A stretch of DNA of 64,000 nt, taken from an uncultured Bacilli bacterium (GTDB lineage: Bacteria; Bacillota_I; Bacilli_A; RF39; UBA660). The notes under the pieces are model-generated. The model was not told the DNA's origin and ran no database searches. It saw only the letters and a program-made list of their open reading frames with translations. The position numbers and the translations under genes are program-made. The stretch lies in NCBI GenBank assembly GCA_947585065.1, contig CANPWX010000001.1, positions 7,274 to 71,273 on the forward strand. Reading direction: 5' to 3'. This document shows positions 1 through 64,000 of the stretch, in pieces (positions within the stretch are counted from its first letter, which is position 1; the number at the start of each line of letters is the position of its first letter).

Positions 1-1
1 A

Positions 2-940
2 GGCTTGACTACTAAAGCCTATGTAGATGAATCTATTAACGATGCATTGTCACCAGTGACTCAAAATATAGAGCAATATGTTACTAATTGATTAGATGAG
101 CATCCAGAAGCAACAACAACAGTAGAGGATGGATCTATATCAGCTCAAAAATTAGAGAAAACTTTATCGGATAAAATGAGTAGATTTAGAGCTGATTATA
201 AATTTTCAGATACTTGAGAACTTAATAAAAATGATTTAAATATAATCGTTGGAGATGGAAATATGCCAAATGGTATAGGTTCTAAAAATATGATTTTAGG
301 TATCGAAAGTTTACAAGCTAATAATCAAGAACATAGCGCAAATAGTGAAATTGCTATTGGATATCATAGTTTATTTAGAGATTGAGATGGACATTTAAAT
401 ACATCAATAGGACATGAAGCTATGGATAATGTTTCTCATGGTGAATATAATGTTGCTATTGGGCCTAGTGCTTTACGTTGTCAAAGAGTAGCTAATTATG
501 ACGGAAATAGCATTGAAGGTGAAACGGCTAATAATAATACTTGTGTAGGTCATGATACAATGCTATATGCTTATGGAAGTAATAATACTATATTAGGAGC
601 TGAAGCATTAAGAGGAACAGGATATGGCTCTACTGGTTCTAATAATATTGCTATTGGCTATTGCGCTGGCAAATGAAATACTGATGAAAATGACCATTTA
701 TATATAGATAATCAAGACAGAAAAAATAGAAGTGGTGAAATTAATAAATCTTTAATTTATGGAACTTTTGCGGAAGACATAGCAAACCAATTTGTTAAAA
801 TTAATGGAATGTTTGCTTGCAATGGAGTTACTCCGCAAGCACCATTAGTAGCGAAAAATGATGCAACTGATTTACAAACCGCAATAGAATTATTAAATCA
901 AATTAAAGATGCGTTACAAAAAGCTGGTATAATGAAATAA
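2..940 (+). CDS. Tail fibre-like repeat protein (5' partial; continues upstream of window); in-frame TGA at 98, 215, 383, 674 read as Trp
   Basis: Frame 2 is open from position 2 to TAA at 938-940 except for TGA codons. Repeats of the NxAIGxxAL / GYGSTGSNNIAIGYCAG type resemble Hep_Hag-like fibre repeats. Confidence 0.55.
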
Positions 941-1054
941 TAAATTACTTATAAAGGTATCAATGATACCATAAAAATCTTTCTTATTTAATAAACTTAA
1001 ATAAGAAAGGAGGCGGAAAGGTCAAGGTATAAAGATCTCTTGACCGATAACCGC

Positions 1055-2887
1055 ATGGATAAATTAAAATACGTTAAATTAGAAAATGAAGATGGTAGTT
1101 ACTCTGAATCAATTCCTCTAGCTGCTGATGCTGAATATATTGATATTAATGGAGATGCTTTACCTAAAATTTTAAATAAAAAACCTTACTATTATAATTC
1201 TGTGGCTGATATGAAAGCGGATACTAAATTACAAGTTGGTGATATGGCTATTACATTAGGTTATTATGAACCAAACGATGGCGGTGCCGCCGAATATAAT
1301 ATTGTTAAAGGAACTTTTCATATTGATTATGGAACATATCATCAGTTGGATAATAATTTAGTTGCTGAATTAATTACACATAATGATACTGTTAATATTT
1401 TACAATATGGAGCAAAAGCAGATGGTATTTATAATAATAGAAATAATTTTACAAGAGCTATGTCATACTCTAAATGTCATCATATAATAGTTCCAGAAAA
1501 AGAAAAATCTTATTTAGTAACAGCTTTACAAATTCAACCAGATATTTTTCTTGAAGGGATTGGTTTTCCTAAAATAGATATTGATTTTGACAATGCTGAA
1601 AACGTAACAAGTTCAATAAAAGGTAGATCAACAATGAAAAATTTATATATAAATTGTTTAGCAGAAAACAAATATGGTTCTAGATTTGCTATTGAAAATA
1701 GTGATGGAGCTAAAATTTTAAATTGTAAATTTGAAGGATTTCGAGATACAGATACTTACAATGCATGAGGAATTTTAATTAGAAAAGAAGCTCATAATTG
1801 AGAAATTAGAGATTGCGAATTTGAAAATAATAGTGAAGCTGATATAGCAATTACTTACGGAGCTAGCAATGGAATTATTTCTCATTGTCGTGGAAGTAAA
1901 TTTAGAATTAATTTAGAACATGATAATGGAGAAGCACATGTTTACAATATAAATATAGAAGATAGCGATATAAAAACATTAACTATTCATGGATATAATT
2001 TTTCTTATATGCCTTTTCATAATATTAATGTATCTAATTGTAAAATAGAAAATCTTGGAGTTCGTTGTGCTGAAGTTAATTTTAATAATTGTAGAATTTT
2101 AGGTTTAATACCTAGTCAATGATATACAAATTATTCTTGTGAGATTAGTAATAATAATTCTTTTTCTTTTGGACCTCAATTAAATAATGATCCTAATTTT
2201 ATGTTATGAAAACATGAATCTAATACTGGAACTGATATTAGAGAATTTTGGCAAAGAAGATATACTAATAATGCTTATAATACAGTAGAAAATACTGAAA
2301 TTGGAAGAACAGTAGTTTTAAATCCAAGAAATAATACTGCTATTGCAGGAATGTATAAATTATTTGCAGTTCAAGCTGGGCATTTTTATATAATGAGAAC
2401 AACTATGAATAATACTAATATAGACTCAGGAGCTTCAAAATATGGTAATTTTGTATATATTACTTGATTTAATGCTGAAAATAATATTATAGATGAAGCC
2501 CATGAAATTTGCATGGATTGTAATAGTAATAAAGGAGTAACAACTAAATTTGCAGAAAAATGATTATGATTATATGCTCCAGAAGGGGCGGTTAAATTAA
2601 AAATTGAACTATGCAATCATAGAACTAGTACTCAAGGAACGACTTGTACGAGATGACATAATTTATTATTAAATGAAGTATTAAATTATGAAAATATTAA
2701 TTATGTTTCTCCAATTGCTAATGATAATAAAACATATAGTTCGACAGAGCCTCCAGTAGGAGATGATGATAATTTTAAAATGATAGGAGATATTATTTAT
2801 AATACTGATTTTGAAACTAATAAAAATATTGAATATTGATTATTAACAAGTAAAGATGGTGTTACGCCAACTTATACAGCAAAATAA
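1055..2887 (+). CDS. Tailspike-like protein with parallel beta-helix (pectin-lyase fold) repeats, paralog A; many in-frame TGA
   Basis: ATG at 1055 (MDKLKYVKLENEDGS). Frame 2 stays open through TGA codons to TAA at 2885-2887. Repeats such as NCKFEGF..DCEFENNS..IAITYGASNGIISHC match a beta-helix. N-terminal block YYYNSVADMK..GDMAITLGYYEPNDGGAAEY is shared with the next gene. Confidence 0.6.
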
Positions 2888-2898
2888 TAATGCTTTAA

Positions 2899-2932
2899 GG
2901 ACTAAATTACTTAAGTAATTTAGTCTTTTTTT
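2899..2932 (+). terminator. Rho-independent terminator (GGACTAAATTACTTAAGTAATTTAGTCC-like hairpin followed by T8)
   Basis: Inverted repeat followed by TTTTTTTT immediately after the stop at 2887. Confidence 0.6.
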
Positions 2933-2975
2933 TATATTATATTAAGGAAAATAAAAATTAAAGGAGGTAATCCTT

Positions 2976-5015
2976 ATGGATAAAATAAAAGCGCTAAAGG
3001 TAAAAGAACCAGATGGTTCACTTAGTGAGAATACATATTTTATAGGTATAGATGCTACAAATGTAGATATGACTAATGGTGAGAATGTTCAAGATACTAT
3101 TGGTAATATAGATTTTAAAGCTGATGGAAGTGTTAAAAAACAATTAGAAGATTTAAGAAAAAATATACCAAATCTTGAAAATGTAGAAAATTTATCTAAA
3201 AAAATTGATAATAATACAAAAGCTATTACTAATATAGAAGGCTCTTTAACACCTATGCGGAATGATATTGATCAATTACAAAAAGATATGAGCAAGAAAG
3301 TTTATTATTATAATACAGTTGCGGAAATGAAATCTGATGCGCAATTAAAAGAAGGGGATATGGCGATTACTCTTGGATATTATAGCGCAAATGATGGTGG
3401 CGGAGCTGAATATAAAATAGTAAGCGGCAATAAATATACTGATGATGGTGGAAGTTATCATAAAATAAAAGATGAATTGTTTGCAGAATTAATTATTAAA
3501 AATGATACAGTTAATGTAAAACAATTTGGAGCAAAAGGCGATAATCAAACTTTTGATACTGACGCTTTTTTAAATGCCATAAAATCTGCTAAAATTATTG
3601 AAATTCCTGAGGTTGAAGACGCTTATTTAGTAGGTGTTTTTGCTATTAGAGAAAATAAAAAAGTTATAGGATTATCTCAAAATAAAGTTAAAATAAATCA
3701 ATTAAGAGGAGAAAATCCTCTAGGTATGGCAGCAATTTTTGCTAATTCATCTGTTGAAAATATTTATTTAAATAGTCTAGATGAAAGTAAACAATGAAAT
3801 AGATGAGGATTAAGTGGAGATAATATTATTATTAAGAATTGTAAAATAGAAGGTTTTAGAGATAATACTAATAACAATGCTTGAGGACTATATCTTAAAA
3901 ATAATAATAATGTAATTATAAAAGATTGTATTTTTGAAAATAATTCACAATCAGATATAGCTATTGTAGATGGAAATTCAAATATTATTATTGAAAATTG
4001 CACTGGTAGTCATATGTATATAAATATGGAACCAAATAATGTAATTATAAATAAAAATATTACAATAAGAGATTGTAATGTTTGAAAGATATCTATGTTA
4101 GAAAACAATTATACTGTTCGTTCGCTTCAAGATATTACAATTGAAAACTGTAATATTGAAGTACTTATGTATAGAGGTGGAAGTGGAAATTTAATAAATA
4201 ATAAGATAGATTCTATTAAAATTCCAGGCGGAGCAAATCATATTTATGCAGGTATACTTCATAATATTAATTCATATGGATATGGGAAACAGATAAATGA
4301 CGACCCATTTTTTTATAATATTACAAATCATGTTGACGAAGTAAAATCTCCTAATTGATCAATAAAATATAGTAGTACAGGTGAGAATATAAGACGTATT
4401 GACGATGAAATTAAAGGAGATGTACTTCAATTAAATCCAAATCATTATAAATCTGCTATGAGAATAATAAAATCTTTTGATATTAAACCAAATACACTAT
4501 ATGAAATAAAAACTTTAATGAATACAACAAATGGAGAAAGCATTCATACTGGAGGGCATGGATTAAGTATTGATTATATGACTCAAGATAACACTCTTAT
4601 AGAAACAAAAGATATTTGCATAGATAGAAATGCAAATATTAATAGTGAAAATGAATGAGAAGAAAAAACATTATTTTTTTTAACTCCTGAAAATGCTGCT
4701 TACATAACTATTACAGTAAGCAATACAATTCCTACTACAACAGATTATAGTATGACAACATGAAAATATTTATTAATTAGAGAAGTCAATTGTACTAATA
4801 AAATTAATAATAATTTAACATTAAAAGATATAAAATCTTATGCTACTTCTGCTCCAACTACTGGTATAAATGCAGTTGGAAGAACTAATAATTTAAATTT
4901 AAAAGGAGAACGATTATATTTACCTTTGAATAGTTTGACAGAAGACTCTGCTTATGAAGGATGAGTTTGCATAAAAGATGGAAACCCAGGAACTTGGAAG
5001 CAGTTTGGAAAAATA
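2976..5015 (+). CDS. Tailspike-like beta-helix protein, paralog B (N-terminal coiled-coil segment then pectate-lyase-like repeats); TGA read-through
   Basis: RBS GGAGG then ATG at 2976. Frame 0 joins track ORFs 2976-3797, 4095-4358 and 4458-4658 through TGA codons to TAG at 5013-5015. N-terminus YYYNTVAEMKSDAQLKEGDMAITLGYYSANDGGGAEYKIVSG is paralogous to gene 1055-2887. Confidence 0.6.
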
Positions 5016-5026
5016 GGTGAATAATA

Positions 5027-5052
5027 AAAGACTTAAAATAAGTCTTTTTTTT
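5027..5052 (+). terminator. Rho-independent terminator (AAGACTTAAAATAAGTCTT + T9)
   Basis: Perfect hairpin plus T-run right after the stop at 5015. Confidence 0.65.
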
Positions 5053-5133
5053 TGGTTTAAAATAATTAAACTATTTAAAAAAACTTTTAATTATAATAGA
5101 AAGAAAAAAGATAGATAAAGGGAGGTTTTTTAC

Positions 5134-5865
5134 ATGACAGTAGAAGACGTAAAAGAATTATTAGAATTAATAACTCCTTATATTTATGTCATCGCCCCTA
5201 TAATTTTTGGTATTTATTTAAAACTTAGAGATAAATTTAAAGAAACTCAAACAAAAATAAAAGATTTAGATGTAGCAAAAGCAAAAGAAGAATATAGCGT
5301 GTGAAAGCATGAAGAATCACAAAGAGTTATAAGAAAAATTAAAGATATGTGTAATCTTTATAAAGATAAAAGCAATGCTGGTTTAGCTCAATATTTGCAA
5401 TTAGAAAATGGAACCATGGCTACTAGTAAAATATGCAATATGTTTGTATCTTGTTTAGCTGAAGATGATAGATATGGTAGAATACCTAAATTAAGTAGCA
5501 GATTACAAAGAGTGCCATATGCAAAAGTAACAAGTTGAATTAATAAAATTATTCAAAATAAAGAAAGCTCAATTAATTATGTATTAACACCAAATGCGGC
5601 TGCCGCTGATTATTCTTTTACTGACATCATTGATGCACCAGAGATAAAATCTTGTATTATTGCTCCAGTTTATGACCAAAACGAAATATTATTAGGTATG
5701 TGCATTTTTTATTATCCTGAAATTAATTTCTGTAACCATGAACAACAAGAGATAGAACTAATTAATCGTTTTAGAACAGCTATTGAGAGCGTCTTATGAG
5801 AATATCATAATGATAGAAAACATAAAAAACAAACCTTAAAGTTGGAGGGCGAGATTAATGAATAG
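5134..5865 (+). CDS. Hypothetical protein (243 codons, 2 in-frame TGA)
   Basis: RBS AAAGGGAGG then ATG at 5134. Frame 1 is open through TGA codons to TAG at 5863-5865. It contains track ORF 5347-5538. Confidence 0.5.
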
Positions 5866-6192
5866 TTTATATGATGCAAGATTTTCAATTTTTATCATTT
5901 TAGACATATTAGGAATTTGTTTATCTGCTTTTATATTTAAAAAATTTATAAAAAAGTTTCCTAACAAGCTAATTCCATTAGTGAATATTAGTATGTCTAT
6001 GATAACAACAATTTGTTATTTAGATTATCATTTCCAAAAGAAAGCACCTATGTTATTTTTAATAGTAATGGGTTTAATTGATGGATTAGCGGCAACGGGA
6101 TTACATCAATTAGTAAAACAAACAAAACAATATATTTTTATAAAATGAAAAATTAAAAATTTTAGAAAAGACAAAAGAAAAATTGTTATGTA
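5858..6192 (+). CDS. Small hydrophobic membrane protein (possible holin-like), 1 TGA
   Basis: The ATG overlaps the upstream stop. There are two to three hydrophobic segments (IFIILDILGICLSAFIF; MITTICYLDY; LFLIVMGLIDGLAATG). The ORF continues past TGA at 6146 to TAA near 6190. Confidence 0.4.
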
Positions 6193-6227
6193 ATTAACAA
6201 TTTAAAAGAGAAAAAGGAGAGATATAT

Positions 6228-9200
6228 ATGGCAGTTAATATCAATTTATTTCCTCCTGTTTTAGACGTCTACATGCCTGCTTTTTTGATTAATAGTAGTG
6301 ATATTCAAAAGAATATATGTAGGGTCTATTTTTCTATTTCTGCTTATAATAATTTATCAGAAATAAAAAATATACAAGTAACAGTAACAAATCAAAATAC
6401 TAATATATCAGTTTTAAATAGAACTAATTATCCGTGTGAAATAATGTTAAGCGAAGTTAAAACTGATTTAACTAGAGATTCTGATGATAAATATTATGTT
6501 GAAATAAAATCAAGTGATATTGAGGGAGGATTTCAAATAAATCAGTATTATAAAGTTCAATTAAGGTTTACTGGCGCGGATGCCGCTAATGTGGATTTGA
6601 CCTTGCCTCAGGCGATTGATAGCTGGCTTACCGCAAATTTGTCTAACTTCTCAGAATGGTCAACAGTATGTTTAGTTAGAGGAATAAGTACTCCTACTTT
6701 GTCAATATTAGGATTTGATTCAACAGCAGACACAACTCTATGGTCTTTAAATAATGTTGATTTAGTTGGACATTTATCTTTTGCGGATTCCGCGGAAACT
6801 GATACATTAAAAAGTTATCAAATTAAACTTTATAATGCTAATAATGAATTATTAACTGATAGCGGTTTATTATACACTAATAATTATACTAATATAAATG
6901 AATTTAGTTATGTTTTTGAATATAACTTAAATGAAGGAGATAGTTATTATTTTACTTTTGAATATGAAACTGCTAATATGTATAAAGAAAGTTATAGATA
7001 TGATTTTATAATAATTCAAGAATCAGCAGAGATGCTAGATGCAGAAATGACTGCTATACTAGATGAAATCAATGGTTGTATTGGAATAAATATTAAAGAT
7101 AAAATGGGTGTAAATACTTTTGTTGGAAATATTACTATTAGAAGAACATCAAGTGAAAGTAATTTTACTATATGAGAAGATATACATACGGCTTCTTTTG
7201 AAGATAATTCAATATTAGATTACACTTGGTGAGATTTCACTATTAAGAGCGGTGTTTATTATAAATATTTAGCTCAAAAAAGAACTAGTGTAGGTAATAG
7301 AGGTATTCCAATTTATCCTAACAATAATGAACCTATTATGATGTTATTTGATACTATGTATTTAACAGGTCAAGGAAATCAATTAAATATTAGATTTGAT
7401 CCAAAAATAAGTTCATTTAAACGAAATGTTAGTGAGTCTAAGACTGATACTATTGGTTCTAAATATCCATTTGTAAAAAGAAATGGTTATATGGATTACA
7501 AGAGTTTTCCTATTAGTGGTTTAATAACTCATCTTATGGATCCTAGTCATTCTATAACATCAAAAGAAAAAGAATTTAGAGATAGTCTAAGTTATTATGA
7601 AGAATTCAATAAAAAGAATAGAATTGACGATTTTAATGATTGAACTTATGAGCGTGAATTTAGAGAAAAGGTATCTGATTTTTTATACGCTAATAAAGTT
7701 AGATTGTTTAGATCTGCAACTGAAGGAAATATATTAGTTAGATTAATGGATATTAATTTTACTCCTAATGAAATATTAGGTAGAAGAATTTATACATTTA
7801 CTGCGACAGCTTATGAAATTGATGAATTTAATATTAAAAATTGTGATAAATATGGAATAAATAGCTTAGGTACATACGACACACAATTACAATTTAATCA
7901 AGATTATATAGGCCAATTTAATGAAATTATACCTGCTGGTATAAATGTATTAGAACTAATTGAAGAAAAATATAAAAAATATACAAAAGAAGGCTATGTA
8001 GTTAATATAGATTATTTAGATTTTTTAAGGATTGAGATGGAAGATAAGCCTTATTTGATTAATGAAAATGCGGACGGGCCTTATGTAGTTAATGACCGCA
8101 TTCGTGCGCGTGAAGAACTGACTTCCGCATATTTAGGCTATTTAGTTTATATTAATGAACAGCCTATTGTAATTAATCCTGAAGGTATATATGAATTAAA
8201 AGGTGAAGATATTAAAATTACTTCATTACGTTTTCCTATTGATACAAAAATAAATATTGATTATCATACTTATATTAGCCAAAAAGAAGATAATACTCAA
8301 CTAGTAAAAACTAATACTTTTTATAAAAGAGTTGGACAATTATGAGGGGGATTTGCGCCTAATGATTCTTTATATCAACAAATTTGAAATAAATATTTTG
8401 AAAAATATTCAACGTATATGCAAACATTATTGTCTTTAGATGAGATTAAAGTAGAGGCTGAACCTGGTACTGTAGTATACGTTAAGGAATCTAAAGATAA
8501 AGATTTTCAACGTCATGTAATTGGTGAAACTCATACTTTAGATTTTTATTCTGAAGATTGCACAATTAATGGATTATATTTTGCAGGCTTGCATTTTGAA
8601 GAAGCTAATGAAAGTGAAAAAGAAAAAGATATACTTCCAAGTAATAAATTTATAGATACTGGGATAATATTAGATAAGTATGTTAGTGATACATCAGATT
8701 TAATTGAAAATGGTGTATATACATTGGCAGATGATTATTTAGAAGTATTAGACCATTTTGAAGGAGCTTACAGTTTTAAATCTAAAAAACAATTTCCACC
8801 AGATACTGCTTCCGCGAATCAAGATAATATAGAACATAGTGATATAAATAAAGCATACACTTTATTATTAGATAGAGTATATGAGTCTATTGATGATGAT
8901 GGCGGTATATTGGTTGATCATGAATTTGTTGAAGATGTCCATGGAGATTATTGAACTGGAGAACTTTATGTAGATGGTAATTTTGATGAAAATCAAATCA
9001 ATCAAATAGATGCCAATAACTCTGAAGATTTTATTAAATCAGGAGATAAAGTATTAAAAAATGGCTATACATTTAAATCAAAGATGCAAGAACCTGAAAA
9101 TGATACTGCTTCAGCCAATTCTAAGCAAATGGAAAAGTCAGAAACTACATATACAATAAGTTTAAATAAAGAATATGACGAATACTATAATTTAGTAGTT

Positions 9201-9377
9201 TATAAAGAAATAGATAAAGAATATGCTTTATTATTACAAAGATTAATAGATGAAGCAAATAGTAGATATTTATGGCATGATAATAAATGGTGATTATTTA
9301 CTAAAGATAATGATGTTCTTTGTTCTGTTGAAGCTCTCATAGATTACTGTTGTGAAATAGTAAAGGGGAGATATTAA
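6228..9377 (+). CDS. Very large virion structural protein (about 1049 codons) formed by TGA read-through of track ORFs 6228-7175, 7338-7643, 7704-8345, 8418-8954 and 9084-9293
   Basis: All five segments are in frame 0 and separated only by TGA codons. RBS GGAGAG then ATG at 6228, TAA at 9375-9377. Late-arm position suggests a baseplate or tail protein. Confidence 0.5.
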
Positions 9378-11434
9378 TGAAAAAGAGATATGAATATTCT
9401 AATGATGCTGATTTTTTAAATGAATTTAACAATGAGAAATTAAAAGAACAATTTGTAAAAATAACCATTTTAGATTGATTAGAAAGACCTATCCAAGAAG
9501 TACAAGGTATTGTGACTGGAGGAACTATTAATTTAGATGGTAATTCTAGTGTTCGAAGAACAGTTAATCTTTCTGCTTTTATAAATGAAGAAGAAATAGC
9601 TAGAGTTACCAATCTAGATAATTTATTTGCTATGAATAAAAAAATGTTTTTAGAAATTGGTTATATAAATACAACCGATAAATATTTACAATATCCAATT
9701 ATATGATTTCCGCAAGGACATTTTATAATGTTTAATCCAAATTTAACTCATTCAGTGGGCGGAAGCTCGCTTCAAGTATCATTAAGAGACAAAATGTGTT
9801 TATTAAATGGAGAGTGCGGAGGTACCATACCCGCATCTACGCAATTTGATGAATATGATACTATTGATGATAAAGGCAATTGGATAACTCAAAAGCCGAC
9901 TTTTGAGCAAATTATAAGAGAACTTGTAAATCATTTTGGAGGAGAACAACTTGGAAAAATAATTATAAGTGATGTTCCTAGAAGAGTAAAAAAAGTAATG
10001 AAATGAATTGGAAATTCTCCAGTTTATTTAATTAATAATGAAGGTTCATACATTATGAGTACAAATTATGCGGATGTCGCAGATAAATCATATCAAGTAT
10101 TTGATTATGGTGAAGACATAGGATATATATATACTGATTTTACTTGTCCTAGTGAATTAATTGGAAATGCTGGAGATAATGTATGTACTATATTAGATAA
10201 AATAAAAAATATGCTAGGAAATTATGAATATTTTTATGATGTTGATGGAAATTTTATTTGACAAGAAATTAAAAATTATCTAAATACAACAAAAGCAACT
10301 GTAGATTTAGAAAAAATGACTAAAGATGATTATTTAATTGATGCAAGTAAAGGTAAAACAGTATACAATTTTAATAATAGTGTTTTAATTACTTCATTTT
10401 CTAATTCTCCTCAATACAATAAAATTAAAAATGATTTTATTGTATGAGGAATTAAAGAAAACGCTAATGGAAATAATGTTCCTATTAGATATCATTTAGC
10501 TATTGATACTAAACCAAAAATTGGAAATATATATGATGTATTTTTTTATGAAGATCCCGATGATGGATTAACAAAAGCAAAAATGCCTATATTATATAGA
10601 AGTTTTGCAGAAATTAATAAAACGCCTGGCGCAGCTGGAATATTTTATAAAGCTACTGATACTAATATAATATATCAATGAAATGGTAATAAAGAAAAAT
10701 ATGAAGAAGTAGATACTGAGACAACTCAATTTGTTAAAGTTCAAACTACGGATTGACGTTCTGAATTGTATTTACAAGGAGTTCAAGCTGAACCTCTAGG
10801 GATAGCTTCAAATTATTATTATACAGAATTGATGAACGAGTGGCCAAAGCTGTATAATTTACAAAAGGATTTTTACATAGATAATGAAGGTACAAAAATA
10901 TATACTGGTGGATTTTATGATGAAGTATTAAAAACTCCTAGTAATATAGATTATTACCTAGATTTTATAGATTCTAATGCTGCGATATCGCAATTCAGCG
11001 TTAATAATATTGGTCGTCGCACTCACGTTGTTAATAGTAATGATATTAATTGTGTATTTGAACCTACTATTCCAGATTTTATAATAATAGAATTAGGTAG
11101 ACCAGATACTGAAGAAAAACGTAGAGAATGCGAAGCTAAAGGGCAAAATTACATTCAAGTGGATACTTCAATATTTAATTTATTAGCTACTGGTGGAAAT
11201 TTAAATTCTGCATATAATGAAGTTAAAATGTTATTGCATGAATATACAAGTTATAATGAGAGTGTTAATATTCAAACAGTTCCTATATATAATTTAGAAC
11301 CAAATATTAGAATTGGCGCTAGGGATATAGAAAGTGATATCTATGGCGATTATATGATTTCTAGTATTTCTATCCCTCTTGATGTTGGTGGAACAATGTC
11401 AATATCAGCAACTCGAGCTTTAGAAAGATTTTAG
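9377..11434 (+). CDS. Structural protein (about 685 codons) joining track ORFs 9512-9706, 9728-10006, 10055-10261 and 10766-11434 via TGA codons
   Basis: The ATG at 9377 overlaps the stop of the previous gene (TAATGA). All segments lie in frame 2. TAG stop at 11432-11434. Confidence 0.5.
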
Positions 11435-11453
11435 AGTAAAAGGAGTGTTAAAG

Positions 11454-12155
11454 ATGAGTTATAAATTCGGACAATTTAGAAAAAGTCAATTGCAATCTTA
11501 TTTAACACCTTTAGAATATACTTTGGATGATATAAAAGTAGAATCAAGTCTTTCTAAAGGAGTTATTTTTGTAGATAAAGGAATTGATTTATCTGGAAAA
11601 AATATATTACAAGCATTGACTGAAAATAATAAACAAAGAAGTTATTATTTAAGATTTAGAATAGAAAAACAAGAAACTAATCAATTAATTAATATTAGAT
11701 TAATTAATACAGATAAAAATAAAGATAATGTTCAAACCATAAAAACTATAAATGTTGAAAGCGGAAAAGATGATTATTCTACATTTGAATTAGTTATAAG
11801 CCCAAATGATAATCATTCTTATAATCAAATATTTTTTGAATTAAATAGAGAATTAATTGATTATAATACTCTTAATAGCGATGGTACTTATGGTAGAACA
11901 GTTAAAATAATAATTGAAAGATTAGATGAAATATATAATGTTATTGATTTTTTAAACCCTTCTATTGAAAATAAAGGAAGATTGAAACAAATTGGTATCC
12001 AAGGTCCTCCTGGTTTATTAATGAGCATTAATGGAGAAGATATTAGGATTGGTAGAAGTGGAATATATGAAATTAATAATAAAATAAATGTTACTTTTAT
12101 AGGCTTCATTATTGAAGCAGATGAAAAATATTTCATTTTAGATTATCAATATTAA
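11454..12155 (+). CDS. Structural protein (234 aa) with C-terminal GIYE motif
   Basis: RBS AAGGAG then ATG at 11454. The ORF is intact without TGA. C-terminus reads DIRIGRSGIYEINNKINVTFIGF..ILDYQY. Confidence 0.55.
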   Translation: MSYKFGQFRKSQLQSYLTPLEYTLDDIKVESSLSKGVIFVDKGIDLSGKNILQALTENNKQRSYYLRFRIEKQETNQLINIRLINTDKNKDNVQTIKTINVESGKDDYSTFELVISPNDNHSYNQIFFELNRELIDYNTLNSDGTYGRTVKIIIERLDEIYNVIDFLNPSIENKGRLKQIGIQGPPGLLMSINGEDIRIGRSGIYEINNKINVTFIGFIIEADEKYFILDYQY

Positions 12156-12168
12156 GGAGGAAAGCGCA

Positions 12169-13434
12169 ATGGAATACAATAGTTTTTATGGAGGAAGAAG
12201 AGGAGCTTCTTTCGTTATTATAAAGTCTTATAAAAGTATTGCTGATATGGTTGCCGCTTTTCAACAAGGTGGAGCTTATAAAGTAGTTAATTATGATGAA
12301 TATGTTTTAATTGATACTGAAAATAAAAATGATAAAGATAATGGTAAAATTTATCGTAGAGGGTATGAATATAACAATTCTATGGGTGGAGCTGATTATA
12401 TTGGACAAATTGTCGGTCCAGCTGGTATGGCTCCGCATACTGAAATGCATACTATTGAAGAAGTAGAACAAATAGCTGAAAGAGATGGTTTTGAATATAG
12501 AAAAGGCAGCGGAAGCTATGATGTTCAAGGAAATAATTTAATACCTGGAAAATATGTAGAACCTGGTTCTGGAGTTATTCATTATAATGATGAAATTAGT
12601 TGAGCTTATTGTTCTGTAAGAGATATCAATTCACATGAATCAACAGCTCATATTGGTTTTAGATTTCCTTATACTGTAATTGATTATACAACTACATCAA
12701 TTAGTACATATAAAGATGGTAATTATACTGATACATCTAGTGCAGAAAGAATTGATGATGGCAGTCATCCTTTTTATGAAAAATGAAATATTAAAATACC
12801 TAAAGGTATTAAAGGAGATACATTAAAGAATTTTAGAGTTATGACTGCTAATACTGCAATTGAGCCTTACTCAGGTAGAGATGATGATATTGCTAACAAT
12901 AGAAAAGTATTAGTTTATGATTATTATATTTATGATGATAAAGAAGATGGAATTTTTAAAACTTATTATGTAGGAGATTATAATAAAATTTCTGATGTAA
13001 AAGTTGAAAAGAATGGAAAAGTTACTATTAGTTATGAACATGATGATGATGATAACTATTTATTAAACATTCCTATTTCAGTTAATATATTAACAGGAGA
13101 AACAGAAGGTAGTGGAAATCAAAAAATTGAAATAACATATGCCGATGGGACTAAACAGGAAATAGGTAATCCACTTAATTATATAATTAAAACTGCTATT
13201 GATAATAGATATCATTTATTAGTTTATTATTCAGACCCTGAAAAAAGAAATGCTGGAACTAAAGTTTCTTGAGATGGAAATGATGATTGGACTGACTTAG
13301 GATATATTGGTGACGGAACTGGGAATGGAGCAGTCGCTGGGAAAGAAGATGACGAAGGCGTTAAAGAAGTTGCTAACCATATGCCTGTATATAGTGTATG
13401 GATGATAGTAGAAGAAGATGGTAACAATGAATAA
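12169..13434 (+). CDS. Structural protein (about 421 codons) joining track ORFs 12169-12603 and 12841-13272 through TGA codons
   Basis: RBS GGAGG then ATG at 12169. Frame 1 is open through four TGA codons to TAA at 13432-13434. Confidence 0.5.
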
Positions 13435-13717
13435 TAATGGATGTACTGGTCAATTACTTGGACCATTTAAAGCTAACGAAGAGTTATATAATAAAATAAT
13501 TGCGGATGCTGCTTATCCAGTATTATATATCAATCATTTGGGAATTCAAACTGATATAAGAAATTTTGTTTATATAAATGGAAATAAATATGAAATTGGA
13601 AAAACAGGTATTTATGAAGTTGGTAATACTGAAATTACTTCTATTTATTTTGAAAGTGATACTGATGATAATAGTATTATTGACTATTCAATAACTTGTA
13701 AAGAAGAAGAAAAATAA
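13418..13717 (+). CDS. Small structural protein (99 aa) with C-terminal GIYE motif
   Basis: Overlaps the end of the previous gene. Sequence includes NGNKYEIGKTGIYEVGNTEITSIYFESDTDDNSIIDYSITC. Confidence 0.45.
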   Translation: MVTMNNNGCTGQLLGPFKANEELYNKIIADAAYPVLYINHLGIQTDIRNFVYINGNKYEIGKTGIYEVGNTEITSIYFESDTDDNSIIDYSITCKEEEK

Positions 13718-13721
13718 AAAA

Positions 13722-13773
13722 GATGCATAAGAGCATCTCTTTTTTTTGCCCTCATTGAGGGCTATTTTTTTAT
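13722..13773 (+). terminator. Tandem rho-independent terminators (AGATGC..GCATCT+T8 and GCCCTCattGAGGGC+T7)
   Basis: Two GC-rich hairpins, each followed by a T-run, after the stop at 13717. Confidence 0.65.
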
Positions 13774-13950
13774 GTAATTTTTTAAATATTATTTTTATGA
13801 TAAAAGTACAATGTCTTTGTAAATAATTTTTACTACCTGATAAATTATTAAATTTTTATAAAAACTTTGGCAAGTTTAATAAAAGAGTTTTGATAAAAAC
13901 TTATATATTACTGAAAGGAAAAGGAATAATAGAAAGGAGTATTTAAAATT

Positions 13951-14355
13951 ATGAACTATTATCCAAATAATAATTTTTATCAAAACTATTCTTATGGTAA
14001 CCAAATCGCACAACAAATACCTACTCTTCAAGGTAAAGTTGTTGATAATGCGGAAATGGTTAGAGTTACAGAAGTGCCATTTGGAGGCTTTGGAGTTTTC
14101 CCAAAAGGTGATTTAAGTGAAGTTTATATTAAATCATGGAATAGTAATGGAACTACTCAAATAAATACATATAGACCTGTTCCTGCTGAGGAGATTAAAG
14201 AAATAGACCCTCATAAAGAATTAATTGAAAAAATTGATGCTTTAAGTCAAAAAATAGATATGTTAAGCGGCAATGGCGGTCAACCCAGCGCTAAGCAAGG
14301 TACTACGTCCATAACACCGGCTGCCGCAAAGGATGTGAGAGTAAATGCCTATTAG
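13951..14355 (+). CDS. Hypothetical protein (Asn/Tyr/Gln-rich N-terminus)
   Basis: Strong RBS AAAGGAG then ATG. Intact 134-aa ORF. Confidence 0.5.
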   Translation: MNYYPNNNFYQNYSYGNQIAQQIPTLQGKVVDNAEMVRVTEVPFGGFGVFPKGDLSEVYIKSWNSNGTTQINTYRPVPAEEIKEIDPHKELIEKIDALSQKIDMLSGNGGQPSAKQGTTSITPAAAKDVRVNAY

Positions 14356-14605
14356 AAATCCTCAACAAATGTTAAACTTAATTAGTGGTCTCCGCAATCA
14401 AGACCCATCTGCTTTTGTACAGAATATGGTTATGGAAGCTGCTAGTCAAGGAAATCCTATTATGCAAAATCTAGCTTCTTTAATTCAATCAGGCGAGACT
14501 AATCAGATTGAATCTATTGTTAGAAATATAGCAAAAGAAAGAGGTATAGATTATGACAAAGAATTTAAAGCCTTTCGTCAAATGTTAGGTTTTAAAGATA
14601 GATAA
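14345..14605 (+). CDS. Hypothetical protein (86 aa)
   Basis: The ATG overlaps the upstream gene end. Intact ORF. Confidence 0.4.
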   Translation: MPIRNPQQMLNLISGLRNQDPSAFVQNMVMEAASQGNPIMQNLASLIQSGETNQIESIVRNIAKERGIDYDKEFKAFRQMLGFKDR

Positions 14606-14632
14606 TATCATTTTAAAGAAAGGAGAGTTTGT

Positions 14633-15457
14633 ATGTTTAGCTCAAATAATGGTTACAGCTTAGCTGATATTGCTGCAGCAACTGGAAATAATGGAAACTC
14701 TAACAATGGTTGGGGTGGAGACGGAGCTTGGTGAATTATTATCTTATTCTTATTCGTATTCTGCGGATGGGGAAATAATGGTAATGGATTCGGCGGAGGT
14801 AATGGCGGAGCACAATCTGCTTTAACTCGTGGAGAATTATGCCAAGACATGAACTTTGCTGATTTAGAAACTGCAGTAAGAGGAGTTAATACCGGATTAT
14901 GTGATGGCTTCTATGCCATGAATACTGGTATGTTAAATGGTTTCTCAGGATTACAACAATCTTTACAAAGCGGATTTGCTGGAGTAGATAACGCTATTTG
15001 TACTCTTGGATACCAAAATCAAATGGGAGTAAATTCAATTACTCAAGCAATTAATGCAGCTGATGTTAATGCAATGCAAAATACTAATGCATTAGCCACA
15101 CAAATTGCACAATGCTGCTGCGATAATAAAGCTCAATTATGTGATTTAAAATATGATTTAGCTACTGATAACTGTGCTTTACAAACATCTATTGCAAATG
15201 CAACAAGAGATATGATTGATAATCAAAATGCTAATACTAGAAGTATTTTAGATTTCTTAGTAAATGATAAAATTTCTACTCTTGAAAATGAAAATCAAAC
15301 ATTAAGATTATCTGCTAGTCAACAAGCACAAAACAATTATTTAGTTAGTACATTAAGACCAGCACCAGTACCTGCTTTTGCAGTACCAGCACCTTATCAA
15401 TTCACTTCTTGCGGTGGATGCGGATGCGGAAATGGTTTTAATGGAATTAATTACTAA
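14633..15457 (+). CDS. Membrane-anchored Gly/Asn-rich protein with Cys/Gly-rich C-terminus (1 TGA)
   Basis: RBS AAAGGAGAG then ATG at 14633. Frame 2 is continuous with track ORF 14849-15457 through a TGA near 14731. TM segment IIILFLFVFCGW. Ends CGGCGCGNGFNGINY. Confidence 0.45.
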
Positions 15458-15488
15458 AATTAATTAAACGAAATGGAGGAAATATAAG

Positions 15489-15917
15489 ATGTATGAATTA
15501 ACTGCAAATGCTTTGCAAACAGTTTTAACAAATCAAAATATTTTATTTACTGAAGTACCTATGTACTCATGTAATAATTCCATAGTTTATAGAGAAGGAA
15601 GCGGACTAGTGAGTCTACGCGGCTTGACATCTTGCCAATGCCGCGCTAGATTCAGAGTTTCATTTGGCGGAAATATTGCTATTCCTGAAGGTGGAACTGT
15701 TGGACCTATCTCTATTGCTATTGCAGTAAATGGTGAATCAATCGCAACTACTACTGCAACAGTTACACCTGCAGCCGCAGAAGAATTTAATAATGTAAGT
15801 ACTGATGTATTTATTGATGTACCTGCAGGATGCTGCTCTCAAATTAGTGTAAAAAATATTAGCACTGAAACTATTGATGTTCAAAATGCTAATCTAATTG
15901 TAGAAAGGGTGGCGTAA
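15489..15917 (+). CDS. BclA C-terminal domain-like (C1q/TNF-like jelly-roll) protein
   Basis: Tail LIVERVA and overall pattern (GLVSLRG..VSFGGNIAIPEGGTVGPISIAIAVNGESI..) resemble the C-terminal domain of Bacillus exosporium protein BclA, which ends in EKVA. Similarity was recognised by eye, not searched. Confidence 0.4.
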   Translation: MYELTANALQTVLTNQNILFTEVPMYSCNNSIVYREGSGLVSLRGLTSCQCRARFRVSFGGNIAIPEGGTVGPISIAIAVNGESIATTTATVTPAAAEEFNNVSTDVFIDVPAGCCSQISVKNISTETIDVQNANLIVERVA

Positions 15918-15918
15918 T

Positions 15919-16527
15919 ATGGAACAATTAAAAGCAATGAAAGAACAATTAACAGCTTGTGTTCAAGCGCAAATTGGTGATTTAAAAAGCGCTAATGCTG
16001 AAGAACTTGGCGAAGCTGTTGATATGATTAAAGATTTGTCTGAAGCTATCTACTATTGCACAATAACAAAAGCAATGGAAGATAGTGATAAAGAAAAAGA
16101 AATGATGAGATATGTAAAACCTATTTACTATTATAATGAAATGGGCGGAAATAAGCCTAGATATTATAATGGCAGCTCATCATACGCTATGTCTGGACGT
16201 GGTGGAAATCAAAGTGGTAGTCGTAGAAATTATAGCGACGGCCGCATGTATTACGATGGAGAAATGATGGAACATTATCCTAGATACATGGAAGATTCTT
16301 ATCCAATGGAAATAAGAGATTACCGCGAAGGTAGAAGTCCAGTTAGTAGAAGAATGTATATGGAGTCAAAAGAATTACATCATGATAAAGCAAAACAAAT
16401 GAAAGAATTAGAACAATATATGAAAGAATTAAGTGAAGATATAACTGAAATGATAGATGATGCGACTCCAGATGAAAAAGAAATTCTATCTCAAAAATTA
16501 ACTACTTTAGCAGAAAAAATTAGATAA
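15919..16527 (+). CDS. Hypothetical Tyr/Met/Arg-rich low-complexity protein
   Basis: Intact 202-aa ORF. The ATG overlaps the upstream stop. Confidence 0.4.
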   Translation: MEQLKAMKEQLTACVQAQIGDLKSANAEELGEAVDMIKDLSEAIYYCTITKAMEDSDKEKEMMRYVKPIYYYNEMGGNKPRYYNGSSSYAMSGRGGNQSGSRRNYSDGRMYYDGEMMEHYPRYMEDSYPMEIRDYREGRSPVSRRMYMESKELHHDKAKQMKELEQYMKELSEDITEMIDDATPDEKEILSQKLTTLAEKIR

Positions 16528-16832
16528 TGTTTGAAATTAATGGAGAAAAATGGCATATTCAATTCTCATGCCCTTATCACGATATATTCATCATGGATAG
16601 TGGTGACTACACTATTGGGGTATGTGATGACAAAAGCAAAACTATATATTTAGCTAGTAATTTAAGAGGTAAACTGCTAAAGAAGGTTCTATGTCATGAG
16701 ATAGTTCATGCAGCCATGTTTTCTTATAATATAGAATTAGATTACATGCAAGAAGAATTAATGGCAAACATAATTGCTACCTATGGTTCTGAAATATTGA
16801 AAATTGCAAACGATATATTTAAAAGGCTATAA
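16527..16832 (+). CDS. ImmA/IrrE-family (COG2856-like) zinc metallopeptidase
   Basis: HExxH motif inside LCHEIVHAAMF, typical of the ImmA/IrrE anti-repressor peptidase family. It is the last gene of the + arm. Confidence 0.5.
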   Translation: MFEINGEKWHIQFSCPYHDIFIMDSGDYTIGVCDDKSKTIYLASNLRGKLLKKVLCHEIVHAAMFSYNIELDYMQEELMANIIATYGSEILKIANDIFKRL

Positions 16833-16862
16833 TAGATTTATTTCTATCATAGCCTTTTTTTT
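16822..16862. terminator. Bidirectional terminator between convergent arms (AGGCTAT..ATAGCCT with T9 on + and A-run on -)
   Basis: Hairpin flanked by T-runs on both strands at the point where + strand genes end and - strand genes end. Confidence 0.55.
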
Positions 16863-16868
16863 TGTTTA

Positions 16869-17372
16869 TTCTCAATTTATTTCATTAGTATCTACTTTTA
16901 CATATTGTGCTAATCCAATACAAATAGCATCTGCTTCATCATCATTAACATCGATATTATATTTTTCTTTAACGAAATCTATATCTGCTTGTTTAAGAGT
17001 CGTTCTCTTTATACCGCGACCATTTTTAATTCCTAATGCAGCGCGTCAAGAGCTAGGATATATATATTCAATATTTATTTGTTGAAAGTTATCATGCATC
17101 ATAAATGCGATCGCAGCCTGAAGCCACATTAACATTTTATGTGTATGAGTATTACCCACTCCATAGCCGCCTTCAGGTCTAACTTCTTCAACTATTACTT
17201 TTGATATTTGGTATTTATCTAAAATATCTTTTATGCCATCACGCATTATATATATTCTTTTAATTACATCTGTTGATGAAGATGTTATACACCCGTGGTC
17301 AATTAATTCTCCATCTTTAAAAAATGCTCATCCACTTGATTTTGTAGATACATCTAAGGATAAAATATTCAT
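16869..17372 (-). CDS. RuvC-family Holliday junction resolvase (2 in-frame TGA)
   Basis: Reverse translation gives MNILSLDVSTKSSGWAFF.. (N-terminal catalytic Asp motif) and ..DEADAICIGLAQYV (C-terminal RuvC-like acidic motif). RBS GGAG lies upstream of the ATG at 17370-17372. Confidence 0.55.
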
Positions 17373-17443
17373 ATTTATCACTCCTTTATCTATATCTACA
17401 TTATATCATAAAATTCTCGTTATGTCAAAAAAAGAAGTGATGA

Positions 17444-18943
17444 TTATTTAACATCATCACTATCTATTATACTTTTTATGTCAGCAGGTTTTTTATTATC
17501 ATTTATTAGTTTATTTGCGGCAAAGCCTGCTATAATGCTCTTTAGGTCTAGTCCTAAACTATCTTCCGCAACTTTTAAAACTTGGTCTATTTTTTGTGTA
17601 TTATTTTCAATTAGTTTAGAAGATTGGTCACCATACATTGTAATCTTATCAATATTTGATAATGGTGAAGAAATCTCTTTAGCTATTGAAGGTAATACAT
17701 TTGTAATCATTTCAACGATAGATGCTTCGCCCATTTTCTTTTGTGCTTCAGCTTTCTTTTCAATACCTTCTGCTTCAGCGATACCCTTCGCGCGAATACC
17801 GGCTGCTTCCGCCTCAAGAATAGCTTTTTTACCTTCAGCTTCTGCCAATAATTTAGCCTTAATACCTTGAGCTTCTAGTTCTGCAGCTTCTTTATTTGCT
17901 TCTGCTATTGCTATATTTGCTTCCGCTTGCTTTTTAGCCTTTTCAGTTTCAGCTTCAGCTGCTTTAATAGCACGAGTTTTATCTACTTCAGCTTGGACTT
18001 CAGCAGCATATTTTTCTGCATCTGCTTGTTTCTTAATTTCAGCGTCTAATTCTTGTTCCTTTAAAGCAACTTCTTTTTGTTTTAAAGCAGTTAATTTTTC
18101 AGTTTTAGCAACTTCTGCTTCAACTTGAGCCTCATTAATTGTCTTTTGTTGAATAGCATTTTGGATACCATAAGCAGCGTCCGCATCTGCGGCTTTTCTA
18201 TCTTGTTCAATTTTATATTCAGCTTTTTTAATTGATAAATCTTTTTGTTGTTCTGCTATTTTTGCATCTGCTTCTGCTCTAGCGCGAGCTCCTTCCTCAT
18301 CAGCGGCCGCTTCCGCAACTTTAATTTCCTTTTCTGCTTGAGCTCTTGCTATTTTAGCTGCTTTTTGGATTTTAACTAAATTATCAATACCTAAATTTTC
18401 AATAGCTTGATTATCATCTGAACAGCTTTGAACATTTAAGTTTACAATTTCAAGACCCATTGCTTTAATATCATCATTTGCATTTTCTTGTATTTTTTGT
18501 GAAAATAATTGTTTATCATTAACTAATGATACTAACATCATTTGACCAATGATTTCACGCATATTACCTTCAAGAACTTGCTGAACATTAGTTGCGATAT
18601 AACTAGCATTTTGGTTTAAGAAATGTCTTGCTGCGACTTGAATTAAATCAGTATCTTGTGGAATTCTGACATTTGCAACTGCATCTACATCGACATTAAT
18701 AAAGTCTTGTGTAGGTACATTATGTGCTTTTACATCAATTTGTATCAATTCAAGAGTAAGTTTATCTACTCTTTCAAAAAATGGTAATCTCAATGTTGCT
18801 TTACCAATTATTATTCTTGGTTTCTTTTTAAGTCCAGAAATTATGTATACCATATTTGGTGGACATTTTACATAGCTTGCCATTATAATAACTCCAATAA
18901 TTAATATGATGGCGCATATTAATCCTATTAAAATTAAATTCAT
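17444..18943 (-). CDS. SPFH/band-7 (flotillin-like) membrane protein
   Basis: N-terminal TM segment, PHB-like core, and a long Ala/Glu/Lys coiled-coil repeat region (AEAEA..KAAEAE) as in flotillins. Confidence 0.55.
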   Translation of the reverse strand: MNLILIGLICAIILIIGVIIMASYVKCPPNMVYIISGLKKKPRIIIGKATLRLPFFERVDKLTLELIQIDVKAHNVPTQDFINVDVDAVANVRIPQDTDLIQVAARHFLNQNASYIATNVQQVLEGNMREIIGQMMLVSLVNDKQLFSQKIQENANDDIKAMGLEIVNLNVQSCSDDNQAIENLGIDNLVKIQKAAKIARAQAEKEIKVAEAAADEEGARARAEADAKIAEQQKDLSIKKAEYKIEQDRKAADADAAYGIQNAIQQKTINEAQVEAEVAKTEKLTALKQKEVALKEQELDAEIKKQADAEKYAAEVQAEVDKTRAIKAAEAETEKAKKQAEANIAIAEANKEAAELEAQGIKAKLLAEAEGKKAILEAEAAGIRAKGIAEAEGIEKKAEAQKKMGEASIVEMITNVLPSIAKEISSPLSNIDKITMYGDQSSKLIENNTQKIDQVLKVAEDSLGLDLKSIIAGFAANKLINDNKKPADIKSIIDSDDVK

Positions 18944-18972
18944 TTCCTTTATCTCCTTTTATCTCCTAAAAA

Positions 18973-19506
18973 TTATCTACCAGTACTTCCAAATCCCCCA
19001 TCACCGCGTTCAGTTTCATCTAAACTATCTTTTTCTTCAAGAGTGATAGGTATATAAGGCATAACAACTAATTGAGCAATGCGGTCGCCGCCTCTTATGC
19101 TTTGAACATCGTTTGTATCATTGTGAAGAGCGACGATTATTTCCCCTCTATAATCTGAGTCTACAACGCCTACACAGTTAGCTGGACGAAGTCCTTGTTT
19201 AGTAGCTAATCCGCTACGGGCGAAGATAGCTCCGAATGTACCTTCAGGTAAAGAAACTGCAATACCAGTATTAATTTTTACTGTATAATGCGCAGGCACA
19301 ATTATTTCTACTTCTGAACTAGGTACATAAAGGTCATAGCCTGCGGCTGCTGCGCTTCCTCTAGTTGGTTCTATTGCATCTTCTCTTGTTTTCATATAAT
19401 CTATTGGCATAGAAAAAAAATTTGCGTTTGAAATCGTCATTGCCCCATCTTCATTTACTAAACTTGAATTATCATTAGTTGTATCAATTATAATATTATT
19501 ATCCAT
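18973..19506 (-). CDS. dut: dUTP diphosphatase
   Basis: dUTPase motifs are present: AAGYDLY, RSGLATK, VGVVDSDYRGEI, and C-terminal GGFGSTG. Confidence 0.8.
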   Translation of the reverse strand: MDNNIIIDTTNDNSSLVNEDGAMTISNANFFSMPIDYMKTREDAIEPTRGSAAAAGYDLYVPSSEVEIIVPAHYTVKINTGIAVSLPEGTFGAIFARSGLATKQGLRPANCVGVVDSDYRGEIIVALHNDTNDVQSIRGGDRIAQLVVMPYIPITLEEKDSLDETERGDGGFGSTGR

Positions 19507-19787
19507 TATTTATTCTCCTATCTATTAAAATGCACTACCATTGTCATATGTTATATCGACATCTCTATCTGGTTCGTGCTCGTCATTAAATTTTTTAACT
19601 AGAGTCACTTTTCACCAGAAGTCAATTACTTCACCCTTTTGTTTTCTTTCTTTATATTCTACTGTTGATTTAGTTAAAGTATATCCAGGTTCTTGTTTAG
19701 CTTTTTCAATAAAAGCAGTAGCTTCATCTTCAGCACTAAATCTATATACTTCAGTAGTTGTTATTAAAAATTTCATATTAATTCTCC

Positions 19788-20054
19788 TTATCCATTAACT
19801 AATTTTATTTCTAATTCATTTTTACCATATTTAGTTATTTCTGCTAATTCAATTTTTTCTTTAATACCTTTTGAAAAATTTTTAGAGCCTATTAATTGAA
19901 CTTCTTTTGCATTATATTTAGTTGCAGTTTCAATAATAGTATTTGGCACATTATCTAATTCAACAGAAACAACATCTATTTTATTACCATCTTCATAAAC
20001 AAATATATTTTGATTTAAAATAAATGGTTTTATAATACTAACTATTTTTTTCAT
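19788..20054 (-). CDS. Hypothetical protein (88 aa)
   Basis: Intact ORF in the operon. RBS GGAGG upstream. Confidence 0.4.
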   Translation of the reverse strand: MKKIVSIIKPFILNQNIFVYEDGNKIDVVSVELDNVPNTIIETATKYNAKEVQLIGSKNFSKGIKEKIELAEITKYGKNELEIKLVNG

Positions 20055-20066
20055 AGTCTCTCCTCC

Positions 20067-20471
20067 TTAAAAATCTGCTATAACTCCAGCGTCATATGGA
20101 AAGAAATAATATACAAAAGCCTCTTCATCTATATTCATCCATATTTCAATAGCGTCTTTATCTTTTGTTAAATCAATAGCGCATATCTTTCCTCTATTAG
20201 TTAAACATTCATCGATTAGACAATCTACGCATCTGATTTGAGTTCCGTTATGTTTGACATTTCCGCCTGCTAAATGAAAATCAAATACTGTATAGTCTTT
20301 TTTTTCATTACATAATAACATATAATAAAAGTTTTTAGTATCTATAATAAAATTTTTAATTATTTCTTTTTTACTATTGATAGTTCCTTCTGATAATGCA
20401 GGTAAATTTTTTACTATATTTTTATTTATATCATAAAGATTACCTATTACTACTTGTTTTTCTTCTTCCAT
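20067..20471 (-). CDS. Hypothetical protein (134 aa)
   Basis: Intact ORF. Confidence 0.4.
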   Translation of the reverse strand: MEEEKQVVIGNLYDINKNIVKNLPALSEGTINSKKEIIKNFIIDTKNFYYMLLCNEKKDYTVFDFHLAGGNVKHNGTQIRCVDCLIDECLTNRGKICAIDLTKDKDAIEIWMNIDEEAFVYYFFPYDAGVIADF

Positions 20472-21378
20472 AATCTAATTCTCCTTTTATTATTAAGTAT
20501 ATCTTTTGTTACATAATTTTTTGAAGTTGCTAAATGATCTGCATCGATGCCTTCATAAATTACATATTCTAAAAATTTTCTTTCATCTTCATTTAATATA
20601 ATATGATTTTTATTATTTTCATAATATTGGTATGGACGGTCATTAAATTTATAACCCATTGCTAGCCAATCTAATACATTTTCTAATACATCAAGGACTT
20701 GTTCATCATCATTTTTATTAAATGTTTTTTTATTTTGTCTATGTTGCCAATGATGTGAATTAACTTGCCAATGATGTTGCCAAGCCTTTTCAAAAGCATT
20801 TTTATTTTCTTCTTTTTCTTGTTGAGATATAGGGAAAAAATTTTTTCTATAAGGCTCAAATTCTTCTATCGAATATTTGCTAGCATCATGACATAATACT
20901 CTATTATGTAATTTATTTAATAAATCTTCTCCACCAATTTGAAAAATTATATGATTATTTTTCATTTCATCGAATGCTTTTAAAATATTATTTTTATGTT
21001 CTTTAATGTATTTTTTATATAATTCTGTATTCTTTTTTATTTTAAAATATTTTTTTATATTTAGTATATTGTATTTTATTTTATTTGGAAAACTTAAAAT
21101 AAAATAGCCTATTGATAAAAATTTATTTTGTTTATTTTCAAAATCTGAATTCATAGTACGTTTTCTAAACAAATGTAATTTATATAAATTATTATGTGCT
21201 ATTCATTCATTTATAAAAAATTTAATATTTCTTTTAGTTTCAAAAGCAGTATTTTTTTCTAATATTTCTTTAATAATAATTTTCATTTTATCAATATTTT
21301 TCATTTGATAACTATTAAAAATAGTTATTATTTTTGAATTGTATTTAATAGTTAAGCCTTTTATTTTTGTTGTTTTCA
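20450..21378 (-). CDS. HD-domain phosphohydrolase-like protein (1 TGA near N-terminus)
   Basis: Strong RBS TAGGAGG then ATG at 21376-21378. The ORF continues through a TGA into track ORF 20450-21172. LHNRVLCHDASKY resembles the HD motif. Confidence 0.45.
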
Positions 21379-21388
21379 TAAAAACCTC

Positions 21389-21853
21389 CTATTCAGTATA
21401 TACTTTGCAACTACCACTAAAATGGTCTATTTCATGTTGTATTATATCACTCATTCTTCCACCTTCGGCTAATTCTTTAATGTTTCCATTTTCATCTGTA
21501 TAAGTACACCAAACTTTTTGATATCTAGTTATTTCTTTATAAACACTTGGTACACTTAAACATCCTTCAATATATTTTTCTTCTCCGCGAGTTCTAGTTA
21601 TTTTTGGATTAATTAAAACATATTCTTCTCCACCCCAAGAGCAAATACAAATTTGTTTTGGTTCTCCTATTTGAATTGCGGAAATGCCTTTCCCATTGTG
21701 GACTGAATGTAATGTATCTTTCATATCCTGAATAAGGTTTTTTATATCATTATTAATTTCAGTTACTTCTTCGCTTGTTTGTTTTAATATTTCTCTATCT
21801 TCTTTATTTCTATAAACTAATATTCTTCTTATCACTTTACCATTTCCTTTCAT
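21389..21853 (-). CDS. def: Peptide deformylase
   Basis: All three PDF motifs are present: GKGISAIQIG (GxGxAAxQ), EGCLSVP, QHEIDHFSG (HExxH). Confidence 0.8.
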   Translation of the reverse strand: MKGNGKVIRRILVYRNKEDREILKQTSEEVTEINNDIKNLIQDMKDTLHSVHNGKGISAIQIGEPKQICICSWGGEEYVLINPKITRTRGEEKYIEGCLSVPSVYKEITRYQKVWCTYTDENGNIKELAEGGRMSDIIQHEIDHFSGSCKVYTE

Positions 21854-21864
21854 TTTATATAAAT

Positions 21865-21893
21865 ATTATATCATTTATTTTTAAAAAAGTCAA
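21865..21893 (-). promoter_or_regulatory. Sigma-A-type promoter (TTGACT-N17-TATAAT) for def
   Basis: Reverse complement reads TTGACTTTTTTAAAAATAAATGATATAAT. Confidence 0.55.
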
Positions 21894-21901
21894 AAAAGAG
21901 G

Positions 21902-22444
21902 TTAAACTTTTTGATACAGTTTAACCTCTTTTGTTTTTAAACTTTTTTGGACATCTATAACTCTTTGATTGCGGGAACCGCGTAGCCAGAGCGTAATGTC
22001 TCGTTCTGATTGAATATATGGCCCATCTATTAAAACATCAATTTTAGATAGTATTGTATGTAAGATAAACTCATCTCTGATTAGATCTTCCCAAACATAG
22101 CCTGTTCACAAGAATATACGCGTGTTTGGGCAATCTTGTTTAATCACATCAAGGATTGCCGCCGTATTCACAACGTTATCATTATCTTTCCATAATGGCT
22201 CGCCACCAAGAATACTTAAATTTCTTTGAATACCATTAGCTGTTAAATCTTTTTTAATAGTATCAATCAATTTACTCGTCCACATTTCATCTCCATAGCT
22301 ACTATCTCAGGCTTCTGGGTTATGACACCCAGGACAATGGAGAGGGCAACCAGATAGGAAGACACTTACACAAGTGCCTTCGCCATTAACTATGTCGTTT
22401 GGATTGATACCAGCAACATGAACCATGCCTGTCATTATTTCCAT
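21902..22444 (-). CDS. nrdG: Anaerobic ribonucleotide reductase activating protein NrdG (radical SAM), 2 in-frame TGA = Trp
   Basis: Reverse translation gives ..GEGTCVSVFLSGCPLHCPGCHNPEA[TGA]DS.. and ..NTRIFL[TGA]TGYVWEDL... These align with E. coli NrdG CPGCYNKSTW and DIWVWTGY, so both TGA sit at conserved Trp positions. Confidence 0.8.
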
Positions 22445-24771
22445 CCTTGTAATTTCTTACTATGTTTATATCTATCTTCAGTTTCCGCCTGTTTTCCTTT
22501 ATTAAACGCTGTCTTATAGTCGCCAGTAAGATAGCCTGTTACGCGACGAAGTTGTTGAATATGTTCACTATCACACATAGGACAATGGTCATTGAATTCA
22601 TCGCAATATCCACATTCAAGACAAGTGTCATTTGGAACATTCAAAGCGAAGTAAGGTATGTCTTTATCTATAGCATAATTAACTATTTGTTCAAGTGCTT
22701 CTAAATTATTTTTAACTCCACCATCTAATTCTACATAAGTAATACAACCAGCAGAACTATATCCAGTTAATTGACTTTCAATATCAATTTTGTCATATGG
22801 ACTCATTTCTTCTCATACTGGAACATGGATACTATTAGTGAAGTATTCTCTATCGCTAATATTTGGTATTTCTCCATATCTCTTTTTGAATTTCTTCATT
22901 GCGGTATAGCAAAGATTTTCAGCTGGGGTATAGTAAACACCAAAATTTAATTTATATTCTTCTTTAAATTCAGCACAACGTTTTTTAAATAATGCTTCAA
23001 TTTTTTTAGCAAGTTCCATACCTTCTTCAGTTGTATGGTCTTTACCAATTAAGATTTGAAGTGTTTCCGCAAGACCAATTTGACCCAAAGCCAAGGTACC
23101 ATGCTTCAATGCACTTCGAATACCTTCTTCAGGAACATAGCCTGCCATTAAACCATTCTCATACATAAACTTTGCAGACTCGGGTGATTGAGAACAGATA
23201 TAATCAAATCTTTCAATTAGCATATCTTTTGCTTCATAAATTTTATCATTTAATAATCTTAAGAATATGTCAATAACTTTGTTAGGATCAAAATTTTGAG
23301 TTCTAATTTCTTCTTTTGCTTCCATAGCAAGAGTAGGCATTATTATAGTAACAGGACATATATTACCTCTACCATCCTTAAGTTGTCCAAATCCGTTTAT
23401 ATCGAAACCATTCGCCGTACGGCACCCCATCGTAGAGAAATAAGTTCTAGGGTCATTTAGATCATAACCTACATTACCGCTCCAGTCTACATTTGCATAA
23501 TTTGGATATAATCTTTGAGCTGTTGATTTAAGTGCTAATTGGAATAAATCGTAGTTAGGATCTCCAGGTTTTCGGTTAACACCTTTCATACATTGAAATA
23601 TACCACATGGGAATATAGGTGTTTTTCTTACTTTGCCTACGCCTTTAATAGAACCTTCAAGCAATGCTTTTGTAACCATTCTGCCTTCAGGAAGCGTGCA
23701 TGTTCCATAATTAATGCTCGTGAATGGAAGTTGATTTCCAGATCTAGATTGAAGTGTATTTAGATTATGATACATACCTTCTACTGCTTGTTTTAATTCA
23801 CGTTCAGTTCTTTGATAAGCATCATCAAAAGCCATAGTATATTTATCTTTTTTATTAAATTCATAATCTAAAATACTAATGTCTTTTACTTTATCTTCAT
23901 AAATAGCTTTACCAAGCTCTGCACGGAACTCTTCTATTTCATCTATTTTTCTTTTGTTTTCATCTGAATAATCATTGTAATTTTTAACTTCTGGTTGGCT
24001 ACCAAAAACAAAAGCAGATTCAATATCTAGTGCTTCTTGTAAATGTTTATAAAAAGATTTACGAACATATGGAACCATAGTTCAATCTAGGTGCGTTGCG
24101 GAAACACCACCAAACTGCTGCAATGACTGAAGTTGAAATATTACTGCAACTAATTGAAATGCAGTATTGATTGATTGAGCTGGACGAACATCTGTTTGTC
24201 TAGTGTTAAAACCTTTTGCTAATAAATCATCAAAAGGTACAGATAAACAGTTATGCATACCAACTGCATAGCTATCAAGGTCGTGAATATAAATTTCATT
24301 ATTTAAATGATTATTTCTAGCCATTGGTGATATTATGTAATTTAATGCATAGTCTTTCATTAACTCGCTACGGGCTTCACCCATACGACCTCCAAATGAA
24401 TGTTCATCAACATTAGCATTTTGATTTTGAACATCAGAAGCATCAAGTTTTTCAGCTATATTTTTAATTAGCTCTGAGTTCTTTTGTCTTATTTTATTTC
24501 TTTCTTCTCTATAAAGGATATATGCTTTTGCGACATCTTTTCTTTTAGTAGACATTAAACCTTTTTCTACTAAATCTTGAATTTCTTCAATTCCAGGTGT
24601 CTCTTCTACTTCTTCATAATATCCTTCAATAAAATCTGCAATATTTTCAGCTTTTATTTCAGCATATTCAGTTATTTCTCCGTCTACGCTTTTAAAAGCT
24701 GCAAGTATTGCTTTTTGAATTTTTGATGGATCAAATTCTACTATTCTTCCATCGCGTTTCTTTACGTTCAT
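22435..24771 (-). CDS. nrdD: Anaerobic ribonucleoside-triphosphate reductase NrdD (about 778 codons; track ORFs 24082-24771, 22813-24078 and 22435-22806 joined by two in-frame TGA)
   Basis: Class III RNR features: N-terminal ATP-cone-like MNVKKRDGRIVEFD, C-terminal zinc ribbon CLECGYC..CPMCDS, and glycyl radical motif RRVTGYL. The junctions are exactly TGA, in frame. Confidence 0.8.
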
Positions 24772-24902
24772 ATTTCAGTCCTCCTTAGTATATATTTAAT
24801 TCAAGGAATTAACCTTACATATAATATGAATTTATATTTTAATAGATTATATTAATTTGACCTGCGGCAACCGAGGTGTGTCGCCCGGTTGACCGGTTAC
24901 CG

Positions 24903-27900
24903 CTAGTCTTCAGTAATACCTTCTCTATCGTGAGTTAAATTAATACTACCATCATAATAAACATCAGTTATCTTGTAAAGTTGGTGGCAGCCACTATTCT
25001 TGTATGTCTTTGTCACAAACGAATCGTCCCTACGATAACCAGCAACTAATAACTTAATGCCTCTTGTGAACCAGCCCTTTTCTACTACGTGTTTCACTCC
25101 ATCTTCGCCAAGCTCACTTAATTGTCTATTATACATTGCATAATATTCTTTTGTAAATTTAACATTTACAACACCTGTTGGAGTTAATAATGTTACAGAT
25201 GAACGATTGTCATTTTTGCCAATAACTGTTCCAATTATCTTATAAATTTTATAAATAGGAATATCATGACCATTCCTTTTGAAGAATGTATCTACAATAG
25301 GTTCAGATGGAAGATTATTAAAATCTACAATACCATATTTATCTACATTAACATTTTTTAATTCATGTTCATGATAATAGAAACATAATGCCTCCATTTC
25401 ATATGAGCTAATATTACCTAATGCATATTTATCCCAACACTCTTTAAATAATAATGTATTAAATTTTTTTAATATTTCTTCTTGATTTTCTTTAATCCAA
25501 TCTCTTGCTCCATCCATTACGTTTTGATAAATTTTTTCCCATATTGTTTGTTGGATACAAGTTAAACCATTAATTACTTCAAGTTTATCCAAATCAAAAT
25601 TCTTATTATAAAATTCTTCACAAGCATTATCAAATACAAAATATTTGCCTACTTTTTTATTTGCTTTTAAGTATTTTGTAAATAAATAAGTTCTTTTTTG
25701 TAAATCTAAACTTGCGGGAACTAAATCATGTTGAATTAAACCATTAAAATTTTGTAGAGTTATTCTTTTTTTTGCTTCACATACTTTAGATACATAATAC
25801 ATCATAACAAATTTTCGAGGTTCAATACCCATCTCAGCGGCGGTTGCCGCATCAGTCTTATCAAATGCTCCACCTTTAATTAAACTAAACATTGCACTTT
25901 TATTTAATGGACATCTATTTATAAAATCTGCTATATTTATATAAGGTCTAAATTTAATTATTTGTTCTATTGTTGAACTATTAACATTACTTAAGGCTTT
26001 CATACCAAATAATATTTCATTATTTTCAACATCTGGTTTAAAACTGTAACTAGATTTATTTATATCTACTAAACTAACTTTAATGCCTCTTGATATAATA
26101 TCTCCAATAGCTTTTGCAATTTTACCATAATCAGTTGCTTTTTCTTTTTTTTCAACAATATTACCTTCATCATCTTCTTCATACATTGAATCATCTTCTT
26201 CAAGACTACCGCTATTAACAACTAAACATGCGGTATTCCAATATATTGGATTCCATCTTGTTGCTATATACATAGTTTGGAAACCTATAAAACTATATGC
26301 CAACGCATGAATGATACTAAATGAATAACCCATTTGAGGTCCAACTCCGCATGTCCAAACGTAATGTCCTAAACAAGATGATTTTGCTTGAGTTAATACT
26401 TTATTTTTTAATTCAGGAATTTTACTCATTTGTTTTTTACCAACTACTTTACGTGCGGCATTTGCTTCCGCAAGAGTAAAACCACAAATGTTTTCATCCA
26501 TTAACATTCTCATAAGTTGCTCTTGACTTGGTGGAACTCCATAAGAACTTTTAAAATATGGTTCTAATGCTAATTGTTCTGTTTGAGTTAATCCATACTC
26601 TCTCATTTCTTTATACCATAAAGATATATCATTTTTAAATCTAATATATTTTTCCATTGGAGCTTCTTGACCTTTTTCCGCAGTCATTAATCTCATTAAA
26701 CCATTAGCATCCGCCATTTCCATCATACTTTGAGGTTTAATTTTCTTTGCAGCTTGTCCTCCAACTTCGCTATCAAATTGGAAGATATTTAATACACTAT
26801 TCTCTTGAAGAACTTTCCAAGTATTTTGGTCTTCAATAGGTAAAACACTTGGATGAAAATATTTATCATATACTTCTCTTAATGTTAAATCGCTATCAAT
26901 TTCTCCATATTCTTGTAATAACCTAATTGCTTCACATAATTTATCTTGGACTTCTGTTACTAGAAAATCATATTTAGTCATTCCGCATGCTTCACACATA
27001 TGCAAATCATATGCAGTTATAATCTCACCTTTTGGTGTTCTCATAAATGTTCCAAATTCATATGGGTCTTCATCAAATAAAATTACACCTGATGCATGAC
27101 TACTTCTTTTATTTACTAATCCTTCAATACCTTCCATAATCTCTAATAAACCTGGATACATATTAACTTCATTAATAAACATTTTAATTGGTTTTCTACC
27201 TTTATCTTCATTACCATTTATAACATCACTTAATGACCATAAGAAACCACGTTCACTAGGAATTAATGAACTTAAATATTGTGCGGTATCTACATCTATT
27301 CCATCCGGGTATTCTTCACTTCTGTACCCGCGGCAAGCTGTTAAAATTGTTGAACGAGTTCCTTCTGTTCCAAATGTTGCAATTAATGTACAACCTAGAT
27401 TTTTACGACTTAAATCATCAATTTCTGCATTAAATTTTTTTCCACGCTCTTCTTTTATTTTCTTTAAGATTAAAGGTCTTTTACTTGGACATAAATCTAA
27501 ATCTATATCTCCTAATTCAACTCTTTCTTTATTCAAATATCTCCAAAATGGAAGATTCCATTTAATTGGATCAAGTTGAGTTATACCTAATAAATAATGA
27601 TTTAATCCTGAACAACTTGAACCACGACCTGCGCCAACCATACTGCCGCATTCCCAAAATAAATCTACATAATGTTGTAAAGTTACTGGATACATAAACA
27701 TATTAGTTCCTAATTTTTCACTAATTGTTTGTTTAATATCAGCTTCTTCTTCAAGTCTACTTAAATATTCATCATTATATTTATCTATTTTAATTAATTT
27801 ACTTACACATTCATTTACCCAATATCTATTTACTTTATCATCTGATATAAACATATCTTTTAATATTGGATATTTATTTATTTCTTCTGGAATAGCTTTT

Positions 27901-28859
27901 ATATAATCTTTAACTTCTACTTTTGGAATAGTTTGATTATGTGCTAAACTAAAATTCTCTATTTTATTATAAATTTCAAAACTATTACCAAACATTTCAT
28001 TTATAAATTCTTCACTAAAATCTGATGCTTTTAAATTTTCTATTATTTCTTCATTACTTTGAAGATAAGCATATTCATAAAAACTATCTACTTCACGTTC
28101 TCCAAATTTACTATTTAAATATGCTTTATGAACGTATCTATCTTCTTTTTTAAGATAATGTGCATCACTACCAATTACCATTTTTAAATCAAATGCTTTT
28201 GCAATAGAAGGAAATCTTTTATTAACTGCAATTTGTTCTGCACTACAACCTGGCGCACATTCTATATAAAAATTATCTTCGCCAAACACTTCTTTACACC
28301 ATAACAAAAAATTTACTATATTATTATGTGCAGTCTCCGCACCATATACATCATTTATTTTTTCTGCATTTATTAAATTTAAAGTATTAACACTTAATTC
28401 TCCACCTAAACAAGCAGTTGTTGCTATTAAAGTATTTGGATATTTTTTCATTATTTCTTCAATATCACTTTTTAAAGTTGGAACTCTTTCTAATCCTCTG
28501 TCCCAATAACTATTCATCCATGCTCTTGATGATAACTCTCTTAATGCTCTATATCCTTCTTTATTTTTTGCAATTAAAATAAAGTGATAATATCTTTGTC
28601 CCATATCACGTGTATCTGTTAAATAAATTTCATTACCTAATGCGACTTTAAAGTCAGGATGTTCTTTATGAATTTCGTCTGCATAAAAATTAACTTCTGG
28701 TGCTGCTGAAAGACACTCATGGTCTGTGATTGCAATACCAGCTAAACCTAATTCAATTGCTCTATTAATTAAATTTTTTGGACGATTGATTGAGTCTAAA
28801 AGTCTCAAATTACTATACATAGTGTGTGAGTGCGGCTCAAAACGTGGATTCATAAACAT
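24903..28859 (-). CDS. dnaE: DNA polymerase III alpha subunit (DnaE-type, N-terminal PHP domain), 1318 aa, no TGA
   Basis: PHP motif HSHTMYS..DH at the N-terminus. Size and overall architecture fit DnaE. All roughly 20 Trp codons are TGG. Confidence 0.8.
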   Translation of the reverse strand: MFMNPRFEPHSHTMYSNLRLLDSINRPKNLINRAIELGLAGIAITDHECLSAAPEVNFYADEIHKEHPDFKVALGNEIYLTDTRDMGQRYYHFILIAKNKEGYRALRELSSRAWMNSYWDRGLERVPTLKSDIEEIMKKYPNTLIATTACLGGELSVNTLNLINAEKINDVYGAETAHNNIVNFLLWCKEVFGEDNFYIECAPGCSAEQIAVNKRFPSIAKAFDLKMVIGSDAHYLKKEDRYVHKAYLNSKFGEREVDSFYEYAYLQSNEEIIENLKASDFSEEFINEMFGNSFEIYNKIENFSLAHNQTIPKVEVKDYIKAIPEEINKYPILKDMFISDDKVNRYWVNECVSKLIKIDKYNDEYLSRLEEEADIKQTISEKLGTNMFMYPVTLQHYVDLFWECGSMVGAGRGSSCSGLNHYLLGITQLDPIKWNLPFWRYLNKERVELGDIDLDLCPSKRPLILKKIKEERGKKFNAEIDDLSRKNLGCTLIATFGTEGTRSTILTACRGYRSEEYPDGIDVDTAQYLSSLIPSERGFLWSLSDVINGNEDKGRKPIKMFINEVNMYPGLLEIMEGIEGLVNKRSSHASGVILFDEDPYEFGTFMRTPKGEIITAYDLHMCEACGMTKYDFLVTEVQDKLCEAIRLLQEYGEIDSDLTLREVYDKYFHPSVLPIEDQNTWKVLQENSVLNIFQFDSEVGGQAAKKIKPQSMMEMADANGLMRLMTAEKGQEAPMEKYIRFKNDISLWYKEMREYGLTQTEQLALEPYFKSSYGVPPSQEQLMRMLMDENICGFTLAEANAARKVVGKKQMSKIPELKNKVLTQAKSSCLGHYVWTCGVGPQMGYSFSIIHALAYSFIGFQTMYIATRWNPIYWNTACLVVNSGSLEEDDSMYEEDDEGNIVEKKEKATDYGKIAKAIGDIISRGIKVSLVDINKSSYSFKPDVENNEILFGMKALSNVNSSTIEQIIKFRPYINIADFINRCPLNKSAMFSLIKGGAFDKTDAATAAEMGIEPRKFVMMYYVSKVCEAKKRITLQNFNGLIQHDLVPASLDLQKRTYLFTKYLKANKKVGKYFVFDNACEEFYNKNFDLDKLEVINGLTCIQQTIWEKIYQNVMDGARDWIKENQEEILKKFNTLLFKECWDKYALGNISSYEMEALCFYYHEHELKNVNVDKYGIVDFNNLPSEPIVDTFFKRNGHDIPIYKIYKIIGTVIGKNDNRSSVTLLTPTGVVNVKFTKEYYAMYNRQLSELGEDGVKHVVEKGWFTRGIKLLVAGYRRDDSFVTKTYKNSGCHQLYKITDVYYDGSINLTHDREGITED

Positions 28860-28881
28860 CTTCCTTTCTTATCTTATATAT

Positions 28882-28910
28882 ATTATATCAAAAATTAAAA
28901 TAAAAATCAA
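28882..28910 (-). promoter_or_regulatory. Sigma-A-type promoter (TTGATT-N17-TATAAT on - strand) for the Pol III alpha gene
   Basis: Reverse complement reads TTGATTTTTATTTTAATTTTTGATATAAT. Confidence 0.55.
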
Positions 28911-29548
28911 ATGGATTACACACTTGCGCGTCTAATCCAATGAATCTTTGTATCCGTAAAAGTATTCTGTTTATCTCAATAAAACCATGCATAGGCTTGA
29001 GCTGATGCTTCAGTATCTGACGTATCTCCATTTTTATAACATTTAATTCTATCTACATAAACTCAAACATGAGAAGGGGGATTATTTTTAAATATATTTT
29101 CATATCTGTTTTTACCTTCTAAAAATTGTAATCTACCTAACATTAATATACCTTTATCCGCAATTTCTAATGCTCTAATTACAAAAGGTTCAATTGTAGA
29201 ATAAGGCGGGTTCATTATAATATAATCAATATTTTCATTTATGGGATAATTATCTGATAAAAAATCATATCCTTCTCCAGTATAATGTTCAAAATTATAA
29301 TCTTCAGTCGCTCGTTCGCGAATATCTGTAGCTATAAGATTAGATTTTGAGTAGTATTTTTTTATAGCTTTTACCATAGCTCCATCTCCGCAACAGGGTT
29401 CTAATATAGTTCCATCAAAGAAAAAAGGTATTAAACTAAGTATATTTTCAACTTCTTCTGTCGGAGTTGAATAATAATCTAACGCATCGCGTTCTTTATG
29501 TTTTTTATCGTAACTATTATATAGTCCTTGTTTATTATAACTTTTCAT
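28895..29548 (-). CDS. DNA N6-adenine methyltransferase-like protein (3 in-frame TGA in C-terminal extension)
   Basis: Motif IV IIMNPPYS and motif I-like LEPCCGDG. The ORF reads through TGA at 29063, 28976 and 28907 to TAA at 28895. Confidence 0.5.
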
Positions 29549-30051
29549 TAAAAATTAAACTCCTTATCTTTTATTATTAATTTTTGAATTGGATATTCTA
29601 GTTCATTACACTCAATACCATGTGCTTTAAAATATTCTTGTAGCGGTTTCCGCTCACTACATGGATTATTTGGTGTTTCATAAACTATTAACACTATTGT
29701 TATTTCTTCTTTTATATTTTCTTTCTCTTGATATAATTTTGCTAATTCTTCAAAATCTTTATATAATATATTAAAATCTATATTTTCTAAATTTTTTCTA
29801 TAATTATTTAAAAAAGAACAAGTAGTATAATCTTTTCCTTCGCATGGACATACTTCAGGCCCATGATTAGATTGTCTACCTTGTTCTATTATACTTTCAC
29901 ATCTTAAACCATTTAATATGCCTCGTTTATCATAGAACAAATGATTATAATCTCTAGTGAAGTTGTGAAATCACATTGGGTCTCAGATAGCAGTAGAAAC
30001 AGGTATGAAATTTTTTGGGAAATTTCTTATTTGATAAAAATAACTAGTTGC
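29548..30051 (-). CDS. Hypothetical Cys-containing protein (N-terminal extension through 2 TGA; start uncertain)
   Basis: Track ORF 29548-29940 continues upstream in frame through TGA codons. Start candidates are TTG or ATG. An RBS-associated ATG lies in another frame. Confidence 0.3.
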
Positions 30052-30127
30052 TATTTTCAAAAAACATCCACCTTTCTATGATAAGGATAGCTAGCAAAGC
30101 TAGCATCTATAGGCGGCAACCGCGCTA

Positions 30128-30415
30128 TTATGCCACTTTATCGGCACCTTCCGCCTTCTCATACCGGTTTCCGCGATAAATTTTCTTTCTATTAAAATAT
30201 CTAATTGCATTGCCTAATATTATTTCATCTAATTGCTCTTGAGTTTTTTCTTTACCTTTAACTCTCCATCTAAAAGCAAATTTTGTAGGTCGACTGCCTG
30301 GATATAAATCTATAATTTTCCAAACTCCTAATTTAGTTCTGTCTTTTGGTGTATCCATATACCACACGGCATATCTATTGTTTACTACTTTTTGTATATT
30401 ATATTTTTTATTCAT
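30128..30415 (-). CDS. Hypothetical basic protein (95 aa)
   Basis: Intact ORF. The 3' end contains a GC-rich GCGGAAACC motif. Confidence 0.4.
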   Translation of the reverse strand: MNKKYNIQKVVNNRYAVWYMDTPKDRTKLGVWKIIDLYPGSRPTKFAFRWRVKGKEKTQEQLDEIILGNAIRYFNRKKIYRGNRYEKAEGADKVA

Positions 30416-30430
30416 TCTTTCTTTCTCCTC

Positions 30431-31216
30431 CTAATCTTCTATAACGCCATAATATTCTTTCTCATTATCTGGCGTTAAAAGATAACGAGTGGTTTCTAAT
30501 TTTAAATCATTTAAGTTATATTCTTTATTATAAGGAATTCTTATTAAAGGAATATTATGCTCAAAACAATATTTATTTTTTTCTAAATCATTTTTATGTA
30601 CTGTTTCAAAATCTTGATGGAAATGACCTTTTTCAAAATGTTGTACTCCATCATATTCAATAATATAAATTAATGTATCATTATTGAATACTGCTACATC
30701 ATAATATAATTTATCACAAACTCTATTAGAATATAAATCACTAAAACTATATTGCTGTTTAAATGTAATATTCATTTCTTCTAACATTTGTGCAATTTTA
30801 CTTTCATTCATACTATTGATACATCCACAACTTTTAGTATCTCCATTTTCTAAATAATCGCCTCTTACACAAACATTTTGTCTACCACATTTTAAACAAT
30901 CACAAATTCAATATGTTCCTCCATATTTTTTATTAGGAGCTTCTTCTTTTGTTGCAATACGTTTTACTAATAAATAACCATATTGTTTGCCTATCCTATC
31001 TTTAATATTTGCTTGTCTCATCTTTTCTATTTTATTGCATCCGCAACAAGTTGAACGACCGGACCTTAAATGTCCTCCAGCAACTACTTTAATAGTTTTA
31101 TTGCATAAAGTACATTTACATAATCATTGAGCTTTTCCACCTTTATCATTTTCAGCTCTTTCTAATACATGTCAATAACCAAAATCTTGACCTGTTAAAT
31201 CAATTAATTTGCTCAT
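30431..31216 (-). CDS. Zn-ribbon-rich protein with C-terminal PD-(D/E)xK-like nuclease-like domain (4 TGA)
   Basis: RBS AAAAGGAGAG then ATG at 31214-31216. Repeated CxxC pairs. C-terminus IYIIEYDGVQH..K.. is like small Vsr/DUF559-type endonuclease folds. It joins track ORF 30431-30811 through TGA codons. Confidence 0.35.
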
Positions 31217-31285
31217 AAATATCTCTCCTTTTCACTTGTATTTAAAACTTGTGGTAAGTAATTTTAATACTTATGACCAGTGTTA

Positions 31286-32479
31286 TTAATTATTTTTTAT
31301 TATAACAAGTCGTTTTATAGCTCTAGTAGCACATGTATATAAAAATTTTCGATGTTCTTCTGGATTATATGGGAAGCTCTCTTCAATTACTAAAACATTA
31401 TCCCATTCACTTCCTTGCGCTTTCCAGCCTGTAATAGCGTAACCATAAGTGAATTGATCTGGAACAGAATTCTTATAATTAATGGTTCTATTCATATTAT
31501 AAGAAGTTTTCCAATCTAATCCAGGTTCACCAGTTAGTATTAATTTTTTATCCATAGTTATTTCTCCATAATTTGCATTAGCATCTGATATAAATTCTGA
31601 TATAATTAAATCTAACTTTTTAGGTTTTTTATCACTACTTAATTTAGCAGGTATTTGAAGATAAGTATTAAATGGATTTTTTAAATAACCAATAGTTCCA
31701 TTAACTAATGGATCGCCATCATCTGAGTATATATCCCAATTATTTTTTAAACATATAACTTTGTCTCCATCTTGCGGGTCTCCTTCTCTACCTAATAAAT
31801 CTCGCATTTGATTATTTAAAGCTATTCTAGTTGCATTAGTAGCACAAATAATTTGGTCAGCCCACATTAACATCCCAGTTGTAAGTTCACTTTTATTTAA
31901 TATTTGAACTTCTTTACCTTTATATTCAGTAAGCGGAAACCCCGCTCGAATATCCATAGTTAATTTAATAATCTCACTATCTTCTTCTTGACGCATAATT
32001 TCATCTAAAAATATATGTGGATTATCTAATAAATGATTATCTTCATCTTTACGAATAGGTGGCAATTGACCTGGGTCTCCTAAACACAAAACATATACAG
32101 GATATTTTGCTAATTGTTGAAATAATTCTTTTGGAACCATGGAACATTCATCAACAACCACAACTTTATAAGGAATACAATCAACTGGTTTACGCCAAAA
32201 AGTTCCATCAGCTCGTGGAATACTCTCATATAGTAATTTATGTAATGTACTTACATTTTTATTACCTTTCTTTTGTAATACTTGAGTTGCTTTACCTGTA
32301 AATGATGTATACACAACATCTTTTTCTGGATTAATATCAGATAAGGCGGCAATTATAAATTTAACTAGCGTGCTTTTACCAGTTCCTGCGAAACCTGATA
32401 TTACTGTATATCGTTGTCTATCTTTATATCTAGAAACTGCAATTTCTAAACCTTGTTTTTGTTTATCAGTTAATTCCAT
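31286..32479 (-). CDS. SF1 DNA helicase (Dda/RecD-like)
   Basis: Walker A GFAGTGKST, Walker B VVVDECSMV, GDPGQLPP motif. Confidence 0.65.
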   Translation of the reverse strand: MELTDKQKQGLEIAVSRYKDRQRYTVISGFAGTGKSTLVKFIIAALSDINPEKDVVYTSFTGKATQVLQKKGNKNVSTLHKLLYESIPRADGTFWRKPVDCIPYKVVVVDECSMVPKELFQQLAKYPVYVLCLGDPGQLPPIRKDEDNHLLDNPHIFLDEIMRQEEDSEIIKLTMDIRAGFPLTEYKGKEVQILNKSELTTGMLMWADQIICATNATRIALNNQMRDLLGREGDPQDGDKVICLKNNWDIYSDDGDPLVNGTIGYLKNPFNTYLQIPAKLSSDKKPKKLDLIISEFISDANANYGEITMDKKLILTGEPGLDWKTSYNMNRTINYKNSVPDQFTYGYAITGWKAQGSEWDNVLVIEESFPYNPEEHRKFLYTCATRAIKRLVIIKNN

Positions 32480-32537
32480 ATTTTGCCACCTTTCTTTATT
32501 ATATATTTATTATATCATTATTTTTATTTAAAATCAA

Positions 32538-32810
32538 TTAAAATAGGTAGTCACCAGACCCAGTTATTTCATAATCAGTTATGAAGATTTGTGGTGTAAT
32601 ATTTCCCATCCATTCATTTTGATTACATTTACCTACTACATTAATTGAAATATATGTTTCAGTAAAATTTTGCAATGCATAGCATTCTTCTTCACTAGCA
32701 TCAAATTTCATTAAACTAATTTTATTAGGAAGAGTTATTTTCAATGTATTATTTGTTTTTCTATAAACAGTTACCATATCTTTAGTTATTTTTAAATTTT
32801 CAACTGCCAC
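32538..32810 (-). CDS. Hypothetical protein (90 aa)
   Basis: Intact ORF. Confidence 0.35.
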   Translation of the reverse strand: MAVENLKITKDMVTVYRKTNNTLKITLPNKISLMKFDASEEECYALQNFTETYISINVVGKCNQNEWMGNITPQIFITDYEITGSGDYLF

Positions 32811-32834
32811 AAGAGCTTCATTAAAATCTTTACC

Positions 32835-34367
32835 TCATAGATTATTTAAATTAGCAATAGTAAGAATTTCATCAGATTGAACATCAGCGCCTTGATATAT
32901 ATAATCTACATAATATATTGGCTCTGCGGAAATGTTCGCTAAAGCGTCATCAGTTTTAGATAAGAATTCTTCTAACCTATCTGCCGCAATGCAAAGTCCA
33001 AAAGCATTTTCATGTCCTTGGCACCATTCAGCACCCGCCGCCTCACATATAGATTTAAAATTAGTGATACCAGTTTGTTCATATCCACGTGCAGAACCTT
33101 GATATGTTATTTTTTCATCTGCTACCGCATTATATCTACCAGTTTCAAAATTAATCTCAGTAATCTTCATTGTTTTATAATTTGGTTCAATTACTTTTGT
33201 TAATATACAACAAGGTCTTTGATATTTATTTGCTATCTTATTAGCAATTAAGCCTGCTATATTTTTATCTATTTCTTTTATATCTAAAGCAAATAATATT
33301 ACTTTATGATTTAATAAATTTTCTTCTTCTATTGATTCTTCTAATATTGACATAGTTAAATCTTGTGCTTTTGTTTGTCTATTTTTTACATTAGTAGACA
33401 TGCGGACAGCCTGATCAACTAAACGTTCCATTTCTCCAAGTTTATGACCACGTTTATTCGAAGGTATTAATTGAAATGCTTCATAATTAAGCATTGACTT
33501 AAATAATAATTCTTTTTCTTCTATTGTACCACTGCGTTGAACTGCATTAATCATTGGTACGATATAAAATGCGGCGTCTATTGAGCGAATATGTTCGCCT
33601 AATTTAAACTTATTTTTTTGCCACATTTCAAATATATATGGATTATGAATTCTTGCAGGCTCAAAACCTTTCAATATTAAGTGTTTTGTTTCTATTGAGG
33701 TAAGACTCATCATATCTCCAGTAAGACCCAATGCCACTAAATCAAGATATTGGTCTGCATAATTCTTACCAAATAAACTATCTAAATATCTACAAAATTG
33801 TCATACTACACCAACTCCTGACAATTCTTTATTTGGATAATCACATAATTGATTATTTATTGTAATAGCATATTCACTTAAATGGTCTGCTAAATGATGG
33901 TCTAATATAATTGTTAATATTCCTTTATCTTTTAATTCTTTATGTTGTTCATAATCATTTGAAGATGAGTCTGGAGCTATTACTAATGAAAAATTTTTTG
34001 AATTAATATAATCCATAGTATCTTGTAAACCGTGTTGTTTGCCTTCATGAACTCACCAATGTAAATGATTTTCTACTCATGTTGGGAATACATCGTGAAG
34101 ATAATTGATTAATAATGCGGAAGCTGTAAAGCCATCGCAATCGCAGTCTACTATTACTACTGCATCTTTATCTTCACTAATACAAGATATAGCGGCAACC
34201 GCTGCAGCCTTTAAACAATCTTGTCCAAACGCACTTGGTTCATTAATATCCGCATCAGTAGTATTCAAATAATGTTGAATTTCTGCATATGGAATATGTC
34301 TATTAGTTAAAATAGTTTCTAAAGCGTTGTAATTTTTATTTATTGGGTTAATTAACTTATATTTCAT
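32835..34367 (-). CDS. DHH-family phosphoesterase (RecJ-like ssDNA exonuclease-like), 3 track ORFs joined by TGA
   Basis: Motif I DCDCDGFTAS and motif III ILDHH. The junctions at 34077 and 34053 are TGA, in frame. A C-terminal DHHA1-like region is present. Confidence 0.6.
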
Positions 34368-34368
34368 A

Positions 34369-34587
34369 TTATCTAAATCCTTTCATTTCTTCTGGAAACA
34401 CAACTGCATCTTGCATATTTACTATTCATTTACGACAAGCAAAATAGTCATCAAAATGTATTTCACACTCACCAGATTCTGTAACAGTATTGTCTGGGAA
34501 TTCATAACGAATATATCCAGTAAACCATACATCTCCAAATCCTGAAACTCCATATCCATTCACTATAAATTTACTTTTCATCTTCAT
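34369..34587 (-). CDS. Small hypothetical protein (about 72 aa, 1 TGA)
   Basis: RBS AAAGGAAG then ATG. Reverse translation gives MKMKSKFIVNGYGVSGFGDVWFTGYIRYEFPDN... Confidence 0.35.
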
Positions 34588-34771
34588 CTTCCTTTAATTC
34601 ATATCATTTACATAATTTTGGCAGATTATTAAAATCTATTATTTTATCTTTTAATTTACATTTGCCATAGCAAGTGCAGTAATGACATTCTGCATAAGAA
34701 TATCATTTATAATATTTACATCATTTGCATTTTTTATGTTTAGTCCTATATTGTTTTGTTTTTATATCCAT
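34588..34771 (-). CDS. Tiny Cys/Trp/Lys/Tyr-rich protein (about 60 codons with 4 TGA)
   Basis: RBS GGAGAG then ATG. Reverse translation gives MDIKTKQYRTKHKKCKWCKYYKWYSYAECHYCTCYGKC... Confidence 0.3.
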
Positions 34772-35865
34772 TATAACATTACTCTCCTTTTAAATAATTC
34801 TTCAAAAGTTTCTTTATCTTTATCAATAGGACTATCTTTATAATCTAACATATCCCATTTATCAAACATAAAACTCACTTGTACAAGCGGACTATATTTT
34901 TTATTTAAATCTCTCAACTTTTTAGTCCAGGTTTTAAATTCATTATCACCAATCTCTTTAAACTGTTTATCAAAAGCTATAATAATTTCTTCGACGTCTA
35001 ATTCTTTTAAAAGCTCGACTTGATATGCGGTTAAGCTACTGCCGCACACTGCAACACTAATATCATTATTAATCCCAAATAAACTGGCATATTTGAGGCA
35101 GCTCTTCTCGCCTTCGAAGATTATAACCTTTTTATATTTTCTTATATTATCTTTACTATTGTTTAAATTATATAAATTAAAACCCAATGGATGATTATAC
35201 ATTTGATAATTTAATATTGCTGGTTTATATTTTCCATTTACTTCTTCTTCTTTAATTAAAGTTCTTTCTCTAATTCCTATTAATTTTCCGTTTGGAGCAT
35301 AATGCGGAATTACTATTCCCCAGCATACTGGATCAAATTTAATACCTGCCGCATCCATTACTTCTTGAGATATTCCTTCATTAATCCACATAGGAATTTT
35401 AGGATGCGGAAGATGTTTTAAAATTTTATCATCATAATATTTAAGTTCAATTATTCTTTCTTCTTTCTTTTGAGAAATAGATTGCTCATATTTATTAAGA
35501 ATTTGCCAATCACTAAGTTCACTATTATCATAAACAAAATTTTCGGCTGTAACTGTTAAACTAAAAAAACTAATAATAAAATTAATTGCTTGATACAATG
35601 TAATTTCATTATTTTCTAATTTTTTTATTTTTATAATTAATTCATAAATATCAAAACTTTCAGAACAATCTGTATAACATTTAAATAATTTTGTATTATC
35701 ATAATAATATAACTTATGACTTTGGCCTCCATGGCATATTGTTCTAGATGTAATAATATCATTTTTAATTGCGGGGTCACCGCCAAGAGCGAATAATAAA
35801 TCTTTTACTTGTTCTATTGATAAACTATTTTTTATATTTTCAGACCATTCTTTTAAATTATCCAT
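34771..35865 (-). CDS. DnaG-like primase (CHC2 zinc finger + TOPRIM)
   Basis: Zinc finger CHGGQSHKLYYYDNTKLFKCYTDCS. TOPRIM-like IIFEGEKSCLKY. Confidence 0.6.
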   Translation of the reverse strand: MDNLKEWSENIKNSLSIEQVKDLLFALGGDPAIKNDIITSRTICHGGQSHKLYYYDNTKLFKCYTDCSESFDIYELIIKIKKLENNEITLYQAINFIISFFSLTVTAENFVYDNSELSDWQILNKYEQSISQKKEERIIELKYYDDKILKHLPHPKIPMWINEGISQEVMDAAGIKFDPVCWGIVIPHYAPNGKLIGIRERTLIKEEEVNGKYKPAILNYQMYNHPLGFNLYNLNNSKDNIRKYKKVIIFEGEKSCLKYASLFGINNDISVAVCGSSLTAYQVELLKELDVEEIIIAFDKQFKEIGDNEFKTWTKKLRDLNKKYSPLVQVSFMFDKWDMLDYKDSPIDKDKETFEELFKRRVML

Positions 35866-35892
35866 TTATCATTCACCCCTTTATATATAAAT

Positions 35893-35921
35893 ATTATATC
35901 ATATTTTATTTATATAATCAA
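35893..35921 (-). promoter_or_regulatory. Sigma-A-type promoter (TTGATT-N17-TATAAT) for the primase gene
   Basis: Reverse complement reads TTGATTATATAAATAAAATATGATATAAT. RBS AAAGGGGTG and ATG follow. Confidence 0.55.
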
Positions 35922-35922
35922 A

Positions 35923-37479
35923 TTAAAATGCACTAACTTGCATTTTAGGATTTACATTGATTTTGAAATCAGGTAAATTAATAAGTTGATAATTATAATC
36001 AGTAGCAAACATAGGTATTACTTTACAAGTTCCTTGGTTTGCTTTGCACCATAATAATATATCTTTATATTGGCCTCTACGATTTTTATAAACAGATATT
36101 TTTATATCAGGTTCATCAAATTTAAATCTAGCTATTACTTCTCTTAAAGCCTCTTTGTCTTCTTTACTAGTTTTTAACATAATCATACCTAAATCTATTT
36201 TATCTGCTATTGATTTTGCACCTCTTAATAAATTTTGGTCATATTGTTGTGCAGTAAGATAATCAGCATTTAATTGCGTTGCTGTCATTATAAATACACC
36301 ATATTCATTACATAAGTCTTTTAATCTTATTGAAATCATAAATAAAACATTATCTTCACGAAGTCCTTTAATCCCAGTTTTTGAAGTAACTTCACTCAAT
36401 ATCTTCATACTTGTATGTAAGTAATCAAAAAATACATATCTAACTCCCCATTCATTAATAGCAAATTTAATTGTATTTTCTATATCTTTTAATGAAAAAT
36501 CAGGTAATTTTTTAATATATATAGGACATTTTTTAAGTAACTCTGCAGCATACATTACACGTTCTAATTCTCCAATTTCATAAGCATTATATATAATATG
36601 ATTTTCATTTACATCAGATAAGAAAGCTAGCATCATTGTTTGAATTTCATCTATTTCTTGTTCAGTAGTAATAAATATCGTAGGCTCTTTAGTTCCATTT
36701 TCAATCCATTTACCTTGTACACTATCATATATTTTATCACAAGCTATTGAACAAGAATCAGCAATCATACTACGAGTTTTCCCAATACCAGTTGCGGCAG
36801 ATCTCAAATAAAACTTTTTTAAGCGGGCGCCACGTGTTATTGTATTAATTAAAGGCCCATACATTGGATATCCAATTTCAGGTCGCTTTTGTAAACTATC
36901 AATTAATTCAGTAACTCTATCACCAGCTTGAATAAAATTTTCATTTGTATCATCTACATATTTCATTCGTATTTCAGTTATTTTTTTATCAATAATATCA
37001 GCTATTGATTCAAGAGAAGTGTTATCTAGCCAATCTTCTTGAGCTTGTTTTTTCTTTGCATCAAGAATATTGTTAATATCATATAACCAAGATAAATCCA
37101 TTCCTGCATTATTATACATTCTAAGTAAAGTCATTTTTTTCATTCTTTGATAATAATAATCGAAAGTAGATAATTGAATATTTTCTGTTATTTTTTGTAA
37201 ATATTCTGCGCCCTTATATGTTTTATATACTGCTAATTTTTTTGGTCTATCTTTTAAATAATCTTCTATTGTGTTAATATTGACATCTTTAACTCCTAAC
37301 GCATGAAGATTATAAATAGAACCAAATAATATTTTATGAAATTCTTCAGTAAAATCATCTTCACTAAAAAAATAATTTTCATTATCTAATAATGATATAT
37401 TTTGATAAATACAACCAATTACTTGAATAGTTGCTGATAAATCTACATATTTTGCCATATTAACCCTCCTAATTATCAT
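35923..37479 (-). CDS. DnaB-family replicative helicase
   Basis: Walker A LRSAATGIGKTRS. DnaB-like motif VFIMTATQLNAD. N-terminal DnaB-like domain. Confidence 0.6.
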   Translation of the reverse strand: MIIRRVNMAKYVDLSATIQVIGCIYQNISLLDNENYFFSEDDFTEEFHKILFGSIYNLHALGVKDVNINTIEDYLKDRPKKLAVYKTYKGAEYLQKITENIQLSTFDYYYQRMKKMTLLRMYNNAGMDLSWLYDINNILDAKKKQAQEDWLDNTSLESIADIIDKKITEIRMKYVDDTNENFIQAGDRVTELIDSLQKRPEIGYPMYGPLINTITRGARLKKFYLRSAATGIGKTRSMIADSCSIACDKIYDSVQGKWIENGTKEPTIFITTEQEIDEIQTMMLAFLSDVNENHIIYNAYEIGELERVMYAAELLKKCPIYIKKLPDFSLKDIENTIKFAINEWGVRYVFFDYLHTSMKILSEVTSKTGIKGLREDNVLFMISIRLKDLCNEYGVFIMTATQLNADYLTAQQYDQNLLRGAKSIADKIDLGMIMLKTSKEDKEALREVIARFKFDEPDIKISVYKNRRGQYKDILLWCKANQGTCKVIPMFATDYNYQLINLPDFKINVNPKMQVSAF

Positions 37480-37978
37480 CTTCCATATTGAATAGTTTTA
37501 TTTGGTTTTTTGTATATACTCGCGGAGATGCAATTTCAACTTCTTCAACTTTTGGTTTATATTCATCAAGTCCATCATTAAATATTTTAGCCATATATAA
37601 AGCATAAAAATATTTTTCTGCTTGGCTATATATAAAAGGTATAATTCCAATTCCCTCTTGAGATAATTCAATAGAATTGTCTTTTATTTCATACCACCAA
37701 TATAAAGTTTTTAACATGCCTGAATATGTATATCCATATTCTTGGCGGAAATCATGTATTTGTTTTTTTATTTTAGCACTTATTGTATTTATATTAAATA
37801 ATTTTTTTATATACTCTTCTAATTTATAATAGTCTTTTTCATCTTGAGTCATGGATGCATCTACTTTATCAGCGCAATCTTTATGTGCATATCTACGAGT
37901 TCCTACTTCTACAAAAGGTTCGATATCTCTATTAAATTTTTGTCCACAATATTTACATATAACAAAATGTGCTGCCAT
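37469..37978 (-). CDS. Hypothetical protein with N-terminal zinc ribbon (possible helicase loader or replication accessory)
   Basis: CKYCGQKF..HKDC. Overlaps the helicase gene start. Confidence 0.35.
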   Translation of the reverse strand: MAAHFVICKYCGQKFNRDIEPFVEVGTRRYAHKDCADKVDASMTQDEKDYYKLEEYIKKLFNINTISAKIKKQIHDFRQEYGYTYSGMLKTLYWWYEIKDNSIELSQEGIGIIPFIYSQAEKYFYALYMAKIFNDGLDEYKPKVEEVEIASPRVYTKNQIKLFNMEDDN

Positions 37979-38089
37979 AAATATACACCTTCTCTTTAAT
38001 TATATTTTATCATAAAATTAAATAAAAATCAAAAAGAGAAGATATAAATTAAGTTTTAATATCTTCTCTTTCATCTCCTTTTATCTCTT

Positions 38090-39073
38090 TTATTTTACTA
38101 ATTCTTTTAAATCTAAAACTATCAAATTAAGCATTTCTACTTGGTCTCTAGTGCATTGACTAGCTTTTTTACCTTTACCTAAATATTTTTCAGTAATTTG
38201 TGTTATTTTAGGTGTCCATACAGTTTCCATATCTTCTTTAGAATTAGAATTAATAATGCCACCAACAATAGTATTAAATTCTTCCATTACTGTATCAAAA
38301 TCTAATTCTTCAATTTTGAATTCATTTTTAGTATCTGTAATAAATTCATTGCCTTTATTTTGAGCTTCTTTATCAATAGCATTATTTAATGCTTTAACTA
38401 AGCTATCATAATCGGCGGCAATATTTTCTTCTATATATTTGAAGCGGCAACCGCACATAATAGTATTGTCTTTTGAACGAAGTTGAATTCTTCTTTCATT
38501 ATCTTCTGTTGAATACATATATCCATATATATCAGCCATATTTTCAACAATTCTATTATATGTATCTGATACTGATGGTCTAATAATTGAATATTCACTT
38601 CCATCAGTTTTTTTAAATGTTGCTTCTTTATAATGAGCAATAAAATATACTGCATAGCCTAATTGAGTTATACTTCTAAATACGTTTTCAAATTCTTTTT
38701 TAAGTAAAGTCCAACCTTGTCCATAAGGAATTTCACCAATAGCATTAACACCATTTTGGTCACAAATATATTTTTCACAATAGGATGCGGCAATATCAAC
38801 AGTATCAATAACAATAGTTGCAAAAGTTTCTTTAACTTCTGGTTTTTTTAATTCTCTTACGACTTGTTTTATTTCAGACCAAGATGTAATATCTTGTGCC
38901 ATAATTCCAGCTAATGCATTATATCCACGTTCAAAAGCAAGTAATAATGGTTTAGGCATTTCCGCACCTAAAGTAGTCTTACCAACTTTTGGAGCTCCAT
39001 ATATATAAGTTATATATCCACTTAAATCTCTACTAATTTGATGAGGTTTGATTTCTAATAAATTAATTGCCAT
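38090..39073 (-). CDS. Sak4/AAA_24-like recombination ATPase
   Basis: Walker A IYGAPKVGKTT near the N-terminus. Size and phage context fit Sak4-type ssDNA-annealing ATPases. Confidence 0.5.
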   Translation of the reverse strand: MAINLLEIKPHQISRDLSGYITYIYGAPKVGKTTLGAEMPKPLLLAFERGYNALAGIMAQDITSWSEIKQVVRELKKPEVKETFATIVIDTVDIAASYCEKYICDQNGVNAIGEIPYGQGWTLLKKEFENVFRSITQLGYAVYFIAHYKEATFKKTDGSEYSIIRPSVSDTYNRIVENMADIYGYMYSTEDNERRIQLRSKDNTIMCGCRFKYIEENIAADYDSLVKALNNAIDKEAQNKGNEFITDTKNEFKIEELDFDTVMEEFNTIVGGIINSNSKEDMETVWTPKITQITEKYLGKGKKASQCTRDQVEMLNLIVLDLKELVK

Positions 39074-39096
39074 AATTAATCTCCTTTATATCAAAA

Positions 39097-39125
39097 TAGG
39101 AGGAGGTTATTTTCTCCTCCTTTTA
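39097..39125 (-). terminator. Rho-independent terminator (GGAGGAGAAAATAACCTCCTCC hairpin + T-run on - strand)
   Basis: Perfect hairpin and T-run downstream of gene 39127-40077. Confidence 0.55.
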
Positions 39126-39126
39126 A

Positions 39127-40077
39127 CTAAAAATTAAATGTTCCTTTTGCAGCGGTAACAGTTGTAGTTTGAGCTACTGTTGGAGTAGAAGTAGATGCTG
39201 CTTTTTGAGCTTGATATTCATCTCTACGTTTTTTAATATCTGCTAACATAACTTCTCTATCTTGTGCTGCTTTTGTAACTTCCGCAGTAGTTAATACGCT
39301 CTCGTCACCAAAATCATAAGGTACTTTTGAAGTTCCTGTGATAATCCATTCTTTAATTTTTCTTTCAAATGTTCTAACAGCTTCTTCACCAAATGCGGTT
39401 TCTTCAGTTACTTCTCTTGATTCAGAGCCACAATTTATTTTACCCCATACTTTAGTAAAGACAGGTTCATTTTGAGATGCCCCTAAATCTTCAAAATAAT
39501 TCATACCTTCTTCATTTCTTACAATAAATTCAACTGGTAATAAATTATTTCTAAAGTTAAATATTGCACCTTTTACAGTAAGATAATCTTCTTTAATGTT
39601 TTTTTCTGGATCGGCTTCAACTCTATTTGTTCCAGTAATAAGCATATCAGTTGAGAATGTATTTCTTTCATTTTCTGGACATAAATCAGAAACGATAGTT
39701 ACAAATCCTCCTTCATTAGTTTTTGTTGATACTAATCTATCATCTTGAGTATAAAAATCATTTAATGCTAAAGCAGTATCAATTTTAACTTTTAATGCTT
39801 CATCTTTACCATCTGTAACCCAAGTTTTTCCACCATTAATAATTTTATCTAAATTAGTATAAGTTACATTCTTATTTCCTGAGTTTGTAGTTTCAACAAC
39901 ATAAGTAAAATGAACTGGGATAATGTTTAAACCTTCTTCATCTACTGCAACTTCAATATTACCTGAAATAAATTCTTTTCCAAAGTTTGCAGATGCATTA
40001 TTTTGAACAGTCTTTTTTACTAAATTATGTTGATAAATTCTTCCTTCTACATGTTCTGTGTTAATCATCTTTTTCAT
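39127..40077 (-). CDS. Hypothetical protein, possible ssDNA-binding protein (Thr-rich C-terminal tail)
   Basis: Sits beside the Sak4-like gene. Call is based on position only. Confidence 0.3.
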   Translation of the reverse strand: MKKMINTEHVEGRIYQHNLVKKTVQNNASANFGKEFISGNIEVAVDEEGLNIIPVHFTYVVETTNSGNKNVTYTNLDKIINGGKTWVTDGKDEALKVKIDTALALNDFYTQDDRLVSTKTNEGGFVTIVSDLCPENERNTFSTDMLITGTNRVEADPEKNIKEDYLTVKGAIFNFRNNLLPVEFIVRNEEGMNYFEDLGASQNEPVFTKVWGKINCGSESREVTEETAFGEEAVRTFERKIKEWIITGTSKVPYDFGDESVLTTAEVTKAAQDREVMLADIKKRRDEYQAQKAASTSTPTVAQTTTVTAAKGTFNF

Positions 40078-40150
40078 TTTTTAATTCTCTCCTTTTTTAA
40101 TTTTTTATTTACACTTTTTATACAATATTATTGTATCAAAAATTTTTTAT

Positions 40151-40489
40151 TTAGTCAAGTTTAACCTCTTTACCCAAGGTTGTTAAACTATAAGTAATTG
40201 GATTACCAGGATGTTTTTCTATATACCCATCAGTAATAAGTTTTTTGATTGAGCCTGATACAGAACGTGGTGGCATAAATAATAATTCACCTAATTGTTT
40301 AGAACTAAATATATTTAGATAAGGTTCAATATTATTTTGCATACATTTTAATATTTTTGCTCCATTTTCAGTAAAAGTTTGTTTCAAATTATTTTTTAAA
40401 TTTTCATAAAATTCTGCCGCTTCTGGAGTAAAAGATTTTTCATATATAGAGATTTCTTCTAAAAATTGTTTCATTGTCATAAAATTCAT
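40151..40489 (-). CDS. Winged-helix DNA-binding protein-like (112 aa)
   Basis: SGSIKKLITDGYIEKH resembles a MarR/PadR-type recognition helix-wing. Confidence 0.35.
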   Translation of the reverse strand: MNFMTMKQFLEEISIYEKSFTPEAAEFYENLKNNLKQTFTENGAKILKCMQNNIEPYLNIFSSKQLGELLFMPPRSVSGSIKKLITDGYIEKHPGNPITYSLTTLGKEVKLD

Positions 40490-40496
40490 TCCCTCC

Positions 40497-41136
40497 TTAA
40501 TTTCTTTGTTTTATGTAATGATAATGCTCTCTAGATATTTCATTTACTAACCGTATTTTCAAAGCGCTATTAGTAGAAAACCACCAATCATTTTTAATAT
40601 GTTTTTCATATTGTAATTCAGTTATATCTATTTTTTCTAAAAATAAAGTTTTAATATCTTGATAAATATTATCTAATGCAGTTCTTTTATTATAAAAACT
40701 AGATTCATTTTCATCTTTAGGAAGTCTTTCAAATATTGAATCTGAGTACATAAAAATTGCATTTGGATAAGAATATCTTTTATGCCCAGCTAAATAAATT
40801 AAAAAACTTTCTTTATAAACATTTCCAATATTAAAAGTATAAACTGGAGTTTTAGATATTTTAATTGAATTCATAATTGTTATTGCAGCATCTAAACTTC
40901 CACCTAATGAATTAATATAAATTTTAATAGGCTCTCTATCGGTTAAAGTTGCTACTAATTCATCATCTGCAATATTCCAAAATCTAATTAAAGCATCTAT
41001 ATGATTAGCAGTTTGTGGTGTTATAGTGTCTATTAAAATTTCTCTATTTGATGCTTTTGCATATTTAGGAATATCTTCAATAGTTTCTATAAAGCACTTG
41101 TTTTTCTTTACATTTTTTAAAAAAGATAATCACATA
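40497..41136 (-). CDS. ClpP-family (S14) peptidase-like protein, TGA at codon 2, catalytic His apparently replaced
   Basis: Reverse translation gives MWLSF..IYINSLGGSLDAAITIMNSIKISKTPVYTFNIGNVYKESFLIYLAG, which is ClpP-like (ClpP: IYINSPGGSV..). The position of the ClpP MIHQP His reads FMYSD. Confidence 0.5.
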
Positions 41137-41198
41137 ATTTAATTCTCCTTTTCTTTATTTATATAAATATTATATCATTATTAAAATAAAAAATCAAA

Positions 41199-41564
41199 TT
41201 ATACTTTTTTATTTCCACTAGTAGAATTATAACCATATTCTTTACTACTATATAAATTTATATAAAACGCTTCTTTTTCATTTAAATCTGCGGCAATACA
41301 TTTTTCTAGTAGTTCAAAAGTAAAATTATCTATTCCTTCACGCTTCATTGCTTCATAAAGTTTATTATTTGCAGGCGTATCTATTCCAAGACCACATTTC
41401 ATATGCTCGCGCCAACGCTCTCTTACATTTTTAGCTTGTCCTATATAACATAATAAATTTGTCTTATTAGTAATTTTGTATATTCCACATACTTCATTTG
41501 AGCCTAAAACTCTAGCAGCTAATTCATTTGCTTTTTTAGAATAATATGCTTGTCAAATTATCAT
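41199..41564 (-). CDS. Stand-alone GIY-YIG nuclease domain protein (1 TGA)
   Basis: Reverse translation gives MIIWQAYYSKKANELAARVLGSNEVCGIYKITNKTNLLCYIGQAKNVRERWREH.., with the GIY..YIG..R..H motif. Confidence 0.5.
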
Positions 41565-42131
41565 CCGAATAGGACGTGGATCCCTAAGTTCTGATTCTAT
41601 ACTTTGAAGAATTTTAACTTCACGCTTATCTATATCTTCAATAGATAAGGAATAGAATTCATGTTGTTGTTGAACTTTTTCTTCTTCTAATTGTGCTTGA
41701 ATTGCGGCAGCGCGTGTTGTTGCCATTTTTTCTAAGTCTATTTTAATTTTATCTAGCTTACCGAGCGTCTCAGCTTGGATTTCTGCATAACTATCTTCAA
41801 GCAATTTAACTGATTCTTCATATTCTTTTTCTTTTGTATCATATTCTTTATCTAATAAATCATTATAATTTATAAATGCTTGTCTTGCAACTTCATTTGC
41901 ATTATTAATAGTATTTTGTATATTATCTAATGTATTTTGTTTTGCTTTAATTTCTTTTTCAATATTATCTTTTCTTTCTTTTAATATTTGATTTTCATTA
42001 TCTATTTCTTTATTTTCCTCTTTTACTTTTGTATTAATATCTTCTATTTCTTTATTTTTATTTTTTTCATTTATATATAATATAAATAATAAAAAAATTC
42101 CTAATAAAAGAAAGAATAATAAAATTTCCAT
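41553..42131 (-). CDS. Membrane-anchored coiled-coil protein
   Basis: N-terminal TM (ILLFFLLLGIFLLFILY) then Lys/Glu/Asn-rich coiled coil. Confidence 0.4.
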   Translation of the reverse strand: MEILLFFLLLGIFLLFILYINEKNKNKEIEDINTKVKEENKEIDNENQILKERKDNIEKEIKAKQNTLDNIQNTINNANEVARQAFINYNDLLDKEYDTKEKEYEESVKLLEDSYAEIQAETLGKLDKIKIDLEKMATTRAAAIQAQLEEEKVQQQHEFYSLSIEDIDKREVKILQSIESELRDPRPIRMII

Positions 42132-42204
42132 TATATATCCTCCTAAAAAGAAAGAGCGAAAGCGTTGCCGCCTCCACTCTTAAATATTATTTTTATTTTT
42201 AATA

Positions 42205-42477
42205 TTATTCAGCTTTTTCTTCTTCAGCATCTGGATCAAAACTTAATCCAAGTTCAGTTAATTGAATGTATTTAACTGCTTTATGGCTTCCATCAGGTAA
42301 TTCGATTTCTCCTGGGATTCTTTCCATTAAACCTTTCTTTTGGAATGCTGATGTAACGATACCGTTAACTGATTTAACTTCTAATCCAGTTCCTTCAGCG
42401 ATATCAGCTGCGATCATTTTTTCTCCATTATGAGCTTTAACATAATCAAATACTAATTTGCTATTTGGTTTTAACAT
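42205..42477 (-). CDS. Hypothetical protein (90 aa)
   Basis: Intact ORF with its own consensus promoter upstream. Confidence 0.4.
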   Translation of the reverse strand: MLKPNSKLVFDYVKAHNGEKMIAADIAEGTGLEVKSVNGIVTSAFQKKGLMERIPGEIELPDGSHKAVKYIQLTELGLSFDPDAEEEKAE

Positions 42478-42695
42478 AATCTTTTCTCTCTCCTTATCTG
42501 TTTATTTTATTCTCTTTTATATATAATATTATATCATAAAAATTTTATAATGTCAAAAAATTTTTATTTTATAATATATTGAAAGATTTATACCTACTTA
42601 TGGTTTAGAAAAGTTATTTTTAAGTTAATTTTTTAATTAATTAACTCTATTAGTTTTTTCTCATCTTTCATATCTATATTATATAAAAAATTTTT

Positions 42696-44651
42696 CTATG
42701 AATCAAGTATATCAATCATTATTTGCTCACTAATAATCGGAATACCTAATTCTATCGCTTTTTTATTTTTAGCTGATGTAGAATTTACATCATTATTGAT
42801 TAAAAAATTTACGTTTTTAGACATTGCGGAAACTACTTTTCCTCCATGAGATTCAATTGCTGCAATTAATTCATCTCTATTTTTAAAATGATTTAATTTA
42901 CCTGTTATACAATAAGTATTTCCACTTAAATCAATTTTTCCAATTTGTTGTACATATTGAGCAGTATTTTCTTCTTTAATTGTTAAATAAATATCTACTA
43001 TGTTATCTAATTCTCTGTAATCAAAATTTTTAAGTGATTTATTCATTTCGTAGCCAAAGCCATCTATTTCAGAGAAATCAAAATCCCCTTTGATTGCTTC
43101 TCTAAATGAATCATATGTAGTAAATCTTCTGGCAATATCACGGGCAACAGTTCTTCCAATCAATGGTATACCTGCTCCTGCGATGACAGATTCGAGGTTA
43201 CAAGTAGAACTCCTTCTAATTGATTCGAGAATATTTCCAACAGACTTAGCTCCAAAGCCATCTTTTTTAATCCATTCATTCTTCCACTGTGATAAATTAA
43301 AGATGTCGATGATTGAGTTGACCCATCCCCAATTAATAAGTTTTTCAATAGTTGCTTTTGATAATCCATGTATATCTAATCCTTTCTTACTTACAAAATG
43401 GTCTATTCTATTTACAAGTTTACCTTCACAAGATGGATTTCCGCATTTTAAAACTTCGCTATCATTTAATTTTTCTATATAAGTATCTCCGCCACATATA
43501 GGACATTGAATATGATTAATCTCTATATATGCTTTTGTACGACTATCGTTTTCTTCTGCTCTTGATACTTGAGGTATTATTTGATTCGCTTTGTAAATCC
43601 ATAGTTTCTGGCCTATCCATGGATGACCTAAAAATTGTTTCATTACCGTCATATTAAAAAGGTTAGCGCGAGATACTTCTGTTCCTTCTATCTCAATAGG
43701 TTCAAAAATTACAACAGGGGTTAAAGTGCCATTGCGACTCATGCTAAATTCTATATTTTTTAATGTTGTTTCATATTCATCATCATAAAATTTATATGCT
43801 AATCCACCTTTGAAATGATGGTCTGTGCGACCAGCCGCTACATATTCTTTGATATTATCATATTTAAATACAACGCCATCAATAGGATAACCTAATGCTT
43901 TACATTTAAGTTGTACTTGTTCAATATCACTATCTATATTTCCAACATTTGGAGCTATTGGTACGATTGTAAAACCAAGATTATGGGCGGCGATTAATTT
44001 ATCACTTAAACAACTTTGCCCAAAGCCACTTACAACATCCCATGCTACAAACGACAAACCACGCATAGCACATTCCGCACTATCTAATAATCTAATAGAA
44101 CCACTAGCAAAATTTCTTGGATTTTTATAATCATTTTCAAATCTTTTAAATGTATTATAATCACAAATAATTTCCCCATCTATAATTAATTCATCATTAA
44201 AATTAATTTTATTAGGAATATTTTTAACTACAAGAGCATTATATAAAATATCTTCACCTATAATCCCATTACCACGTGTTTCCGCACTCACTAAGCGACC
44301 ACCGCGATAAGTAAGACTACAAGTTAATCCATCCATTTTAGCCATAGCAATATAATCTTTTCCACTAATAAAAGATTTAATTGCTTCTATTGATTTAGTT
44401 TTATCAAGAGATAACATAGGATGGGAGTGCTCTACTTTATTTAATTTATTAACTACTTGATAATTGATGCGTTGAGTAGGACTATCTTCAAAATATGAAT
44501 TAGTTTCTTGTTCTAATTTAACTAATTTAAAATACATATCATCCCATTCTTGGTCTGATATTTCAGGTTTACCTTCATCATATAATTTAGTATGATAATT
44601 TAATTTATCAATTAAATCTCTTATTTTACTTATATCTATTGCTCCTTGCAT
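42696..44651 (-). CDS. ligA: NAD-dependent DNA ligase
   Basis: Adenylation motif KMDG (AKMDGLTCSL), zinc-finger cysteines, C-terminal BRCT-like region. 651 aa, no TGA. Confidence 0.8.
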   Translation of the reverse strand: MQGAIDISKIRDLIDKLNYHTKLYDEGKPEISDQEWDDMYFKLVKLEQETNSYFEDSPTQRINYQVVNKLNKVEHSHPMLSLDKTKSIEAIKSFISGKDYIAMAKMDGLTCSLTYRGGRLVSAETRGNGIIGEDILYNALVVKNIPNKINFNDELIIDGEIICDYNTFKRFENDYKNPRNFASGSIRLLDSAECAMRGLSFVAWDVVSGFGQSCLSDKLIAAHNLGFTIVPIAPNVGNIDSDIEQVQLKCKALGYPIDGVVFKYDNIKEYVAAGRTDHHFKGGLAYKFYDDEYETTLKNIEFSMSRNGTLTPVVIFEPIEIEGTEVSRANLFNMTVMKQFLGHPWIGQKLWIYKANQIIPQVSRAEENDSRTKAYIEINHIQCPICGGDTYIEKLNDSEVLKCGNPSCEGKLVNRIDHFVSKKGLDIHGLSKATIEKLINWGWVNSIIDIFNLSQWKNEWIKKDGFGAKSVGNILESIRRSSTCNLESVIAGAGIPLIGRTVARDIARRFTTYDSFREAIKGDFDFSEIDGFGYEMNKSLKNFDYRELDNIVDIYLTIKEENTAQYVQQIGKIDLSGNTYCITGKLNHFKNRDELIAAIESHGGKVVSAMSKNVNFLINNDVNSTSAKNKKAIELGIPIISEQIMIDILDS

Positions 44652-44860
44652 CTTTCTTCCGCCTTCTTCCTATCTCTTTCTACTATTGCTTGTAAATATT
44701 TTCCAAAATATTCTTTTTCATATTTTCTAAAATCTGTTGAATTTATTATATCATTTTTTATTAAATAATTCAATAAAGTTTCATAAAGTGCTTCAGAGAA
44801 TTGTTCATGCGTATATCCGCGCCAAAAGTCATCTATAAAGCTATCAAACATACTATTCAC
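44636..44860 (-). CDS. Hypothetical protein (74 aa)
   Basis: Intact ORF. Confidence 0.35.
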   Translation of the reverse strand: MNSMFDSFIDDFWRGYTHEQFSEALYETLLNYLIKNDIINSTDFRKYEKEYFGKYLQAIVERDRKKAEERCKEQ

Positions 44861-45155
44861 CTACTTTAAAGATACTATAAGTTTCACCATCATATTCGTT
44901 GTCAATAGGACATCCAGTTGTAAAATGTATTAAATTACCTTTTTCACTATATCCAAAATAAATAGGACAATCAAATGCTCCTTCTTGATAATATTCTTCT
45001 TTATTTTGAATAGCCTCTATTATACCTTCTTTATATATAGGAACATATTTCATAATGTCTTCACTTGCTTCTTCTTCTGTTGCATAAGTCCCATCTATAC
45101 TTAATTCAATAGGTCTATCATAACTACCTTTTGTTCCTGATACTAATATATACAT
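44853..45155 (-). CDS. Hypothetical protein (100 aa)
   Basis: Intact ORF with consensus promoter upstream. Confidence 0.4.
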   Translation of the reverse strand: MYILVSGTKGSYDRPIELSIDGTYATEEEASEDIMKYVPIYKEGIIEAIQNKEEYYQEGAFDCPIYFGYSEKGNLIHFTTGCPIDNEYDGETYSIFKVGE

Positions 45156-45222
45156 ATAATCATTTCTCCTTTTATATAAATATTATATCATATTTTTTTA
45201 TAAAAATAAAAGTAACTTACAT

Positions 45223-45432
45223 TTAGCAAGTTACTTTTCTCTCTTCTTCAGGAGGCCATTTGTATTCTTTTCCGTCGTACCTATATGTAATATTTGTTTT
45301 TGGAATTCTATTAGTCTGAGATTTTAATTCTTCATATTTACCCTTAGTGATTAATAATTCTTTATATTCTTCAAGAGTAATAGTAACATATACATTACCA
45401 TTGCTATCTTGTGAAAAAACTTCTGTATTCAT
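45223..45432 (-). CDS. Hypothetical protein (69 aa)
   Basis: Intact ORF overlapping the gyrA-like start. Confidence 0.35.
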   Translation of the reverse strand: MNTEVFSQDSNGNVYVTITLEEYKELLITKGKYEELKSQTNRIPKTNITYRYDGKEYKWPPEEERKVTC

Positions 45433-47777
45433 TATAGTTTAACTACTCCTTTTACTTGTCCATCTTTAATCATTATATTACCTGCGGTTGCGCGTCCTAA
45501 CTTAGGAATATCAGTTGCCACAATGCATATAGATGTTTTACCTACTAATAATAGATTATCTTCATCATTAACCATTGCCGCACCTACTACATCACCTGTT
45601 GATGGTGTAACTTTATATACCGCTACTCCCTTACCAGCTCTCGCTTGGACAGGGAATTCATCTATTGATGTTTTTTTAGCATTTCCATGAACACTAAATA
45701 CAGCTAATGTTTCTTTTACATCTCTAATTGGAAGACCTACTAATACTTCATCATCATCTGCTAATTTAATAGATTTAACACCTGCGGTAACTCGACCTAT
45801 TGCCGCAATATCTTTCGTTTCAAAGTGGATTGACATACCTTTACGAGTTACTATAATCATATCTTCTTCATTCATTAATTCGATATTAGCAATACTATCT
45901 CCTTCTTTAAGATTAATTGCGGCAATGCCTGTATTGCGTTTAGTTTTAGTATATTCTTCTAATAAAGTTTTTTTAAATAAGCCTTGTTTAGTTACAAATA
46001 CTACATATTTACTATTATTTTCTCTTGCTAGGTTGGTAATTGCTATTACTTTTTCATCATTATCTAATTTAATTAATGTTGATACATTAACACCTTTAGA
46101 TACATTAGTTCCGACTGGGATGTTATCTACTATCATTCTATACATTTTACCTTTATTAGTAAACAATAGTAAAGCATCTATTGTGTTAGTTTTAATAGTA
46201 GCCATATTAGCTTCATCTTCAGTTTTAATACCTTTTCCACCCTTACGTTGAGTTCTGAAGCTTGCTTTAGGTATGCGTTTAATATCACCAGTTTGTGATA
46301 GCATTATAACTACATCTTCAGGTATAACTGCTTGAATTTCTTTTTCTTCTTTTGGAAGTTCAATTTGTGCTAATTCAGTGCGGCGGGCGTCACCATACTT
46401 TTTAACAAGATTGCCCAAACGCTCTCTTAATATTTGCATTTTTCTATCAGTACTTTTAATAATATTATTTAATTCTCCTATTTGAGTAATTAATTCATCT
46501 TTTTCAGTTTGAACTTCTATTTTTTCAAGTCTTGCTAATTTAGATAATTTCATATCTAGTACGGCTTTTGCTTGAACTTCTGATAACTTATAGTCAGACA
46601 TAAGCATCTCTTTAGCGGCTGCCGCACTATCACTTGCTTTAATTTTAGCAATAATATTATCTATATCTTCAAGAGCAATTAATAAACCTTGAACAATATG
46701 TAATCTAGCGTTTGCTTTGTCTAAATCGTATTGTGCTTCTCTTTCAATACATTTAATATTATGTTTAATATATATTTCAATACATTGTACTAAATTTAAT
46801 TCAGTAGGGACTTTATTTACAAGAGCAACTTGATTATATGAGAAACTTGTTTGTAAATTAGTTTTTAAATATAATCTTTGAGCTACTGAATCTGGATTAA
46901 TGCCCTTTCCGCATTCAACTACTATTCTTAAACCTTTTTTATTACTTTCATTTCTTATATTAATAATACCCTCAATCTCTTTAAGTTCACTTACTTCACC
47001 TATTTCAGTCATTAAGTTTTCTGTTGATGTTCCATAAGGTATTTCATAAAATACTATATTTTGTCCTTCTACTTTATATCTGGCTCTAATTTTTACACTA
47101 CCATGACCTGTTGCCATAATATTAGGTATATCATTTTTATTGATAATAATACCACCTGTTGGGAAATCTGGACCAGGTAATGTAACTTCTTTTTCATCCA
47201 TATAATCAAATATAGCTTGAGCTACTTCAACGAGATTATGTGGTGCCCAATTGCACGCCATGGCAACTCCGATCCCGTTATTTGGATTGCATAATAAGTT
47301 AGGAAATACGGCTGGTAATGTAACAGGTTCTTCAGCATCTTCAGAGTAGTTAGGTATAAAATCTACATTATTCTTTTTAATACCAGCTAATAATCCATCT
47401 TCGCTAATTTTAGCAAGTCTTGCTTCAGTATAACGCATATGCGCAGGACCATCACCGTCGATGTTTCCATTACTACCATGCCAGTTTATAAGAGGATAAC
47501 GCATAACCCAAGGTTGTGATAAACGAACCATTGCGCCGTATATAGACGAGTCACCGTGAGGATGATAGGTCCCCATTACATCTCCGACTATCTTCGCTGA
47601 TTTAACATGAGGTTTAGAATAAAGATAACCCTTTTCATATGCACCCCATAAAATTCTTCTTGCAACTGGTTTTAATCCAGATGTAGCATCTGGTATTGCA
47701 CGATCAGTATTACAAGCAACGGCATATTCAATAAAATTTCTACCTAATTCATTAACTATATCATTTTGCATATTCAT
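45432..47777 (-). CDS. gyrA: Type IIA topoisomerase subunit A (GyrA/ParC-like)
   Basis: Catalytic-Tyr-region motifs: AMRYTEARL, HPHGD..YGAMVR, QPW. C-terminal beta-pinwheel repeats. 781 aa, all Trp are TGG. Confidence 0.8.
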   Translation of the reverse strand: MNMQNDIVNELGRNFIEYAVACNTDRAIPDATSGLKPVARRILWGAYEKGYLYSKPHVKSAKIVGDVMGTYHPHGDSSIYGAMVRLSQPWVMRYPLINWHGSNGNIDGDGPAHMRYTEARLAKISEDGLLAGIKKNNVDFIPNYSEDAEEPVTLPAVFPNLLCNPNNGIGVAMACNWAPHNLVEVAQAIFDYMDEKEVTLPGPDFPTGGIIINKNDIPNIMATGHGSVKIRARYKVEGQNIVFYEIPYGTSTENLMTEIGEVSELKEIEGIINIRNESNKKGLRIVVECGKGINPDSVAQRLYLKTNLQTSFSYNQVALVNKVPTELNLVQCIEIYIKHNIKCIEREAQYDLDKANARLHIVQGLLIALEDIDNIIAKIKASDSAAAAKEMLMSDYKLSEVQAKAVLDMKLSKLARLEKIEVQTEKDELITQIGELNNIIKSTDRKMQILRERLGNLVKKYGDARRTELAQIELPKEEKEIQAVIPEDVVIMLSQTGDIKRIPKASFRTQRKGGKGIKTEDEANMATIKTNTIDALLLFTNKGKMYRMIVDNIPVGTNVSKGVNVSTLIKLDNDEKVIAITNLARENNSKYVVFVTKQGLFKKTLLEEYTKTKRNTGIAAINLKEGDSIANIELMNEEDMIIVTRKGMSIHFETKDIAAIGRVTAGVKSIKLADDDEVLVGLPIRDVKETLAVFSVHGNAKKTSIDEFPVQARAGKGVAVYKVTPSTGDVVGAAMVNDEDNLLLVGKTSICIVATDIPKLGRATAGNIMIKDGQVKGVVKL

Positions 47778-47785
47778 TCTCCTTT

Positions 47786-49705
47786 CTATTCAGCATTATA
47801 TTCAGCTTCAGCACTATGAAGTTTAATAAACTCTTTACGTGCTGTAACACCAGTACCCATAAGCTGGTCGAACAATAAATCGGCGGCTGCCGCATCTTCA
47901 ACAGTTATTTGTTTGATTATTCTATTGTTAGGATCGATTAATGTTTCTTCAGTTTCATCAACTGACATCTCCCCTAAACCTTTCATACGATTAACTGTGT
48001 ATTTTTTATCTCCGATAGTTGCTTTAAACTTCTCTAACTCTTCATCATTCTTAATATATTTATATTCTTTTCCTATTGTTACTTTATATAAAGGTGGTAC
48101 ACCTGCATATATATAACCATCTTCTATGAGTTGTGGACAAAAATTCCAGATAAAGGTGTAGAATAGGTTCTTGATATGCGCACCATCGACATCGGCATCG
48201 GATTCTATAATTATCTTTCCGTAGCGTAAACTATCTTTATCATAAGTAACTTTCATAGTTTTAGTATCAATATATAAACCAAAAGCATCAATCATAGTCA
48301 TAATTTCCGCGTTCTTTTGTATTTTATCTAGCGTTGCCTTTTGGGTGTTAAGTATCTTGCCTCGAACTGGCATAACTGCTTGAAATTCATTATTACGAGC
48401 TGACTTTAAGTTTCCACTGGCCGAGTCCCCCTCAGTAATATATATCTCACATTGACCTCTATCTTTTGAATAGCAATCAGCAAGTTTACTATCGAATTTT
48501 AATGCTTTTTCTTTTTTCTTATTATTTTCTCTTACTCTTTCTCTAGCGTTTTTTGCGGCTTCGCGCGCTTTCTTTGCGGCTATGGCTTTATCAGCAATGA
48601 TTTTTAATTCTTTTTCATTGTTATTAAACCATACTTGAAGATTATCTGCTATTGATTGAGCAAATGGTGTCATATCAATTTTAGTTACTGTTGACTTAAC
48701 TTGGGCATCATAACCAATATTAGGTGCTGTTATATTAAATACAATATACATACCTTCTTGTAGGTCATCACCTGTTAAGTTTTCTTCTTTATCTTTAATC
48801 CATTTTTTATCTCTAAAGAATTTATTTAATTCTCTTGTTAATATAGTTTTAATTTGAGTTATATGAGGTCCTTTCTCTGTAAGACCTGTGTTTACATAAG
48901 GCACTAATGTTAATGAATAATTAGATGTATAAGTTAATACCATATCTAATTTATTTTTACCTTCTGTAAAATTCATACTAAATCTATTTGTAATTAATTC
49001 TTTATCTTTAACTGCTTCATCAACAAGGTCATTAAGTCCATGTTCTGAATAGAAACTATTTACATATGTTTCTTTATTGCCTTCTACAACAGATAAGTTA
49101 ATTCTAAGTCCAGGACATAAACATACAATAGTGTTAAATAAATCAGTTACCTTATTTAATTCTATTGTTGTATGTGTAAAGAATTCTTCACTAGGTTGCC
49201 ATTTAACTAATGTTCCACTAGGTATTCTCGCATCATCTCTAATAACTCTATCCTTAAATACACCTTCTTCAAACTTAATAAATTCAGATTTTTCATCTCT
49301 CCAAGTTTGAACTTCTAACCAATGTGATAAGAAAGTTGTTATTTTTGAACCAATACCAAAACTACCTAATGAAGTTCCTTCATAGGTTCCATCTTCACGA
49401 TATTTACCAGAAGTATTTAACACACTAAATGCTGCTTCAAGAACTGTTTTGCCATCTTCACGGACTTCATTAACTAAAAATCCTTGACCGAAATCTTGAA
49501 CTGAAACTGTACTATTGTCATTATTAACTTCAATTTTAATTAAATTTCCAAAACCATTTCTAAATTCATCAACAGAATTTGAAACTATTTCAACTAAAAG
49601 TTGAGTTGAATATGTACAATCACCTGCATATACTTGTGGGCGAAGTCTCGTGAACTCCAATGGCGCTAATGACTCTATGCTATCTTTCGTATATAATTTC
49701 CCCAT
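47786..49705 (-). CDS. gyrB: Type IIA topoisomerase subunit B (GyrB/ParE-like)
   Basis: GHKL ATPase motif EIVSNSVDE. TOPRIM ITEGDSASG. PLxGK-like PVRGKILN. 639 aa. Confidence 0.8.
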   Translation of the reverse strand: MGKLYTKDSIESLAPLEFTRLRPQVYAGDCTYSTQLLVEIVSNSVDEFRNGFGNLIKIEVNNDNSTVSVQDFGQGFLVNEVREDGKTVLEAAFSVLNTSGKYREDGTYEGTSLGSFGIGSKITTFLSHWLEVQTWRDEKSEFIKFEEGVFKDRVIRDDARIPSGTLVKWQPSEEFFTHTTIELNKVTDLFNTIVCLCPGLRINLSVVEGNKETYVNSFYSEHGLNDLVDEAVKDKELITNRFSMNFTEGKNKLDMVLTYTSNYSLTLVPYVNTGLTEKGPHITQIKTILTRELNKFFRDKKWIKDKEENLTGDDLQEGMYIVFNITAPNIGYDAQVKSTVTKIDMTPFAQSIADNLQVWFNNNEKELKIIADKAIAAKKAREAAKNARERVRENNKKKEKALKFDSKLADCYSKDRGQCEIYITEGDSASGNLKSARNNEFQAVMPVRGKILNTQKATLDKIQKNAEIMTMIDAFGLYIDTKTMKVTYDKDSLRYGKIIIESDADVDGAHIKNLFYTFIWNFCPQLIEDGYIYAGVPPLYKVTIGKEYKYIKNDEELEKFKATIGDKKYTVNRMKGLGEMSVDETEETLIDPNNRIIKQITVEDAAAADLLFDQLMGTGVTARKEFIKLHSAEAEYNAE

Positions 49706-49737
49706 TATTTTTCTCCTTTCATAATTTTCTTTATTTA

Positions 49738-49766
49738 ATTATATCATAATTTTTATTGTAAGTCAA
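49738..49766 (-). promoter_or_regulatory. Sigma-A-type promoter (TTGACT-N17-TATAAT) for gyrB-gyrA
   Basis: Reverse complement reads TTGACTTACAATAAAAATTATGATATAAT. Confidence 0.55.
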
Positions 49767-49773
49767 AAATTCC

Positions 49774-50295
49774 CTAAAAAGTAGGGAATTGTTCATTTTC
49801 TTCAAAAATTTTCTTTATTTTTGCTTCATTATTTACTGCAAGAGCATCTGCTAATTCATTACCTAATATACCACAATGACCTGGAATTTTATCTACTCTA
49901 AAATTAGGATAATCTATTTTACAATATTCCCATATCTCTTTTACTATTCCAAGATTTTCTATTTCTTTATTGCCAGGTCTTTTCCAACTATTAGTATGCC
50001 ATTTATATATCCAATCATTAAACATATTCACACAATAGGCAGAATCTGATTTAATCAAAACATTTTGTCCTTCATATTTATGAACTGCAAGACCAAGAGC
50101 ATGAAGCAATGCTCTTAATTCCATTTGATTATTAGTTGCTCCAACAAATTGTGCTTTATAATCATATTCGACACGGAAACCGCTTTTACGATTTTGGTCT
50201 GGAACTAAGGCGCAAACACCGAAGCCCGCCGCACTATTATCATTTCCATTTCCTTTTGAACTACCATCACAGTATATTTCAACCATAATATACAT
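49774..50295 (-). CDS. rnhA: Ribonuclease HI
   Basis: CDGSSKGNG and C-terminal LADALAV are RNase H1 catalytic-region motifs. Confidence 0.65.
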   Translation of the reverse strand: MYIMVEIYCDGSSKGNGNDNSAAGFGVCALVPDQNRKSGFRVEYDYKAQFVGATNNQMELRALLHALGLAVHKYEGQNVLIKSDSAYCVNMFNDWIYKWHTNSWKRPGNKEIENLGIVKEIWEYCKIDYPNFRVDKIPGHCGILGNELADALAVNNEAKIKKIFEENEQFPTF

Positions 50296-50337
50296 CTCCT
50301 TTTAATATATTATATAATAAAAAATTAAAAAAGACAA

Positions 50338-50778
50338 CTATTTATTGTCTTTTTCTTTTTCTAAAATATATTTAATTGTATCAGGTCTAGTAGTTATTGC
50401 GTTAGTTAAACTTTCAGTTAATGTTCTTACATTATTTCTAAAAAATTCTTTTTCATCTTCAAGTATATATATTTCTTTTTCTAAGATTTTAATCCCCATA
50501 TTATCTTTATTATAATTATTTCTTTGCATTAAATCTTTATATATTTTATACAAAGGCTCTAATTTATATTCTGCAATTCTAGCTTTTTGTTTCATATATT
50601 GGATGCCAGCACGCATTTCCGCATATCTACAACCAGCATAGTTAGATTCAATTTCTTTATCATCTGGATGTAATTGCGCTTTTCCGCGGAATTGTCCAAT
50701 ATCAGTTGCTATTACTACTATTGATTCGCCTATGTCTTTATTATAATCAGACATAATATTTTTGATTTTAATTTTCAT
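50338..50778 (-). CDS. Hypothetical protein (146 aa)
   Basis: Intact ORF. Confidence 0.35.
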   Translation of the reverse strand: MKIKIKNIMSDYNKDIGESIVVIATDIGQFRGKAQLHPDDKEIESNYAGCRYAEMRAGIQYMKQKARIAEYKLEPLYKIYKDLMQRNNYNKDNMGIKILEKEIYILEDEKEFFRNNVRTLTESLTNAITTRPDTIKYILEKEKDNK

Positions 50779-50790
50779 ATAATCCTCCTG

Positions 50791-50979
50791 TTATTTAATT
50801 CCTTTTACAATAGTTTTAGTATCTGGTACTAATAACCAGAATAAAAACCAAAACCACCCATTTAATGGAACTGTTATATCTAAAAATTCAGCAGTCTTAA
50901 TGTCACCAATTGTAAAATTAATATTTAAGATATCTATTAACCATAATATAATAAATAAAGTTTTTAAAATTTTAAACAT
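50791..50979 (-). CDS. Small membrane protein (62 aa)
   Basis: Two hydrophobic segments. Confidence 0.3.
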   Translation of the reverse strand: MFKILKTLFIILWLIDILNINFTIGDIKTAEFLDITVPLNGWFWFLFWLLVPDTKTIVKGIK

Positions 50980-51529
50980 TTAATTCCTCTTTCTTTCTAT
51001 CTATTTCTTCAATAATTTCATCTAATGAAACTGGAGTTAAATTATGACTATCCATCCCAATATGATACATATATGGATTATTATTATAAAAATTTGTATC
51101 TTGATGAGTATGACCATATAAATTAATTATTCCTTGCTTATTAGGGTTATCATCAATAGTTCTAGTTATACTTGGAAAATGACTTAGATAAAATCTTCTT
51201 TTCCCAATTTTTAACATATGTGACCATCCTAAAAAAGTCATTTCAGGAAATGCTGTTTTAAGTGCGGTAATACGGTCATCAGTATCATGATTTCCATATA
51301 CATAATATTTCTTACCTTTTAATAATTTTAATATTTCAATTCCGCCTTCTGTGTCACTAAGAATACTATCACCTAGAATATAAACTTCATCTTCATCAGT
51401 TATAATATTATTCCATCTCTTGACAATTTCATAATTCATATCTGTTACATTATCAAATCCACGTCCGCCCCAAAGGAATTCCTTTTTATGACATAAATGT
51501 AGATCTGATGTAAAATAAATCTTAGACAT
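50972..51529 (-). CDS. Calcineurin-like metallophosphoesterase (candidate RNA 2',3'-phosphatase of a Pnkp-type repair set)
   Basis: MPP motifs DLHLCH, GDSILSD, GNHD, GHTH. Adjacent to a Pnk-like kinase. Confidence 0.55.
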   Translation of the reverse strand: MSKIYFTSDLHLCHKKEFLWGGRGFDNVTDMNYEIVKRWNNIITDEDEVYILGDSILSDTEGGIEILKLLKGKKYYVYGNHDTDDRITALKTAFPEMTFLGWSHMLKIGKRRFYLSHFPSITRTIDDNPNKQGIINLYGHTHQDTNFYNNNPYMYHIGMDSHNLTPVSLDEIIEEIDRKKEELNV

Positions 51530-51546
51530 AATTATCTTGCTCCTTT

Positions 51547-52056
51547 CTATTTTAAAAATTTTTCTACTGTAAATGTATTAGTTTCTGTATTATAAATATG
51601 TAATTCATCTATTCCTTGAAAGCCTTTAGGTAAATCAATACTATAATACATTCTTTTTATTGCATCTTCTGGTACTTTTTCACGCCCAGTACGTTTATTA
51701 TTAAATTCAAGTATTTGTTTCAATGGACGATTGATATAAATTACTATAACTTTATCGGGATATGCGCGGCGTTCTTTTAAAGCATTTAACAACTTTGACC
51801 TTGCCGCAGTATTTAATGAAGTTTGGTCTGCTATAACTAGACCTTCTCCTTCATTGAGCGCCGCCGCAATCTCATCAACAAATTTATTATAAACTTCTTT
51901 TTCGTGAGAAAAATAATCTTCCCCATCTTTTAAAATATCATATCTTATTTCATCTCTTGATATATATTTAACTTTATTTGGAAAATTTTGTTTTGCAAAA
52001 GTTGTCTTTCCGCATCCGGGCGCTCCCATCATCATATATAATTTACTCATTCTCAT
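51547..52056 (-). CDS. Polynucleotide 5'-kinase (T4 Pnk kinase-domain-like P-loop kinase)
   Basis: MMMGAPGCGKTTFAKQNFPNKVKYISRDEIRYDI aligns with the T4 Pnkp N-terminus IGCPGSGKSTWAREF..INRDDYRQSI. Confidence 0.55.
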   Translation of the reverse strand: MRMSKLYMMMGAPGCGKTTFAKQNFPNKVKYISRDEIRYDILKDGEDYFSHEKEVYNKFVDEIAAALNEGEGLVIADQTSLNTAARSKLLNALKERRAYPDKVIVIYINRPLKQILEFNNKRTGREKVPEDAIKRMYYSIDLPKGFQGIDELHIYNTETNTFTVEKFLK

Positions 52057-52411
52057 CCACCTCTTTCATTATTCTATGTCCACAATCATTTGAATAATTA
52101 CTATTCCAACATTTACCATTAACATTAAATGGACAATCTACATTAGAACAATCCATTAAATCTTTTATTTCAATTCTATTGCCATTAACAAAACGACCTA
52201 ATTGATATTCTTGTTTAAAATCTTCAACATCATATCCGCCTATTTCTCGTATTTCCGCATGGTTTACTTCTTCTCCACAATAAATGCAATATAATTTTTT
52301 TAAATGTCTAGGACCTCTTTGTTGACCTTTTTTTCGTTGAAGTGTCAATCCTTCTTTTCCACATTTAGTGCAAAAGAATCTACTTGGAGATACACTACAA
52401 TTTTTGCTCAT
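52043..52411 (-). CDS. Zinc-ribbon protein (122 aa)
   Basis: Several CxxC pairs: CTKCG..CIYCG..C..C. Confidence 0.35.
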   Translation of the reverse strand: MSKNCSVSPSRFFCTKCGKEGLTLQRKKGQQRGPRHLKKLYCIYCGEEVNHAEIREIGGYDVEDFKQEYQLGRFVNGNRIEIKDLMDCSNVDCPFNVNGKCWNSNYSNDCGHRIMKEVDENE

Positions 52412-52477
52412 TCTTCATCACCTTTCCTTTACATATTTATTTTATCATTATTTTTATTAAAAATCAAAAAAGAAGAA

Positions 52478-52717
52478 TTAATCTTCCTCTTCTATAAGTT
52501 CATAATTTTGTAACCATTTATCTGCTACGTCTGAGAATTGTAAATCATTTTCTTTAATTTCATCTAGACTCATATCCAATACATCAGCAATATAAGTTTC
52601 TCTATTGTCCATGTATCCAAACCAATTGTCTACACCATTTGCTTCTAAGCATTGTAATCTAGCAGTGTTAATTAGTAAATCTCTTAATTCTTCTGGTTTT
52701 ATTTTAAAATAATTCAT
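52478..52717 (-). CDS. Hypothetical acidic protein (79 aa)
   Basis: Intact ORF. Confidence 0.35.
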   Translation of the reverse strand: MNYFKIKPEELRDLLINTARLQCLEANGVDNWFGYMDNRETYIADVLDMSLDEIKENDLQFSDVADKWLQNYELIEEED

Positions 52718-52779
52718 ATAAAAAATCCTTTCTTTATAATATTATATAATAAATTTTTTAAAAAATAAAAGAAGAATTA

Positions 52780-54039
52780 TTATTCTCCTTTTTCAATTAA
52801 ATATTGATTACTAACTGCTTTAAATGATCTAACTCCATCATAAGTTCTAAATACTAAACCTTCTCTTAAAGTCCCAGGTTCTAATATTGATTCACCAGTT
52901 GCAAAATTTAGCATATCATCAATAGTAGGTAATAATGTCATATCTTCTGCAATTATTGGAACACATGGGATATTATAAGTATTAGTTAATATTTCAGTCA
53001 TTTCTATTGAATTATATCTTTTTGCTACTCTATTTTTATCTCCAACTATCAAATTAAATGCTGCAAAATCATGACCTTTAATTCCATAAGTTTTCTTTTG
53101 TACGCCTTCTCCATAAGTTTCACCTTGAATAGTTACAAAATCAAATTCTTTATATAAATCTAATATATCTTTTAAAACTGCTTCAATATTATATTTTTGT
53201 GCCATTTCAGTATATATATTAGTTTCATAGAATAATTTATCTTCTTTTTCAGGTTTATCAAAACATACATTTCTTGAGCAAACATAGAATTCATATTTGC
53301 CTCTTTTACCACGTTTCATAGTAAATGTAGTAGAAGAACCATCTATTTTTTCAGTTGCTATCCATTTTGTATCATCTGGCGGAAATAATTGAGGTAAGTT
53401 TTGGATTCTTTCCTCGTCTGTACGTTTCACCCAATCTGGCCAAAATGATGCTTTTTTATCGCTCTTTTTTCCTAAAAATAAGAATAATAATTTTTTACCC
53501 CACATTCTTTTATATAACCATTGAACTAATTTATTATGTTTAAATAATTTCCAATGCCTTTGAGCCATTTTCTTATATTTATCGCCGCTAGATTTTCTTT
53601 TATTATCTTCAGCAACAGAATAAGTAACTCCTAAAATATCAGTTAATGGATATCCATCTTCTAACACTTTTTCAACACTATTATTTAATATCATAGCATT
53701 TAATTGGCCCCTCCATACTGGCATTCCATCACCTTTATCAAAATCAGTTAATGCCATTAGTAAACCTTGAGATATGAAGCAACCTTTTCCGCCGAATGTA
53801 TATTTTTGAGTTTTAACTTTATAATGTTTCTTTTCTAAGAAGGCATATTCTTCAGTTTCAGGTACTTTAGAATCGATTTCAAAATATACTGCTAAGTCTC
53901 CAGGCTTGAAAGTTTCTTTTCTAACCATTATTTTCCATCCACCAACTACTGCCGCTTCACAATTATCTGAACCTACTATTGGTTCAATTGTATCTATTTT
54001 TACTAAATAAGCAAGCTCTCTTTTGCCATTTTTTATCAT
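52780..54039 (-). CDS. ATP-dependent RNA ligase-like nucleotidyltransferase
   Basis: Motif I KxDG (ATEKIDGSSTTF) of covalent nucleotidyltransferases. Size and the adjacent kinase + phosphatase genes suggest an RNA-repair ligase. Confidence 0.5.
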   Translation of the reverse strand: MIKNGKRELAYLVKIDTIEPIVGSDNCEAAVVGGWKIMVRKETFKPGDLAVYFEIDSKVPETEEYAFLEKKHYKVKTQKYTFGGKGCFISQGLLMALTDFDKGDGMPVWRGQLNAMILNNSVEKVLEDGYPLTDILGVTYSVAEDNKRKSSGDKYKKMAQRHWKLFKHNKLVQWLYKRMWGKKLLFLFLGKKSDKKASFWPDWVKRTDEERIQNLPQLFPPDDTKWIATEKIDGSSTTFTMKRGKRGKYEFYVCSRNVCFDKPEKEDKLFYETNIYTEMAQKYNIEAVLKDILDLYKEFDFVTIQGETYGEGVQKKTYGIKGHDFAAFNLIVGDKNRVAKRYNSIEMTEILTNTYNIPCVPIIAEDMTLLPTIDDMLNFATGESILEPGTLREGLVFRTYDGVRSFKAVSNQYLIEKGE

Positions 54040-54069
54040 CTTTATCTTTCCTTTCTTTATATTATTATA

Positions 54070-54729
54070 TTATTTTTCTTTTATTTTATCAATTAAATCT
54101 AATAAAGTTTTAAAATTATTAAATTTTATATGAGTACCTTTGACACCGCGGGAATCAACTTCCGCAACTCTATATTCTTTTAATTTATAAAATAATGTTC
54201 TGAATACCGATGTTGATATATTCCATTGCTCTGAATAATAACTAACTCTTATATCTCCTTCTTTAGAACCATTAAATTCTTTTAATATATTATTTAAAAC
54301 CTTAATTTCTGTTTTAGTTAGTATATTGATTAGCTCTTGTTCATTCGACGGAACGTCGAATGAATGATTAATAATGTTATAGATAGCATGATATAATTCT
54401 ATATCATCTTTAAATATATTTTTATTTAAGAATATATTTGTTGTTAATAATTCTTCATATTTTGGATTAATATATTTATATGGTGCTAATACCAATTCTT
54501 CTAAATTATCTTTTAATAAACGAATATCTATTATATTATCATCATTAGTAAAATTTAAAGCAATAGTCATATATAATTCTTGTTGAGTTGGGAGATAACA
54601 TGCGGAAACCGGTATGACATCCACAGTTCTAGACCATAAGTCCGGTTGACCGGTTGCCGCAACTCATAATATTCTATCTTCACCATATATATTAATATAT
54701 TCATTAAATTTATTTTTTAATATATCATT
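54070..54729 (-). CDS. Hypothetical protein (219 codons incl. 2 TGA); N-terminal coding overlaps GC-rich repeat motifs
   Basis: ATG at 54727-54729 overlaps the stop of the upstream phosphatase (ATGATTAATGA). The ORF reads through TGA into track ORF 54070-54624. Confidence 0.35.
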
Positions 54730-55422
54730 AATCATTTATATCATCTTCTCCTTTAAAGTATTTTATTTCAAAAGTATCTAAATTAATGGTTGCCGCCTTA
54801 TTAGAAAAAGCACTACCTAAATCAATATCAATTTTATGACCATTATAATATTTTAATACTTCTAAATTATCATTTATTTTTATAGATTGAACAGGAGTAT
54901 GCCCATGAATTACATACCAATTTTCATATTGATTATTAAAAGAACTATCTAATTTTATATGCTTTCTATCTCATAAAAGAGAATTTTCATCAAGATTATT
55001 AATATTATCAATATCAATTCCTGCATGACTTAAAAAAATATTTTTCTTTTCATTATTTATATATATATAATAATTTTTTATTTTTTTAAGATTTTCAACT
55101 AGAGAAATTTTATCTTCGGCAGAAAGTTTAATATAATCTTCTAATGTTTTTCTACATCCATTATAATCTATCATAATTCCTTCTTCTCTTAAAGAATACA
55201 TAACACCATTATTTATAAAATCTAAAAACATATCTTCATGATTGCCTTTTAAATATATAATTCTATCATCTTGAAACATTTCTTGCATAATTTTAATACC
55301 ATCTGGGCCTCTATCACAAGCATCTCCAAGGTAAATAAGAATATCGTCTTTATTATAATAATTTTTTATTTTATTTCATAAATTATAATTACCATGTAAG
55401 TCACTAAATGCTATTGTTTTCA
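54728..55422 (-). CDS. PPP-family (lambda-phosphatase-like) Ser/Thr/Tyr phosphatase (1 TGA)
   Basis: RBS GGAGGAG then ATG at 55420-55422. Motifs DLHG, GDACDRG, GNHE, VIHGHTP. It joins track ORF 54971-55288 through TGA at 54971. Confidence 0.55.
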
Positions 55423-55511
55423 TATTTATCACTCCTCCAACTTAACTTAATTATATAATATTTTTTATTAAAAATCAATTTATACATATAAGTTCTCAAT
55501 TTATATTTATA

Positions 55512-55540
55512 TTGATTTTTTATTAAAAATTTTATATAAT
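55512..55540 (+). promoter_or_regulatory. Sigma-A-type promoter TTGATT-N17-TATAAT
   Basis: Exact -35, 17-nt AT-rich spacer, exact -10. RBS and ATG at 55568 follow. Confidence 0.6.
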
Positions 55541-55567
55541 TATTATAGAAATGAAGAGGTGATAAAG

Positions 55568-56254
55568 ATGAAGTTCAAAGATAAAGAAGATGATATTAAA
55601 GAAATTATTAATGCATTATATAATTGTTATTTAGAAGAGTTAGAAGATGAACCAGATATTTTAGATGACGATGTTATAGCTCCTTTTGAAGAGAAATATC
55701 ATAAACCTTTTGATTGGACTTTTGGAGCTACAAAATTAGTTTTAATATTTAAAGACTTAGGTTTTGTAATTAAAATACCTTTTAGATATTCTTCAGGAGT
55801 AGAACTTAATGGAGCAAAATTATCTGAGGAAAACTGGAATTATTGTGAACAAGAAAGTATATTGGCTAAAAAGTTAATAGAAAAAGGATTTGGTTTTGCT
55901 ATTGCTGAAACTGAATTATTAACCTGCATAAATGGTTATCCAATTTATATTCAACCTTATGCTAATATATTATTATCACTTGAAGATACTAAAAAATACT
56001 GTCATTATGTAGAGAGAGATTTATCAAAAGTTAAATCTGTATATTGTAAAGAAATGAATATTTCAAAATTAACTGATGATTATGATATAGATTTTAAATG
56101 GCATGCAACTTTTCTTTCAATATATGGGGAAGAAAAATATGATTTGCTTATTAAATATATTAATCTTTTTAATATATATGATTTAAGAAGTGCAAATATT
56201 GGATACATGAATAATAATCCAGTATTAGTAGATTATGCAAGTTTTAATTATTAA
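55568..56254 (+). CDS. Hypothetical protein (229 aa)
   Basis: RBS GAAGAGGTG then ATG at 55568. Intact ORF. Confidence 0.5.
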   Translation: MKFKDKEDDIKEIINALYNCYLEELEDEPDILDDDVIAPFEEKYHKPFDWTFGATKLVLIFKDLGFVIKIPFRYSSGVELNGAKLSEENWNYCEQESILAKKLIEKGFGFAIAETELLTCINGYPIYIQPYANILLSLEDTKKYCHYVERDLSKVKSVYCKEMNISKLTDDYDIDFKWHATFLSIYGEEKYDLLIKYINLFNIYDLRSANIGYMNNNPVLVDYASFNY

Positions 56255-56267
56255 GGAGGCGTTTAAT

Positions 56268-56537
56268 ATGAATTTTGATCCAAGACACTTTGGAAGCACA
56301 TTCCAAGAAAATAAGATTAATGGTTTTGATATTATGATAATGGATAGTGCGGAACGAGCTGATAAAATTATAAAAGAAATAAAAGAAAGAATTAATTATT
56401 ATTTAGATAATAAATTGCTTATAGATAAAAATTTTGAATTTCAATATAGTACTGATGGAATATTAATATCAGACCAATACAGAATTGAAAAAGAACTTAA
56501 AAGGTTTTGCGCATCTAAGGGTATAACTTTAGATTAA
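56268..56537 (+). CDS. Hypothetical protein (89 aa)
   Basis: RBS AAGGAGG then ATG at 56268. Confidence 0.45.
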   Translation: MNFDPRHFGSTFQENKINGFDIMIMDSAERADKIIKEIKERINYYLDNKLLIDKNFEFQYSTDGILISDQYRIEKELKRFCASKGITLD

Positions 56538-56548
56538 TAAAACCTAAA

Positions 56549-56577
56549 TTGATTTTTTAAAAATTTTTTGATATAAT
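56549..56577 (+). promoter_or_regulatory. Sigma-A-type promoter TTGATT-N17-TATAAT (extended TG)
   Basis: Matches the consensus. Located upstream of 56610. Confidence 0.6.
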
Positions 56578-56609
56578 TTTAATAGAAAAAAGAAAGAGAG
56601 GAAAATATT

Positions 56610-56993
56610 ATGGAAGAAAAGAAATTAACTAAGAAAGAATTTTATGAATTAATCAAGGAAGTTGTTACTAAAAGTGATGCTGAAGATAAAGATAATTTAA
56701 TCGATTTCTTAGACAGACAAGTTGAAATCCTTGAAAACAAAGCAGAAAAAGCAAAAGAAAGAGCTGCTGAAAAGAGAGCTGCTGGGGATGAATTAAGAGG
56801 AGTTATTAAAACATTATTAACTTCAGAATACCAAACAGCAGATGAAATTGTTGCAAAATTTGTTGATGAAGATGTAACAAAAGCAAAAGTTGTTGCAAGA
56901 TTAGGACAACTTGTTAAAAATGAAGAAGTTGAAAAAACTGACATTAAAACTGAAGATGGAAGAACTGTTAAAGCATATCGTCTTGCAGAATAA
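56610..56993 (+). CDS. Hypothetical Lys/Glu-rich protein (127 aa)
   Basis: Intact ORF, RBS AGAGAGG. Confidence 0.45.
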   Translation: MEEKKLTKKEFYELIKEVVTKSDAEDKDNLIDFLDRQVEILENKAEKAKERAAEKRAAGDELRGVIKTLLTSEYQTADEIVAKFVDEDVTKAKVVARLGQLVKNEEVEKTDIKTEDGRTVKAYRLAE

Positions 56994-57058
56994 TAATATA
57001 TAAAATCAAAGTGAATAGGTTATTCAACTTATTCACTTTTTCTTATTAAGGAGGCTTT

Positions 57059-57847
57059 ATGAAATATTGTTTAAATTATAATAGAACAACACAACAAATG
57101 AAATGTATTCAAGAAGCAGATGAATGAACTATTGAATATAATAGTAAAGATAATACTTTATTAGAATTTTTAGAGTTGCATCAAAATATAAGAATAAATT
57201 TATATATAAAAGAATTATTAGATTTAAAATTTTTAGAAGATTTATGTAATAAATATAAAAATTTATATTTAAAATTATCAAAAGAATATTATGAAAAATT
57301 AAAAGAAAATAAAGTGGATATAAGATTTTATTTTGATATATTAGCAACTGATTGAGATACATTTATTGGATGTATTAATTTTGGCGTTAGTGATATATAT
57401 ATTGCTGAAAATTTAGGATTCGAGTTAGATAAAGTTGCGGCAATCGCTCATTCTAAAGATATAAAATTAAGAGCATTTCCAGATGTAGCGCAATCTAAAT
57501 GAAAAGATTCTGACTCATTAAAAAAATTTTTTATTAGACCTGAAGACATAGATTTCTATAGTGATTATATTGATGTAATAGAATTTTATAATGACGATAA
57601 AAAATTAGAAATTTATTATAAAATATATGCAAAAGATAAAAAATGGTTTGGTAAATTAAATGAAATTATATTAGATTTTAATAGTGAATTAGATAATAAA
57701 TATATAATTCCGAGATTTCCAGAAAAGCGCGTTAGTTGCGGTAAAAGTTGCCTAAAAGGTGGGCATTGCCGCCGCTGTGATAGAATTGAACAATTGTCTA
57801 ATACTCTTGAAGAAAGAAAATTAGTTATTAAAATTGATAAAAATTAA
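57059..57847 (+). CDS. Hypothetical protein (262 codons incl. 4 TGA) not in the ORF track because TGA splits it
   Basis: Strong RBS AAGGAGG then ATG at 57059. Frame 2 is open through TGA at 57125, 57353 and others to TAA at 57845-57847. C-terminal Cys cluster CGKSCLKGGHCRRCD. Confidence 0.45.
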
Positions 57848-57862
57848 AAAATATTATATAAT
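57834..57862 (+). promoter_or_regulatory. Sigma-A-type promoter TTGATA-N17-TATAAT
   Basis: Consensus promoter overlapping the 3' end of the previous gene. RBS AAGGAGG and ATG at 57892 follow. Confidence 0.55.
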
Positions 57863-57891
57863 ATAAATATATATAAAGGAGGAATAAAGAT

Positions 57892-58203
57892 ATGGCTAGA
57901 GGTGCAAATAGCAAGACTATTGCTACTGATATTATTTTAAAAGCATTTCCAGGAAGTTTTACTTATGATAAGGAAATTAGAATTCCTTTTGTGGAAGATG
58001 GAGAAAATATTCAATTAAAATGTGTTTTAACTTGTGCAAAAACAAATGTTGAAGAAAATGGAGAAAATGCTATTCCAGGTGAAGTATCTAATAAAATTAA
58101 TTTTGAAGAACATGAAAAATCAGAAGAGCAAGTTAAACATACTGAGATTAGTGAAGAAGAGAAAGAGAATTTAAGAAATTTAATGAATGTATTAGGATTA
58201 TAA
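57892..58203 (+). CDS. Hypothetical acidic protein (103 aa)
   Basis: Intact ORF. Confidence 0.45.
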   Translation: MARGANSKTIATDIILKAFPGSFTYDKEIRIPFVEDGENIQLKCVLTCAKTNVEENGENAIPGEVSNKINFEEHEKSEEQVKHTEISEEEKENLRNLMNVLGL

Positions 58204-58204
58204 T

Positions 58205-58471
58205 ATGTGGCAAGAAAGAGTTAAAAATGTAATAATTGTTTCTTTTCTTCTAGTATGTTCAGGATGGTGTTTTTTTGAATTTATTAAAGATTATAAAGAA
58301 AGGAATAAACTTCAAGATAGTTTAAATTCATGTTTAATTAATAAACAAGAATTAGGAAATGAAATAGATACTTTGAACAATGATAAAAAAGAATTGCAAA
58401 ATCAAATAGAAATATTGAATAATGAAAAAGCAAATTTACAAAAGGAAATAGAAAATCTAAAAAAAAACTAG
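58205..58471 (+). CDS. TM + coiled-coil protein (88 aa) ending at TAG just after an A9 run; candidate upstream (frame 0 of a frameshift) part of a fusion
   Basis: N-terminal TM VIIVSFLLVCSGWCFF then a heptad-like coiled coil. The stop is TAG at 58469-58471. Confidence 0.5.
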   Translation: MWQERVKNVIIVSFLLVCSGWCFFEFIKDYKERNKLQDSLNSCLINKQELGNEIDTLNNDKKELQNQIEILNNEKANLQKEIENLKKN

Positions 58472-58848
58472 CTGAACAGGCGGCAGCTGCCGCATCTAAA
58501 AATTATAAATTAACAAGTTTTTGGTTTAATGACGGATATGGAACTGGCTCTTGTACTGGCAGTGGTTTATGCGAAAAAGATTTTCAAATAAATGACAAAG
58601 GTTGGTATACTTATCAAGGTAAATTAGTATTAGCTTCCGCAACTAGATATTTATTAAAATATGGATATTCTGAAATTGCAGGGAAAAAATATTATAATTA
58701 TTATGATACTTTAACTATTAATATCAAAGGTAAAGATTATAAAGGAATTATATTAGATTCTTGTGGTGCATGCATGAAAAATAATATTTTAGATTTATTT
58801 GTATCTAATGGCAAATCATCTATTACTACTGGTATAACGGTGAAATAA
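58423..58848 (+). CDS. 3D-domain (MltA/YuiC-like) cell-wall hydrolase-like ORF with no start codon; likely expressed by -1 frameshift from 58205-58471
   Basis: Frame 1 is open 58423-58848 with no ATG, GTG or TTG start near its 5' end. C-terminus ..KGIILDSCGACMKNNILDLFVSNG resembles the 3D-domain motif D.GG.IKGN.IDLF. Upstream sits the A9 run at 58459-58467 and the palindrome GCGGCAGCTGCCGC at 58480-58493. Confidence 0.4.
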
Positions 58849-58866
58849 GAAAATATATTTCACCGT

Positions 58867-58895
58867 TTGATTTTTTTTAAATTTTATAATATAAT
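58867..58895 (+). promoter_or_regulatory. Sigma-A-type promoter TTGATT-N17-TATAAT
   Basis: Consensus promoter. RBS AAAGGAGG and ATG at 58928 follow. Confidence 0.55.
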
Positions 58896-58927
58896 ATTAT
58901 TGTAAAAATTAAAGGAGGAATTTTATT

Positions 58928-59104
58928 ATGGAAATTGAAAAAGTATATGATGATGAAGAAATGGTAATTTTACCACCATATTGGTGGGTAGAATATGTTG
59001 ATGATGATGGACATAAACATTTAGCAGCAATTAAAGATATCGCTTATTTAGAATATATAAAAACTAGATTTACTGTTACAACTGTCAAGGCTATTGAAGA
59101 ATAG
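58928..59104 (+). CDS. Small hypothetical protein (58 aa)
   Basis: RBS AAAGGAGG then ATG. The ORF ends at TAG. Confidence 0.4.
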   Translation: MEIEKVYDDEEMVILPPYWWVEYVDDDGHKHLAAIKDIAYLEYIKTRFTVTTVKAIEE

Positions 59105-59106
59105 AC

Positions 59107-59135
59107 TTGATTTTTTATAAAAATTTTGATATAAT
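59107..59135 (+). promoter_or_regulatory. Sigma-A-type promoter TTGATT-N17-TATAAT (TGATATAAT)
   Basis: Consensus promoter upstream of the Hsp20 gene. Confidence 0.6.
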
Positions 59136-59183
59136 ATTTATGTAAAGATTAGAGATGTTTATTTTAAGGAGTGATTTTTTAGT

Positions 59184-59576
59184 ATGTTTGATTTATTTGA
59201 TACAATTTTAAACCCATTAAATTGGGACAAAGATTTTTATAAATTCAATAGAGAAGAAAAAGATATGCATCCATATTCTGTTCAAGCTGATAAAAATGGT
59301 AATTTTATTATCGTTCATAATATCCTAGGTATTAACAAAGAAGATATAAAATTAACAAAAGAAATAGAAGGCGGAAATACATATATTTTATTAACTGGTT
59401 CTACCAAAGATAGTTTTACAGGTAAAACATATTCAGTTAATTCAAGATTTGCTTTAGATGATAAACAATTAGATTTATCTTCAATTAAAGCACAAGATAA
59501 AAATGGATTATTATATATAATAATCGCAAGCAAAAAAGTAGAAGAAAAGAAAGTAAATAGTATAGCAATAAATTAA
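59184..59576 (+). CDS. Small heat-shock protein (Hsp20/alpha-crystallin family)
   Basis: Alpha-crystallin domain pattern: PYSVQADKNGNFIIVHNILGINKEDIKL..GNTYILLTG..YSVNSRFALDD..DLSSIKAQDKNGLLYIII. Confidence 0.6.
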   Translation: MFDLFDTILNPLNWDKDFYKFNREEKDMHPYSVQADKNGNFIIVHNILGINKEDIKLTKEIEGGNTYILLTGSTKDSFTGKTYSVNSRFALDDKQLDLSSIKAQDKNGLLYIIIASKKVEEKKVNSIAIN

Positions 59577-59646
59577 TAAAAACATATTGTTTTTTAGCTC
59601 TAATCTTTACTTATGGGCGTATAGCCAAGAGGCTATACCTCAATAT

Positions 59647-59721
59647 GCCCAGTTAGCCAAGTAGTTAAGGCATCGGTCTGCAACACCGTGATCCGCGGCG
59701 CACATCCGCGACTGGGCTCCA
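59647..59721 (+). tRNA. tRNA-Cys (anticodon GCA) with non-canonical T-loop
   Basis: Cloverleaf by eye. Acceptor GCCCAGT/ACTGGGC. Anticodon loop CTGCAAC. T-stem CGCGG/CCGCG, but the T-loop reads CGCACAT rather than TTCRANT. Ends TCCA. Confidence 0.5.
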
Positions 59722-59811
59722 AAATTTTTGCAATTTTTATAATCGTTGGGTCGATTTTAATAAAATTATTATTTATATTTTCATATTATAATAGAAAGGA
59801 AAGATTTTATT

Positions 59812-60558
59812 ATGATAGGAATTTATAAAATACAAAATAAAATAAATGGTAAAATTTATATTGGTCAAAGTATTCATATTGAAAGAAGATTTCAAGAGCA
59901 TTGTTTTCCTAGTTCTAATTCTTTAATTAGTAGAGCAATTCATAAATATGGAAAAGAAAATTTTGATTTTACAGTAATAGAAGAATGTAAAATCGAAGAA
60001 TTAGATAAAAAAGAACAATTTTGAATAAAAAAATATAACTCTTTAATACCTTATGGATATAACATTAATGAAGATACCTCAACAACACATACTAATTATT
60101 ATTATAAAGAAAAAGGAGAAATTTTATCTATTATAAATGATTTACAATATTCAAATTTATCAATGAGGCAAATAGCAGATAAACATAATATTAATATTAG
60201 CAATGTGTCTAGAATAAATAGAGGAAGTACACATAAGCAAGAAGGCTTAATATACCCTTTAAGAAAAATTAATGAATACAATTTAAAAAATTATTGTATA
60301 GATTGTGGTAAAGAAATTTCTAAAGGACATTTAAGATGTAATAGTTGTGAGGGTGTTAATAAAAGAATAAAGTTAGAAGATATGCTTATTACTAGAGAAG
60401 ATTTAAAAGATTTAATTAGACATATTCCATTTACAAATATAGCAAAACGATATGGAGTTACTGATAACGCAATTAGAAAATGGTGTGATAAATATAATTT
60501 ACCTAGAACTAAAAAAGAAATTAAATCATATTCAGATAAAGAATGAAAGAATATTTAA
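59812..60558 (+). CDS. GIY-YIG homing endonuclease (2 in-frame TGA)
   Basis: N-terminal GIYKIQNKINGKIYIGQS..RRFQEH. C-terminal helix-turn-helix DNA-binding tail. Track ORFs 59812-60024 and 60163-60546 are in frame and joined by TGA. Confidence 0.6.
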
Positions 60559-61040
60559 TTTCTTCATGCTGACATAGGAAAGCCTTCTCGTGGCGTCAGT
60601 GTTTAAACTAATTTCCTGTATGTTTTTATTTTTGAAAGAAACAAGCAGCAAAAGACTGTATCTAATATAATCTAATGTGAATCGTTTCTTGTATTTTAGG
60701 AAAGATAAGGTAAAAATAAAAGAAAACTTTAAAGATAGAAGGTCTATCATATTTAATTTAATTTATTAAAATTCCGTTAAGTGATATTAAATTCGCACTT
60801 TGAATATTTTATTTGCTCCCTCAATAGTAAATAATTTAGAAAGATGGTCGGAAAATTTTTAAAGAAAATTAAATAAGATGCGGAGATGACTGAACCGTAA
60901 AAGCAGACTTTTATTTCTTATTGGAACTATAATTGAAAATAAAAATGTTAGGTGCGGGAGCTCGCTTTGTAGCTACATAAGTCGAGGTCTAATCGATGAT
61001 TAAGCGGTTTCCGCAACTATTAATTATTGGAGGGATAGAT

Positions 61041-61415
61041 ATGAAAGTAATTAAATGGATAAATGAAAAAGAAGTTCACGATACTTTAAAACAAGTATAT
61101 GATAAGCAATGGGAAATATATAGTTATATTCCTGTATATGAAGAATTACCCGATAAAGATTTTGATATGGCTGTTGATGCTCTTATAAAAGAATTAGCAG
61201 AAAATAAATATATAATATGTGGAGATACTCATCAATATTGTGCAATACCTGTATTTGATGATAATAAATATTTAATATTATCTCAACGTAGATGGGCTGA
61301 AATAATGGCTGAAGCGGCAAATATAGCTAAAGAATTTAGTGGAAAATTTACTTATCTAGATTTTTATTTAGCAAGTTTTTGTCCTATTGATGAAAATATT
61401 CCAAATAAAAAATAA
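61041..61415 (+). CDS. Hypothetical protein (124 aa)
   Basis: RBS GGAGGG then ATG at 61041. Confidence 0.45.
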   Translation: MKVIKWINEKEVHDTLKQVYDKQWEIYSYIPVYEELPDKDFDMAVDALIKELAENKYIICGDTHQYCAIPVFDDNKYLILSQRRWAEIMAEAANIAKEFSGKFTYLDFYLASFCPIDENIPNKK

Positions 61416-61416
61416 T

Positions 61417-61445
61417 TTGATATTTTTAAAAATTTATTATATAAT
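61417..61445 (+). promoter_or_regulatory. Sigma-A-type promoter TTGATA-N17-TATAAT
   Basis: Consensus promoter. RBS and ATG at 61480 follow. Confidence 0.55.
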
Positions 61446-61479
61446 ATAAATGTAATAAAGAAAGGAAGAGTGAAGAAAT

Positions 61480-61710
61480 ATGGCTAAAAGAAGAGGAAAA
61501 TCTGGAAATGGCGAAGCACAATACAGTATTACTCAAGCCAATTTAGATAAAAAAGGAAAAACAAATAAAAAATTAAAAAGAAATCCTATGTCATCTAAAT
61601 ATCTTACTCCGAGAGGTAAAGAAATAAAAGAAGCGGCTGCCGCCTATGCAGCTGAGCATAAAAAAGGAACAGGAAGAAGATATAGAAAAACTACTGAAGT
61701 AGCCTCATAA
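61480..61710 (+). CDS. Small basic protein (76 aa)
   Basis: Intact Lys/Arg-rich ORF. Confidence 0.4.
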   Translation: MAKRRGKSGNGEAQYSITQANLDKKGKTNKKLKRNPMSSKYLTPRGKEIKEAAAAYAAEHKKGTGRRYRKTTEVAS

Positions 61711-61717
61711 TGAGGAG

Positions 61718-61918
61718 GTGAGTCTTATGGCTATGCATAAGGCAATTAAAAGTGGTAAAGAACATAGAAAAGAATATGTTGGAAAAAATTATTGCAAATC
61801 TGTTGATCCAAGCTGCCGTAATCATGGCTCTTGTTCTTGGTGTTTAGGCAATAGAATAAATAAAGAAAAAAGTAAGGACAGATTAGCAAAAAAAGAGATT
61901 AGAGATTTTTATAAATAG
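61718..61918 (+). CDS. Small Cys-rich protein (66 aa)
   Basis: RBS GGAGG then ATG. C..C..H..C..C pattern. Confidence 0.4.
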   Translation: MSLMAMHKAIKSGKEHRKEYVGKNYCKSVDPSCRNHGSCSWCLGNRINKEKSKDRLAKKEIRDFYK

Positions 61919-61948
61919 TATAGACACAATCAGCAAAGTAATAATATT

Positions 61949-62018
61949 GGATATTAGTTTATTGGTTAAACATTTACCTTGCAAGTAAAAGAAGATGGTT
62001 CGAATCCATCATTACCCT
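61949..62018 (+). ncRNA. Degenerate tRNA-like element (anticodon-loop CTTGCAA = UGC; acceptor with 2 mismatches; one-nt 8-9 linker)
   Basis: D arm GTTT/AAAC, anticodon stem TTTAC/GTAAA, T arm GATGG-TTCGAAT-CCATC. The acceptor GGATATT/ATTACCC is poor and there is no G3-U70. An 8-bp inverted repeat TAGACACA/TGTGTCTA flanks the element. Confidence 0.25.
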
Positions 62019-62041
62019 TTATATGTGTCTAGCTTATATAT

Positions 62042-62119
<78 letters not shown>

Positions 62120-62122
62120 TAT

Positions 62123-62198
62123 TGCCTCGTGGTGAAATGGTAACACAAACGGCTTTGAACCGTTCATTTTCCTGGTTCGAACCCAGGCGGGGCAGCCA
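62123..62198 (+). tRNA. tRNA-Gln (TTG)
   Basis: U1-A72 acceptor TGCCTCG/CGGGGCA. Anticodon stem-loop AACGG-CTTTGAA-CCGTT. T arm CCTGG-TTCGAAC-CCAGG. Ends GCCA. Confidence 0.75.
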
Positions 62199-62304
62199 AT
62201 GAAAAAATAATATTTAATATACACATGGGAAACGCAGTTGTGACTCGAGTTATAGAACGAAGGACTGCCAGCTTACTGTAGTTGAGAGGTTGGGTAAGCA
62301 TTTT

Positions 62305-62382
62305 GGGGGTATAGCTCTAACGGCTAGAGCGTCTCGCTTGCAACGAGAAGGTTGTGGGTTCGAATCTCCACTACCTCCACCA
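62305..62382 (+). tRNA. tRNA-Ala (TGC)
   Basis: G3-U70 identity pair. Anticodon loop CTTGCAA. T arm GTGGG-TTCGAAT-CTCCAC. Ends CCA. Confidence 0.8.
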
Positions 62383-62387
62383 TTTAT

Positions 62388-62468
62388 GTCATAATAGTTC
62401 AGTGGAAGAACATTACATACATTATTGTATTGTAAAGGTCGCAAGTTCGAATCTTGCTTATGGCTACC
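62388..62468 (+). ncRNA. Aberrant tRNA-like element: normal acceptor, D and T arms, but the anticodon arm is replaced by a 9-bp bulged hairpin with a 4-nt loop (13-nt region TACATTATTGTAT)
   Basis: Acceptor GTCATAA/TTATGGC, D arm GTTC-AGTGGAA-GAAC, T arm GCAAG-TTCGAAT-CTTGC. There is no 7-nt anticodon loop. Confidence 0.35.
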
Positions 62469-62599
62469 TATATCACAAACCTTCCTATTTAATGTGATTT
62501 GCGGGCTTCGATGCTCGCTGCGGAAATGCTAGATTTAACGCACGTTAATCTCGATTAATAAGCGTATGACCTTGATTTCCGCAGGGGGTTTTGAAATTT

Positions 62600-63018
62600 G
62601 GGCTTGTATTTGGTTTCGACTAGATTGCAAGAGTATTGGAATACAAGTAGTAGGCAGTTACTTAAAAGGCAACAAAAAATAAATAACAACATTTTTTCAA
62701 AAATTGTTAGTAAAGTTAAATCTTTATTCGCTGTTAATAGCGTAGTCTTCGCGTAAGGCTAAACAATCTTCTATGCGAAGTATCAGAGTAAACAGAGAAA
62801 AGTATAGTCGTATTAACTAGACAAAGTTTACTATTCTATTGACTGTCCCTAGCCGTGGAATATAGAATAATTTACTTATATGCGTAGGGCTGACTCTAAG
62901 ATTTGTATGTGGTAGGAGCAACAGATAGAACGATATGCACAAAACTTGTAAGGTAAGAATGAGATTTCCAGTATATCCCAATACTAGGACATGGGTTCGA
63001 GTCCCATCAGGTCCACCA
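62600..63018 (+). ncRNA. ssrA: tmRNA (SsrA)
   Basis: The 5' end GGGCTTGTATTTGGTTTCGAC matches the consensus GGGGCUGAUUCUGGAUUCGAC. The 3' end is a tRNA-like domain ATGGG-TTCGAGT-CCCAT-CAGGTCC-A-CCA with G3-U70. An internal open frame ..AAC AAC AUU UUU UCA AAA AUU GUU AGU AAA GUU AAA UCU UUA UUC GCU GUU AAU AGC GUA GUC UUC GCG UAA (tag ending ..AVNSVVFA) lies about 85-157 nt from the 5' end. Confidence 0.7.
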
Positions 63019-63019
63019 T

Positions 63020-63096
63020 GCGGGTTTAGCTCAGTTGGTTAGAGCGCAGTCCTGATAAGACTGAGGTCCTAGGTCCAAGTCCTAGAACCCGCACCA
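63020..63096 (+). tRNA. tRNA-Ile (GAT)
   Basis: Acceptor GCGGGTT/AACCCGC. Anticodon loop CTGATAA. T arm CTAGG-TCCAAGT-CCTAG. Ends CCA. Confidence 0.8.
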
Positions 63097-63099
63097 TAT

Positions 63100-63174
63100 A
63101 CGCTTGTCGTCCAATGGTTAGGGCTTTCGGCTTATATCCGAACTATCGGGGTTCAAATCCCTGCGAGCGTACCA
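63100..63174 (+). tRNA. tRNA-Ile2 (TAT anticodon, decoding AUA)
   Basis: Acceptor ACGCTTG/CGAGCGT. Anticodon stem TTCGG/CCGAA with loop CTTATAT (anticodon UAU). T arm CGGGG-TTCAAAT-CCCTG. Ends ACCA. Confidence 0.6.
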
Positions 63175-63303
63175 AATTGATAAATAATAGTTTAATTATT
63201 TTAAAATTTTCCATTTTATTTTTTCTATAAAAATAAAATGCTTCCTTCCTTTATCGAGCAGGTCATTTGGTGTAACTGTGCATAGCTCTTCACATATATT
63301 TTT

Positions 63304-63333
63304 ATTGATATTTTTTAAAAAATATTATATAAT
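63304..63333 (+). promoter_or_regulatory. Sigma-A-type promoter TTGATA-N18-TATAAT
   Basis: Consensus promoter. RBS AGAGAAG and ATG at 63365 follow. Confidence 0.5.
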
Positions 63334-63364
63334 ATATATGTAATAAAGAAAGAGAAGTGATAAT

Positions 63365-63739
63365 ATGAATAAATTTTATGAAAAGAAAGAATATGATTGG
63401 GAATATGAATATTCATTTGGTGAAGATTTTTTAAAATCTATTTTTAAAAATGATTACAAAAGAGTTTATTCATTAAATGGAGAAGGTATATTTAATATTA
63501 TCACAATAAATAATAAATATTATTCAATAGATTTAAAATCTGCTAAATCAATGTTAGTTAATGATGGCAAAAAAGCATTTAGAGATGCAACAAAAGATGT
63601 TATAATAACATCAATAGCAGATGGATTAAATAAATTAAATTTAGAATATACCATTAATAGCGGAAAATTTATTACATTTAAAATGTTTAATAGTATATTT
63701 AAAATAGAAGTTGTTAAAAAGGCGGCAATGCCTAATTAA
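63365..63739 (+). CDS. Hypothetical protein (124 aa)
   Basis: Intact ORF. Confidence 0.45.
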   Translation: MNKFYEKKEYDWEYEYSFGEDFLKSIFKNDYKRVYSLNGEGIFNIITINNKYYSIDLKSAKSMLVNDGKKAFRDATKDVIITSIADGLNKLNLEYTINSGKFITFKMFNSIFKIEVVKKAAMPN

Positions 63740-63820
63740 TTGATTTTTAATAAAAATTATATTATAATAAGTATATAAAGAATAAAAAGTTTAATATATA
63801 GATGAGGATAAGGGATTCTT

Positions 63821-64000
63821 ATGGAAGAAAAATGAAAAAAATATTATAAAAATTATTCAGTAAGTAATTATGGGAGAGTTCGTAATGATAATACTAATAA
63901 AATAAGAAAATTAACAAAAAATACTTATGGTTATTTAAGAACTAATATTACTAACAATGCTGAAAATACCCATAAAGAAATTAAAGTTCATAGAGCTGTA
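63821..64000 (+). CDS. HNH-family homing endonuclease (NUMOD4-like N-terminus), 3' partial, 1 TGA
   Basis: MEEKWKKYYKNYSVSNYGRVRN..GYLRTNI..HRAV matches the YxVSNxGRVRS / HNH_3 N-terminal pattern. Runs off the window end. Confidence 0.5.

Follow-up and report, generated by a model that had tools for sequence, protein, structure and literature searches.

Gene calling under genetic code table 4, from the first ATG to TAA or TAG, gave 71 non-overlapping ORFs in the window, as the whole 64-kb stretch of DNA analysed here is called. The + strand begins with three tail spike or tail fibre-like genes (176-940, 1055-2887 and 2976-5024), assigned by PHROGs tail spike, tail fibre and virion structural matches, which together contain 20 TGA and 2 TGG codons (20/2; further counts are given in this form). 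Directly after this heavily recoded tail gene region lies a lysis cassette (5134..6193) comprising a putative membrane protein with a hydrophobic N-terminal stretch, proposed from the sequence only (5134-5865; 3/0), and a holin (5858-6193; PHROGs 1129 and 1299; 1/0). There follow two large tail or baseplate-like genes of 1049 and 685 codons (6228..11434; PHROGs 30026, 32343 and 1887, the last a tail protein), with 7/6 and 7/2 respectively; a late-arm gene to which no function was assigned (12169..13434; 3/2); and, at the distal end of this arm, a run of seven small Trp-poor genes with 1/5 between them (13418..16832). Individual tail, baseplate or holin genes contain up to nine in-frame TGA codons.

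The - strand carries first an intermediate block (16866..24771; 9/16) of RuvC (3/1), SPFH (0/0), dUTPase, DUF5662, peptide deformylase, NrdG (2/4) and NrdD (2/2) genes, and then the 1318-codon gene for DNA polymerase III alpha (24903..28859; 0/17), recognised by tblastn to annotated phage Pol III alpha/YorL; an exact-protein look-up with this sequence gave no match. A mixed block (28916..34771) houses a possible methyltransferase without a Pfam match (2/2), a zinc-ribbon/DUF5889 gene that may encode an endonuclease (30431-31216; 3/0), an SF1 helicase (0/6), a DHH/RecJ-like gene (5/4) and a small ORF (34571-34771; 3/0). The core replication block (34771..54039; 2/61) specifies primase, DnaB, an AAA_24 protein, a ClpP-like protein, LigA, GyrA, GyrB, RNase H and RNA ligase; one of its two TGA codons is codon 2 of the gene at 40497-41135, whose start is doubtful, and the other lies in a GIY-YIG gene (41199-42131). 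The first two, promoter-proximal genes of the - arm (54070..55423) are a gene of no assigned function (1/2) and a metallophosphatase (2/1).

To the right, small genes again occupy the + strand (55568..61918; 5/12), among them a GIY-YIG endonuclease gene (59812-60558; 2/1), and eight tRNA genes (59647..63174) and a tmRNA (62600-63018) are also found on this strand. No terminase gene was found in the 64-kb window, and its last gene, of 124 residues, has no relatives in IMG/VR and was otherwise matched only on one 976-nt contig. The gene identities first proposed in a sequence-only reading of this DNA were borne out by Pfam and PHROGs, and that of Pol III alpha by tblastn.

Distribution of TGA and TGG across the window

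The sequence-only reading held that late genes are rich in TGA while replication genes spell Trp as TGG. The terms early and late are applied here on the basis of gene function and layout, from which the timing is presumed. Counted per gene under table 4, the ratio is far from uniform across six modules (chi-square = 67, p = 4e-13): 41/12 (a TGA fraction of 0.77) in the late + arm (176-13434), 1/5 at 13418-16832 (+), 9/16 at 16866-24771 (-), 15/33 at 24903-34771 (-), 5/64 (0.07) in the replication module at 34771-55423 (-) and 5/13 at 55568-63739 (+). The contrast between the late arm and the replication module is that claimed (Fisher p = 4.5e-16). Its edges need to be redrawn: enrichment of the + arm, placed at 1-16.8 kb, holds for 176-13434 and fails for 13.4-16.8 kb, while avoidance in early genes holds for the core genes and has exceptions in the two promoter-proximal genes, which carry three TGA codons. 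Pol III alpha, credited with about 20 Trp residues, has 17 Trp codons. SPFH, listed among the TGG-only genes, indeed contains no TGA, but it contains no Trp codon at all and is therefore uninformative. The range of one to three TGA codons given for middle genes fits RuvC, NrdG, NrdD and the possible methyltransferase but not the DHH gene with five, one of which is probably upstream of the true start.

It had also been argued that TGA would normally dominate everywhere in an AT-rich code-4 host, and for base composition the control is clear. Eleven other NNA/NNG codon pairs lie between 0.72 and 1.00 A, near 0.9, with no difference by module, and TGA:TGG alone shifts, so that base composition does not explain the contrast; GC3 is equal in the late and early arms. 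TGA is abundant out of frame in the core genes (79 and 418 occurrences in the two other frames), and avoidance is thus limited to in-frame TGA. In all there are 76 in-frame TGA codons in 26 of the 71 genes (37%). This share falls in the range reported for recoded phages of standard-code hosts, which have the recoded codon in 26-71% of their genes; for phages of recoded hosts the figure is about 90% (Borges et al., bioRxiv 10.1101/2021.08.26.457843).

Long-ORF coverage tells the same story. Between 1 and 16.8 kb it rises from 0.62 under table 11 to 0.96 under table 4, and many short ORFs become tightly packed same-strand genes, among them the 1049-codon ORF, whose reconstruction across seven TGA codons is upheld. 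Between 35 and 55.4 kb the gain is small (0.89 to 0.91), so table 4 recovers ORF continuity solely where TGA is used. All 71 genes end in TAA (53) or TAG (18) because of the gene-calling rule; the informative evidence is that no early gene free of TGA ends in TGA. The further claim that TGA nowhere serves as a genuine stop stands to that extent, with one ambiguous case, a TGA in 59812-60558 that is only four codons short of the gene's end and could be either stop or Trp.

TGA usage in related loci and its coding assignment

Related loci amounting to 3.1 Mb were fetched, of which 32 were classed as TGA-recoded and 42 as TAG-recoded. Their contigs reach 100-144 kb, and the records derive from sheep rumen, rumen-derived and rabbit metagenomes. 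Which genes avoid TGA and which accumulate it is consistent across the 32 TGA-lineage loci. Pol III alpha from 22 of them, 78-85% identical to the window's protein, has 17/371, with 12 of the 17 TGA codons in two loci; RNA ligase has 0/50, GyrB 0/19 and AAA_24 0/35. At the other extreme, RuvC has 21/2, orthologues of 30431-31216 have 35/3, those of 34571-34771 have 15/0, and the GIY-YIG gene at 59812-60558 has 10/2. Core replication genes avoid TGA as an inherited, gene-specific trait of the TGA-recoded lineage, which argues for selection rather than recent gene transfer or base composition. Given the TGA codons in the genes at 54070..55423, and Pol III orthologues with as many as six (L007, L009), the early/late split is a tendency and not a rule. 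The sister lineage, which differs by about 25-30% in Pol III alpha, recodes TAG instead, and no locus classed in either lineage mixes both codons. We know of no bacterial host that generally reads TAG as a standard amino acid, so that the sister lineage marks recoding as a property of the phages and not an inheritance of the host's code.

The most serious competing account is that the host, a Mycoplasmatota-like bacterium, itself natively uses code 4, and that the TGG-only genes were recently acquired from standard-code organisms or are under selection unrelated to timing. The genome is AT-rich, the window contains no suppressor tRNA, several relatives sit in bins labelled only 'Bacilli bacterium', and the class Bacilli in GTDB also holds code-4 orders. 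We nevertheless consider it unlikely. Pol III orthologues keep 17/371 while other codon pairs are at 0.9 A; with a TGA fraction of 0.07 in the core, TGA does not predominate among the Trp codons of every gene class; only 37% of genes contain it; a sister lineage recodes TAG; and relatives carry their own tRNA(UCA), accompanied in two loci by tRNA-Trp(CCA). The indirect host evidence also points the other way. The nearest cultured relatives infect standard-code Bacillota, with Enterococcus phages matching in Pol III and in a tail protein, and a non-recoded Enterocloster phage has been placed in the same group (PMC10607447). Metagenome bins containing relatives are labelled Bacilli, Clostridia or Erysipelotrichaceae, which is weak evidence of host. 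The nrdD gene is 80% identical in nucleotide sequence to that of Thomasclavelia phages; one of these, TR-TP1, was considered as a recoded relative and rejected, since its annotation under table 11 leaves the late genes whole, one 7.2-kb ORF among them, and little ORF coverage is gained with table 4; it remains a hint about host only. From these comparisons the host is most likely a member of the Bacillota with the standard code.

Somewhat less probable again is mosaic ancestry, in which recombination with a fully code-4 phage recently supplied the late module and the TGA/TGG contrast has no regulatory role. Phage genomes are modular, and nrdD has recently been exchanged with Thomasclavelia phages. 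Such an origin does not sit well with the TGA-rich RuvC, NrdG, DHH and possible endonuclease genes interspersed among TGA-free genes of the replication arm, nor with the uniformity of GC3 and of other codon pairs in both arms. Moreover, orthologous sites within the lineage alternate between TGA and TGG, with 120 aligned cells having TGA opposite a window TGG, and TGA must be decoded in the present host whatever its origin.

The assignment of TGA rests on alignments, above all to TAG-recoded relatives, which contain no in-frame TGA. At 25 of 40 testable window TGA sites the majority in these relatives is TGG-Trp. For the 685-codon gene this is so at six of seven sites (the seventh is Phe), and for the 1049-codon gene at two of seven; two of the three sites in 12169..13434 are Trp in TAG-lineage orthologues, and both sites in the metallophosphatase align to Trp in a single such orthologue. 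Over all cells of such TGA-free relatives aligned at window TGA sites, Trp, spelt TGG, accounts for 197 of 316, and in a likelihood ranking of amino acids it leads the next by 130 log units. TGA therefore encodes Trp, and neither Gly nor stop. Distant NrdD structures were also tried as a test of TGA meaning and proved uninformative, since neither of the two sites is conserved among these homologues. Translation of TGA as Gly (code 25), in a Gracilibacteria or Absconditabacteria host, would share a sense TGA and an AT-rich genome but is refuted by the same alignments, in which Gly occupies 2 of 316 cells, is the majority at no site and falls outside the likelihood top five. Equally refuted is TGA as a real stop, with pseudogenes, assembly errors, selenocysteine or programmed read-through to account for the late arm's fragmentation under table 11: there are 76 in-frame TGA codons in 26 genes, homology and reading frame run on across every one, the sites are kept as TGA or TGG in relatives, and long-ORF coverage is 96% under table 4.

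tRNA genes and a possible code switch

The original suggestion of a recoded phage infecting a standard-code host is thus supported by the Trp alignments, the lineage-wide pattern, the TAG sister lineage and the cultured relatives. Very probably, the window covers about half the genome of a tailed phage, AT-rich (28% GC) and 100-145 kb long, from an animal gut or rumen, in which TGA has passed from stop to Trp, most likely in a standard-code Bacillota host, and in which this recoding would act as a lock on late proteins. In an unmodified cell, release factor 2 stops at UGA. Core replication genes, in which TGA is absent or nearly so, can be translated there; the tail, baseplate, holin and RuvC genes and several possible or confirmed endonuclease genes cannot be translated in full before UGA is decoded as Trp. 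Since every gene has TAA or TAG at its end, termination does not require TGA. A phage-encoded tRNA-Trp(UCA), accumulating during infection, would then switch the code, and recoding would hold back late and potentially toxic proteins at the level of translation, like a lock or timer.

ARAGORN and Rfam identify the eight tRNAs of the window as Cys-GCA, Ala-UGC (twice), Met-CAU, Gln-UUG, one odd tRNA, Ile-GAU and Ile-UAU, and also the tmRNA; none in the 64 kb has a UCA anticodon. A covariance model (R1) run on the window with filters off returned only these eight, and neither this model nor mismatch-tolerant pattern searches found a five-arm suppressor tRNA there, whole or as a half. The odd tRNA (62388-62465) was rejected as a hidden suppressor, since its 13-nt loop lacks UCA. 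The suppressor gene would therefore be expected outside the window. Related phages offer a precedent: in the homologous tRNA cluster of L096, L097/L182 and L099/L180 there is a tRNA(UCA) with the tRNA-Trp identity marks A1-U72 and G73, and in close relatives it adjoins the same RNA ligase gene as is present in the window. Loci with such a tRNA(UCA) show increased ORF coverage under table 4; L096 has the tRNA yet no in-frame TGA in the genes compared, and both L096 and L183 also contain tRNA-Trp(CCA). Neither the window nor the fetched loci (3.1 Mb) yielded a gene for a release factor or TrpRS; searches of six-frame translations of the 3.1 Mb for GGQ (release-factor) and KMSKS (TrpRS) motifs gave chance matches only.

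The tRNA-Trp(UCA) of these relatives has five arms. Its long variable arm forms a covarying 5-bp stem with the loop [C/G]UCCA[A/U]A, a copy of the tRNA-Trp(CCA) anticodon loop; no description of this extra arm was found in the literature searched. A parallel exists in phage tRNA(CUA) amber suppressors with a long variable arm, 28 of 35 of which have there a YCUGA or UUUGA motif resembling the anticodon loop of tRNA-Gln(CUG/UUG) (CUCUGAA, CUUUGAA), and this supports a general design of anticodon-loop-copying arms. Tentatively, then, the switch in this lineage may operate through a five-arm tRNA-Trp(UCA) whose extra arm presents CCA to a standard-code TrpRS while its anticodon reads UGA, and the genome sampled by the window would carry the gene beyond the 64 kb. 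In two relatives, the closest to the window among those on long contigs, an intron of about 600 nt interrupts the tRNA(UCA) gene after U34 and encodes a PD-(D/E)XK homing endonuclease whose ORF itself contains TGA. Even with the threshold relaxed to E <= 10, Rfam recognises no group I intron in this gene, which leaves the class of tRNA intron unproven. Such a split would hide the suppressor gene from standard tRNA finders. A suppressor tRNA has been detected in only 35% of TGA-recoded genomes (Borges et al., bioRxiv 10.1101/2021.08.26.457843), and hidden split genes could help to explain why most TGA-recoded phages seem to be without one.

Related phages and implications

The delay of late and toxic genes by stop-codon recoding is a published strategy, of which the window is a clean, well-controlled example. 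The closest parallel is with the Agate phages, in a study that reportedly appeared later in Nature Microbiology (2022). Their genomes of about 127 kb come from cattle, pig and tortoise guts; TGA is Trp and occurs mainly in structural and lysis genes, while genes for DNA replication keep the standard code; phages with TAG recoding or with the standard code belong to the clade as well; GC skew is bidirectional; and the most recoded families are the tail gene before the lysis cassette, the cassette membrane protein and an intron endonuclease (Borges et al., bioRxiv 10.1101/2021.08.26.457843). All of these features (size, gut origin, mixed codes, skew and recoded families) are mirrored in the window or its relatives. 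The Agate clade is, however, defined on a terminase large-subunit tree with at least 95% support, and the window, lacking a terminase gene, is likened to it by the other features. The extra-arm and split suppressor tRNAs of the window's relatives are not described in that paper.

Other systems share parts of the pattern. The tail protein of the 685-codon gene is 31% identical to phAss-1 and 30% identical to Enterococcus phages, a distant similarity; a similar genome size (136-142 kb), tRNA clusters, nrdD/nrdG and a recoded codon in late genes are further points in common, but phAss-1, from human gut, recodes TAG where the window recodes TGA. Jade phages likewise read TGA as Trp in lysis genes and have a predicted standard-code Firmicutes host, but have a code-change module with RF1 and TrpRS genes beside the suppressor tRNA; neither of these two genes was found in the window or in any fetched locus. 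The crAss-like and Lak phages follow the same logic, early genes keeping the host code and late genes needing a phage suppressor tRNA, in an unrelated phage lineage with TAG as Gln and Bacteroidota hosts. In code-4 phages of Mycoplasma and Spiroplasma TGA also encodes Trp, but it would be used throughout at mutation-bias frequency, whereas in the window its share of Trp codons is 7% in the replication core and 77% in the tail genes.

For annotation, table 4 should be used, since table 11 shreds the late genes of the window. If the extra arm does recruit the host synthetase, this would explain how a stop-reading tRNA is charged where enzymes check the anticodon, and would provide a natural design principle for engineered suppressor tRNAs. 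With opposite codons recoded in its sister lineages, and the same genes locked or free across the lineage of the window, this phage family is a good system in which to study the evolution of a code switch.

Modular use of TGA and TGG in the window

The window has a GC content of 28% and is organised into three transcription arms that track the GC skew. The left arm (1-16.8 kb, + strand) houses tail spike and tail fibre genes, a holin gene and genes for large tail proteins; the minus arm (16.9-55.4 kb, - strand) houses replication and nucleotide genes, namely those for RuvC, SPFH, dUTPase, peptide deformylase, NrdG, NrdD, Pol III alpha, an SF1 helicase, a DHH/RecJ-like protein, primase, DnaB, an AAA_24 protein, a ClpP-like protein, LigA, GyrA, GyrB, RNase H and RNA ligase; and the right arm (55.5-64 kb, + strand) contains small genes, eight tRNAs and a tmRNA. 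When TGA is taken as a sense codon, the DNA lying within ORFs of at least 100 codons rises from 50 kb to 70 kb. Annotation of 71 non-overlapping genes, called under translation table 4, showed the gene identifications of the sequence-only reading to be correct. Host-like accessory genes are found on the - strand at 17444-18943, 21389-21853 and 40497-41135, encoding an SPFH/flotillin protein, a peptide deformylase and a ClpP-like protease. The phage-encoded tmRNA (62600-63018, + strand; Rfam RF00023, 56 bits) lies inside the tRNA cluster, was not called by ARAGORN, and has a counterpart at the matching position in the related phage locus L099.

Strongly modular TGA usage had been claimed from the sequence alone, and the table 4 counts bear this out: the ratio of in-frame TGA to TGG is 41:12 in the late tail and lysis genes (176-13434, + strand) and 5:64 in the replication core (34771-55423, - strand; Fisher p = 4.5e-16), with intermediate ratios of 9:16 and 15:33 in the blocks between them, so the ratio is not uniform over the modules after table 4 gene calling. 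Moving from table 11 to table 4 raises the long-ORF coverage of the late arm from 0.62 to 0.96, and that of the replication core only from 0.89 to 0.91. Base composition does not account for the contrast, since the other eleven NNA/NNG codon pairs do not vary from module to module and mostly lie close to 0.9 A, GC3 is 0.11-0.18 in all modules, and the early genes are rich in out-of-frame TGA.

Several details of that first description need adjustment. Pol III alpha does spell every Trp as TGG, with 17 such codons rather than about 20, while the SPFH gene, cited as another TGG-only example, has no Trp codon at all and is therefore uninformative on TGA avoidance. The description of the left arm as TGA-rich holds for 176-13434 and fails for 13.4-16.8 kb, where there is 1 TGA to 5 TGG. 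Likewise, avoidance in early genes holds for the core as a whole and fails for two genes at 54070-55423 (- strand), one of unknown function and one encoding a metallophosphatase, which contain 3 TGA and lie closest to the replication arm's divergent promoter region; their TGA content is at odds with a simple rule of TGA-free early genes. A few minus-arm TGA codons, at codons 2-9, probably sit upstream of the true start.

Relatives, the meaning of the recoded codons and the likely host

Searches of IMG/VR gave 79 loci with Pol III alpha as query, 5 with the 685-codon tail protein and 80 with RNA ligase, and nine more relatives were taken from genome bins. Loci were classed by their in-frame TGA and TAG counts in regions homologous to window genes. 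On this basis 32 are TGA-recoded, with Pol III mostly 76-85% identical to that of the window, and 42 are TAG-recoded (for example L030, L046, L083-L085, L128, L131 and L132), for which Pol III identity mostly does not exceed 73%; TGA and TAG recoding are never mixed in any classed locus.

The TAG lineage has no in-frame TGA, and so provides an independent reference for the meaning of that codon in its sister lineage. Opposite the TGA codons of the window, TAG-lineage sequences have Trp encoded by TGG in 197 of 316 alignment cells, compared with 1.2% for Trp in the background. The majority residue in these alignments is Trp at 25 of 40 window TGA sites, and Gly at none. In a likelihood comparison whose substitution profiles were derived from the same alignments, Trp scored 130 log units above Tyr. 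Orthologous sites of the TGA lineage switch freely between TGA and TGG. These comparisons demonstrate that TGA specifies Trp, just as the codon counts demonstrate its distribution. When the TAG sites of the TAG lineage are compared with the corresponding window positions, 112 of 379 residues are Glu and 39 are Gln, and Glu is favoured over Gln by 39 log units in the likelihood comparison; TAG may be read in the sister lineage as Glu, or as a mixture of Glu and Gln.

That a sister lineage recodes TAG is an argument for recoding being a property of the phage and not of its host's code. Indirect evidence points to a host among the standard-code Bacillota. SPbeta-like Bacillus phages and 140-kb Enterococcus phages have a Pol III alpha with about 40% identity to that of the window, and the tail protein is 30% identical to its counterpart in those Enterococcus phages and 31% identical to that of the TAG-recoded human-gut phage phAss-1. 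Part of nrdD (22490-23249, - strand) shares 80% nucleotide identity with TR-TP1 and TR-TP2, two phages of Thomasclavelia ramosa that are distant from the window in other respects and show no signs of recoding in annotation or ORF coverage; this match points to a recent gene exchange, and is a hint as to host range. The genome bins holding relatives come from rumen and rabbit gut, and are labelled Bacilli, Clostridia, Clostridium and Erysipelotrichaceae, with one Gastranaerophilales.

Candidate suppressor tRNAs

No tRNA with a UCA anticodon was found in the 64-kb window, and neither a release factor gene nor a TrpRS gene turned up there or in the loci fetched from relatives. Two odd tRNAs, neither of which has a UCA anticodon, are present on the + strand: that at 62388-62465 has a 13-nt anticodon loop and is called by ARAGORN as Cys(ACA), or as Thr(UGU) with a 6-nt insert, and that at 61949-62018 is AT-rich and Ala(UGC)-like, with mismatches in the acceptor stem. 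In relatives, a tRNA(UCA) gene is located in the tRNA cluster adjoining the RNA ligase gene, and ORF coverage of the loci that carry it goes up under table 4. It has A1-U72 and G73, which are identity marks of bacterial tRNA-Trp. The gene is intact in L096, and split in L097/L182 (on a 144-kb contig) and L099/L180, each pair of loci being on one contig; these are two of the closest relatives of the window. In L096/L177 (IMGVR_UViG_3300035520_000607) the intact tRNA(UCA) adjoins a tRNA-Trp(CCA) gene. Comparison of 15 early-region genes showed no in-frame TGA in this relative, which may carry a suppressor while being barely recoded or not recoded at all.

The interruption in L180 (about 9829-10523, + strand) and L182 (3' exon about 4419-4477, - strand, with the 5' exon roughly 600 nt away) falls after U34 and consists of an insert of about 600 nt encoding a PD-(D/E)XK endonuclease (PF11645), with an in-frame TGA inside its ORF. 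ARAGORN missed the split gene, and Rfam recognised no group I intron in the insert. Two bases past the 3' end of this tRNA, which has no encoded CCA, there is a weak match to an HDV-like ribozyme (RF02682; 23 bits, below the family threshold) at 10525-10583 (+ strand) of L180, equivalent to 701-759 (- strand) of L099. The arrangement recalls the theta ribozymes reported to adjoin amber suppressors (PMC10879173), and the element may belong to the theta type. In code-4 phages, the published survey met no such ribozyme beside TGA suppressors.

The tRNA(UCA) of relatives has five arms. An unbiased scan, in which the D-arm and the UCA loop were the sole search keys, matched 14 IMG/VR loci and 55 metagenome loci; carriers of the five-arm form, with its Trp-like identity marks, include L096, at c(598-692), L177, L179, L181, L183, L184, L186, L189, L192 and the metagenome loci L193-L247, and ordinary four-arm tRNA(UCA) genes were found on other contigs. 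Among 38 distinct complete five-arm sequences, the long variable arm forms a stem of 5 bp that occurs in 19 different covarying versions; four of its five pairs show compensatory changes in a ten-sequence alignment, and the minimum-energy fold is a five-arm cloverleaf. In 36 of the 38 sequences the 7-nt loop of this arm is [C/G]TCCA[A/T]A, the anticodon loop of tRNA-Trp(CCA); in L096 it is identical to that of the adjacent tRNA-Trp(CCA) gene. Phage tRNA(CUA) genes, scanned for in an equally unbiased way, amounted to 105 distinct sequences. Long variable arms occur in 35, and in 28 of these 35 the arm contains YCTGA or TTTGA (as in CTCTGAA, TTCTGAR and CTTTGAA), resembling the anticodon loop of tRNA-Gln(CUG/UUG). 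Examples are one of the suppressors of phAss-1 (L249 12445-12532, - strand; OQ749652.1: 62445-62532), L156 3064-3150, and about 30 loci among L250-L369. The Trp-like and Gln-like motifs are never swapped between UCA and CUA suppressors. We hypothesise that the extra arm shows the cognate anticodon to the host synthetase; no description of such an arm was found in the literature searched.

Inheritance of the pattern and its possible role

The phenomenon seen here is the one reported by Borges et al. for the Agate clade of TGA-recoded phages, in which codes 4, 15 and 11 are mixed and GC skew is bidirectional (bioRxiv 10.1101/2021.08.26.457843). Membership of that clade is formally defined by a terminase tree, and the window is likened to it by shared features. 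The most recoded Agate families are a tail gene directly before the lysis cassette, a membrane protein inside the cassette and an intron endonuclease (bioRxiv 10.1101/2021.08.26.457843). The first is matched by the window tail gene at 2976-5024 (8 TGA, 1 TGG) and the second by the gene at 5134-5865 (3/0), which encodes a hydrophobic N-terminal stretch and precedes the holin gene; possible counterparts of the third are a zinc-ribbon gene at 30431-31216 (3/0) and a GIY-YIG gene at 59812-60558 (2/1).

The modular pattern is inherited within the TGA lineage. Across its 32 loci, Pol III contains 17 TGA and 371 TGG, with 12 of the 17 TGA coming from two loci, and TGA is likewise avoided in RNA ligase (0/50), GyrB (0/19), the AAA_24 gene (0/35) and the gene at 39127-40077 (0/29). 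It accumulates in RuvC (21/2), the zinc-ribbon gene (35/3), the gene at 34571-34771 (15/0), the GIY-YIG gene (10/2) and the late genes combined (32/14). A pattern in which the same genes are TGA-locked or TGA-free throughout a lineage whose Pol III is about 76-85% identical to that of the window does not fit recent transfer or shared base composition, and indicates that selection acts on TGA use gene by gene.

The most likely working model, in which both the timing and the part played by the tRNA are inferred, is a three-step switch from early to late expression: TGA-free early genes would be translated by the host machinery; the phage tRNA would then build up; and UGA would finally be read as Trp, making the tail, lysis, RuvC and endonuclease genes translatable. 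The most TGA-rich genes other than those for tail proteins are RuvC (16866-17372, - strand), the GIY-YIG endonuclease gene (+ strand) and the genes at 30431-31216 and 34571-34771 (both - strand), the last two being unclassified genes that may also encode endonucleases. Their richness in TGA suggests that nucleases are deliberately held back by their TGA load.

Follow-up and report, generated by a model that had tools for sequence, protein, structure and literature searches.

Translation of TGA as tryptophan in a low-G+C gut or rumen phage, and its probable decoding by an unusual five-armed tRNA found in close relatives

The DNA analysed here is a stretch of 64 kb, referred to below as the window, with a G+C content of 24-35% along its length. 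A plus-strand block of tail genes is found at its left end, followed by a long minus-strand block whose products include DNA polymerase III alpha, an SF1 helicase, a primase-like protein, DnaB, an AAA_24 protein and an NAD-dependent ligase, together with GyrA, GyrB, an RNA ligase, a dUTPase, NrdD and NrdG. A plus-strand tRNA cluster is located towards the right end. The features on which the analysis turns are the following.

5-13434, plus strand: tail-gene block (tail spike, fibre and tail proteins), with 44 TGA and 12 TGG codons and TGA in 8 of 10 ORFs
16866-55432, minus strand: block of 12,000 codons, with 25 TGA and 110 TGG
22444-21902, minus strand: nrdG, anaerobic ribonucleotide reductase activase (radical SAM), one 180-codon frame with two sense TGA codons
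22435-24771, minus strand: nrdD (778 codons), glycyl-radical class III reductase, in which TGA is read as sense at 24084-24082 and 22815-22813
24903-28859, minus strand: DNA polymerase III alpha of the DnaE type (1318 aa), whose 17 tryptophan codons are all TGG
32538-34409, minus strand: DHH/RecJ-like exonuclease gene with five in-frame TGA codons
34771-54039, minus strand: replication genes near-free of TGA (primase-like, DnaB, AAA_24, NAD-dependent ligase, GyrA, GyrB, RNA ligase)
59647-63174, plus strand: tRNA cluster of eight tRNAs and a tmRNA (62600-63018)
63821-64000, plus strand: ORF resembling HNH-type homing endonucleases on direct reading of the sequence, running past the window's end

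The nrdG gene is one intact gene in which two TGA codons occupy near-invariant tryptophan positions. It lies immediately downstream of nrdD on the same strand, and its frame is interrupted solely by TGA at codon 46 (22309-22307, in the context ..GCPLHCPGCHNPEA[TGA]DSSYG..) and at codon 113 (22108-22106, ..NTRIFL[TGA]TGYVWEDL..) before it ends at TAA (21904-21902). The probable start codon is the ATG at 22435, whose overlap with the nrdD stop codon reads TAATG; it gives a product of 177 aa, the length of the closest homologues. The 4Fe-4S cluster motif CxxxCxxC is present N-terminally as CPLHCPGC, and the first TGA sits directly after it. A single Pfam Fer4_12 match (133.7 bits against a cut-off of 22, full profile 1-137) covers residues 19-163 and crosses both TGA codons, and the third of the pieces delimited by them (67 codons) has no in-frame ATG, GTG or TTG. 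The pieces are therefore not separate genes each with a start of its own.

The first-pass annotation had proposed, by comparison with E. coli NrdG motifs, that both TGA codons fall on conserved tryptophans, and the homologues bear this out. A search with the nrdG product returned 6072 matches, and 120 database homologues were aligned with both TGA codons masked as X. Tryptophan was found in 117 of the 120 at column 46 (Q in two, a gap in one) and in all 120 at column 113; some of the homologues behind this and the other column counts may have been called with genetic code 4, in which case their W could derive from TGA, a possibility that leaves the bacterial and E. coli comparisons unaffected. 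Since W makes up only about 1% of residues (background 1.2%), chance can be ruled out as the cause of these counts. In the annotated genome of E. coli K-12, NrdG reads CPGCYNKSTW and DIWVWTGY, as that annotation had stated, with W opposite both masked codons, and pyruvate formate-lyase activase (PflA, 3c8f) shares the W at the first of the two positions. The phage and E. coli proteins share the CxxxCxxC and GGEPL motifs, the Fer4_12 domain and a gene position directly downstream of nrdD; they differ in sequence (36% identity by BLASTP, E = 3e-26) and in that two of the six tryptophans of the phage protein are encoded by TGA. The other four are encoded by TGG and occupy poorly conserved columns.

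The same pattern recurs wherever homologues allow it to be tested, with the TGA codons of the window falling on tryptophan or aromatic columns. For the tail protein encoded at 9377-11434, seven TGA columns were compared across 150 representatives of 50%-identity clusters, against a W background of 1.2%. Tryptophan accounts for 61%, 98% and 82% of residues at the first three columns and for 75%, 30% (a plurality) and 80% at the fifth, sixth and seventh, and phenylalanine for 96% at the fourth. Four TGA columns of the RecJ-like protein were compared in 120 homologues, and only one sequence departs from W, F or Y; the first of the five TGA codons in this gene may lie upstream of the true start. 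In NrdD, the Thomasclavelia phage TR-TP1, which uses the standard code, has W opposite both TGA codons, so that alignment of in-frame TGA with tryptophan was seen for NrdG, NrdD, the RecJ-like protein and the tail protein. Distant solved NrdD structures have no conserved Trp at these columns, which contain F, E and K at one and Y, R and E at the other; the nearest structure, 8p23 (E = 1e-119), has F and Y opposite the two TGA codons. The NrdD tryptophans are therefore specific to this lineage. Glycine and cysteine are absent from the two nrdG columns, from the five commonest residues of the four RecJ-like columns and from the six commonest of the seven tail-protein columns. A further in-frame TGA, at 63833-63835, is found near the beginning of the HNH-like ORF (MEEK[TGA]KKYYKNYSVSNYGRVRND..).

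ORFs of 100 aa or longer cover 0.66 of the whole window under genetic code 11 and 0.71 with TAG as a sense codon, and the figure increases to 0.86 when TGA is read as sense. A rise in coding density of 5-10% or more has served as the criterion for recoding in phages (Kienbeck et al., PMC10879173), and the change from 0.66 to 0.86 exceeds it. Homology-supported genes are interrupted only by TGA; in spite of the AT-rich DNA, neither TAA nor TAG breaks them. Because of this pattern of interruption and the gain in coverage, we attribute the broken frames to a changed code and not to gene decay. A non-overlapping set of ORFs contains about 75 in-frame TGA codons, in 23 ORFs, against about 139 TGG; a few of these TGA codons, close to the 5' ends of ORFs (for example 9320-11434 and 40497-41135), may precede the true starts.

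The use of TGA is strongly dependent on gene class. The TGA share of tryptophan codons is 0.79 for the tail block, against 0.19 for the minus-strand block (Fisher p = 6e-15), and the ORFs at 1040-2887, 2976-5024, 6228-9377 and 9320-11434 carry seven to nine TGA codons each. In the codon pairs of Lys, Glu, Gln, Leu and Arg, about 0.9 of codons end in A in every block, and TGA is therefore near mutational equilibrium in the tail genes and selected against in the replication genes. No TGA was found in the genes for DnaE, the primase-like protein, DnaB, the AAA_24 protein, the ligase, GyrA and GyrB, and the region 34771-54039 contains only two, one in a ClpP-like gene and one in a GIY-YIG gene. 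The earlier claim that nearly every late ORF is fragmented at TGA is correct for the tail block and fails for the plus-strand ORFs at 13418-16832, where a single TGA occurs in seven ORFs. Outside the late genes, TGA occurs in nrdG, nrdD, the RecJ-like gene, a RuvC-like gene, homing endonuclease genes and two genes at 54070-55432, so that a simple early/late switch would be too neat a description. The last two genes open the minus-strand block, and nrdG and nrdD are not late genes at all; they belong to the replication and nucleotide-metabolism block, in which TGA is otherwise rare.

Related phages provide a second line of evidence. With the DnaE of the window, 79 IMG/VR loci were found at 59-85% identity. 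Among these relatives, nrdG codon 46 reads TGG in 21 cases and TGA in 11, and codon 113 is TGG in 19, TGA in 7, TAT in 3 and GGC in 1. Three syntenic contigs assembled independently from other samples (L004, L005 and L007) have TGA at both nrdG positions, and at three further tryptophan codons TGG and TGA are swapped in both directions between them and the window. This interchange at the same codons indicates that TGA and TGG behave as synonyms. The exchange is based on gene-specific counts only; an initial codon-pair count over all ORFs was dropped because it took in spurious antisense ORFs, whose length grows when TGA counts as sense. In dnaE, the family as a whole has 20 TGA against 1431 TGG, some relatives carrying TGA in this gene. 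When ORF coverage is compared under the three codes, this DnaE-defined family appears to include phages recoded at TGA, phages recoded at TAG and phages with a near-standard code. Among isolated phages, similarity is limited to those of Bacillota, and the most similar ones infect Thomasclavelia. Besides NrdD, TR-TP1 gives few and weak matches (23-37% identity); it was rejected as a genome-wide standard-code comparator and served for nrdD and nrdG only.

The tRNA cluster of the window comprises Cys-GCA, an odd UGC tRNA, Met, Gln, Ala, an odd 78-nt tRNA, Ile-GAU and Ile-UAU. No tRNA with a UCA anticodon was detected in the 64-kb window, either by ARAGORN with standard, code-4 and intron options or by Rfam at gathering and permissive thresholds. 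The odd 78-nt tRNA (62388-62465) was considered as a suppressor and rejected, as there is no TCA in its 13-nt loop. Neither RF1 nor TrpRS was seen among the scanned proteins of the window. Since the window itself lacks a UCA tRNA, we infer a phage-encoded suppressor from the relatives. The closest of them in IMG/VR (IMGVR_UViG_3300037400_002591, here L019; 85% DnaE identity) is collinear with window positions 52007-63720, in the last 12 kb of the window, at 68-84% nucleotide identity, and shares with it the order tRNA-Cys, Met, Gln, Ala, tmRNA and Ile(UAU). Beyond Ile(UAU), it continues with Thr, Gly, Glu and Asp, then with a 96-nt UCA tRNA at 17176-17271 and directly thereafter with tRNA-Trp(CCA). 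By collinearity, the site of this UCA tRNA corresponds to a point about 2.7 kb past window coordinate 64000.

The 96-nt tRNA has the body of a tRNA-Trp. A1-U72 and G73 are present in every aligned sequence and G2-C71 to G5-C68 in most, and these are the bacterial Trp identity elements. It contains two tandem anticodon-type stem-loops. The first is in the normal position and has the loop CUUCAAA (anticodon UCA); the second, with the loop CUCCAAA (anticodon CCA), takes the place of the long variable arm of class II tRNAs. Pattern scans of IMG/VR gave 28 such five-arm tRNAs, most of them from contigs 79-230 kb long, with a few on shorter fragments, along with 12 ordinary four-arm UCA tRNAs that share the D-arm, and a few further five-arm tRNAs occur in MAG contigs. 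A thermodynamic fold recovered the acceptor, D and UCA arms and mispaired the 3' half; covariation was therefore relied on instead. Under a five-helix model of 18 distinct sequences, 98.9% of cells pair, and sliding the partners by 1-3 columns lowers this to 35-51%. Both sides have changed in 17 of 26 pairs, including four of the five pairs in each anticodon-type arm, and none of 500 shuffles reached the observed values. With the extra loop left unconstrained, its core was U-C-C-A in all 28 IMG/VR examples (CTCCAAA, GTCCAAA or GTCCATA). Seven of 23 long family contigs carry the five-arm UCA tRNA, and none of the seven looks TAG-recoded. A full-text literature search, of incomplete coverage, turned up no account of a tRNA that has two anticodon arms.

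Several features of this system have counterparts elsewhere. In Mycoplasma and Spiroplasma, UGA is likewise tryptophan and is read by a tRNA-Trp with anticodon UCA. The UCA tRNA gene of Mycoplasma capricolum stands in tandem with that for tRNA-Trp(CCA), and the same arrangement is found in three of the phage relatives (L019, L033 and L034). In those bacteria, however, the code is genome-wide and TGA is the dominant codon, whereas here its share depends on gene class (0.79 versus 0.19) and varies between sister phages.

Recoding of TGA to Trp concentrated in late genes is already known in phages, and the window comes from a low-G+C gut or rumen phage of this kind. Gut phages with code 4, including the "Agate" clade of about 127 kb, have been described as part of a wider picture in which phages of standard-code hosts change their code in the course of infection (Borges et al., bioRxiv 10.1101/2021.08.26.457843, later Nature Microbiology). 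They resemble the present phage in their low G+C content, in the concentration of TGA in structural genes and homing endonucleases with a largely standard replication machinery, in close relatives with codes 4, 15 and 11, and in genomes of about 100-140 kb. A suppressor tRNA was not always detected in them either, and their GC-skew blocks likewise follow gene orientation. The present phage differs in that nucleotide-metabolism genes (nrdD, nrdG and the RecJ-like gene) also carry TGA, and the five-arm architecture of its relatives' UCA tRNA does not appear in the paper by Borges et al. The likeness to "Agate" is confined to the size of the genome, the pattern of TGA and relatives with apparently mixed codes, there being no terminase in the window. 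In crAss-like and Lak phages, TAG-to-Gln or TGA-to-Trp recoding affects late genes (Yutin et al. 2021, PMC7886860; Peters et al. 2022, PMC9523058), with experimental proof for code 15 only. Stop reassignment in late-gene blocks, standard-code hosts (here inferred) and phage-encoded suppressor tRNAs (here those of relatives) are shared with those phages. The present phage belongs to another lineage and has a DnaE-type PolIII alpha, DnaB, gyrase and an NAD-dependent ligase.

These observations are best explained if the window is part of a large dsDNA phage genome in which TGA is a sense codon for tryptophan and the recoding is driven by the phage, a reading to which we give a probability of about 80%. 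The contig of origin is apparently about 73 kb long, and relatives reach 80-145 kb. We regard the change as phage-driven and not as the host's code because TGA is biased by gene block and absent from core replication genes, and because codes are mixed within the family.

The best-surviving alternative is that genetic code 4 is the host's own code, as in Mycoplasma and Spiroplasma, so that the phage merely follows its host and needs no decoder. Such a host would be consistent with the low G+C content, with the failure to find a UCA tRNA in the window and with the infection of Thomasclavelia by the most similar isolated phages. Thomasclavelia belongs to the Erysipelotrichales, a lineage close to the Mollicutes. 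However, the Mollicutes-type expectation, in which TGA becomes the main Trp codon genome-wide under AT pressure, failed, since TGA accounts for only 19% of Trp codons in the minus-strand block, against about 90% for other A-ending codons, and a code-4 host would leave no selection against TGA in replication genes. Moreover, close family members look TAG-recoded or near-standard, relatives encode a UCA tRNA of their own, and the annotated genes of TR-TP1 are long and uninterrupted, with ORF coverage hardly raised by TGA as sense. We therefore consider a code-4 host unlikely.

Less likely still is that the host tRNA-Trp(CCA) reads through TGA at a low level as a near-cognate, with no dedicated suppressor and with TGA acting as a translational attenuator. 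UGA is the leakiest stop codon and tRNA-Trp its usual near-cognate reader, and the lack of a suppressor tRNA in the window would fit. At normal read-through rates, however, structural tail genes with seven to nine TGA codons would give almost no full-length protein, and the closest relative does encode a UCA tRNA.

Two remaining alternatives are highly improbable. TGA could stand for another amino acid, namely glycine (code 25, as in Absconditabacteria and Gracilibacteria), cysteine or selenocysteine; code-25 phages do exist (Borges et al., bioRxiv 10.1101/2021.08.26.457843), and ARAGORN labels the relatives' UCA tRNA "SeC", but W dominates the tested columns and neither G nor C is among their commonest residues, which excludes code 25 and selenocysteine, some 75 sites in 23 ORFs on W, F or Y columns form no selenoprotein pattern, and A1-U72 with G73 signals Trp identity and not the architecture of tRNA-Sec. 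The first-pass assignment of TGA to Trp instead of Gly is accordingly upheld by the nrdG, tail-protein and RecJ-like columns, by NrdD against TR-TP1 and by the TGG/TGA exchange among relatives. That the TGA codons are real stops, in pseudogenes, assembly errors or split genes with separately translated pieces, would account for the short fragments seen under code 11, but not for interruptions by TGA alone in AT-rich DNA, their position on Trp columns, the same TGA codons in independently assembled relatives from other samples, or an nrdG in which one domain spans all three pieces and the third lacks a start.

Under phage-driven recoding, the host would use the standard code, and the phage itself would change the reading of TGA by means of an opal suppressor derived from tRNA-Trp (anticodon UCA) and encoded just past the window's end. 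TGA-rich genes, that is, the tail and other late genes and the homing endonucleases, would be made in full only once the suppressor tRNA is present, while the TGA-free replication genes would be translatable from the outset. The genes for NrdG, NrdD and the RecJ-like protein, with two to five TGA codons each, would follow in between.

The unusual five-armed tRNA of the close relatives probably does the decoding. A more specific proposal, doubtful as it stands, is that the TGA decoder of the window is itself a five-armed derivative of tRNA-Trp, encoded at about 66-67 kb of the phage's own contig, in which the UCA arm reads UGA and the extra UCCAA arm mimics CCA identity for TrpRS. The first arm would then decode UGA, and the CCA-bearing arm would preserve a TrpRS recognition that is otherwise harmed by the C34-to-U change, so that the tRNA would stay charged with tryptophan in a standard-code host. 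Alternatively, the extra arm could be a relic of duplication, one of the two arms could be removed during processing, or the tRNA could exist as two conformers reading UGA and UGG.

For annotation, the window and its numerous relatives need to be translated with TGA as Trp. The standard code loses about one-fifth of the coding sequence and splits nrdG, nrdD, the RecJ-like gene and most tail genes. The phage adds a well-documented case of gene-class-dependent recoding, and a DnaE-defined family with mixed apparent codes is useful for studying how fast phage codes change. The five-arm tRNA-Trp(UCA), although located outside the window, is the most interesting lead. If its extra arm maintains Trp charging, it would represent a new solution to the identity problem faced by every anticodon-mutated suppressor tRNA, and the five-arm tRNA would then be a ready-made design for engineered opal suppressors.

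A tRNA of about 93-97 nt with the body of a tRNA-Trp (A1-U72, G73) occurs in relatives of the phage and not in the window itself, and it carries a tandem pair of anticodon-type stem-loops, one with UCA and the other with CCA. The CCA arm occupies the position of a long variable arm. ARAGORN labels this tRNA 'SeC' and gives 96 nt for the copies in the closest IMG/VR relative (L019) and in the related locus L027. In IMG/VR, 28 copies were found; compensatory changes support both anticodon-type arms, and the extra loop has an invariant UCCA core. No published description of such a tRNA was found in our literature search. Its locations, together with three small RNAs of the window, are as follows.

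L019:17176-17271 (+); L027:1219-1314 (-); loci L031-L037, L117-L158 and L160-L166: tRNA with two anticodon arms
61949-62018, +: AT-rich atypical tRNA, 70 nt, anticodon UGC
62388-62465, +: AT-rich atypical tRNA, 78 nt
62600-63018, +: phage-encoded tmRNA (Rfam, 56.4 bits; gathering score 47)

The 70-nt tRNA has A-C and U-U mismatches in its acceptor stem. The 78-nt tRNA can be drawn with a perfect 5-bp anticodon stem, although the loop is then 13 nt, or alternatively as a long hairpin with bulges; ARAGORN called it Cys(ACA) or, allowing a 6-nt intron, Thr(UGU). The tmRNA lies within the tRNA cluster and was missed in the ARAGORN run on the window. On our reading of the sequence, its tag frame would be ..VSKVKSLFAVNSVVFA, with TAA at the end. 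Since the tmRNAs of relatives have similar tags (ANKVKSLFSFNSVVYA, GNLFSKITNKVKSLFAFNCVAFA), the tmRNA is a trait of the phage family.

The genetic code appears to vary among the 79 IMG/VR loci found with the DnaE of the window (L038-L116; 59-85% DnaE identity to it). When codes 11, 4 and 15 are compared by ORF coverage, some of these are apparently TGA-recoded (for example L045, L091 and L101), some apparently TAG-recoded (L066, L069, L072, L074, L082 and L098) and some apparently near-standard (L059 and L060).

Four homing-endonuclease-type genes, each with in-frame TGA, are present in the window.

30431-31216, -: homing-endonuclease-type gene (weak, sub-threshold Pfam DUF5889 match)
41199-42131, -: GIY-YIG domain gene
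59812-60558, +: GIY-YIG domain gene, an insertion relative to the collinear L019
63821-64000 (window edge), +: putative HNH-like gene, judged by sequence alone

An intron endonuclease with the same TGA preference was described by Borges et al. (bioRxiv 10.1101/2021.08.26.457843). The nrdD gene of the window (22435-24771, -) is uninterrupted, unlike that of several relatives, where an HNH endonuclease gene, intron or intein-like, interrupts it (a syntenic contig from another sample, L007:6787-10008; Thomasclavelia phage TR-TP1, L001/L003).

The cumulative GC skew of the window peaks at about 14-16 kb and reaches its minimum at about 55-56 kb, both matching coding-strand switches, a coincidence which resembles phages with bidirectional replication or strong transcription-coupled skew.

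Several further genes of the window were noted.

17444-18943, -: 499-aa protein (sole family match, a PHROG 'lipoprotein' family)
21389-21853, -: peptide deformylase
40497-41135, -: ClpP-like protease
52780-54039, -: RNA ligase
59184-59576, +: small ORF, putatively Hsp20-like (Hsp20 domain present in its homologues from relatives)

From its sequence, the 499-aa protein looks SPFH/flotillin-like. The deformylase, the ClpP-like protease and the Hsp20-like protein point to a role in host translation and protein quality control.

What the first reader, a model, noticed from the sequence alone, without database searches (positions are those of the whole stretch)
24858..24902. Over-represented GC-rich 9-mer family GCGG(C/A)AACC / GGTT(G/T)CCGC scattered through a 28%-GC genome
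About 18 occurrences on both strands, for example 24862 GCGGCAACC, 24876 CCGGTTGACCGGTTACCGC, 54600 GCGGAAACCGGTATGA plus 54641 CCGGTTGACCGGTTGCCGC, 30113 GCGGCAACCGCG plus 30166 CCGGTTTCCGCG (the repeated 16-mer GCGGAAACCGGTATGA seen at 54600), and others at 21969, 29648, 31930, 34197, 38446, 50173, 61005, 12250, 54783. Many sit inside GCGG-N3-CCGC interrupted palindromes, also seen as GCGGCTGCCGC Ala-codon runs. Chance expectation for any fixed GC 8-mer at this base composition is far below one per 64 kb. Sites occur both upstream of genes (nrdD, 54070 gene, 61041 gene) and inside coding sequence with GC-rich Ala/Thr/Gly codons, so selection acts on the DNA. Candidate roles: a methyltransferase or modification target, Chi-like recombination hotspots (several embed GAAGCGG or AGCGG), a regulator operator, or packaging/replication signals.
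Basis: seen in the sequence. Interest (0 to 1): 0.7.

Follow-up and report, generated by a model that had tools for sequence, protein, structure and literature searches.

The report
Selected GCGG words and dyads
A family of large, AT-rich, uncultivated gut/rumen phages keeps the four-letter DNA word GCGG, and the 11-letter mirror site GCGG-NNN-CCGC, far more often than chance by choosing rare codons, which points to an unidentified factor that reads this word all along the genome.

Summary
GCGGNAACC occurs 15 times against 0.17 expected, and GCGG-N3-CCGC 14 times against about 0. The 9-mers are a sub-pattern of two larger signals.

1. GCGG/CCGC is the most over-represented tetramer: 237 copies against about 57 expected. 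It is enriched on both strands, in all reading frames and in non-coding DNA. Synonymous-codon shuffles give z = 9–17.
2. The head-to-head dyad GCGG-N3-CCGC (core CGG-N3-CCG, 21 copies against 0.5 expected) is selected as a unit. 48% of permissive tetrapeptides carry it. The rarest codons, CGG and CCG, are recruited to build it. The opposite polarity is absent, and no other tetramer behaves this way.

Three private GC-rich hairpins (24864–24903, 30113–30175, 54602–54660) are built from dyad-like arms.

Both signals hold across about 55 uncultivated relatives that resemble the 'Agate' clade and use recoded stop codons. They are absent from four other low-GC phages.

A Bacillus/Staphylococcus-type Chi is rejected: there is no 5' extension, no strand skew and no clustering. 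A phage methyltransferase is not supported.

The most likely explanation (about 35%) is recognition sites for an unknown dimeric sequence-specific DNA factor. The rivals are biased repair drive, mini-hairpins, an unknown-host Chi and primase sites. The function remains unknown.

The parts
1..64000 (.). Genome-wide excess of the tetramer GCGG/CCGC: 119 + 118 copies, about one per 270 bp
   Evidence: Top-ranked tetramer, 4.4x and 3.9x over the order-1 expectation. Synonymous shuffle z = 9.4 and 16.8. All six strand/frame contexts are enriched, and intergenic DNA has 8 vs 1.4. Uniform over gene classes at 2.3–2.4x. Spacing is about Poisson.
24864..24903 (-). E1: a 40-nt GC-rich imperfect hairpin in the Pol III-alpha/nrdD spacer (the finding's own coordinates). 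It is built from two inverted dyad-like 11-mers (GCGGCAACCGA, CCGGTTACCGC) plus an inner CCGGTTGACCGG.
   Evidence: Sequence. Folds at -20.3 kcal/mol with z = -2.8 on the mRNA-sense strand. No U-tract and no terminator call. Absent at this position in the closest relatives L001 and L006.
30113..30175 (+). E2: a 63-nt hairpin element that starts with the perfect dyad GCGGCAACCGC and ends with CCGGTTTCCGCG. Its minus-strand reading supplies the last 15 codons and the stop codon of ORF 30415..30128.
   Evidence: Shares GCGGAAACCGGTATGA with E3. Dyads recur at this gene junction in independent lineages.
54602..54660 (-). E3: a 59-nt hairpin element with arms GCGGAAACCGG / CCGGTTGCCGC. It lies in frame inside ORF 54735..54070 when TGA is read as Trp.
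   Evidence: An 11-bp outer stem with one non-Watson-Crick position.
5596..5606 (.). Perfect dyad GCGGCTGCCGC (encodes Ala-Ala-Ala-Ala)
6576..6586 (.). Perfect dyad GCGGATGCCGC
6783..6793 (.). Perfect dyad GCGGATTCCGC
14317..14327 (.). Near-dyad CCGGCTGCCGC
19081..19091 (.). Perfect dyad GCGGTCGCCGC (in the dUTPase gene)
21971..21981 (.). Perfect dyad GCGGGAACCGC (in nrdG)
25840..25850 (.). Perfect dyad GCGGTTGCCGC (in the Pol III-alpha gene)
29643..29653 (.). Perfect dyad GCGGTTTCCGC. On the sense strand it reads G|CGG|AAA|CCG|C, using the rare codons CGG and CCG.
34192..34202 (.). Perfect dyad GCGGCAACCGC (in the RecJ-like gene)
38444..38454 (.). Perfect dyad GCGGCAACCGC (in the AAA_24/Sak4-like gene)
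46615..46625 (.). Perfect dyad GCGGCTGCCGC (in gyrA)
47883..47893 (.). Perfect dyad GCGGCTGCCGC (in gyrB)
50173..50183 (.). Near-dyad ACGGAAACCGC
61004..61014 (.). Perfect dyad GCGGTTTCCGC, about 26 nt upstream of the ribosome-binding site of the gene that starts at 61041
61633..61643 (.). Perfect dyad GCGGCTGCCGC

Best explanation
GCGG is the half-site, and GCGG-N3-CCGC (core CGG-N3-CCG) the full head-to-head site, of a sequence-specific factor that reads duplex DNA as a dimer. The factor is most likely encoded by this phage clade and has not been identified.

Selection keeps the genome saturated with half-sites, about one per 270 bp, and installs the full dyad wherever the protein sequence makes that cheap. 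It does this by choosing otherwise rare codons at codon junctions (GCG|G, xGC|GG, xCC|GC, even CGG and CCG). The three long hairpins are local clusters of two or three such sites.

Because sites are uniform, strand-symmetric and mostly intragenic, the function is probably genome-wide (marking, protecting, organising or processing the phage chromosome) and not regulation of particular genes.

Shown: the statistics, the selection at synonymous sites, the dyad geometry, and the restriction to this clade.
For: DNA-level signal:
- GCGG/CCGC is enriched in all six strand/frame contexts (z = 4–12) and in intergenic DNA. Control junctions (ACG|G, TCG|G, CCG|G) are not favoured.
- Non-coding DNA family-wide has 199 vs 62.

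Dyad selected as a unit, with fixed geometry:
- In A-[GADEV]-[ATSP]-A tetrapeptides the two junction choices rise to 67% and 62%. 42 of 87 sites are full dyads. Other spacings and polarities give 7–39%.
- R-x-P sites use CGG and CCG together in 10 of 39 cases, vs 0.07 expected.
- N3 has 91 vs 3.3 expected, and the reverse polarity has 0 vs 3.3. GCGG is unique among the 256 tetramers; pooled N3 dyads sit at 1.04x.
- Core CGG-N3-CCG: 21 vs 0.5 in the window and 134 vs 8.2 in relatives.
- Stems do not extend beyond 4 bp more often than in the control polarity. That favours recognition over hairpin stability.

Constraint:
- Motif junctions are lost about twice as slowly as other rare G/C-ending synonymous sites.
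- Dyads recur at one intergenic junction in independent lineages, with different spacers.

Clade-intrinsic:
- Rank-1 tetramer in 53 of 58 related loci, although GATC avoidance varies from 0.00 to 0.93.
- 3.9x over 938 kb.
- Absent from phi3Ts, VRE9_3 and c-st. Phage K's excess is accounted for by Chi heptamers.
Against: - No candidate protein was identified. No gene in the ±10 kb neighbourhood tracks dyad abundance.
- 85% of tetramers are isolated half-sites.
- Once dipeptide type is controlled, positional conservation is only modestly above expectation, 0.398 vs 0.320. Spacing is Poisson. Both features fit a position-blind drive equally well.
- The tetramer excess is constant across the clade while the dyad excess falls from 39x to 6x, so the two signals may have different causes.
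- The host genome could not be examined.
Confidence: 0.35

Rival explanations
1. Molecular drive. A context-specific mismatch-repair or gene-conversion bias, analogous to very-short-patch repair linked to a cytosine methyltransferase, converts near-matches into GCGG/CCGC. It acts most strongly on the full dyad, so the words accumulate without serving the phage.
For: - The behaviour is rule-like and position-blind. Occupancy is set mostly by dipeptide type: Ala-Ala 64%, Cys-Arg 50%, Cys-Gly 41%.
- Spacing is Poisson.
- The excess is strand-symmetric and uniform.
- Motif sites are lost more slowly.
- The commonest decayed dyad variant is the inner C-to-T change: GCGG...TCGC 26 plus its complement 15.
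- That very-short-patch repair skews oligonucleotide abundance in E. coli is my recollection and was not checked here.
Against: - No C5-methyltransferase was found in the window or in 1.3 Mb of relatives. No Vsr-like family turned up in the Pfam scans of most window proteins, though no dedicated Vsr search was run. The window's only methyltransferase is in 1 of 23 relatives.
- The presumed donor words are not clearly depleted: GCAG 1.29, GTGG 1.18, GCGA 0.83, ACGG 0.76.
- The signature is constant across relatives whose restriction-avoidance patterns differ, which argues against dependence on a particular host enzyme.
Confidence: 0.2
2. Mini-hairpins. GCGG-N3-CCGC forms a 4-bp GC stem with a triloop in mRNA, or in single-stranded DNA during replication. 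It would act as a processing, stability or pause element. Isolated GCGG and CCGC words would provide longer-range pairing in otherwise weakly structured AU-rich transcripts.
For: - The spacing optimum is at the minimal loop: N3 > N4 > N6.
- G·U-type dyad variants are twice as common as A·C-type variants on the sense strand, 61 vs 30.
- The words are depleted in the first 60 nt of genes, where structure harms initiation: 1.2 vs 3.8 per kb.
- GCGG...CCGC hairpins abut the ribosome-binding site in L020 and L024.
- E1–E3 fold stably.
Against: - The reverse polarity CCGC-N3-GCGG contains the same base-pair stacks but is absent, in non-coding DNA as well.
- There is no extra complementarity beyond 4 bp.
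- 85% of tetramers have no partner at hairpin distance.
- The antisense excess equals the sense excess.
- The G·U asymmetry is confounded by C-to-T strand bias.
- Other complementary GC-rich tetramers are not comparably enriched, and some are depleted.
Confidence: 0.15
3. A Chi-like signal for the helicase-nuclease (AddAB/RecBCD type) of an unidentified host. Frequent GCGG words would attenuate degradation of phage DNA ends and promote recombination-dependent replication.
For: - GCGG is the shared 3' core of the B. subtilis (AGCGG) and S. aureus (GAAGCGG) Chi sequences (paper 10.1101/2021.07.08.451572).
- Staphylococcus phage K shows that a low-GC phage can accumulate host Chi: 20 heptamers in 50 kb.
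- The phage carries RecJ-like and Sak4-like recombination genes.
Against: - AGCGG and GAAGCGG are not enriched, and A is disfavoured at -1.
- There is no 5' extension: 0.26 bits here vs 2.14 bits in phage K.
- The excess is strand-symmetric, whereas about 90% of S. aureus Chi sites are co-oriented with replication.
- Sites are spread uniformly and are not clustered at the genome end as in phage K.
- The N3 dyad has no role in Chi biology.
- The signature is constant across relatives that probably infect different strains.
Confidence: 0.1
4. Initiation sites for the phage primase. A primase that needs a GC-rich tetranucleotide would find too few sites in a 28%-GC genome, so selection raises their density on both strands.
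For: - Sites are needed on both strands at high density, which fits the symmetric excess of about one per 540 nt per strand.
- The phage encodes its own DnaB-type helicase and Toprim primase-like protein.
Against: - Homologous helicase and primase genes occur in phi3Ts, VRE9_3 and c-st, which lack the signature.
- Spacing is not more even than random.
- The dyad and its polarity are unexplained.
- There is no direct evidence.
Confidence: 0.05

Closest known systems
Chi sites of Firmicute AddAB (B. subtilis AGCGG, S. aureus GAAGCGG)
   Same: A short GC-rich word with the same GCGG core that is over-represented in an AT-rich genome. Phages can accumulate it, as in the phage K terminal repeat.
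   Different: There is no defined 5' extension, A is disfavoured at -1, there is no replication or strand skew, there is no clustering at genome ends, and there is a strongly selected N3 dyad.
DNA uptake sequences (USS of Pasteurellaceae, DUS of Neisseria); named from memory and not tested here
   Same: A genome-wide excess on both strands. The word sits inside genes through tolerated codon choices, with roughly random spacing. It sometimes occurs as inverted pairs. A drive-like origin is plausible.
   Different: Those motifs are 9–12 nt long and belong to competent bacteria. Here the unit is 4 nt plus an 11-bp dyad in a phage clade. No longer consensus exists: 5–7-mer extensions add less than 1.3x.
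Oligonucleotide skews caused by very-short-patch repair at Dcm sites in E. coli; named from memory
   Same: A palindromic full site plus partial sites, both enriched, in a position-blind and strand-symmetric way.
   Different: No cognate methyltransferase or Vsr was found, donor words are not depleted, and the effect is much larger at 3.9x and 27x.
Interrupted-palindrome sites of homodimeric DNA-binding proteins and type II enzymes (4-N3-4 sites such as DraIII or AlwNI; Gal4-type CGG-Nx-CCG sites); named from memory
   Same: Head-to-head half-sites at a fixed odd spacing. The spacer is unconstrained and the polarity is strict.
   Different: Restriction sites are normally avoided in phage genomes, not enriched. 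No protein with this specificity is known to me in bacteria or phages.
GC-rich palindromic repeat elements in AT-rich or compact genomes (REP/BIME, Rickettsia palindromic elements, yeast mitochondrial GC clusters), as a comparison for hairpins E1–E3 only
   Same: Several copies of an imperfect GC-rich palindrome. They show insertion polymorphism against close relatives, and two copies overlap ORFs in frame.
   Different: There are only three copies and they are private to this genome. No associated transposase was seen in the window. The arms are built from the same dyad that is enriched genome-wide.

Membership tests
Chi (AddAB/RecBCD recognition sequence) | A defined 5–8 nt sequence; for Firmicutes, AGCGG or GAAGCGG | tested here: not met
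   On the leading strand, AGCGG is 25 vs 22.4 and GAAGCGG is 4 vs 3.6. AGCGG is the least enriched NGCGG, at 1.9x vs 4.8–5.8x. Upstream information is 0.26 bits, against 2.14 bits in phage K.
Chi (AddAB/RecBCD recognition sequence) | Orientation skew co-directional with replication | tested here: not met
   The excess over the synonymous shuffle is +57 on the leading (sense) strand and +63 on the lagging (antisense) strand. Replichores were inferred from GC skew.
Chi (AddAB/RecBCD recognition sequence) | Attenuates the host helicase-nuclease | not testable with these tools
   The host is unidentified. This needs biochemistry.
Restriction-modification / methyltransferase target | A cognate methyltransferase conserved wherever the motif signature occurs | tested here: not met
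   The window's only methyltransferase (28916–29548) is in 1 of 23 full-flank relatives. No C5-methyltransferase was found in the window or in 1.3 Mb of relatives. Only ±10 kb around the polymerase gene was sampled in relatives.
Restriction-modification / methyltransferase target | Base modification at the motif | not testable with these tools
   Needs long-read kinetic or signal data.
DNA uptake sequence (USS/DUS type) | A conserved motif of 9 nt or more | tested here: not met
   Extending the word to 5–7 nt adds less than 1.3x over maximal-order expectation.
DNA uptake sequence (USS/DUS type) | Equal on both strands, inside genes, spread genome-wide | tested here: met
Intrinsic terminator (for E1–E3) | A GC-rich hairpin followed by a U-tract | tested here: not met
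   No terminator-like site at any of the three elements. The sequences show no T-run.
Repetitive palindromic element (REP/RPE/GC-cluster type, for E1–E3) | Multiple related imperfect palindromes with presence/absence polymorphism | tested here: met
   Three copies share the arms GCGGMAACCGG / CCGGTTKCCGC. E1 is absent at the orthologous spot in L001 and L006.
Repetitive palindromic element (REP/RPE/GC-cluster type, for E1–E3) | A dispersed family across related genomes, or an associated transposase | tested here: not met
   The exact arm is absent from IMG/VR. The loose pattern found only chance hits in high-GC phages and one ordinary terminator. No transposase family turned up in the Pfam scans of window proteins; the structural genes at 5–13717 and ten smaller ORFs (13951–20054) were not scanned.
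Known RNA families (Rfam) | A match to a curated covariance model at the motif sites | tested here: not met
   Only tRNAs and a tmRNA reach the gathering score, all at 59.6–63.2 kb.

The most novel reading that the evidence does not exclude
GCGG and its N3 dyad form a lineage-specific 'genome word' of an abundant gut/rumen phage clade. A phage-encoded reader would use it all along the chromosome, for example to tell phage DNA from host DNA, to protect or organise it, or to seed replication or recombination. That would be a phage counterpart of Chi, KOPS or uptake sequences, with a new recognition geometry: a 4-bp half-site and a head-to-head N3 full site.
Probability: 0.3. Interest if true: 0.75.

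Novelty: new variant of a known kind. Interest (0 to 1): 0.6.

Why it matters
Genome-wide over-represented words such as Chi, KOPS and uptake sequences have each led to a specific DNA-processing machine. Very few such words are known in phages.

Here a whole clade of abundant, uncultivated, stop-codon-recoded phages pays a measurable coding cost to keep a 4-bp word and an 11-bp dyad. For example, it uses Arg CGG at 33% of permissive R-x-P sites against about 2% overall. That is a strong and directly testable pointer to an unknown sequence reader or repair bias.

Practically, the signature (rank-1 GCGG together with CGG-N3-CCG dyads) could serve as a compositional marker for the clade. It would also confound k-mer-based host prediction and binning.

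Tried and rejected
- Codon usage or protein composition as the cause. Rejected by within-gene synonymous shuffles under codes 11 and 4 and by control junctions.
- General GC clustering or compositional heterogeneity. Rejected: GGGG, GGGC, GGCC and CCGG are depleted.
- A general palindrome-generating process such as template switching. Rejected: all tetramer N3 dyads pooled sit at 1.04x.
- Dyads as a by-product of two independent junction choices. Rejected for N3. Accepted for N0 (GCGGCCGC): the Ala-Ala-Ala class shows no cooperativity.
- Known RNA families or tRNA-like elements at the sites. None found.
- Intrinsic terminators or promoters at E1–E3. None found.
- E1–E3 as a widespread mobile family. 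Not found elsewhere.
- Testing whether E3 is an in-frame insertion. No homologue of its ORF was retrievable.
- G·U tolerance as an RNA-versus-DNA discriminator. It gave an asymmetry, but one confounded by strand-biased C-to-T change.
- Even spacing as evidence of a coverage function. Not seen.
- Host identification. The single genome scan returned only a MAG-binned relative and an irrelevant Helicobacter hit. Deformylase homologues are all on phage-sized contigs. Host genomes therefore could not be tested.
- Candidate factors. The neighbouring methyltransferase and the zinc-finger nuclease are accessory genes. Two clade-conserved unknown proteins have no informative family or structure match. 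No neighbourhood gene tracks dyad abundance.

Full report
WHAT IS THERE

The window has 28.2% GC. GCGGNAACC occurs 15 times on both strands, against 0.17 expected from dinucleotide-preserving shuffles. GCGG-N3-CCGC occurs 14 times, against 0.00 expected.

Rfam and ARAGORN find only a tRNA cluster and a tmRNA at 59.6–63.2 kb, and nothing at the motif sites.

CONTEXT

The window encodes a large-phage replication module:
- DnaE-type Pol III alpha, GyrA and GyrB, NAD-dependent ligase, DnaB helicase and a Toprim primase-like protein.
- An SF1 helicase, a RecJ-like exonuclease, a Sak4-like AAA_24 protein and RNase H.
- NrdD and NrdG, peptide deformylase, ClpP and an RNA ligase.

NrdD is interrupted by two in-frame TGA codons at conserved Trp positions. 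Reading TGA as sense raises long-ORF coverage from 74% to 89%, so the genome uses genetic code 4. All later coding analyses use code 4.

GenBank phages hold no close relative. The nearest cultured phages are SPbeta-like Bacillus phages and Enterococcus phages, at about 40% polymerase identity. IMG/VR holds 79 related loci at 59–85% polymerase identity, on contigs of up to 145 kb.

The size, the mix of recoded stop codons, the cattle and gut sources and the GC-skew pattern resemble the 'Agate' clade of Borges et al. (bioRxiv 10.1101/2021.08.26.457843). I did not test membership of that clade by phylogeny.

THE 9-MER IS NOT THE UNIT

GCGG/CCGC is the single most over-represented tetramer, with 119 + 118 copies against 27 + 30 expected. 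Extending the word to 5–7 nt adds less than 1.3-fold.

The 9-mers are mostly read-outs of the dyad core CGG-N3-CCG with an NAA or TTN spacer. That core occurs 21 times in the window against 0.5 expected. The 21 sites include 12 of the 15 GCGGNAACC copies; the exceptions are 12249, 31933 and 54788.

Six of the 9-mers are the arms of three GC-rich imperfect hairpins:
- E1, 24864–24903.
- E2, 30113–30175.
- E3, 54602–54660.

Each arm (GCGG-NAA-CCGG or CCGG-TTN-CCGC) is itself dyad-like.

SELECTION ACTS ON THE NUCLEIC ACID

Protein sequence and per-gene codon usage were held fixed in a synonymous shuffle:

| Word | Observed | Shuffle mean | z |
|---|---|---|---|
| GCGG | 134 | 73.7 | 9.4 |
| CCGC | 90 | 23.9 | 16.8 |
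| GCGG-N3-CCGC | 13 | 0.2 | 27 |

- All six strand/frame contexts are enriched (z = 4–12). Control junctions such as ACG|G, TCG|G and CCG|G are not.
- Intergenic DNA is also enriched: 8 vs 1.4 in the window and 199 vs 62 in about 78 kb of non-coding DNA across the family.
- The excess is the same in structural, replication and right-arm genes, at 2.3–2.4x. It is flat along genes except for depletion in the first 60 nt.

THE DYAD IS SELECTED AS A UNIT WITH STRICT GEOMETRY

- Across 938 kb of non-redundant relatives, GCGG-Nx-CCGC peaks at N3, with 91 copies against 3.3 expected. CCGC-N3-GCGG has 0.
- GCGG is unique in this respect among all 256 tetramers. Pooled over all tetramers, N3 dyads sit at 1.04x.
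- In tetrapeptides that permit GCG|Gxx|xCC|GCx, the two junction choices are made 67% and 62% of the time. 42 of 87 sites are full dyads. The same choices run at 7–39% in other spacings and polarities.
- In the third reading frame the dyad needs Arg CGG (2.3% of Arg codons) and Pro CCG (7.8% of Pro codons). At R-x-P sites both are used in 10 of 39 cases, against 0.07 expected. Some of these sites share ancestry.
- The N0 form GCGGCCGC (47 vs 3.3) shows no cooperativity in Ala-Ala-Ala contexts and is probably a by-product.
- Stems do not extend beyond 4 bp more often than in the control polarity.

A CLADE-WIDE, CLADE-SPECIFIC PROPERTY

- GCGG/CCGC ranks first in 53 of 58 related loci, at 2.5–5.8x. 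GATC avoidance in the same loci varies from 0.00 to 0.93.
- Pooled over the family, the count is 3470 against 893 expected.
- The tetramer excess is constant across subclades, at 4.3x, 3.6x and 3.8x. The perfect-dyad excess falls with distance from the window, from 39x to 28x to 6x.

Comparison phages:

| Phage | GCGG/CCGC ratio | Rank |
|---|---|---|
| Bacillus phage phi3Ts | 1.05 | 48 |
| Enterococcus phage VRE9_3 | 0.99 | 63 |
| Clostridium phage c-st (SPbeta-like, 25.8% GC) | 0.42 | 131 of 136 |
| Staphylococcus phage K | 2.10 | 1 |
| L081, a more distant MAG-binned relative | 1.54 | 3 |

HOW SITES EVOLVE

In a codon alignment of 41 non-redundant polymerase genes, motif junctions are retained far better than other rare G/C-ending synonymous sites. 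Retention is 80% vs 55% in close pairs and 43% vs 9% at synonymous saturation.

Most of this reflects a position-blind rule set by the dipeptide. Motif-forming codon pairs are used at 64% of Ala-Ala, 50% of Cys-Arg, 41% of Cys-Gly and 33% of Ala-Gly sites. After that control, retention is 0.398 against 0.320 expected.

Some positions are nevertheless strongly conserved. One intergenic junction carries a dyad in independent lineages with different spacers. Spacing along the genome is about Poisson.

TESTING THE PROPOSED ROLES

Chi:
- The literature confirms AGCGG for B. subtilis and GAAGCGG for S. aureus, with about 90% of S. aureus sites co-oriented with replication (10.1101/2021.07.08.451572).
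- Here neither word is enriched on the leading strand, A is disfavoured at -1, and the excess is strand-symmetric.
- Phage K serves as a positive control. Its GCGG excess is accounted for by 20 GAAGCGG heptamers, all within the 8.5-kb terminal repeat. That pattern is unlike this family.

Methyltransferase target:
- The adjacent small NPPY methyltransferase is an accessory gene, present in 1 of 23 relatives.
- No C5-methyltransferase was found in the sampled DNA.

Operator:
- This is implausible for 237 mostly intragenic half-sites.

Hairpins:
- E1–E3 fold at -18 to -23 kcal/mol, with z between -0.6 and -2.8.
- They lack U-tracts and have no terminator or promoter prediction.
- They are private to this genome.
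- E1 is missing from the closest relatives. E2 and E3 overlap ORFs in frame.

INTERPRETATION

The strict polarity and spacing, the unconstrained spacer, the lack of stem extension, the strand symmetry, the presence in coding and non-coding DNA and the restriction to this clade best fit recognition by a dimeric, sequence-specific DNA factor. GCGG would be the half-site. No such factor was found. I put this reading at about 35%.

The rivals are:
- A position-blind repair or conversion drive, about 20%. It fits the rule-like occupancy, but it lacks an enzyme and lacks depleted donor words.
- RNA or single-stranded-DNA mini-hairpins, about 15%. They fit the N3 optimum and the depletion at gene 5' ends, but not the polarity or the isolated half-sites.
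- Chi of an unknown host, about 10%.
- Primase sites, about 5%.

The host could not be identified, so a host-imposed cause is not excluded.

NOVELTY

Full-text searches found no description of GCGG or dyad enrichment in phages. I class this as a new variant of a known kind: a genome-wide selected oligonucleotide word with a new geometry, in a phage clade, whose reader is unknown.

Noticed in passing
window 22435-24771 (-), TGA codons at 24084 and 22815: NrdD carries two in-frame TGA codons at conserved Trp positions. Reading TGA as sense raises long-ORF coverage from 74% to 89%, so the genome uses genetic code 4. Several relatives appear to recode TAG instead.
   Followed up: partly
window 59647-63174: A cluster of 8 tRNA genes plus a phage-encoded tmRNA (62600-63018, Rfam 56.4 bits). 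ARAGORN's 'tRNA-Cys(aca)' at 62388-62465 has an odd anticodon arm. No obvious TGA-suppressor tRNA lies in the window.
   Followed up: no
whole window and loci L001-L079: GATC is strongly avoided in the window (36 vs 113 in the synonymous shuffle). Avoidance ranges from 0.00 to 0.93 among relatives. GGCC, CCGG, TCGA and CTAG are also low family-wide. This is the lineage-specific pattern expected from restriction avoidance.
   Followed up: partly
window about 17 kb and about 55.5 kb: Cumulative GC skew peaks near 16–17 kb and bottoms near 55 kb, at the two switches of gene orientation. This suggests a terminus and an origin of bidirectional replication. E3 lies within 1 kb of the putative origin.
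   Followed up: partly
window, scattered (e.g. 10289, 14410, 23665; 403, 8236, 20172): Two other words are over-represented on both strands and also across the family: TGCTTTTGT (11 vs 1.3 in the window, 4.3x in the family) and ATCAATAG (26 vs 5.8, 2.4x). They are unexplained.
   Followed up: partly
L171 (Staphylococcus phage K, KF766114) 1-8486: Within the first 50 kb examined, all 20 copies of the S. aureus Chi heptamer GAAGCGG lie inside the 8.5-kb terminal repeat, in both orientations. Outside them, GCGG is at expectation.
   Followed up: partly
window 30431-31216, 41199-42131, 59812-60558: Three free-standing homing-endonuclease-like genes: one zinc-ribbon/DUF2726 type and two GIY-YIG type. 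The first sits next to hairpin E2 and is present in only 4 of 23 relatives.
   Followed up: no
window 28916-29548 (-): A small NPPY methyltransferase (PHROG 799, E = 3e-56) with weak similarity to the release-factor glutamine methyltransferase PrmC. That is curious in a stop-codon-recoded phage. It is present in only 1 of 23 relatives.
   Followed up: partly
window 24864-24903, 30113-30175, 54602-54660: In all three hairpins, position 5 of the outer stem is never a Watson-Crick pair (T·G, C/T, C/T). The imperfection itself is therefore conserved.
   Followed up: no
L003, L004, L058, L065: In one subclade GCGC and CGCG outrank GCGG as the top tetramers, and GATC is almost absent (0.00–0.09). 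This is a second, lineage-specific compositional signature.
   Followed up: no
window 17444-18943 (-): A phage-encoded SPFH/flotillin-like protein of 499 aa, found in only 3 of 23 relatives.
   Followed up: no

Follow-up and report, generated by a model that had tools for sequence, protein, structure and literature searches.

A polynucleotide kinase, metallophosphoesterase, zinc-ribbon protein, and Rnl5-type ligase encoded together in a stop-codon-recoded phage: a set most likely used for healing and resealing broken RNA

The window, that is, the whole stretch of 64,000 nucleotides that was analysed, belongs to an uncultured, stop-codon-recoded phage, in other genes of which TGA is read as Trp. 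It contains a minus-strand cluster of genes for an RNA ligase, a zinc-ribbon protein, a polynucleotide kinase, and a metallophosphoesterase (Table 1). In a sequence-only reading, ligase, kinase, and phosphoesterase had been described as three separate genes, with a zinc-ribbon gene and a small ORF placed between the kinase and the ligase; the three are indeed real and intact ORFs with exact coordinates, and the positions of the two intervening genes are confirmed. The repair genes end with TAA or TAG and contain no in-frame TGA, so that their boundaries hold despite the decoding of TGA as Trp elsewhere in the phage. The zinc-ribbon gene ends 14 nt inside the kinase gene. A sigma-70-like match upstream of the ligase might possibly mark the start of a transcription unit, promoter-like matches numbering 67 in 6.5 kb compared with 51 expected. 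The unit would run from the ligase to the kinase, the phosphoesterase, p146, and RNase HI, with the terminator-like hairpin as its possible end; beyond the hairpin, a second 11-of-12 promoter match precedes a GyrB-like gene. Among 80 related loci, found via ligase homologues (49-72% identity), RNase HI lies downstream of the cluster in 30, while the 62-aa hydrophobic ORF is poorly conserved (2 of 80).

Table 1. Features of the repair-gene cluster and its surroundings in the window
Feature	Position	Strand	Size	Basis or remark
LigA, NAD-dependent DNA ligase	42696-44651	-		
Terminator-like hairpin	49768..49790	-		At RNase H stop codon
RNase HI	49774..50295	-		PF00075, 1.6e-25; last gene of putative unit
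Hydrophobic ORF	50791..50979	-	62 aa	8-nt overlap with phosphoesterase stop
Binuclear metallophosphoesterase, uncharacterised aq_1665-like subfamily	50972..51529	-	185 aa	Metallophos_2, phrog_547
5'-OH polynucleotide kinase, T4 Pnk / CthPnk clade	51547..52056	-	169 aa	Profiles and PDB matches
Double zinc-cluster (zinc-ribbon) protein	52043..52411	-	122 aa	Eight conserved Cys
Protein with T7 gp5.9-like (RecBCD-inhibitor family) N-terminal segment	52478..52717	-	79 aa	PF25708, phrog_6234
Rnl5-family (DraRnl/NgrRnl-type) ATP-dependent RNA ligase	52780..54039	-	419 aa	PF21189 + PF09414
Sigma-70-like promoter match	54064..54092	-		TTGATA-17-TATAAT, 11 of 12; just upstream of ligase start
Second metallophosphoesterase, lambda-phosphatase / PrpA-like	54728..55432	-	234 aa	Two in-frame TGA
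Nearest tRNA	59647			
Main tRNA cluster	61948-63174	+		
tmRNA	62600-63018	+		Rfam, 56.4 bits

The ligase begins with an OB domain (PF21189, 1.5e-19), which a conserved basic linker joins to a nucleotidyltransferase domain at the C-terminus (PF09414 RNA_ligase, 3.6e-19). The KxDG signature that had been noticed earlier is borne out as motif I, 231-KIDG-234, which includes Lys231 and aligns to 170-KLDG of the Naegleria gruberi ligase NgrRnl (PDB 5cot; 1e-28, two segments). The protein also matches phrog_968 (1.6e-57) and the model TIGR02306 RNA_lig_DRB0094 (6.2e-24), its score of 84.5 lying below the equivalog cut-off of 151 of the latter. Across 77 homologues there is no variation at K231, D233, G234, S255-R256-N257, Q305-G306-E307, or F328-N329, and at least 90% retain E393, G394, R398, and K407. 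With NgrRnl and DraRnl of Deinococcus radiodurans the enzyme shares the N-terminal OB plus nucleotidyltransferase architecture, the absence of a C-terminal appendage, and motifs I, Ia, III, IIIa, IV, and V, while it is about 80 aa longer than these enzymes and contains the basic linker typical of the phage members of phrog_968 (invariant D145, N146, R148, K149, D153-K156, M158, and Q160). An assignment as ATP-dependent DNA ligase was considered and is rejected on the basis of the Rnl5 RNA-ligase profile matches; the phage possesses its own LigA, hence the Rnl5 gene does not encode the replicative ligase. Those Rnl5 enzymes that have been characterised join nicks in duplexes and show feeble activity on single strands, the specialists for loop breaks being Rnl1 and Rnl4 (PMC4408790). 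For none of the characterised Rnl5 enzymes is the healing partner biochemically defined, and their physiological substrates are unknown (PMC5397189, PMC4408790). DR_B0094 of D. radiodurans, the founding gene of the Rnl5 family, is located a few locus tags from a 5'-OH kinase gene, DR_B0098 (PMC5397189).

The kinase is recognized by the profiles AAA_33 (1.7e-14), phrog_505 "polynucleotide kinase" (2.8e-20), and TIGR04075 bacter_Pnkp (model positions 10-136, 2.3e-10), and by the structures of the CthPnkp kinase domain (1.3e-7) and T4 Pnk (1.8e-5). Its residues 3-140 align with T4 Pnk 1-143, in keeping with the resemblance to the T4 kinase domain that had been proposed for its N-terminus. It contains the P-loop 11-GAPGCGKT-18, the acceptor motif 34-RDEIR-38, Thr79, and the lid residue Arg122; none of 65 homologues departs from G16, K17, D35, D77, R86, or R122, and at least 90% keep R34, R38, and T79. 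The DxxR motif, with its roles, is described as a signature of RNA-repair Pnks (PMC3902929). As regards a dNMP or thymidylate kinase, the thymidylate kinase score (2e-4) is far inferior to that of polynucleotide kinase.

For the phosphoesterase, the calcineurin-like assignment is upheld by Metallophos_2 (2.9e-9), and phrog_547 is matched at 6.8e-43. The eight metal ligands of the fold (D9, H11, D54, N80, H81, H117, H140, and H142) are invariant in an alignment of 39 sequences, and in the 65 locus homologues likewise except for D9 and H11 (at least 90%). A confident AlphaFold2 model (pLDDT 94) finds its best solved counterpart in Aquifex aeolicus aq_1665 (PDB 1xm7; 1.9e-10), which is also the best sequence match (1.3e-6) and belongs to a subfamily of unassigned function; LpxH, the MJ0936 diesterase, and Mre11/SbcD follow. 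Judged from these relatives, the protein could be a diesterase or a nuclease instead of a 3'-phosphatase. Many phages, Herelleviridae among them, encode members of the aq_1665 type (phrog_547); in Enterococcus phage iF6, the cultured phage inspected, the gene is not linked to a kinase, in contrast to that of the window. An end-healing role for this type of enzyme is suggested by its fusion to the kinase. At least five metagenomic protein clusters, defined at 50% identity (P0267, P0274, P0278, P0293, and P0311), consist of single AAA_33 + Metallophos_2 polypeptides of 341-348 aa with the phosphoesterase at the C-terminus, which is the order of the adjacent genes. P0293 shares 43% identity with the window kinase (4e-33) and 42% with the window phosphoesterase (1e-39), and P0311 is free of TGA ambiguity because there is no Trp at the junction. 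In the fusion, the phosphoesterase half also has a weak match to PdeM (1.5e-4), a ligase-associated endonuclease. We infer that the phosphoesterase is the end-healing partner of the kinase, with 3'-phosphate or 2',3'-cyclic phosphate ends as predicted substrate.

Kinase and phosphoesterase are both present in 66 of the 80 loci and adjacent (gap below 1.2 kb) in 64 of these, and the pair stays adjacent even in loci where its arrangement with respect to the ligase differs. Synteny and gene fusion thus tie the two together. That the genes are functionally unrelated, with a nucleotide or tRNA-Ser(Sec)-type kinase beside a protein or small-molecule phosphatase, is very improbable. Such a reading could draw on the phosphoesterase having no assigned substrate and on the best single PDB and NCBIfam match of the kinase, L-seryl-tRNA(Sec) kinase (2.7e-8 and 4.2e-13), which is marginally above Pnkp; it is opposed by the five fused clusters, by the tight and conserved spacing, by thymidylate and adenylate kinase models that score orders of magnitude below Pnk models, and by the fact that selenocysteine machinery is not evident within the window.

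The zinc-ribbon protein consists of a bL33-like zinc ribbon in its N-terminal half and a second four-Cys cluster in its C-terminal half, with C14, C17, C42, C45, C88, C101, and C110 invariant and C93 kept in at least 90%. Its top Foldseek matches are nearly all bL33 (E about 0.1, TM-target 0.7), L33 is the sole match with E below 1 among PDB sequences (E 0.13), and the hhalign comparison with L33 gives a probability of 80% (pairwise E 1.3e-5). The gene adjoins the kinase on the upstream side in 46 related loci and likewise in L087 and L089, which are more distant. The 79-aa protein (PF25708, 5.3e-8; phrog_6234, 2.5e-8) occurs in only 8 of the 80 loci at varying position and probably stands outside the repair chemistry though encoded inside the cluster. 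A second metallophosphoesterase, overlooked in the sequence-only reading, is readable only with both in-frame TGA codons decoded as Trp, that at 54973 aligning to a conserved Trp of lambda phosphatase (PDB 1g5b, 2.4e-7). It matches NCBIfam PrpA/B (2.4e-10) and positions 225-324 of TIGR04075 (2.9e-4), and shares the subfamily of the Pnkp phosphatase domain; with an occurrence in 19 of the 80 loci and varying positions, its link to the cluster is inconsistent.

Ligase, kinase, and phosphoesterase are clustered in 58 of the 67 loci with at least 4 kb of downstream sequence; the median gap is about 50 nt between kinase and phosphoesterase and between zinc-ribbon gene and kinase, and about 450 nt between ligase and kinase. 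All syntenic loci derive from one related phage group, so that the conserved gene order reflects in part inheritance, not selection. Outside this group, the three families are split among cultured phages, with the ligase in Pseudomonas and Aeromonas phages, the phosphoesterase in Staphylococcus and Enterococcus phages, and the kinase in Bacillus phages. It is conceivable, though rather improbable, that zinc-ribbon protein, kinase, and phosphoesterase are self-contained and neighbours of Rnl5 by inherited gene order only; they might then reshape RNA ends or degrade signals of host immunity, whether 2',3'-cyclic-phosphate RNA or nucleotides, anti-signalling being the function proposed for calcineurin-like phosphodiesterases of large phages (PMC7824862). 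Compatible with this, the trio, or the zinc ribbon with the fusion, is kept in more distant phages without adjacent Rnl5 (none within 8 kb in L087 or 16.6 kb in L089/L090), the kinase lies on either side of the ligase at distances between 58 nt and over 10 kb, and Herelleviridae encode aq_1665-type phosphoesterases with neither kinase nor Rnl5 adjoining. However, the product of a 5'-OH kinase is a 5'-phosphate, the best-known use of which is ligation, all characterised kinase-phosphatases of the clade (T4 Pnkp, CthPnkp) pair with a ligase, and in the 58 clustered loci the three genes have stayed within a few kb of one another although the ligases diverge by 28-51%.

The set shares its logic, in which a 5'-OH kinase and a 3' end-healing phosphoesterase precede an ATP-dependent RNA ligase, with T4 Pnkp and Rnl1, which repair tRNA-Lys after cleavage by PrrC. 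Kinase fold and RDxxR acceptor motif are common to both, while in T4 the kinase is fused to a phosphatase domain of the DxDxT (HAD) type, Rnl1 (PF09511) is a specialist for stem-loop breaks in contrast to the duplex-nick sealers of the window ligase's family (PMC4408790), and T4 lacks a zinc-ribbon partner. With bacterial Pnkp, as in Pnkp-Hen1 of Clostridium thermocellum, the cluster has the activity order kinase, metallophosphoesterase, ligase in common, and the window kinase matches the Pnkp1 chain 4xrp and the N-terminal segment of the Pnkp model. In the split Pnkp1-Rnl-Hen1 system the ligase is a separate protein, as in the window phage. The designation of the genes as a split Pnkp-type set is appropriate for the three activities, which are those required for end-healing and sealing, but not for their descent: bacterial Pnkp combines a lambda-phosphatase-like phosphatase with an Rnl4 ligase (PMC4408790), and the cluster phosphoesterase has no match to TIGR04075. 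No Hen1 methyltransferase is detected in the nine neighbouring ORFs scanned (49774-55288). Combinations of Pnk, phosphoesterase (occasionally calcineurin-like), and ligase have been read as RNA repair in surveys of jumbo phages (PMC7824862). Precedents in cultured phages are the Pnk-Rnl pair gp164/gp165 of Bacillus phage Sophrita and the Pnkp-like fusion CF1_0047 of a Staphylococcus phage, the kinases of which are homologous to that of the window (28-32% identity); a phosphoesterase and an RNA ligase lie beside them or form part of the same protein. In Sophrita the phosphoesterase is of the HD-domain type and the ligase of the Rnl1 type; CF1_0047 unites kinase, lambda-like metallophosphoesterase, and Rnl1-type ligase in one chain, which matches the Pnkp model (5.6e-19) over the kinase part and into the beginning of the phosphatase segment. 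Both are devoid of the aq_1665-type phosphoesterase, Rnl5 ligase, and zinc-ribbon protein, all three of which occur in the window.

A role on the DNA side would have the kinase and phosphoesterase clean 5'-OH/3'-phosphate DNA nicks, like mammalian PNKP, and Rnl5 seal ribonucleotide-ended nicks, the 3' ends being primer remnants or ribo-patches, in replication or repair together with RNase H and the type II topoisomerase. The cluster heads a long minus-strand block encoding RNase H, a GyrB/GyrA-like topoisomerase, LigA, DnaB, an SF1 helicase, and Pol III alpha; RNase H may belong to the repair transcription unit, and the L087 fusion lies directly upstream of GyrB/GyrA, with Rnl5 not nearby. CthPnk has moreover been crystallized with 5'-OH and 5'-PO4 DNA oligonucleotides, so the clade can bind DNA ends (PMC3902929). 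Such a role is nevertheless unlikely, if less so than the alternatives above, since the phage already has a NAD-dependent ligase for Okazaki joining, the nearest PHROGs of the kinase carry the annotation polynucleotide kinase or RNA ligase (two being larger multi-domain families), the DxxR motif of the kinase is one that RNA-repair Pnks typically have, the zinc ribbon conserved as a partner resembles a ribosomal protein and is hence of an RNA-binding type, and gene order within a replication module, being inherited, says little about function.

Concerning the RNA target, tRNA repair as a counter-defence against host anticodon nucleases had been proposed, and the genes had been placed next to the tRNA/tmRNA region. 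The location holds loosely, the nearest tRNA being 5.6 kb from the ligase start and the main tRNA cluster with the tmRNA 7.9-9 kb from the ligase, on the opposite strand and transcribed divergently; this proximity is kept only in the five closest relatives. The activities for healing and sealing are present, which supports tRNA repair in part, but an anticodon-loop break is not an obvious Rnl5 substrate, given that characterised Rnl5 enzymes are poor on single strands (PMC4408790).

Summarizing, the conserved set of Pnk, metallophosphoesterase, zinc ribbon, and Rnl5 most likely heals and reseals broken RNA. With somewhat better than even confidence, the locus is taken as a co-transcribed break-repair set for RNA or RNA-terminated strands that would reverse cuts by host RNases. 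The kinase would move an NTP phosphate onto the 5'-OH end, with Lys17 and Mg serving the transition state, Asp35 acting as general base, and Arg38 and Thr79 holding the acceptor strand, while the phosphoesterase would strip the 3'-phosphate, or open and remove the 2',3'-cyclic phosphate, to leave a 3'-OH. Both would be halves of one bifunctional end-healing enzyme, which is a single polypeptide in related phages, with the bL33-like zinc ribbon probably as its RNA-binding accessory. In the predicted cooperation with the ligase, Rnl5 would adenylylate itself on Lys231, transfer AMP to the new 5'-phosphate, and join it to the 3'-OH, by analogy with characterised Rnl5 enzymes when a base-paired context holds both ends together. 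As a putative counter-defence, the likely purpose would be to undo cuts made by metal-independent host RNases in structured RNA such as tRNA or rRNA. Free of TGA, the repair genes would be translatable without the TGA-to-Trp decoding of the phage, which makes early expression possible. The locus is not a true "split Pnkp"; it brings together, in a combination that is new, the components for a type of repair pathway already known from phages.

The five ORFs named in a sequence-only reading that proposed an RNA repair set are all present on the minus strand, and their coordinates are borne out (see table). Zinc-ribbon stop and kinase start share an overlap of 14 nt, kinase and phosphoesterase are separated by 17 nt, and the phosphoesterase stop is overlapped by 8 nt by an ORF of 62 amino acids. 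The G+C content of the window is 28%; when the surrounding 10 kb were compared by megablast with 50,697 phage records, no match and hence no cultured close relative was obtained. In a subset of the genes, TGA is a sense codon for tryptophan (regions listed in the table, the lambda-like metallophosphoesterase, MPP, gene, and others). The plus-strand block at 5-13434 has many in-frame TGA codons, with TGG being nearly absent, and one exemplary recoded gene contains nine TGA versus one TGG. In the replication genes and in the repair cluster, Trp is encoded by TGG only, the ligase gene having eight TGG and no TGA. Such a distribution agrees with published observations on stop-codon-recoded gut phages (bioRxiv 10.1101/2021.08.26.457843). 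The five ORFs are free of TGA and end with TAA or TAG, so that their boundaries are safe under either code.

Features of the repair cluster and its surroundings (window positions)
Feature	Position	Strand	Remark
Phosphoesterase (aq_1665-type MPP)	50972-51529	-	185 aa
Kinase	51547-52056	-	169 aa
Cys-rich zinc-ribbon ORF	52043-52411	-	122 aa
Small ORF	52478-52717	-	79 aa
Ligase	52780-54039	-	419 aa
Lambda-phosphatase/PrpA-like MPP	54728-55432	-	intact only with two TGA translated; fragmented under the standard code
146-aa protein	50338-50778	-	
NAD-dependent LigA	42696-44651		
SPFH/flotillin (Band_7)	17444-18943	-	
11-of-12 promoter match	54092-54064	-	just upstream of ligase
Terminator-like hairpin	49790-49768	-	at RNase H stop
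tRNA genes	59647; 61948-63174	+	divergent block, 5.6-9 kb off
tmRNA	62600-63018	+	Rfam 56.4 bits (gathering score 47); no ARAGORN call
Odd tRNA ("Cys, anticodon aca")	62388-62465	+	ARAGORN; anticodon arm pairs poorly or loop oversized
TGA read as Trp	5-13434	+	
TGA read as Trp	54070-54735	-	
TGA read as Trp	57059-57847	+	

The ligase consists of an N-terminal OB domain (PF21189, PHA02142 OB domain, 1.5e-19, residues 10-76) and a nucleotidyltransferase domain (PF09414, RNA_ligase, 3.6e-19, residues 225-409 of 419) and lacks a C-terminal appendage, which is the domain plan of Rnl5 (Rnl4 and Rnl5 as defined in PMC4408790). It matches phrog_968 with 1.6e-57 and TIGR02306 (RNA_lig_DRB0094) with 6.2e-24 and 84.5 bits, which is below the equivalog cut-off of 151.15. 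The only solved structure matched is the Naegleria gruberi RNA ligase NgrRnl (1e-28, both domains), with 231-KIDG aligned to the nucleophile motif 170-KLDG (K231 corresponding to K170). Among 77 homologues, no variation occurs in motifs I, Ia, III, and IIIa (K231, D233, G234, S255-R256-N257, Q305-G306-E307, and F328-N329), and conservation is at least 90% for motifs IV and V (E393, G394, R398, and K407). Rnl5 models, NgrRnl structure matches, and conserved motifs place the enzyme in the Rnl5 family, of which it represents a divergent phage branch (phrog_968). The activity by which the family is defined, Mn-dependent sealing of duplex nicks with 3'-OH(RNA) and 5'-PO4 ends, would be expected of this enzyme. 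No match to the bacterial Pnkp model TIGR04075 is found for the ligase, its matches being confined to Rnl5 models and structures. It scores as an RNA ligase and not as an ATP-dependent DNA ligase; a role as the DNA ligase of the phage was rejected because of the separate LigA.

The kinase matches AAA_33 (1.7e-14), the N-terminal kinase segment of TIGR04075 (positions 10-136, 2.3e-10), and phrog_505 "polynucleotide kinase" (2.8e-20). Matches in the PDB include the CthPnkp kinase domain (1.3e-7), T4 Pnk (1.8e-5), and Pnkp1 (1e-4), with L-seryl-tRNA(Sec) kinase scoring slightly better (2.7e-8). The profile scores also led to rejection of a dNMP kinase or thymidylate kinase as its identity. The P-loop 11-GAPGCGKT-18 fits the NTP donor site consensus GxxGxGK[ST]. 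The acceptor motif is 34-RDEIR-38, in which 35-DEIR-38 aligns to 38-DFCR-41 of CthPnk. Asp-x-x-Arg is common to RNA-repair Pnks (T4, 35-DDYR-38; CthPnk, 38-DFCR-41), the Asp serving as general base and the Arg as strand anchor, with a Thr contacting the first phosphodiester (PMC3902929). All 65 homologues share G16, K17, D35, and R122, with R34, R38, and T79 being present in 90% or more. By P-loop and acceptor motif, the protein is assigned to the T4 Pnk/CthPnk clade and is predicted to be a 5'-OH polynucleotide kinase.

The phosphoesterase (Metallophos_2, 2.9e-9; phrog_547, 6.8e-43) possesses all motifs of the binuclear MPP superfamily, namely, DxH, GD, GNH, H, and GHxH, and is modeled in an MPP fold with a pLDDT of 94. 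Its metal ligands D9, H11, D54, N80, H81, H117, H140, and H142 are invariant in an alignment of 39 sequences; among 65 homologues from the related loci, this also holds for six of them, with conservation of D9 and H11 being at least 90%. The nearest fold is Aquifex aq_1665 (1xm7, function unknown; 1.9e-10), followed by LpxH, the MJ0936 diesterase, and Mre11/SbcD, with no characterized close relative being retrieved in the fold search. TIGR04075 is not matched, even at E values up to 1. It is solely from fusion and adjacency to the kinase, as described below, that we infer a putative role on 3'-phosphate or 2',3'-cyclic-phosphate ends. Phosphoesterases of the aq_1665 type are common in phages. 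The metagenomic protein P0252 (502 amino acids) combines such a phosphoesterase and a TatD-family nuclease domain in one chain, which is another nucleic-acid-end context for this subfamily.

The lambda-like MPP encoded upstream of the ligase is matched by 1g5b (2.4e-7) and, weakly, by the phosphatase segment of TIGR04075 (positions 225-324, 2.9e-4); its TGA codon at 54973 aligns with a conserved Trp of lambda phosphatase. This gene was rejected as the main Pnkp-type partner: no more than 19 of 80 related loci contain it, and its position changes from locus to locus, while the MPP of the aq_1665 type adjoins the kinase or is fused with it.

These 80 loci were obtained by scanning viral contigs of up to 240 kb with the ligase (49-72% identity). 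Both kinase and aq_1665-type phosphoesterase are present in 66 of them, or in 58 of the 67 that have at least 4 kb of downstream flank. Where both occur, they are adjacent (gap below 1.2 kb) in 64 of 66 cases, also when the pair is located 4-10 kb away from the ligase, to one side or the other. The median distance is about 50 nt between kinase and phosphoesterase, about 50 nt between zinc ribbon and kinase (46 loci), and about 450 nt between ligase and kinase. The 146-amino acid protein encoded after the phosphoesterase, which is without family match, keeps this place in 27 of the 80 loci and might be a further component. The syntenic loci all belong to one related group, and gene order alone therefore proves less.

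The strongest evidence for linkage comes from fusion proteins. When 1.8 billion representatives were searched with a phosphoesterase profile, five proteins of 341-348 amino acids were retrieved, P0267, P0274, P0278, P0293, and P0311, found as metagenomic sequences only, with an N-terminal AAA_33 and a C-terminal Metallophos_2 domain. The fusion claim is based on these database proteins, the junctions of which contain neither a Met nor a stop; that of P0311 is also devoid of Trp, so that no TGA stop can be concealed there. Identity of P0293 is 43% with the kinase of the window (4e-33) and 42% with its phosphoesterase (1e-39). The two genes of the window thus represent the split form of a bifunctional protein. 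Apparent kinase-MPP fusions in two of the related stretches (L009 and L052, code-4 translation) were discarded, because the TGA codons at their junctions may be real stops. That the genes of the cluster are functionally unrelated is very improbable in view of the fusions.

The place of the ligase in this set is less firm. Ligase, kinase, and phosphoesterase families occur in cultured phages of different hosts. Viral contigs scanned with P0293 gave no relatives. In the 114-kb contig of P0293, a zinc-ribbon gene with 51% identity and a gp5.9-like gene precede the fusion, and in two other distant stretches (L089 and L090), a zinc ribbon of 86 amino acids, corresponding to the N-terminal half only, overlaps the fusion start by 4 nt. 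No Rnl5 gene is found near the fusion within 8 kb (L087, the stretch with P0293) or 16.6 kb (L089 and L090). Since the ligase does not always accompany the core, the robust unit consists of zinc ribbon, kinase, and phosphoesterase; the link to the ligase is frequent but specific to this lineage. A self-contained healing trio with the ligase as incidental neighbor is considered quite unlikely.

The zinc-ribbon protein carries two four-Cys clusters and is without Pfam family; Ribosomal_L33 is not matched at E values up to 0.01. Nearly every top Foldseek match is a bL33 (E about 0.1, TM-target 0.7), L33 is the sole PDB sequence match below E = 1 in a profile search (E 0.13), and hhalign versus bL33 gives 80% probability. 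With these three independent tests, the evidence for a bL33-like N-terminal half is modest but consistent. Given the extra C-terminal Cys cluster, the protein would be L33-like rather than an L33 orthologue. Its identity across relatives (52-77%) is above the conservation of kinase and phosphoesterase. A distinctly improbable, more specific scenario has the L33-like subunit guiding the healing enzyme to RNA of the ribosome or bound by it, where cuts by host ribotoxins in base-paired rRNA or tRNA would be healed and resealed in situ. The small ORF between zinc ribbon and ligase matches the T7 gp5.9 RecBCD-inhibitor family (5.3e-8). In the L087 stretch (7769-8008 and 13650-13871), one gp5.9-like copy is placed ahead of the kinase-MPP fusion, and a second, putative PF25708 gene before LigA is given in the gene table of the contig.

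The cluster stands at the head of a long minus-strand block, in which it is followed by RNase HI, a topoisomerase of the GyrB/GyrA type, LigA, DnaB, an SF1 helicase, and Pol III alpha. A promoter match and a terminator-like hairpin suggest a single transcription unit from ligase to RNase H, although in such AT-rich DNA these matches are weak. Of the proposed location next to a tRNA/tmRNA region, the presence of tRNA genes and tmRNA stands, but these lie in a divergent block and at a distance of several kilobases. The tRNA arrangement is the same in the five closest relatives, while any tRNA within the flanks is found in 17 of the 80 loci. The search for a tRNA(UCA) suppressor in the window was negative; the equivalent cluster of the related stretch L001 has such a tRNA (598-692, minus strand), which is not homologous to the odd tRNA of the window. 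A scan with PADLOC defence models gave nothing meaningful. An SPFH/flotillin (Band_7) gene recurs near these genes: in L089 (8661-10064) and L090, it is the next gene after the kinase-MPP fusion, and in Pseudomonas phage PAK_P3 (L081, 3412-4263), it is placed two genes ahead of the Rnl5 ligase; the window has such a gene at a site away from the cluster. In the cultured Sinorhizobium phage phiM12 (L082, 1-6053), an Rnl5 homologue is located less than 5 kb from a different MPP, a Macro-domain (Appr-1-p processing) protein, and an aminoacyl-tRNA hydrolase, which hints at other RNA-repair-type neighborhoods for phage Rnl5 genes.

Taken together, the cluster probably encodes a healing-and-sealing set for broken structured RNA. 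The kinase would generate the 5'-phosphate and the phosphoesterase the 3'-OH, upon which the Rnl5 ligase would join the ends via lysyl-AMP and AppN intermediates. For kinase and ligase, this assignment is backed by conserved catalytic residues and close characterized relatives; for the phosphoesterase, it relies on the fusion to a kinase of the Pnk type, to which T4 Pnkp (HAD phosphatase), CthPnkp (lambda-like MPP), and HD-Pnk enzymes such as Sophrita gp165 are analogous. Characterized Rnl5 enzymes seal duplex nicks with an RNA 3'-OH strand and are feeble on single strands, while the specialists for loop breaks as in the tRNA anticodon are Rnl1 and Rnl4 (PMC4408790). Hence, the tRNA repair originally proposed as counter-defence is possible at the anticodon, but it is not favored by the type of ligase. 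The same preference would suit a DNA-side role on RNA-terminated nicks. DraRnl contributes to genome reassembly after irradiation, and according to its authors the repair target of Rnl5 may be DNA, RNA, or both (PMC5397189). With a separate LigA in the phage, such a role is regarded as rather unlikely, and repair of structured RNA is the preferred reading.

The designation "split Pnkp-type" holds for the analogous activities only. Whereas the phosphatase module of bacterial Pnkp is lambda-phosphatase-like, the MPP of the cluster is aq_1665-like, and the sole lambda-like one is not consistently linked to it; the ligase module of bacterial Pnkp is Rnl4 with its own C-terminal domain, whereas here it is Rnl5; and of the partner Hen1, a 2'-O-methyltransferase of the same operon in bacterial Pnkp systems, no methyltransferase domain was detected in the nine ORFs scanned (49774-55288). 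With phosphatase subfamily, ligase family, and Hen1 all deviating, "split Pnkp" is an analogy and not an identity. Healing plus sealing by phages is classical, as in T4 with Pnkp and Rnl1. In surveys of large phages, the kits for RNA repair that accompany phage tRNAs comprise Pnk, ATP-dependent RNA ligases, and phosphoesterases, the last being mostly of the HAD type and occasionally calcineurin-like or HD (PMC7824862). New are the pairing of an Rnl5 ligase and a kinase of the Pnk type, the aq_1665-type phosphoesterase as fused or adjacent partner of the kinase, and the conserved bL33-like zinc-ribbon partner. We hypothesize that kinase plus aq_1665-type MPP may represent a third architectural kinase-phosphatase type, after the HAD and the lambda-MPP/HD types.

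Being free of recoded TGA, the repair module could be translated before, or without, a suppressor-dependent stage, which bears on the order of counter-defence in recoded phages. The physiological role and the partners of Rnl5 ligases have been called uncharted by their discoverers; this locus and its roughly 80 relatives offer a candidate pathway. If repair of the ribosome or of rRNA were true, it would be the first defined physiological pathway for Rnl5 ligases and the first function for the aq_1665 phosphoesterase subfamily. If the cluster is only another healing-and-sealing set, it would still extend the catalogue of phage RNA repair parts.
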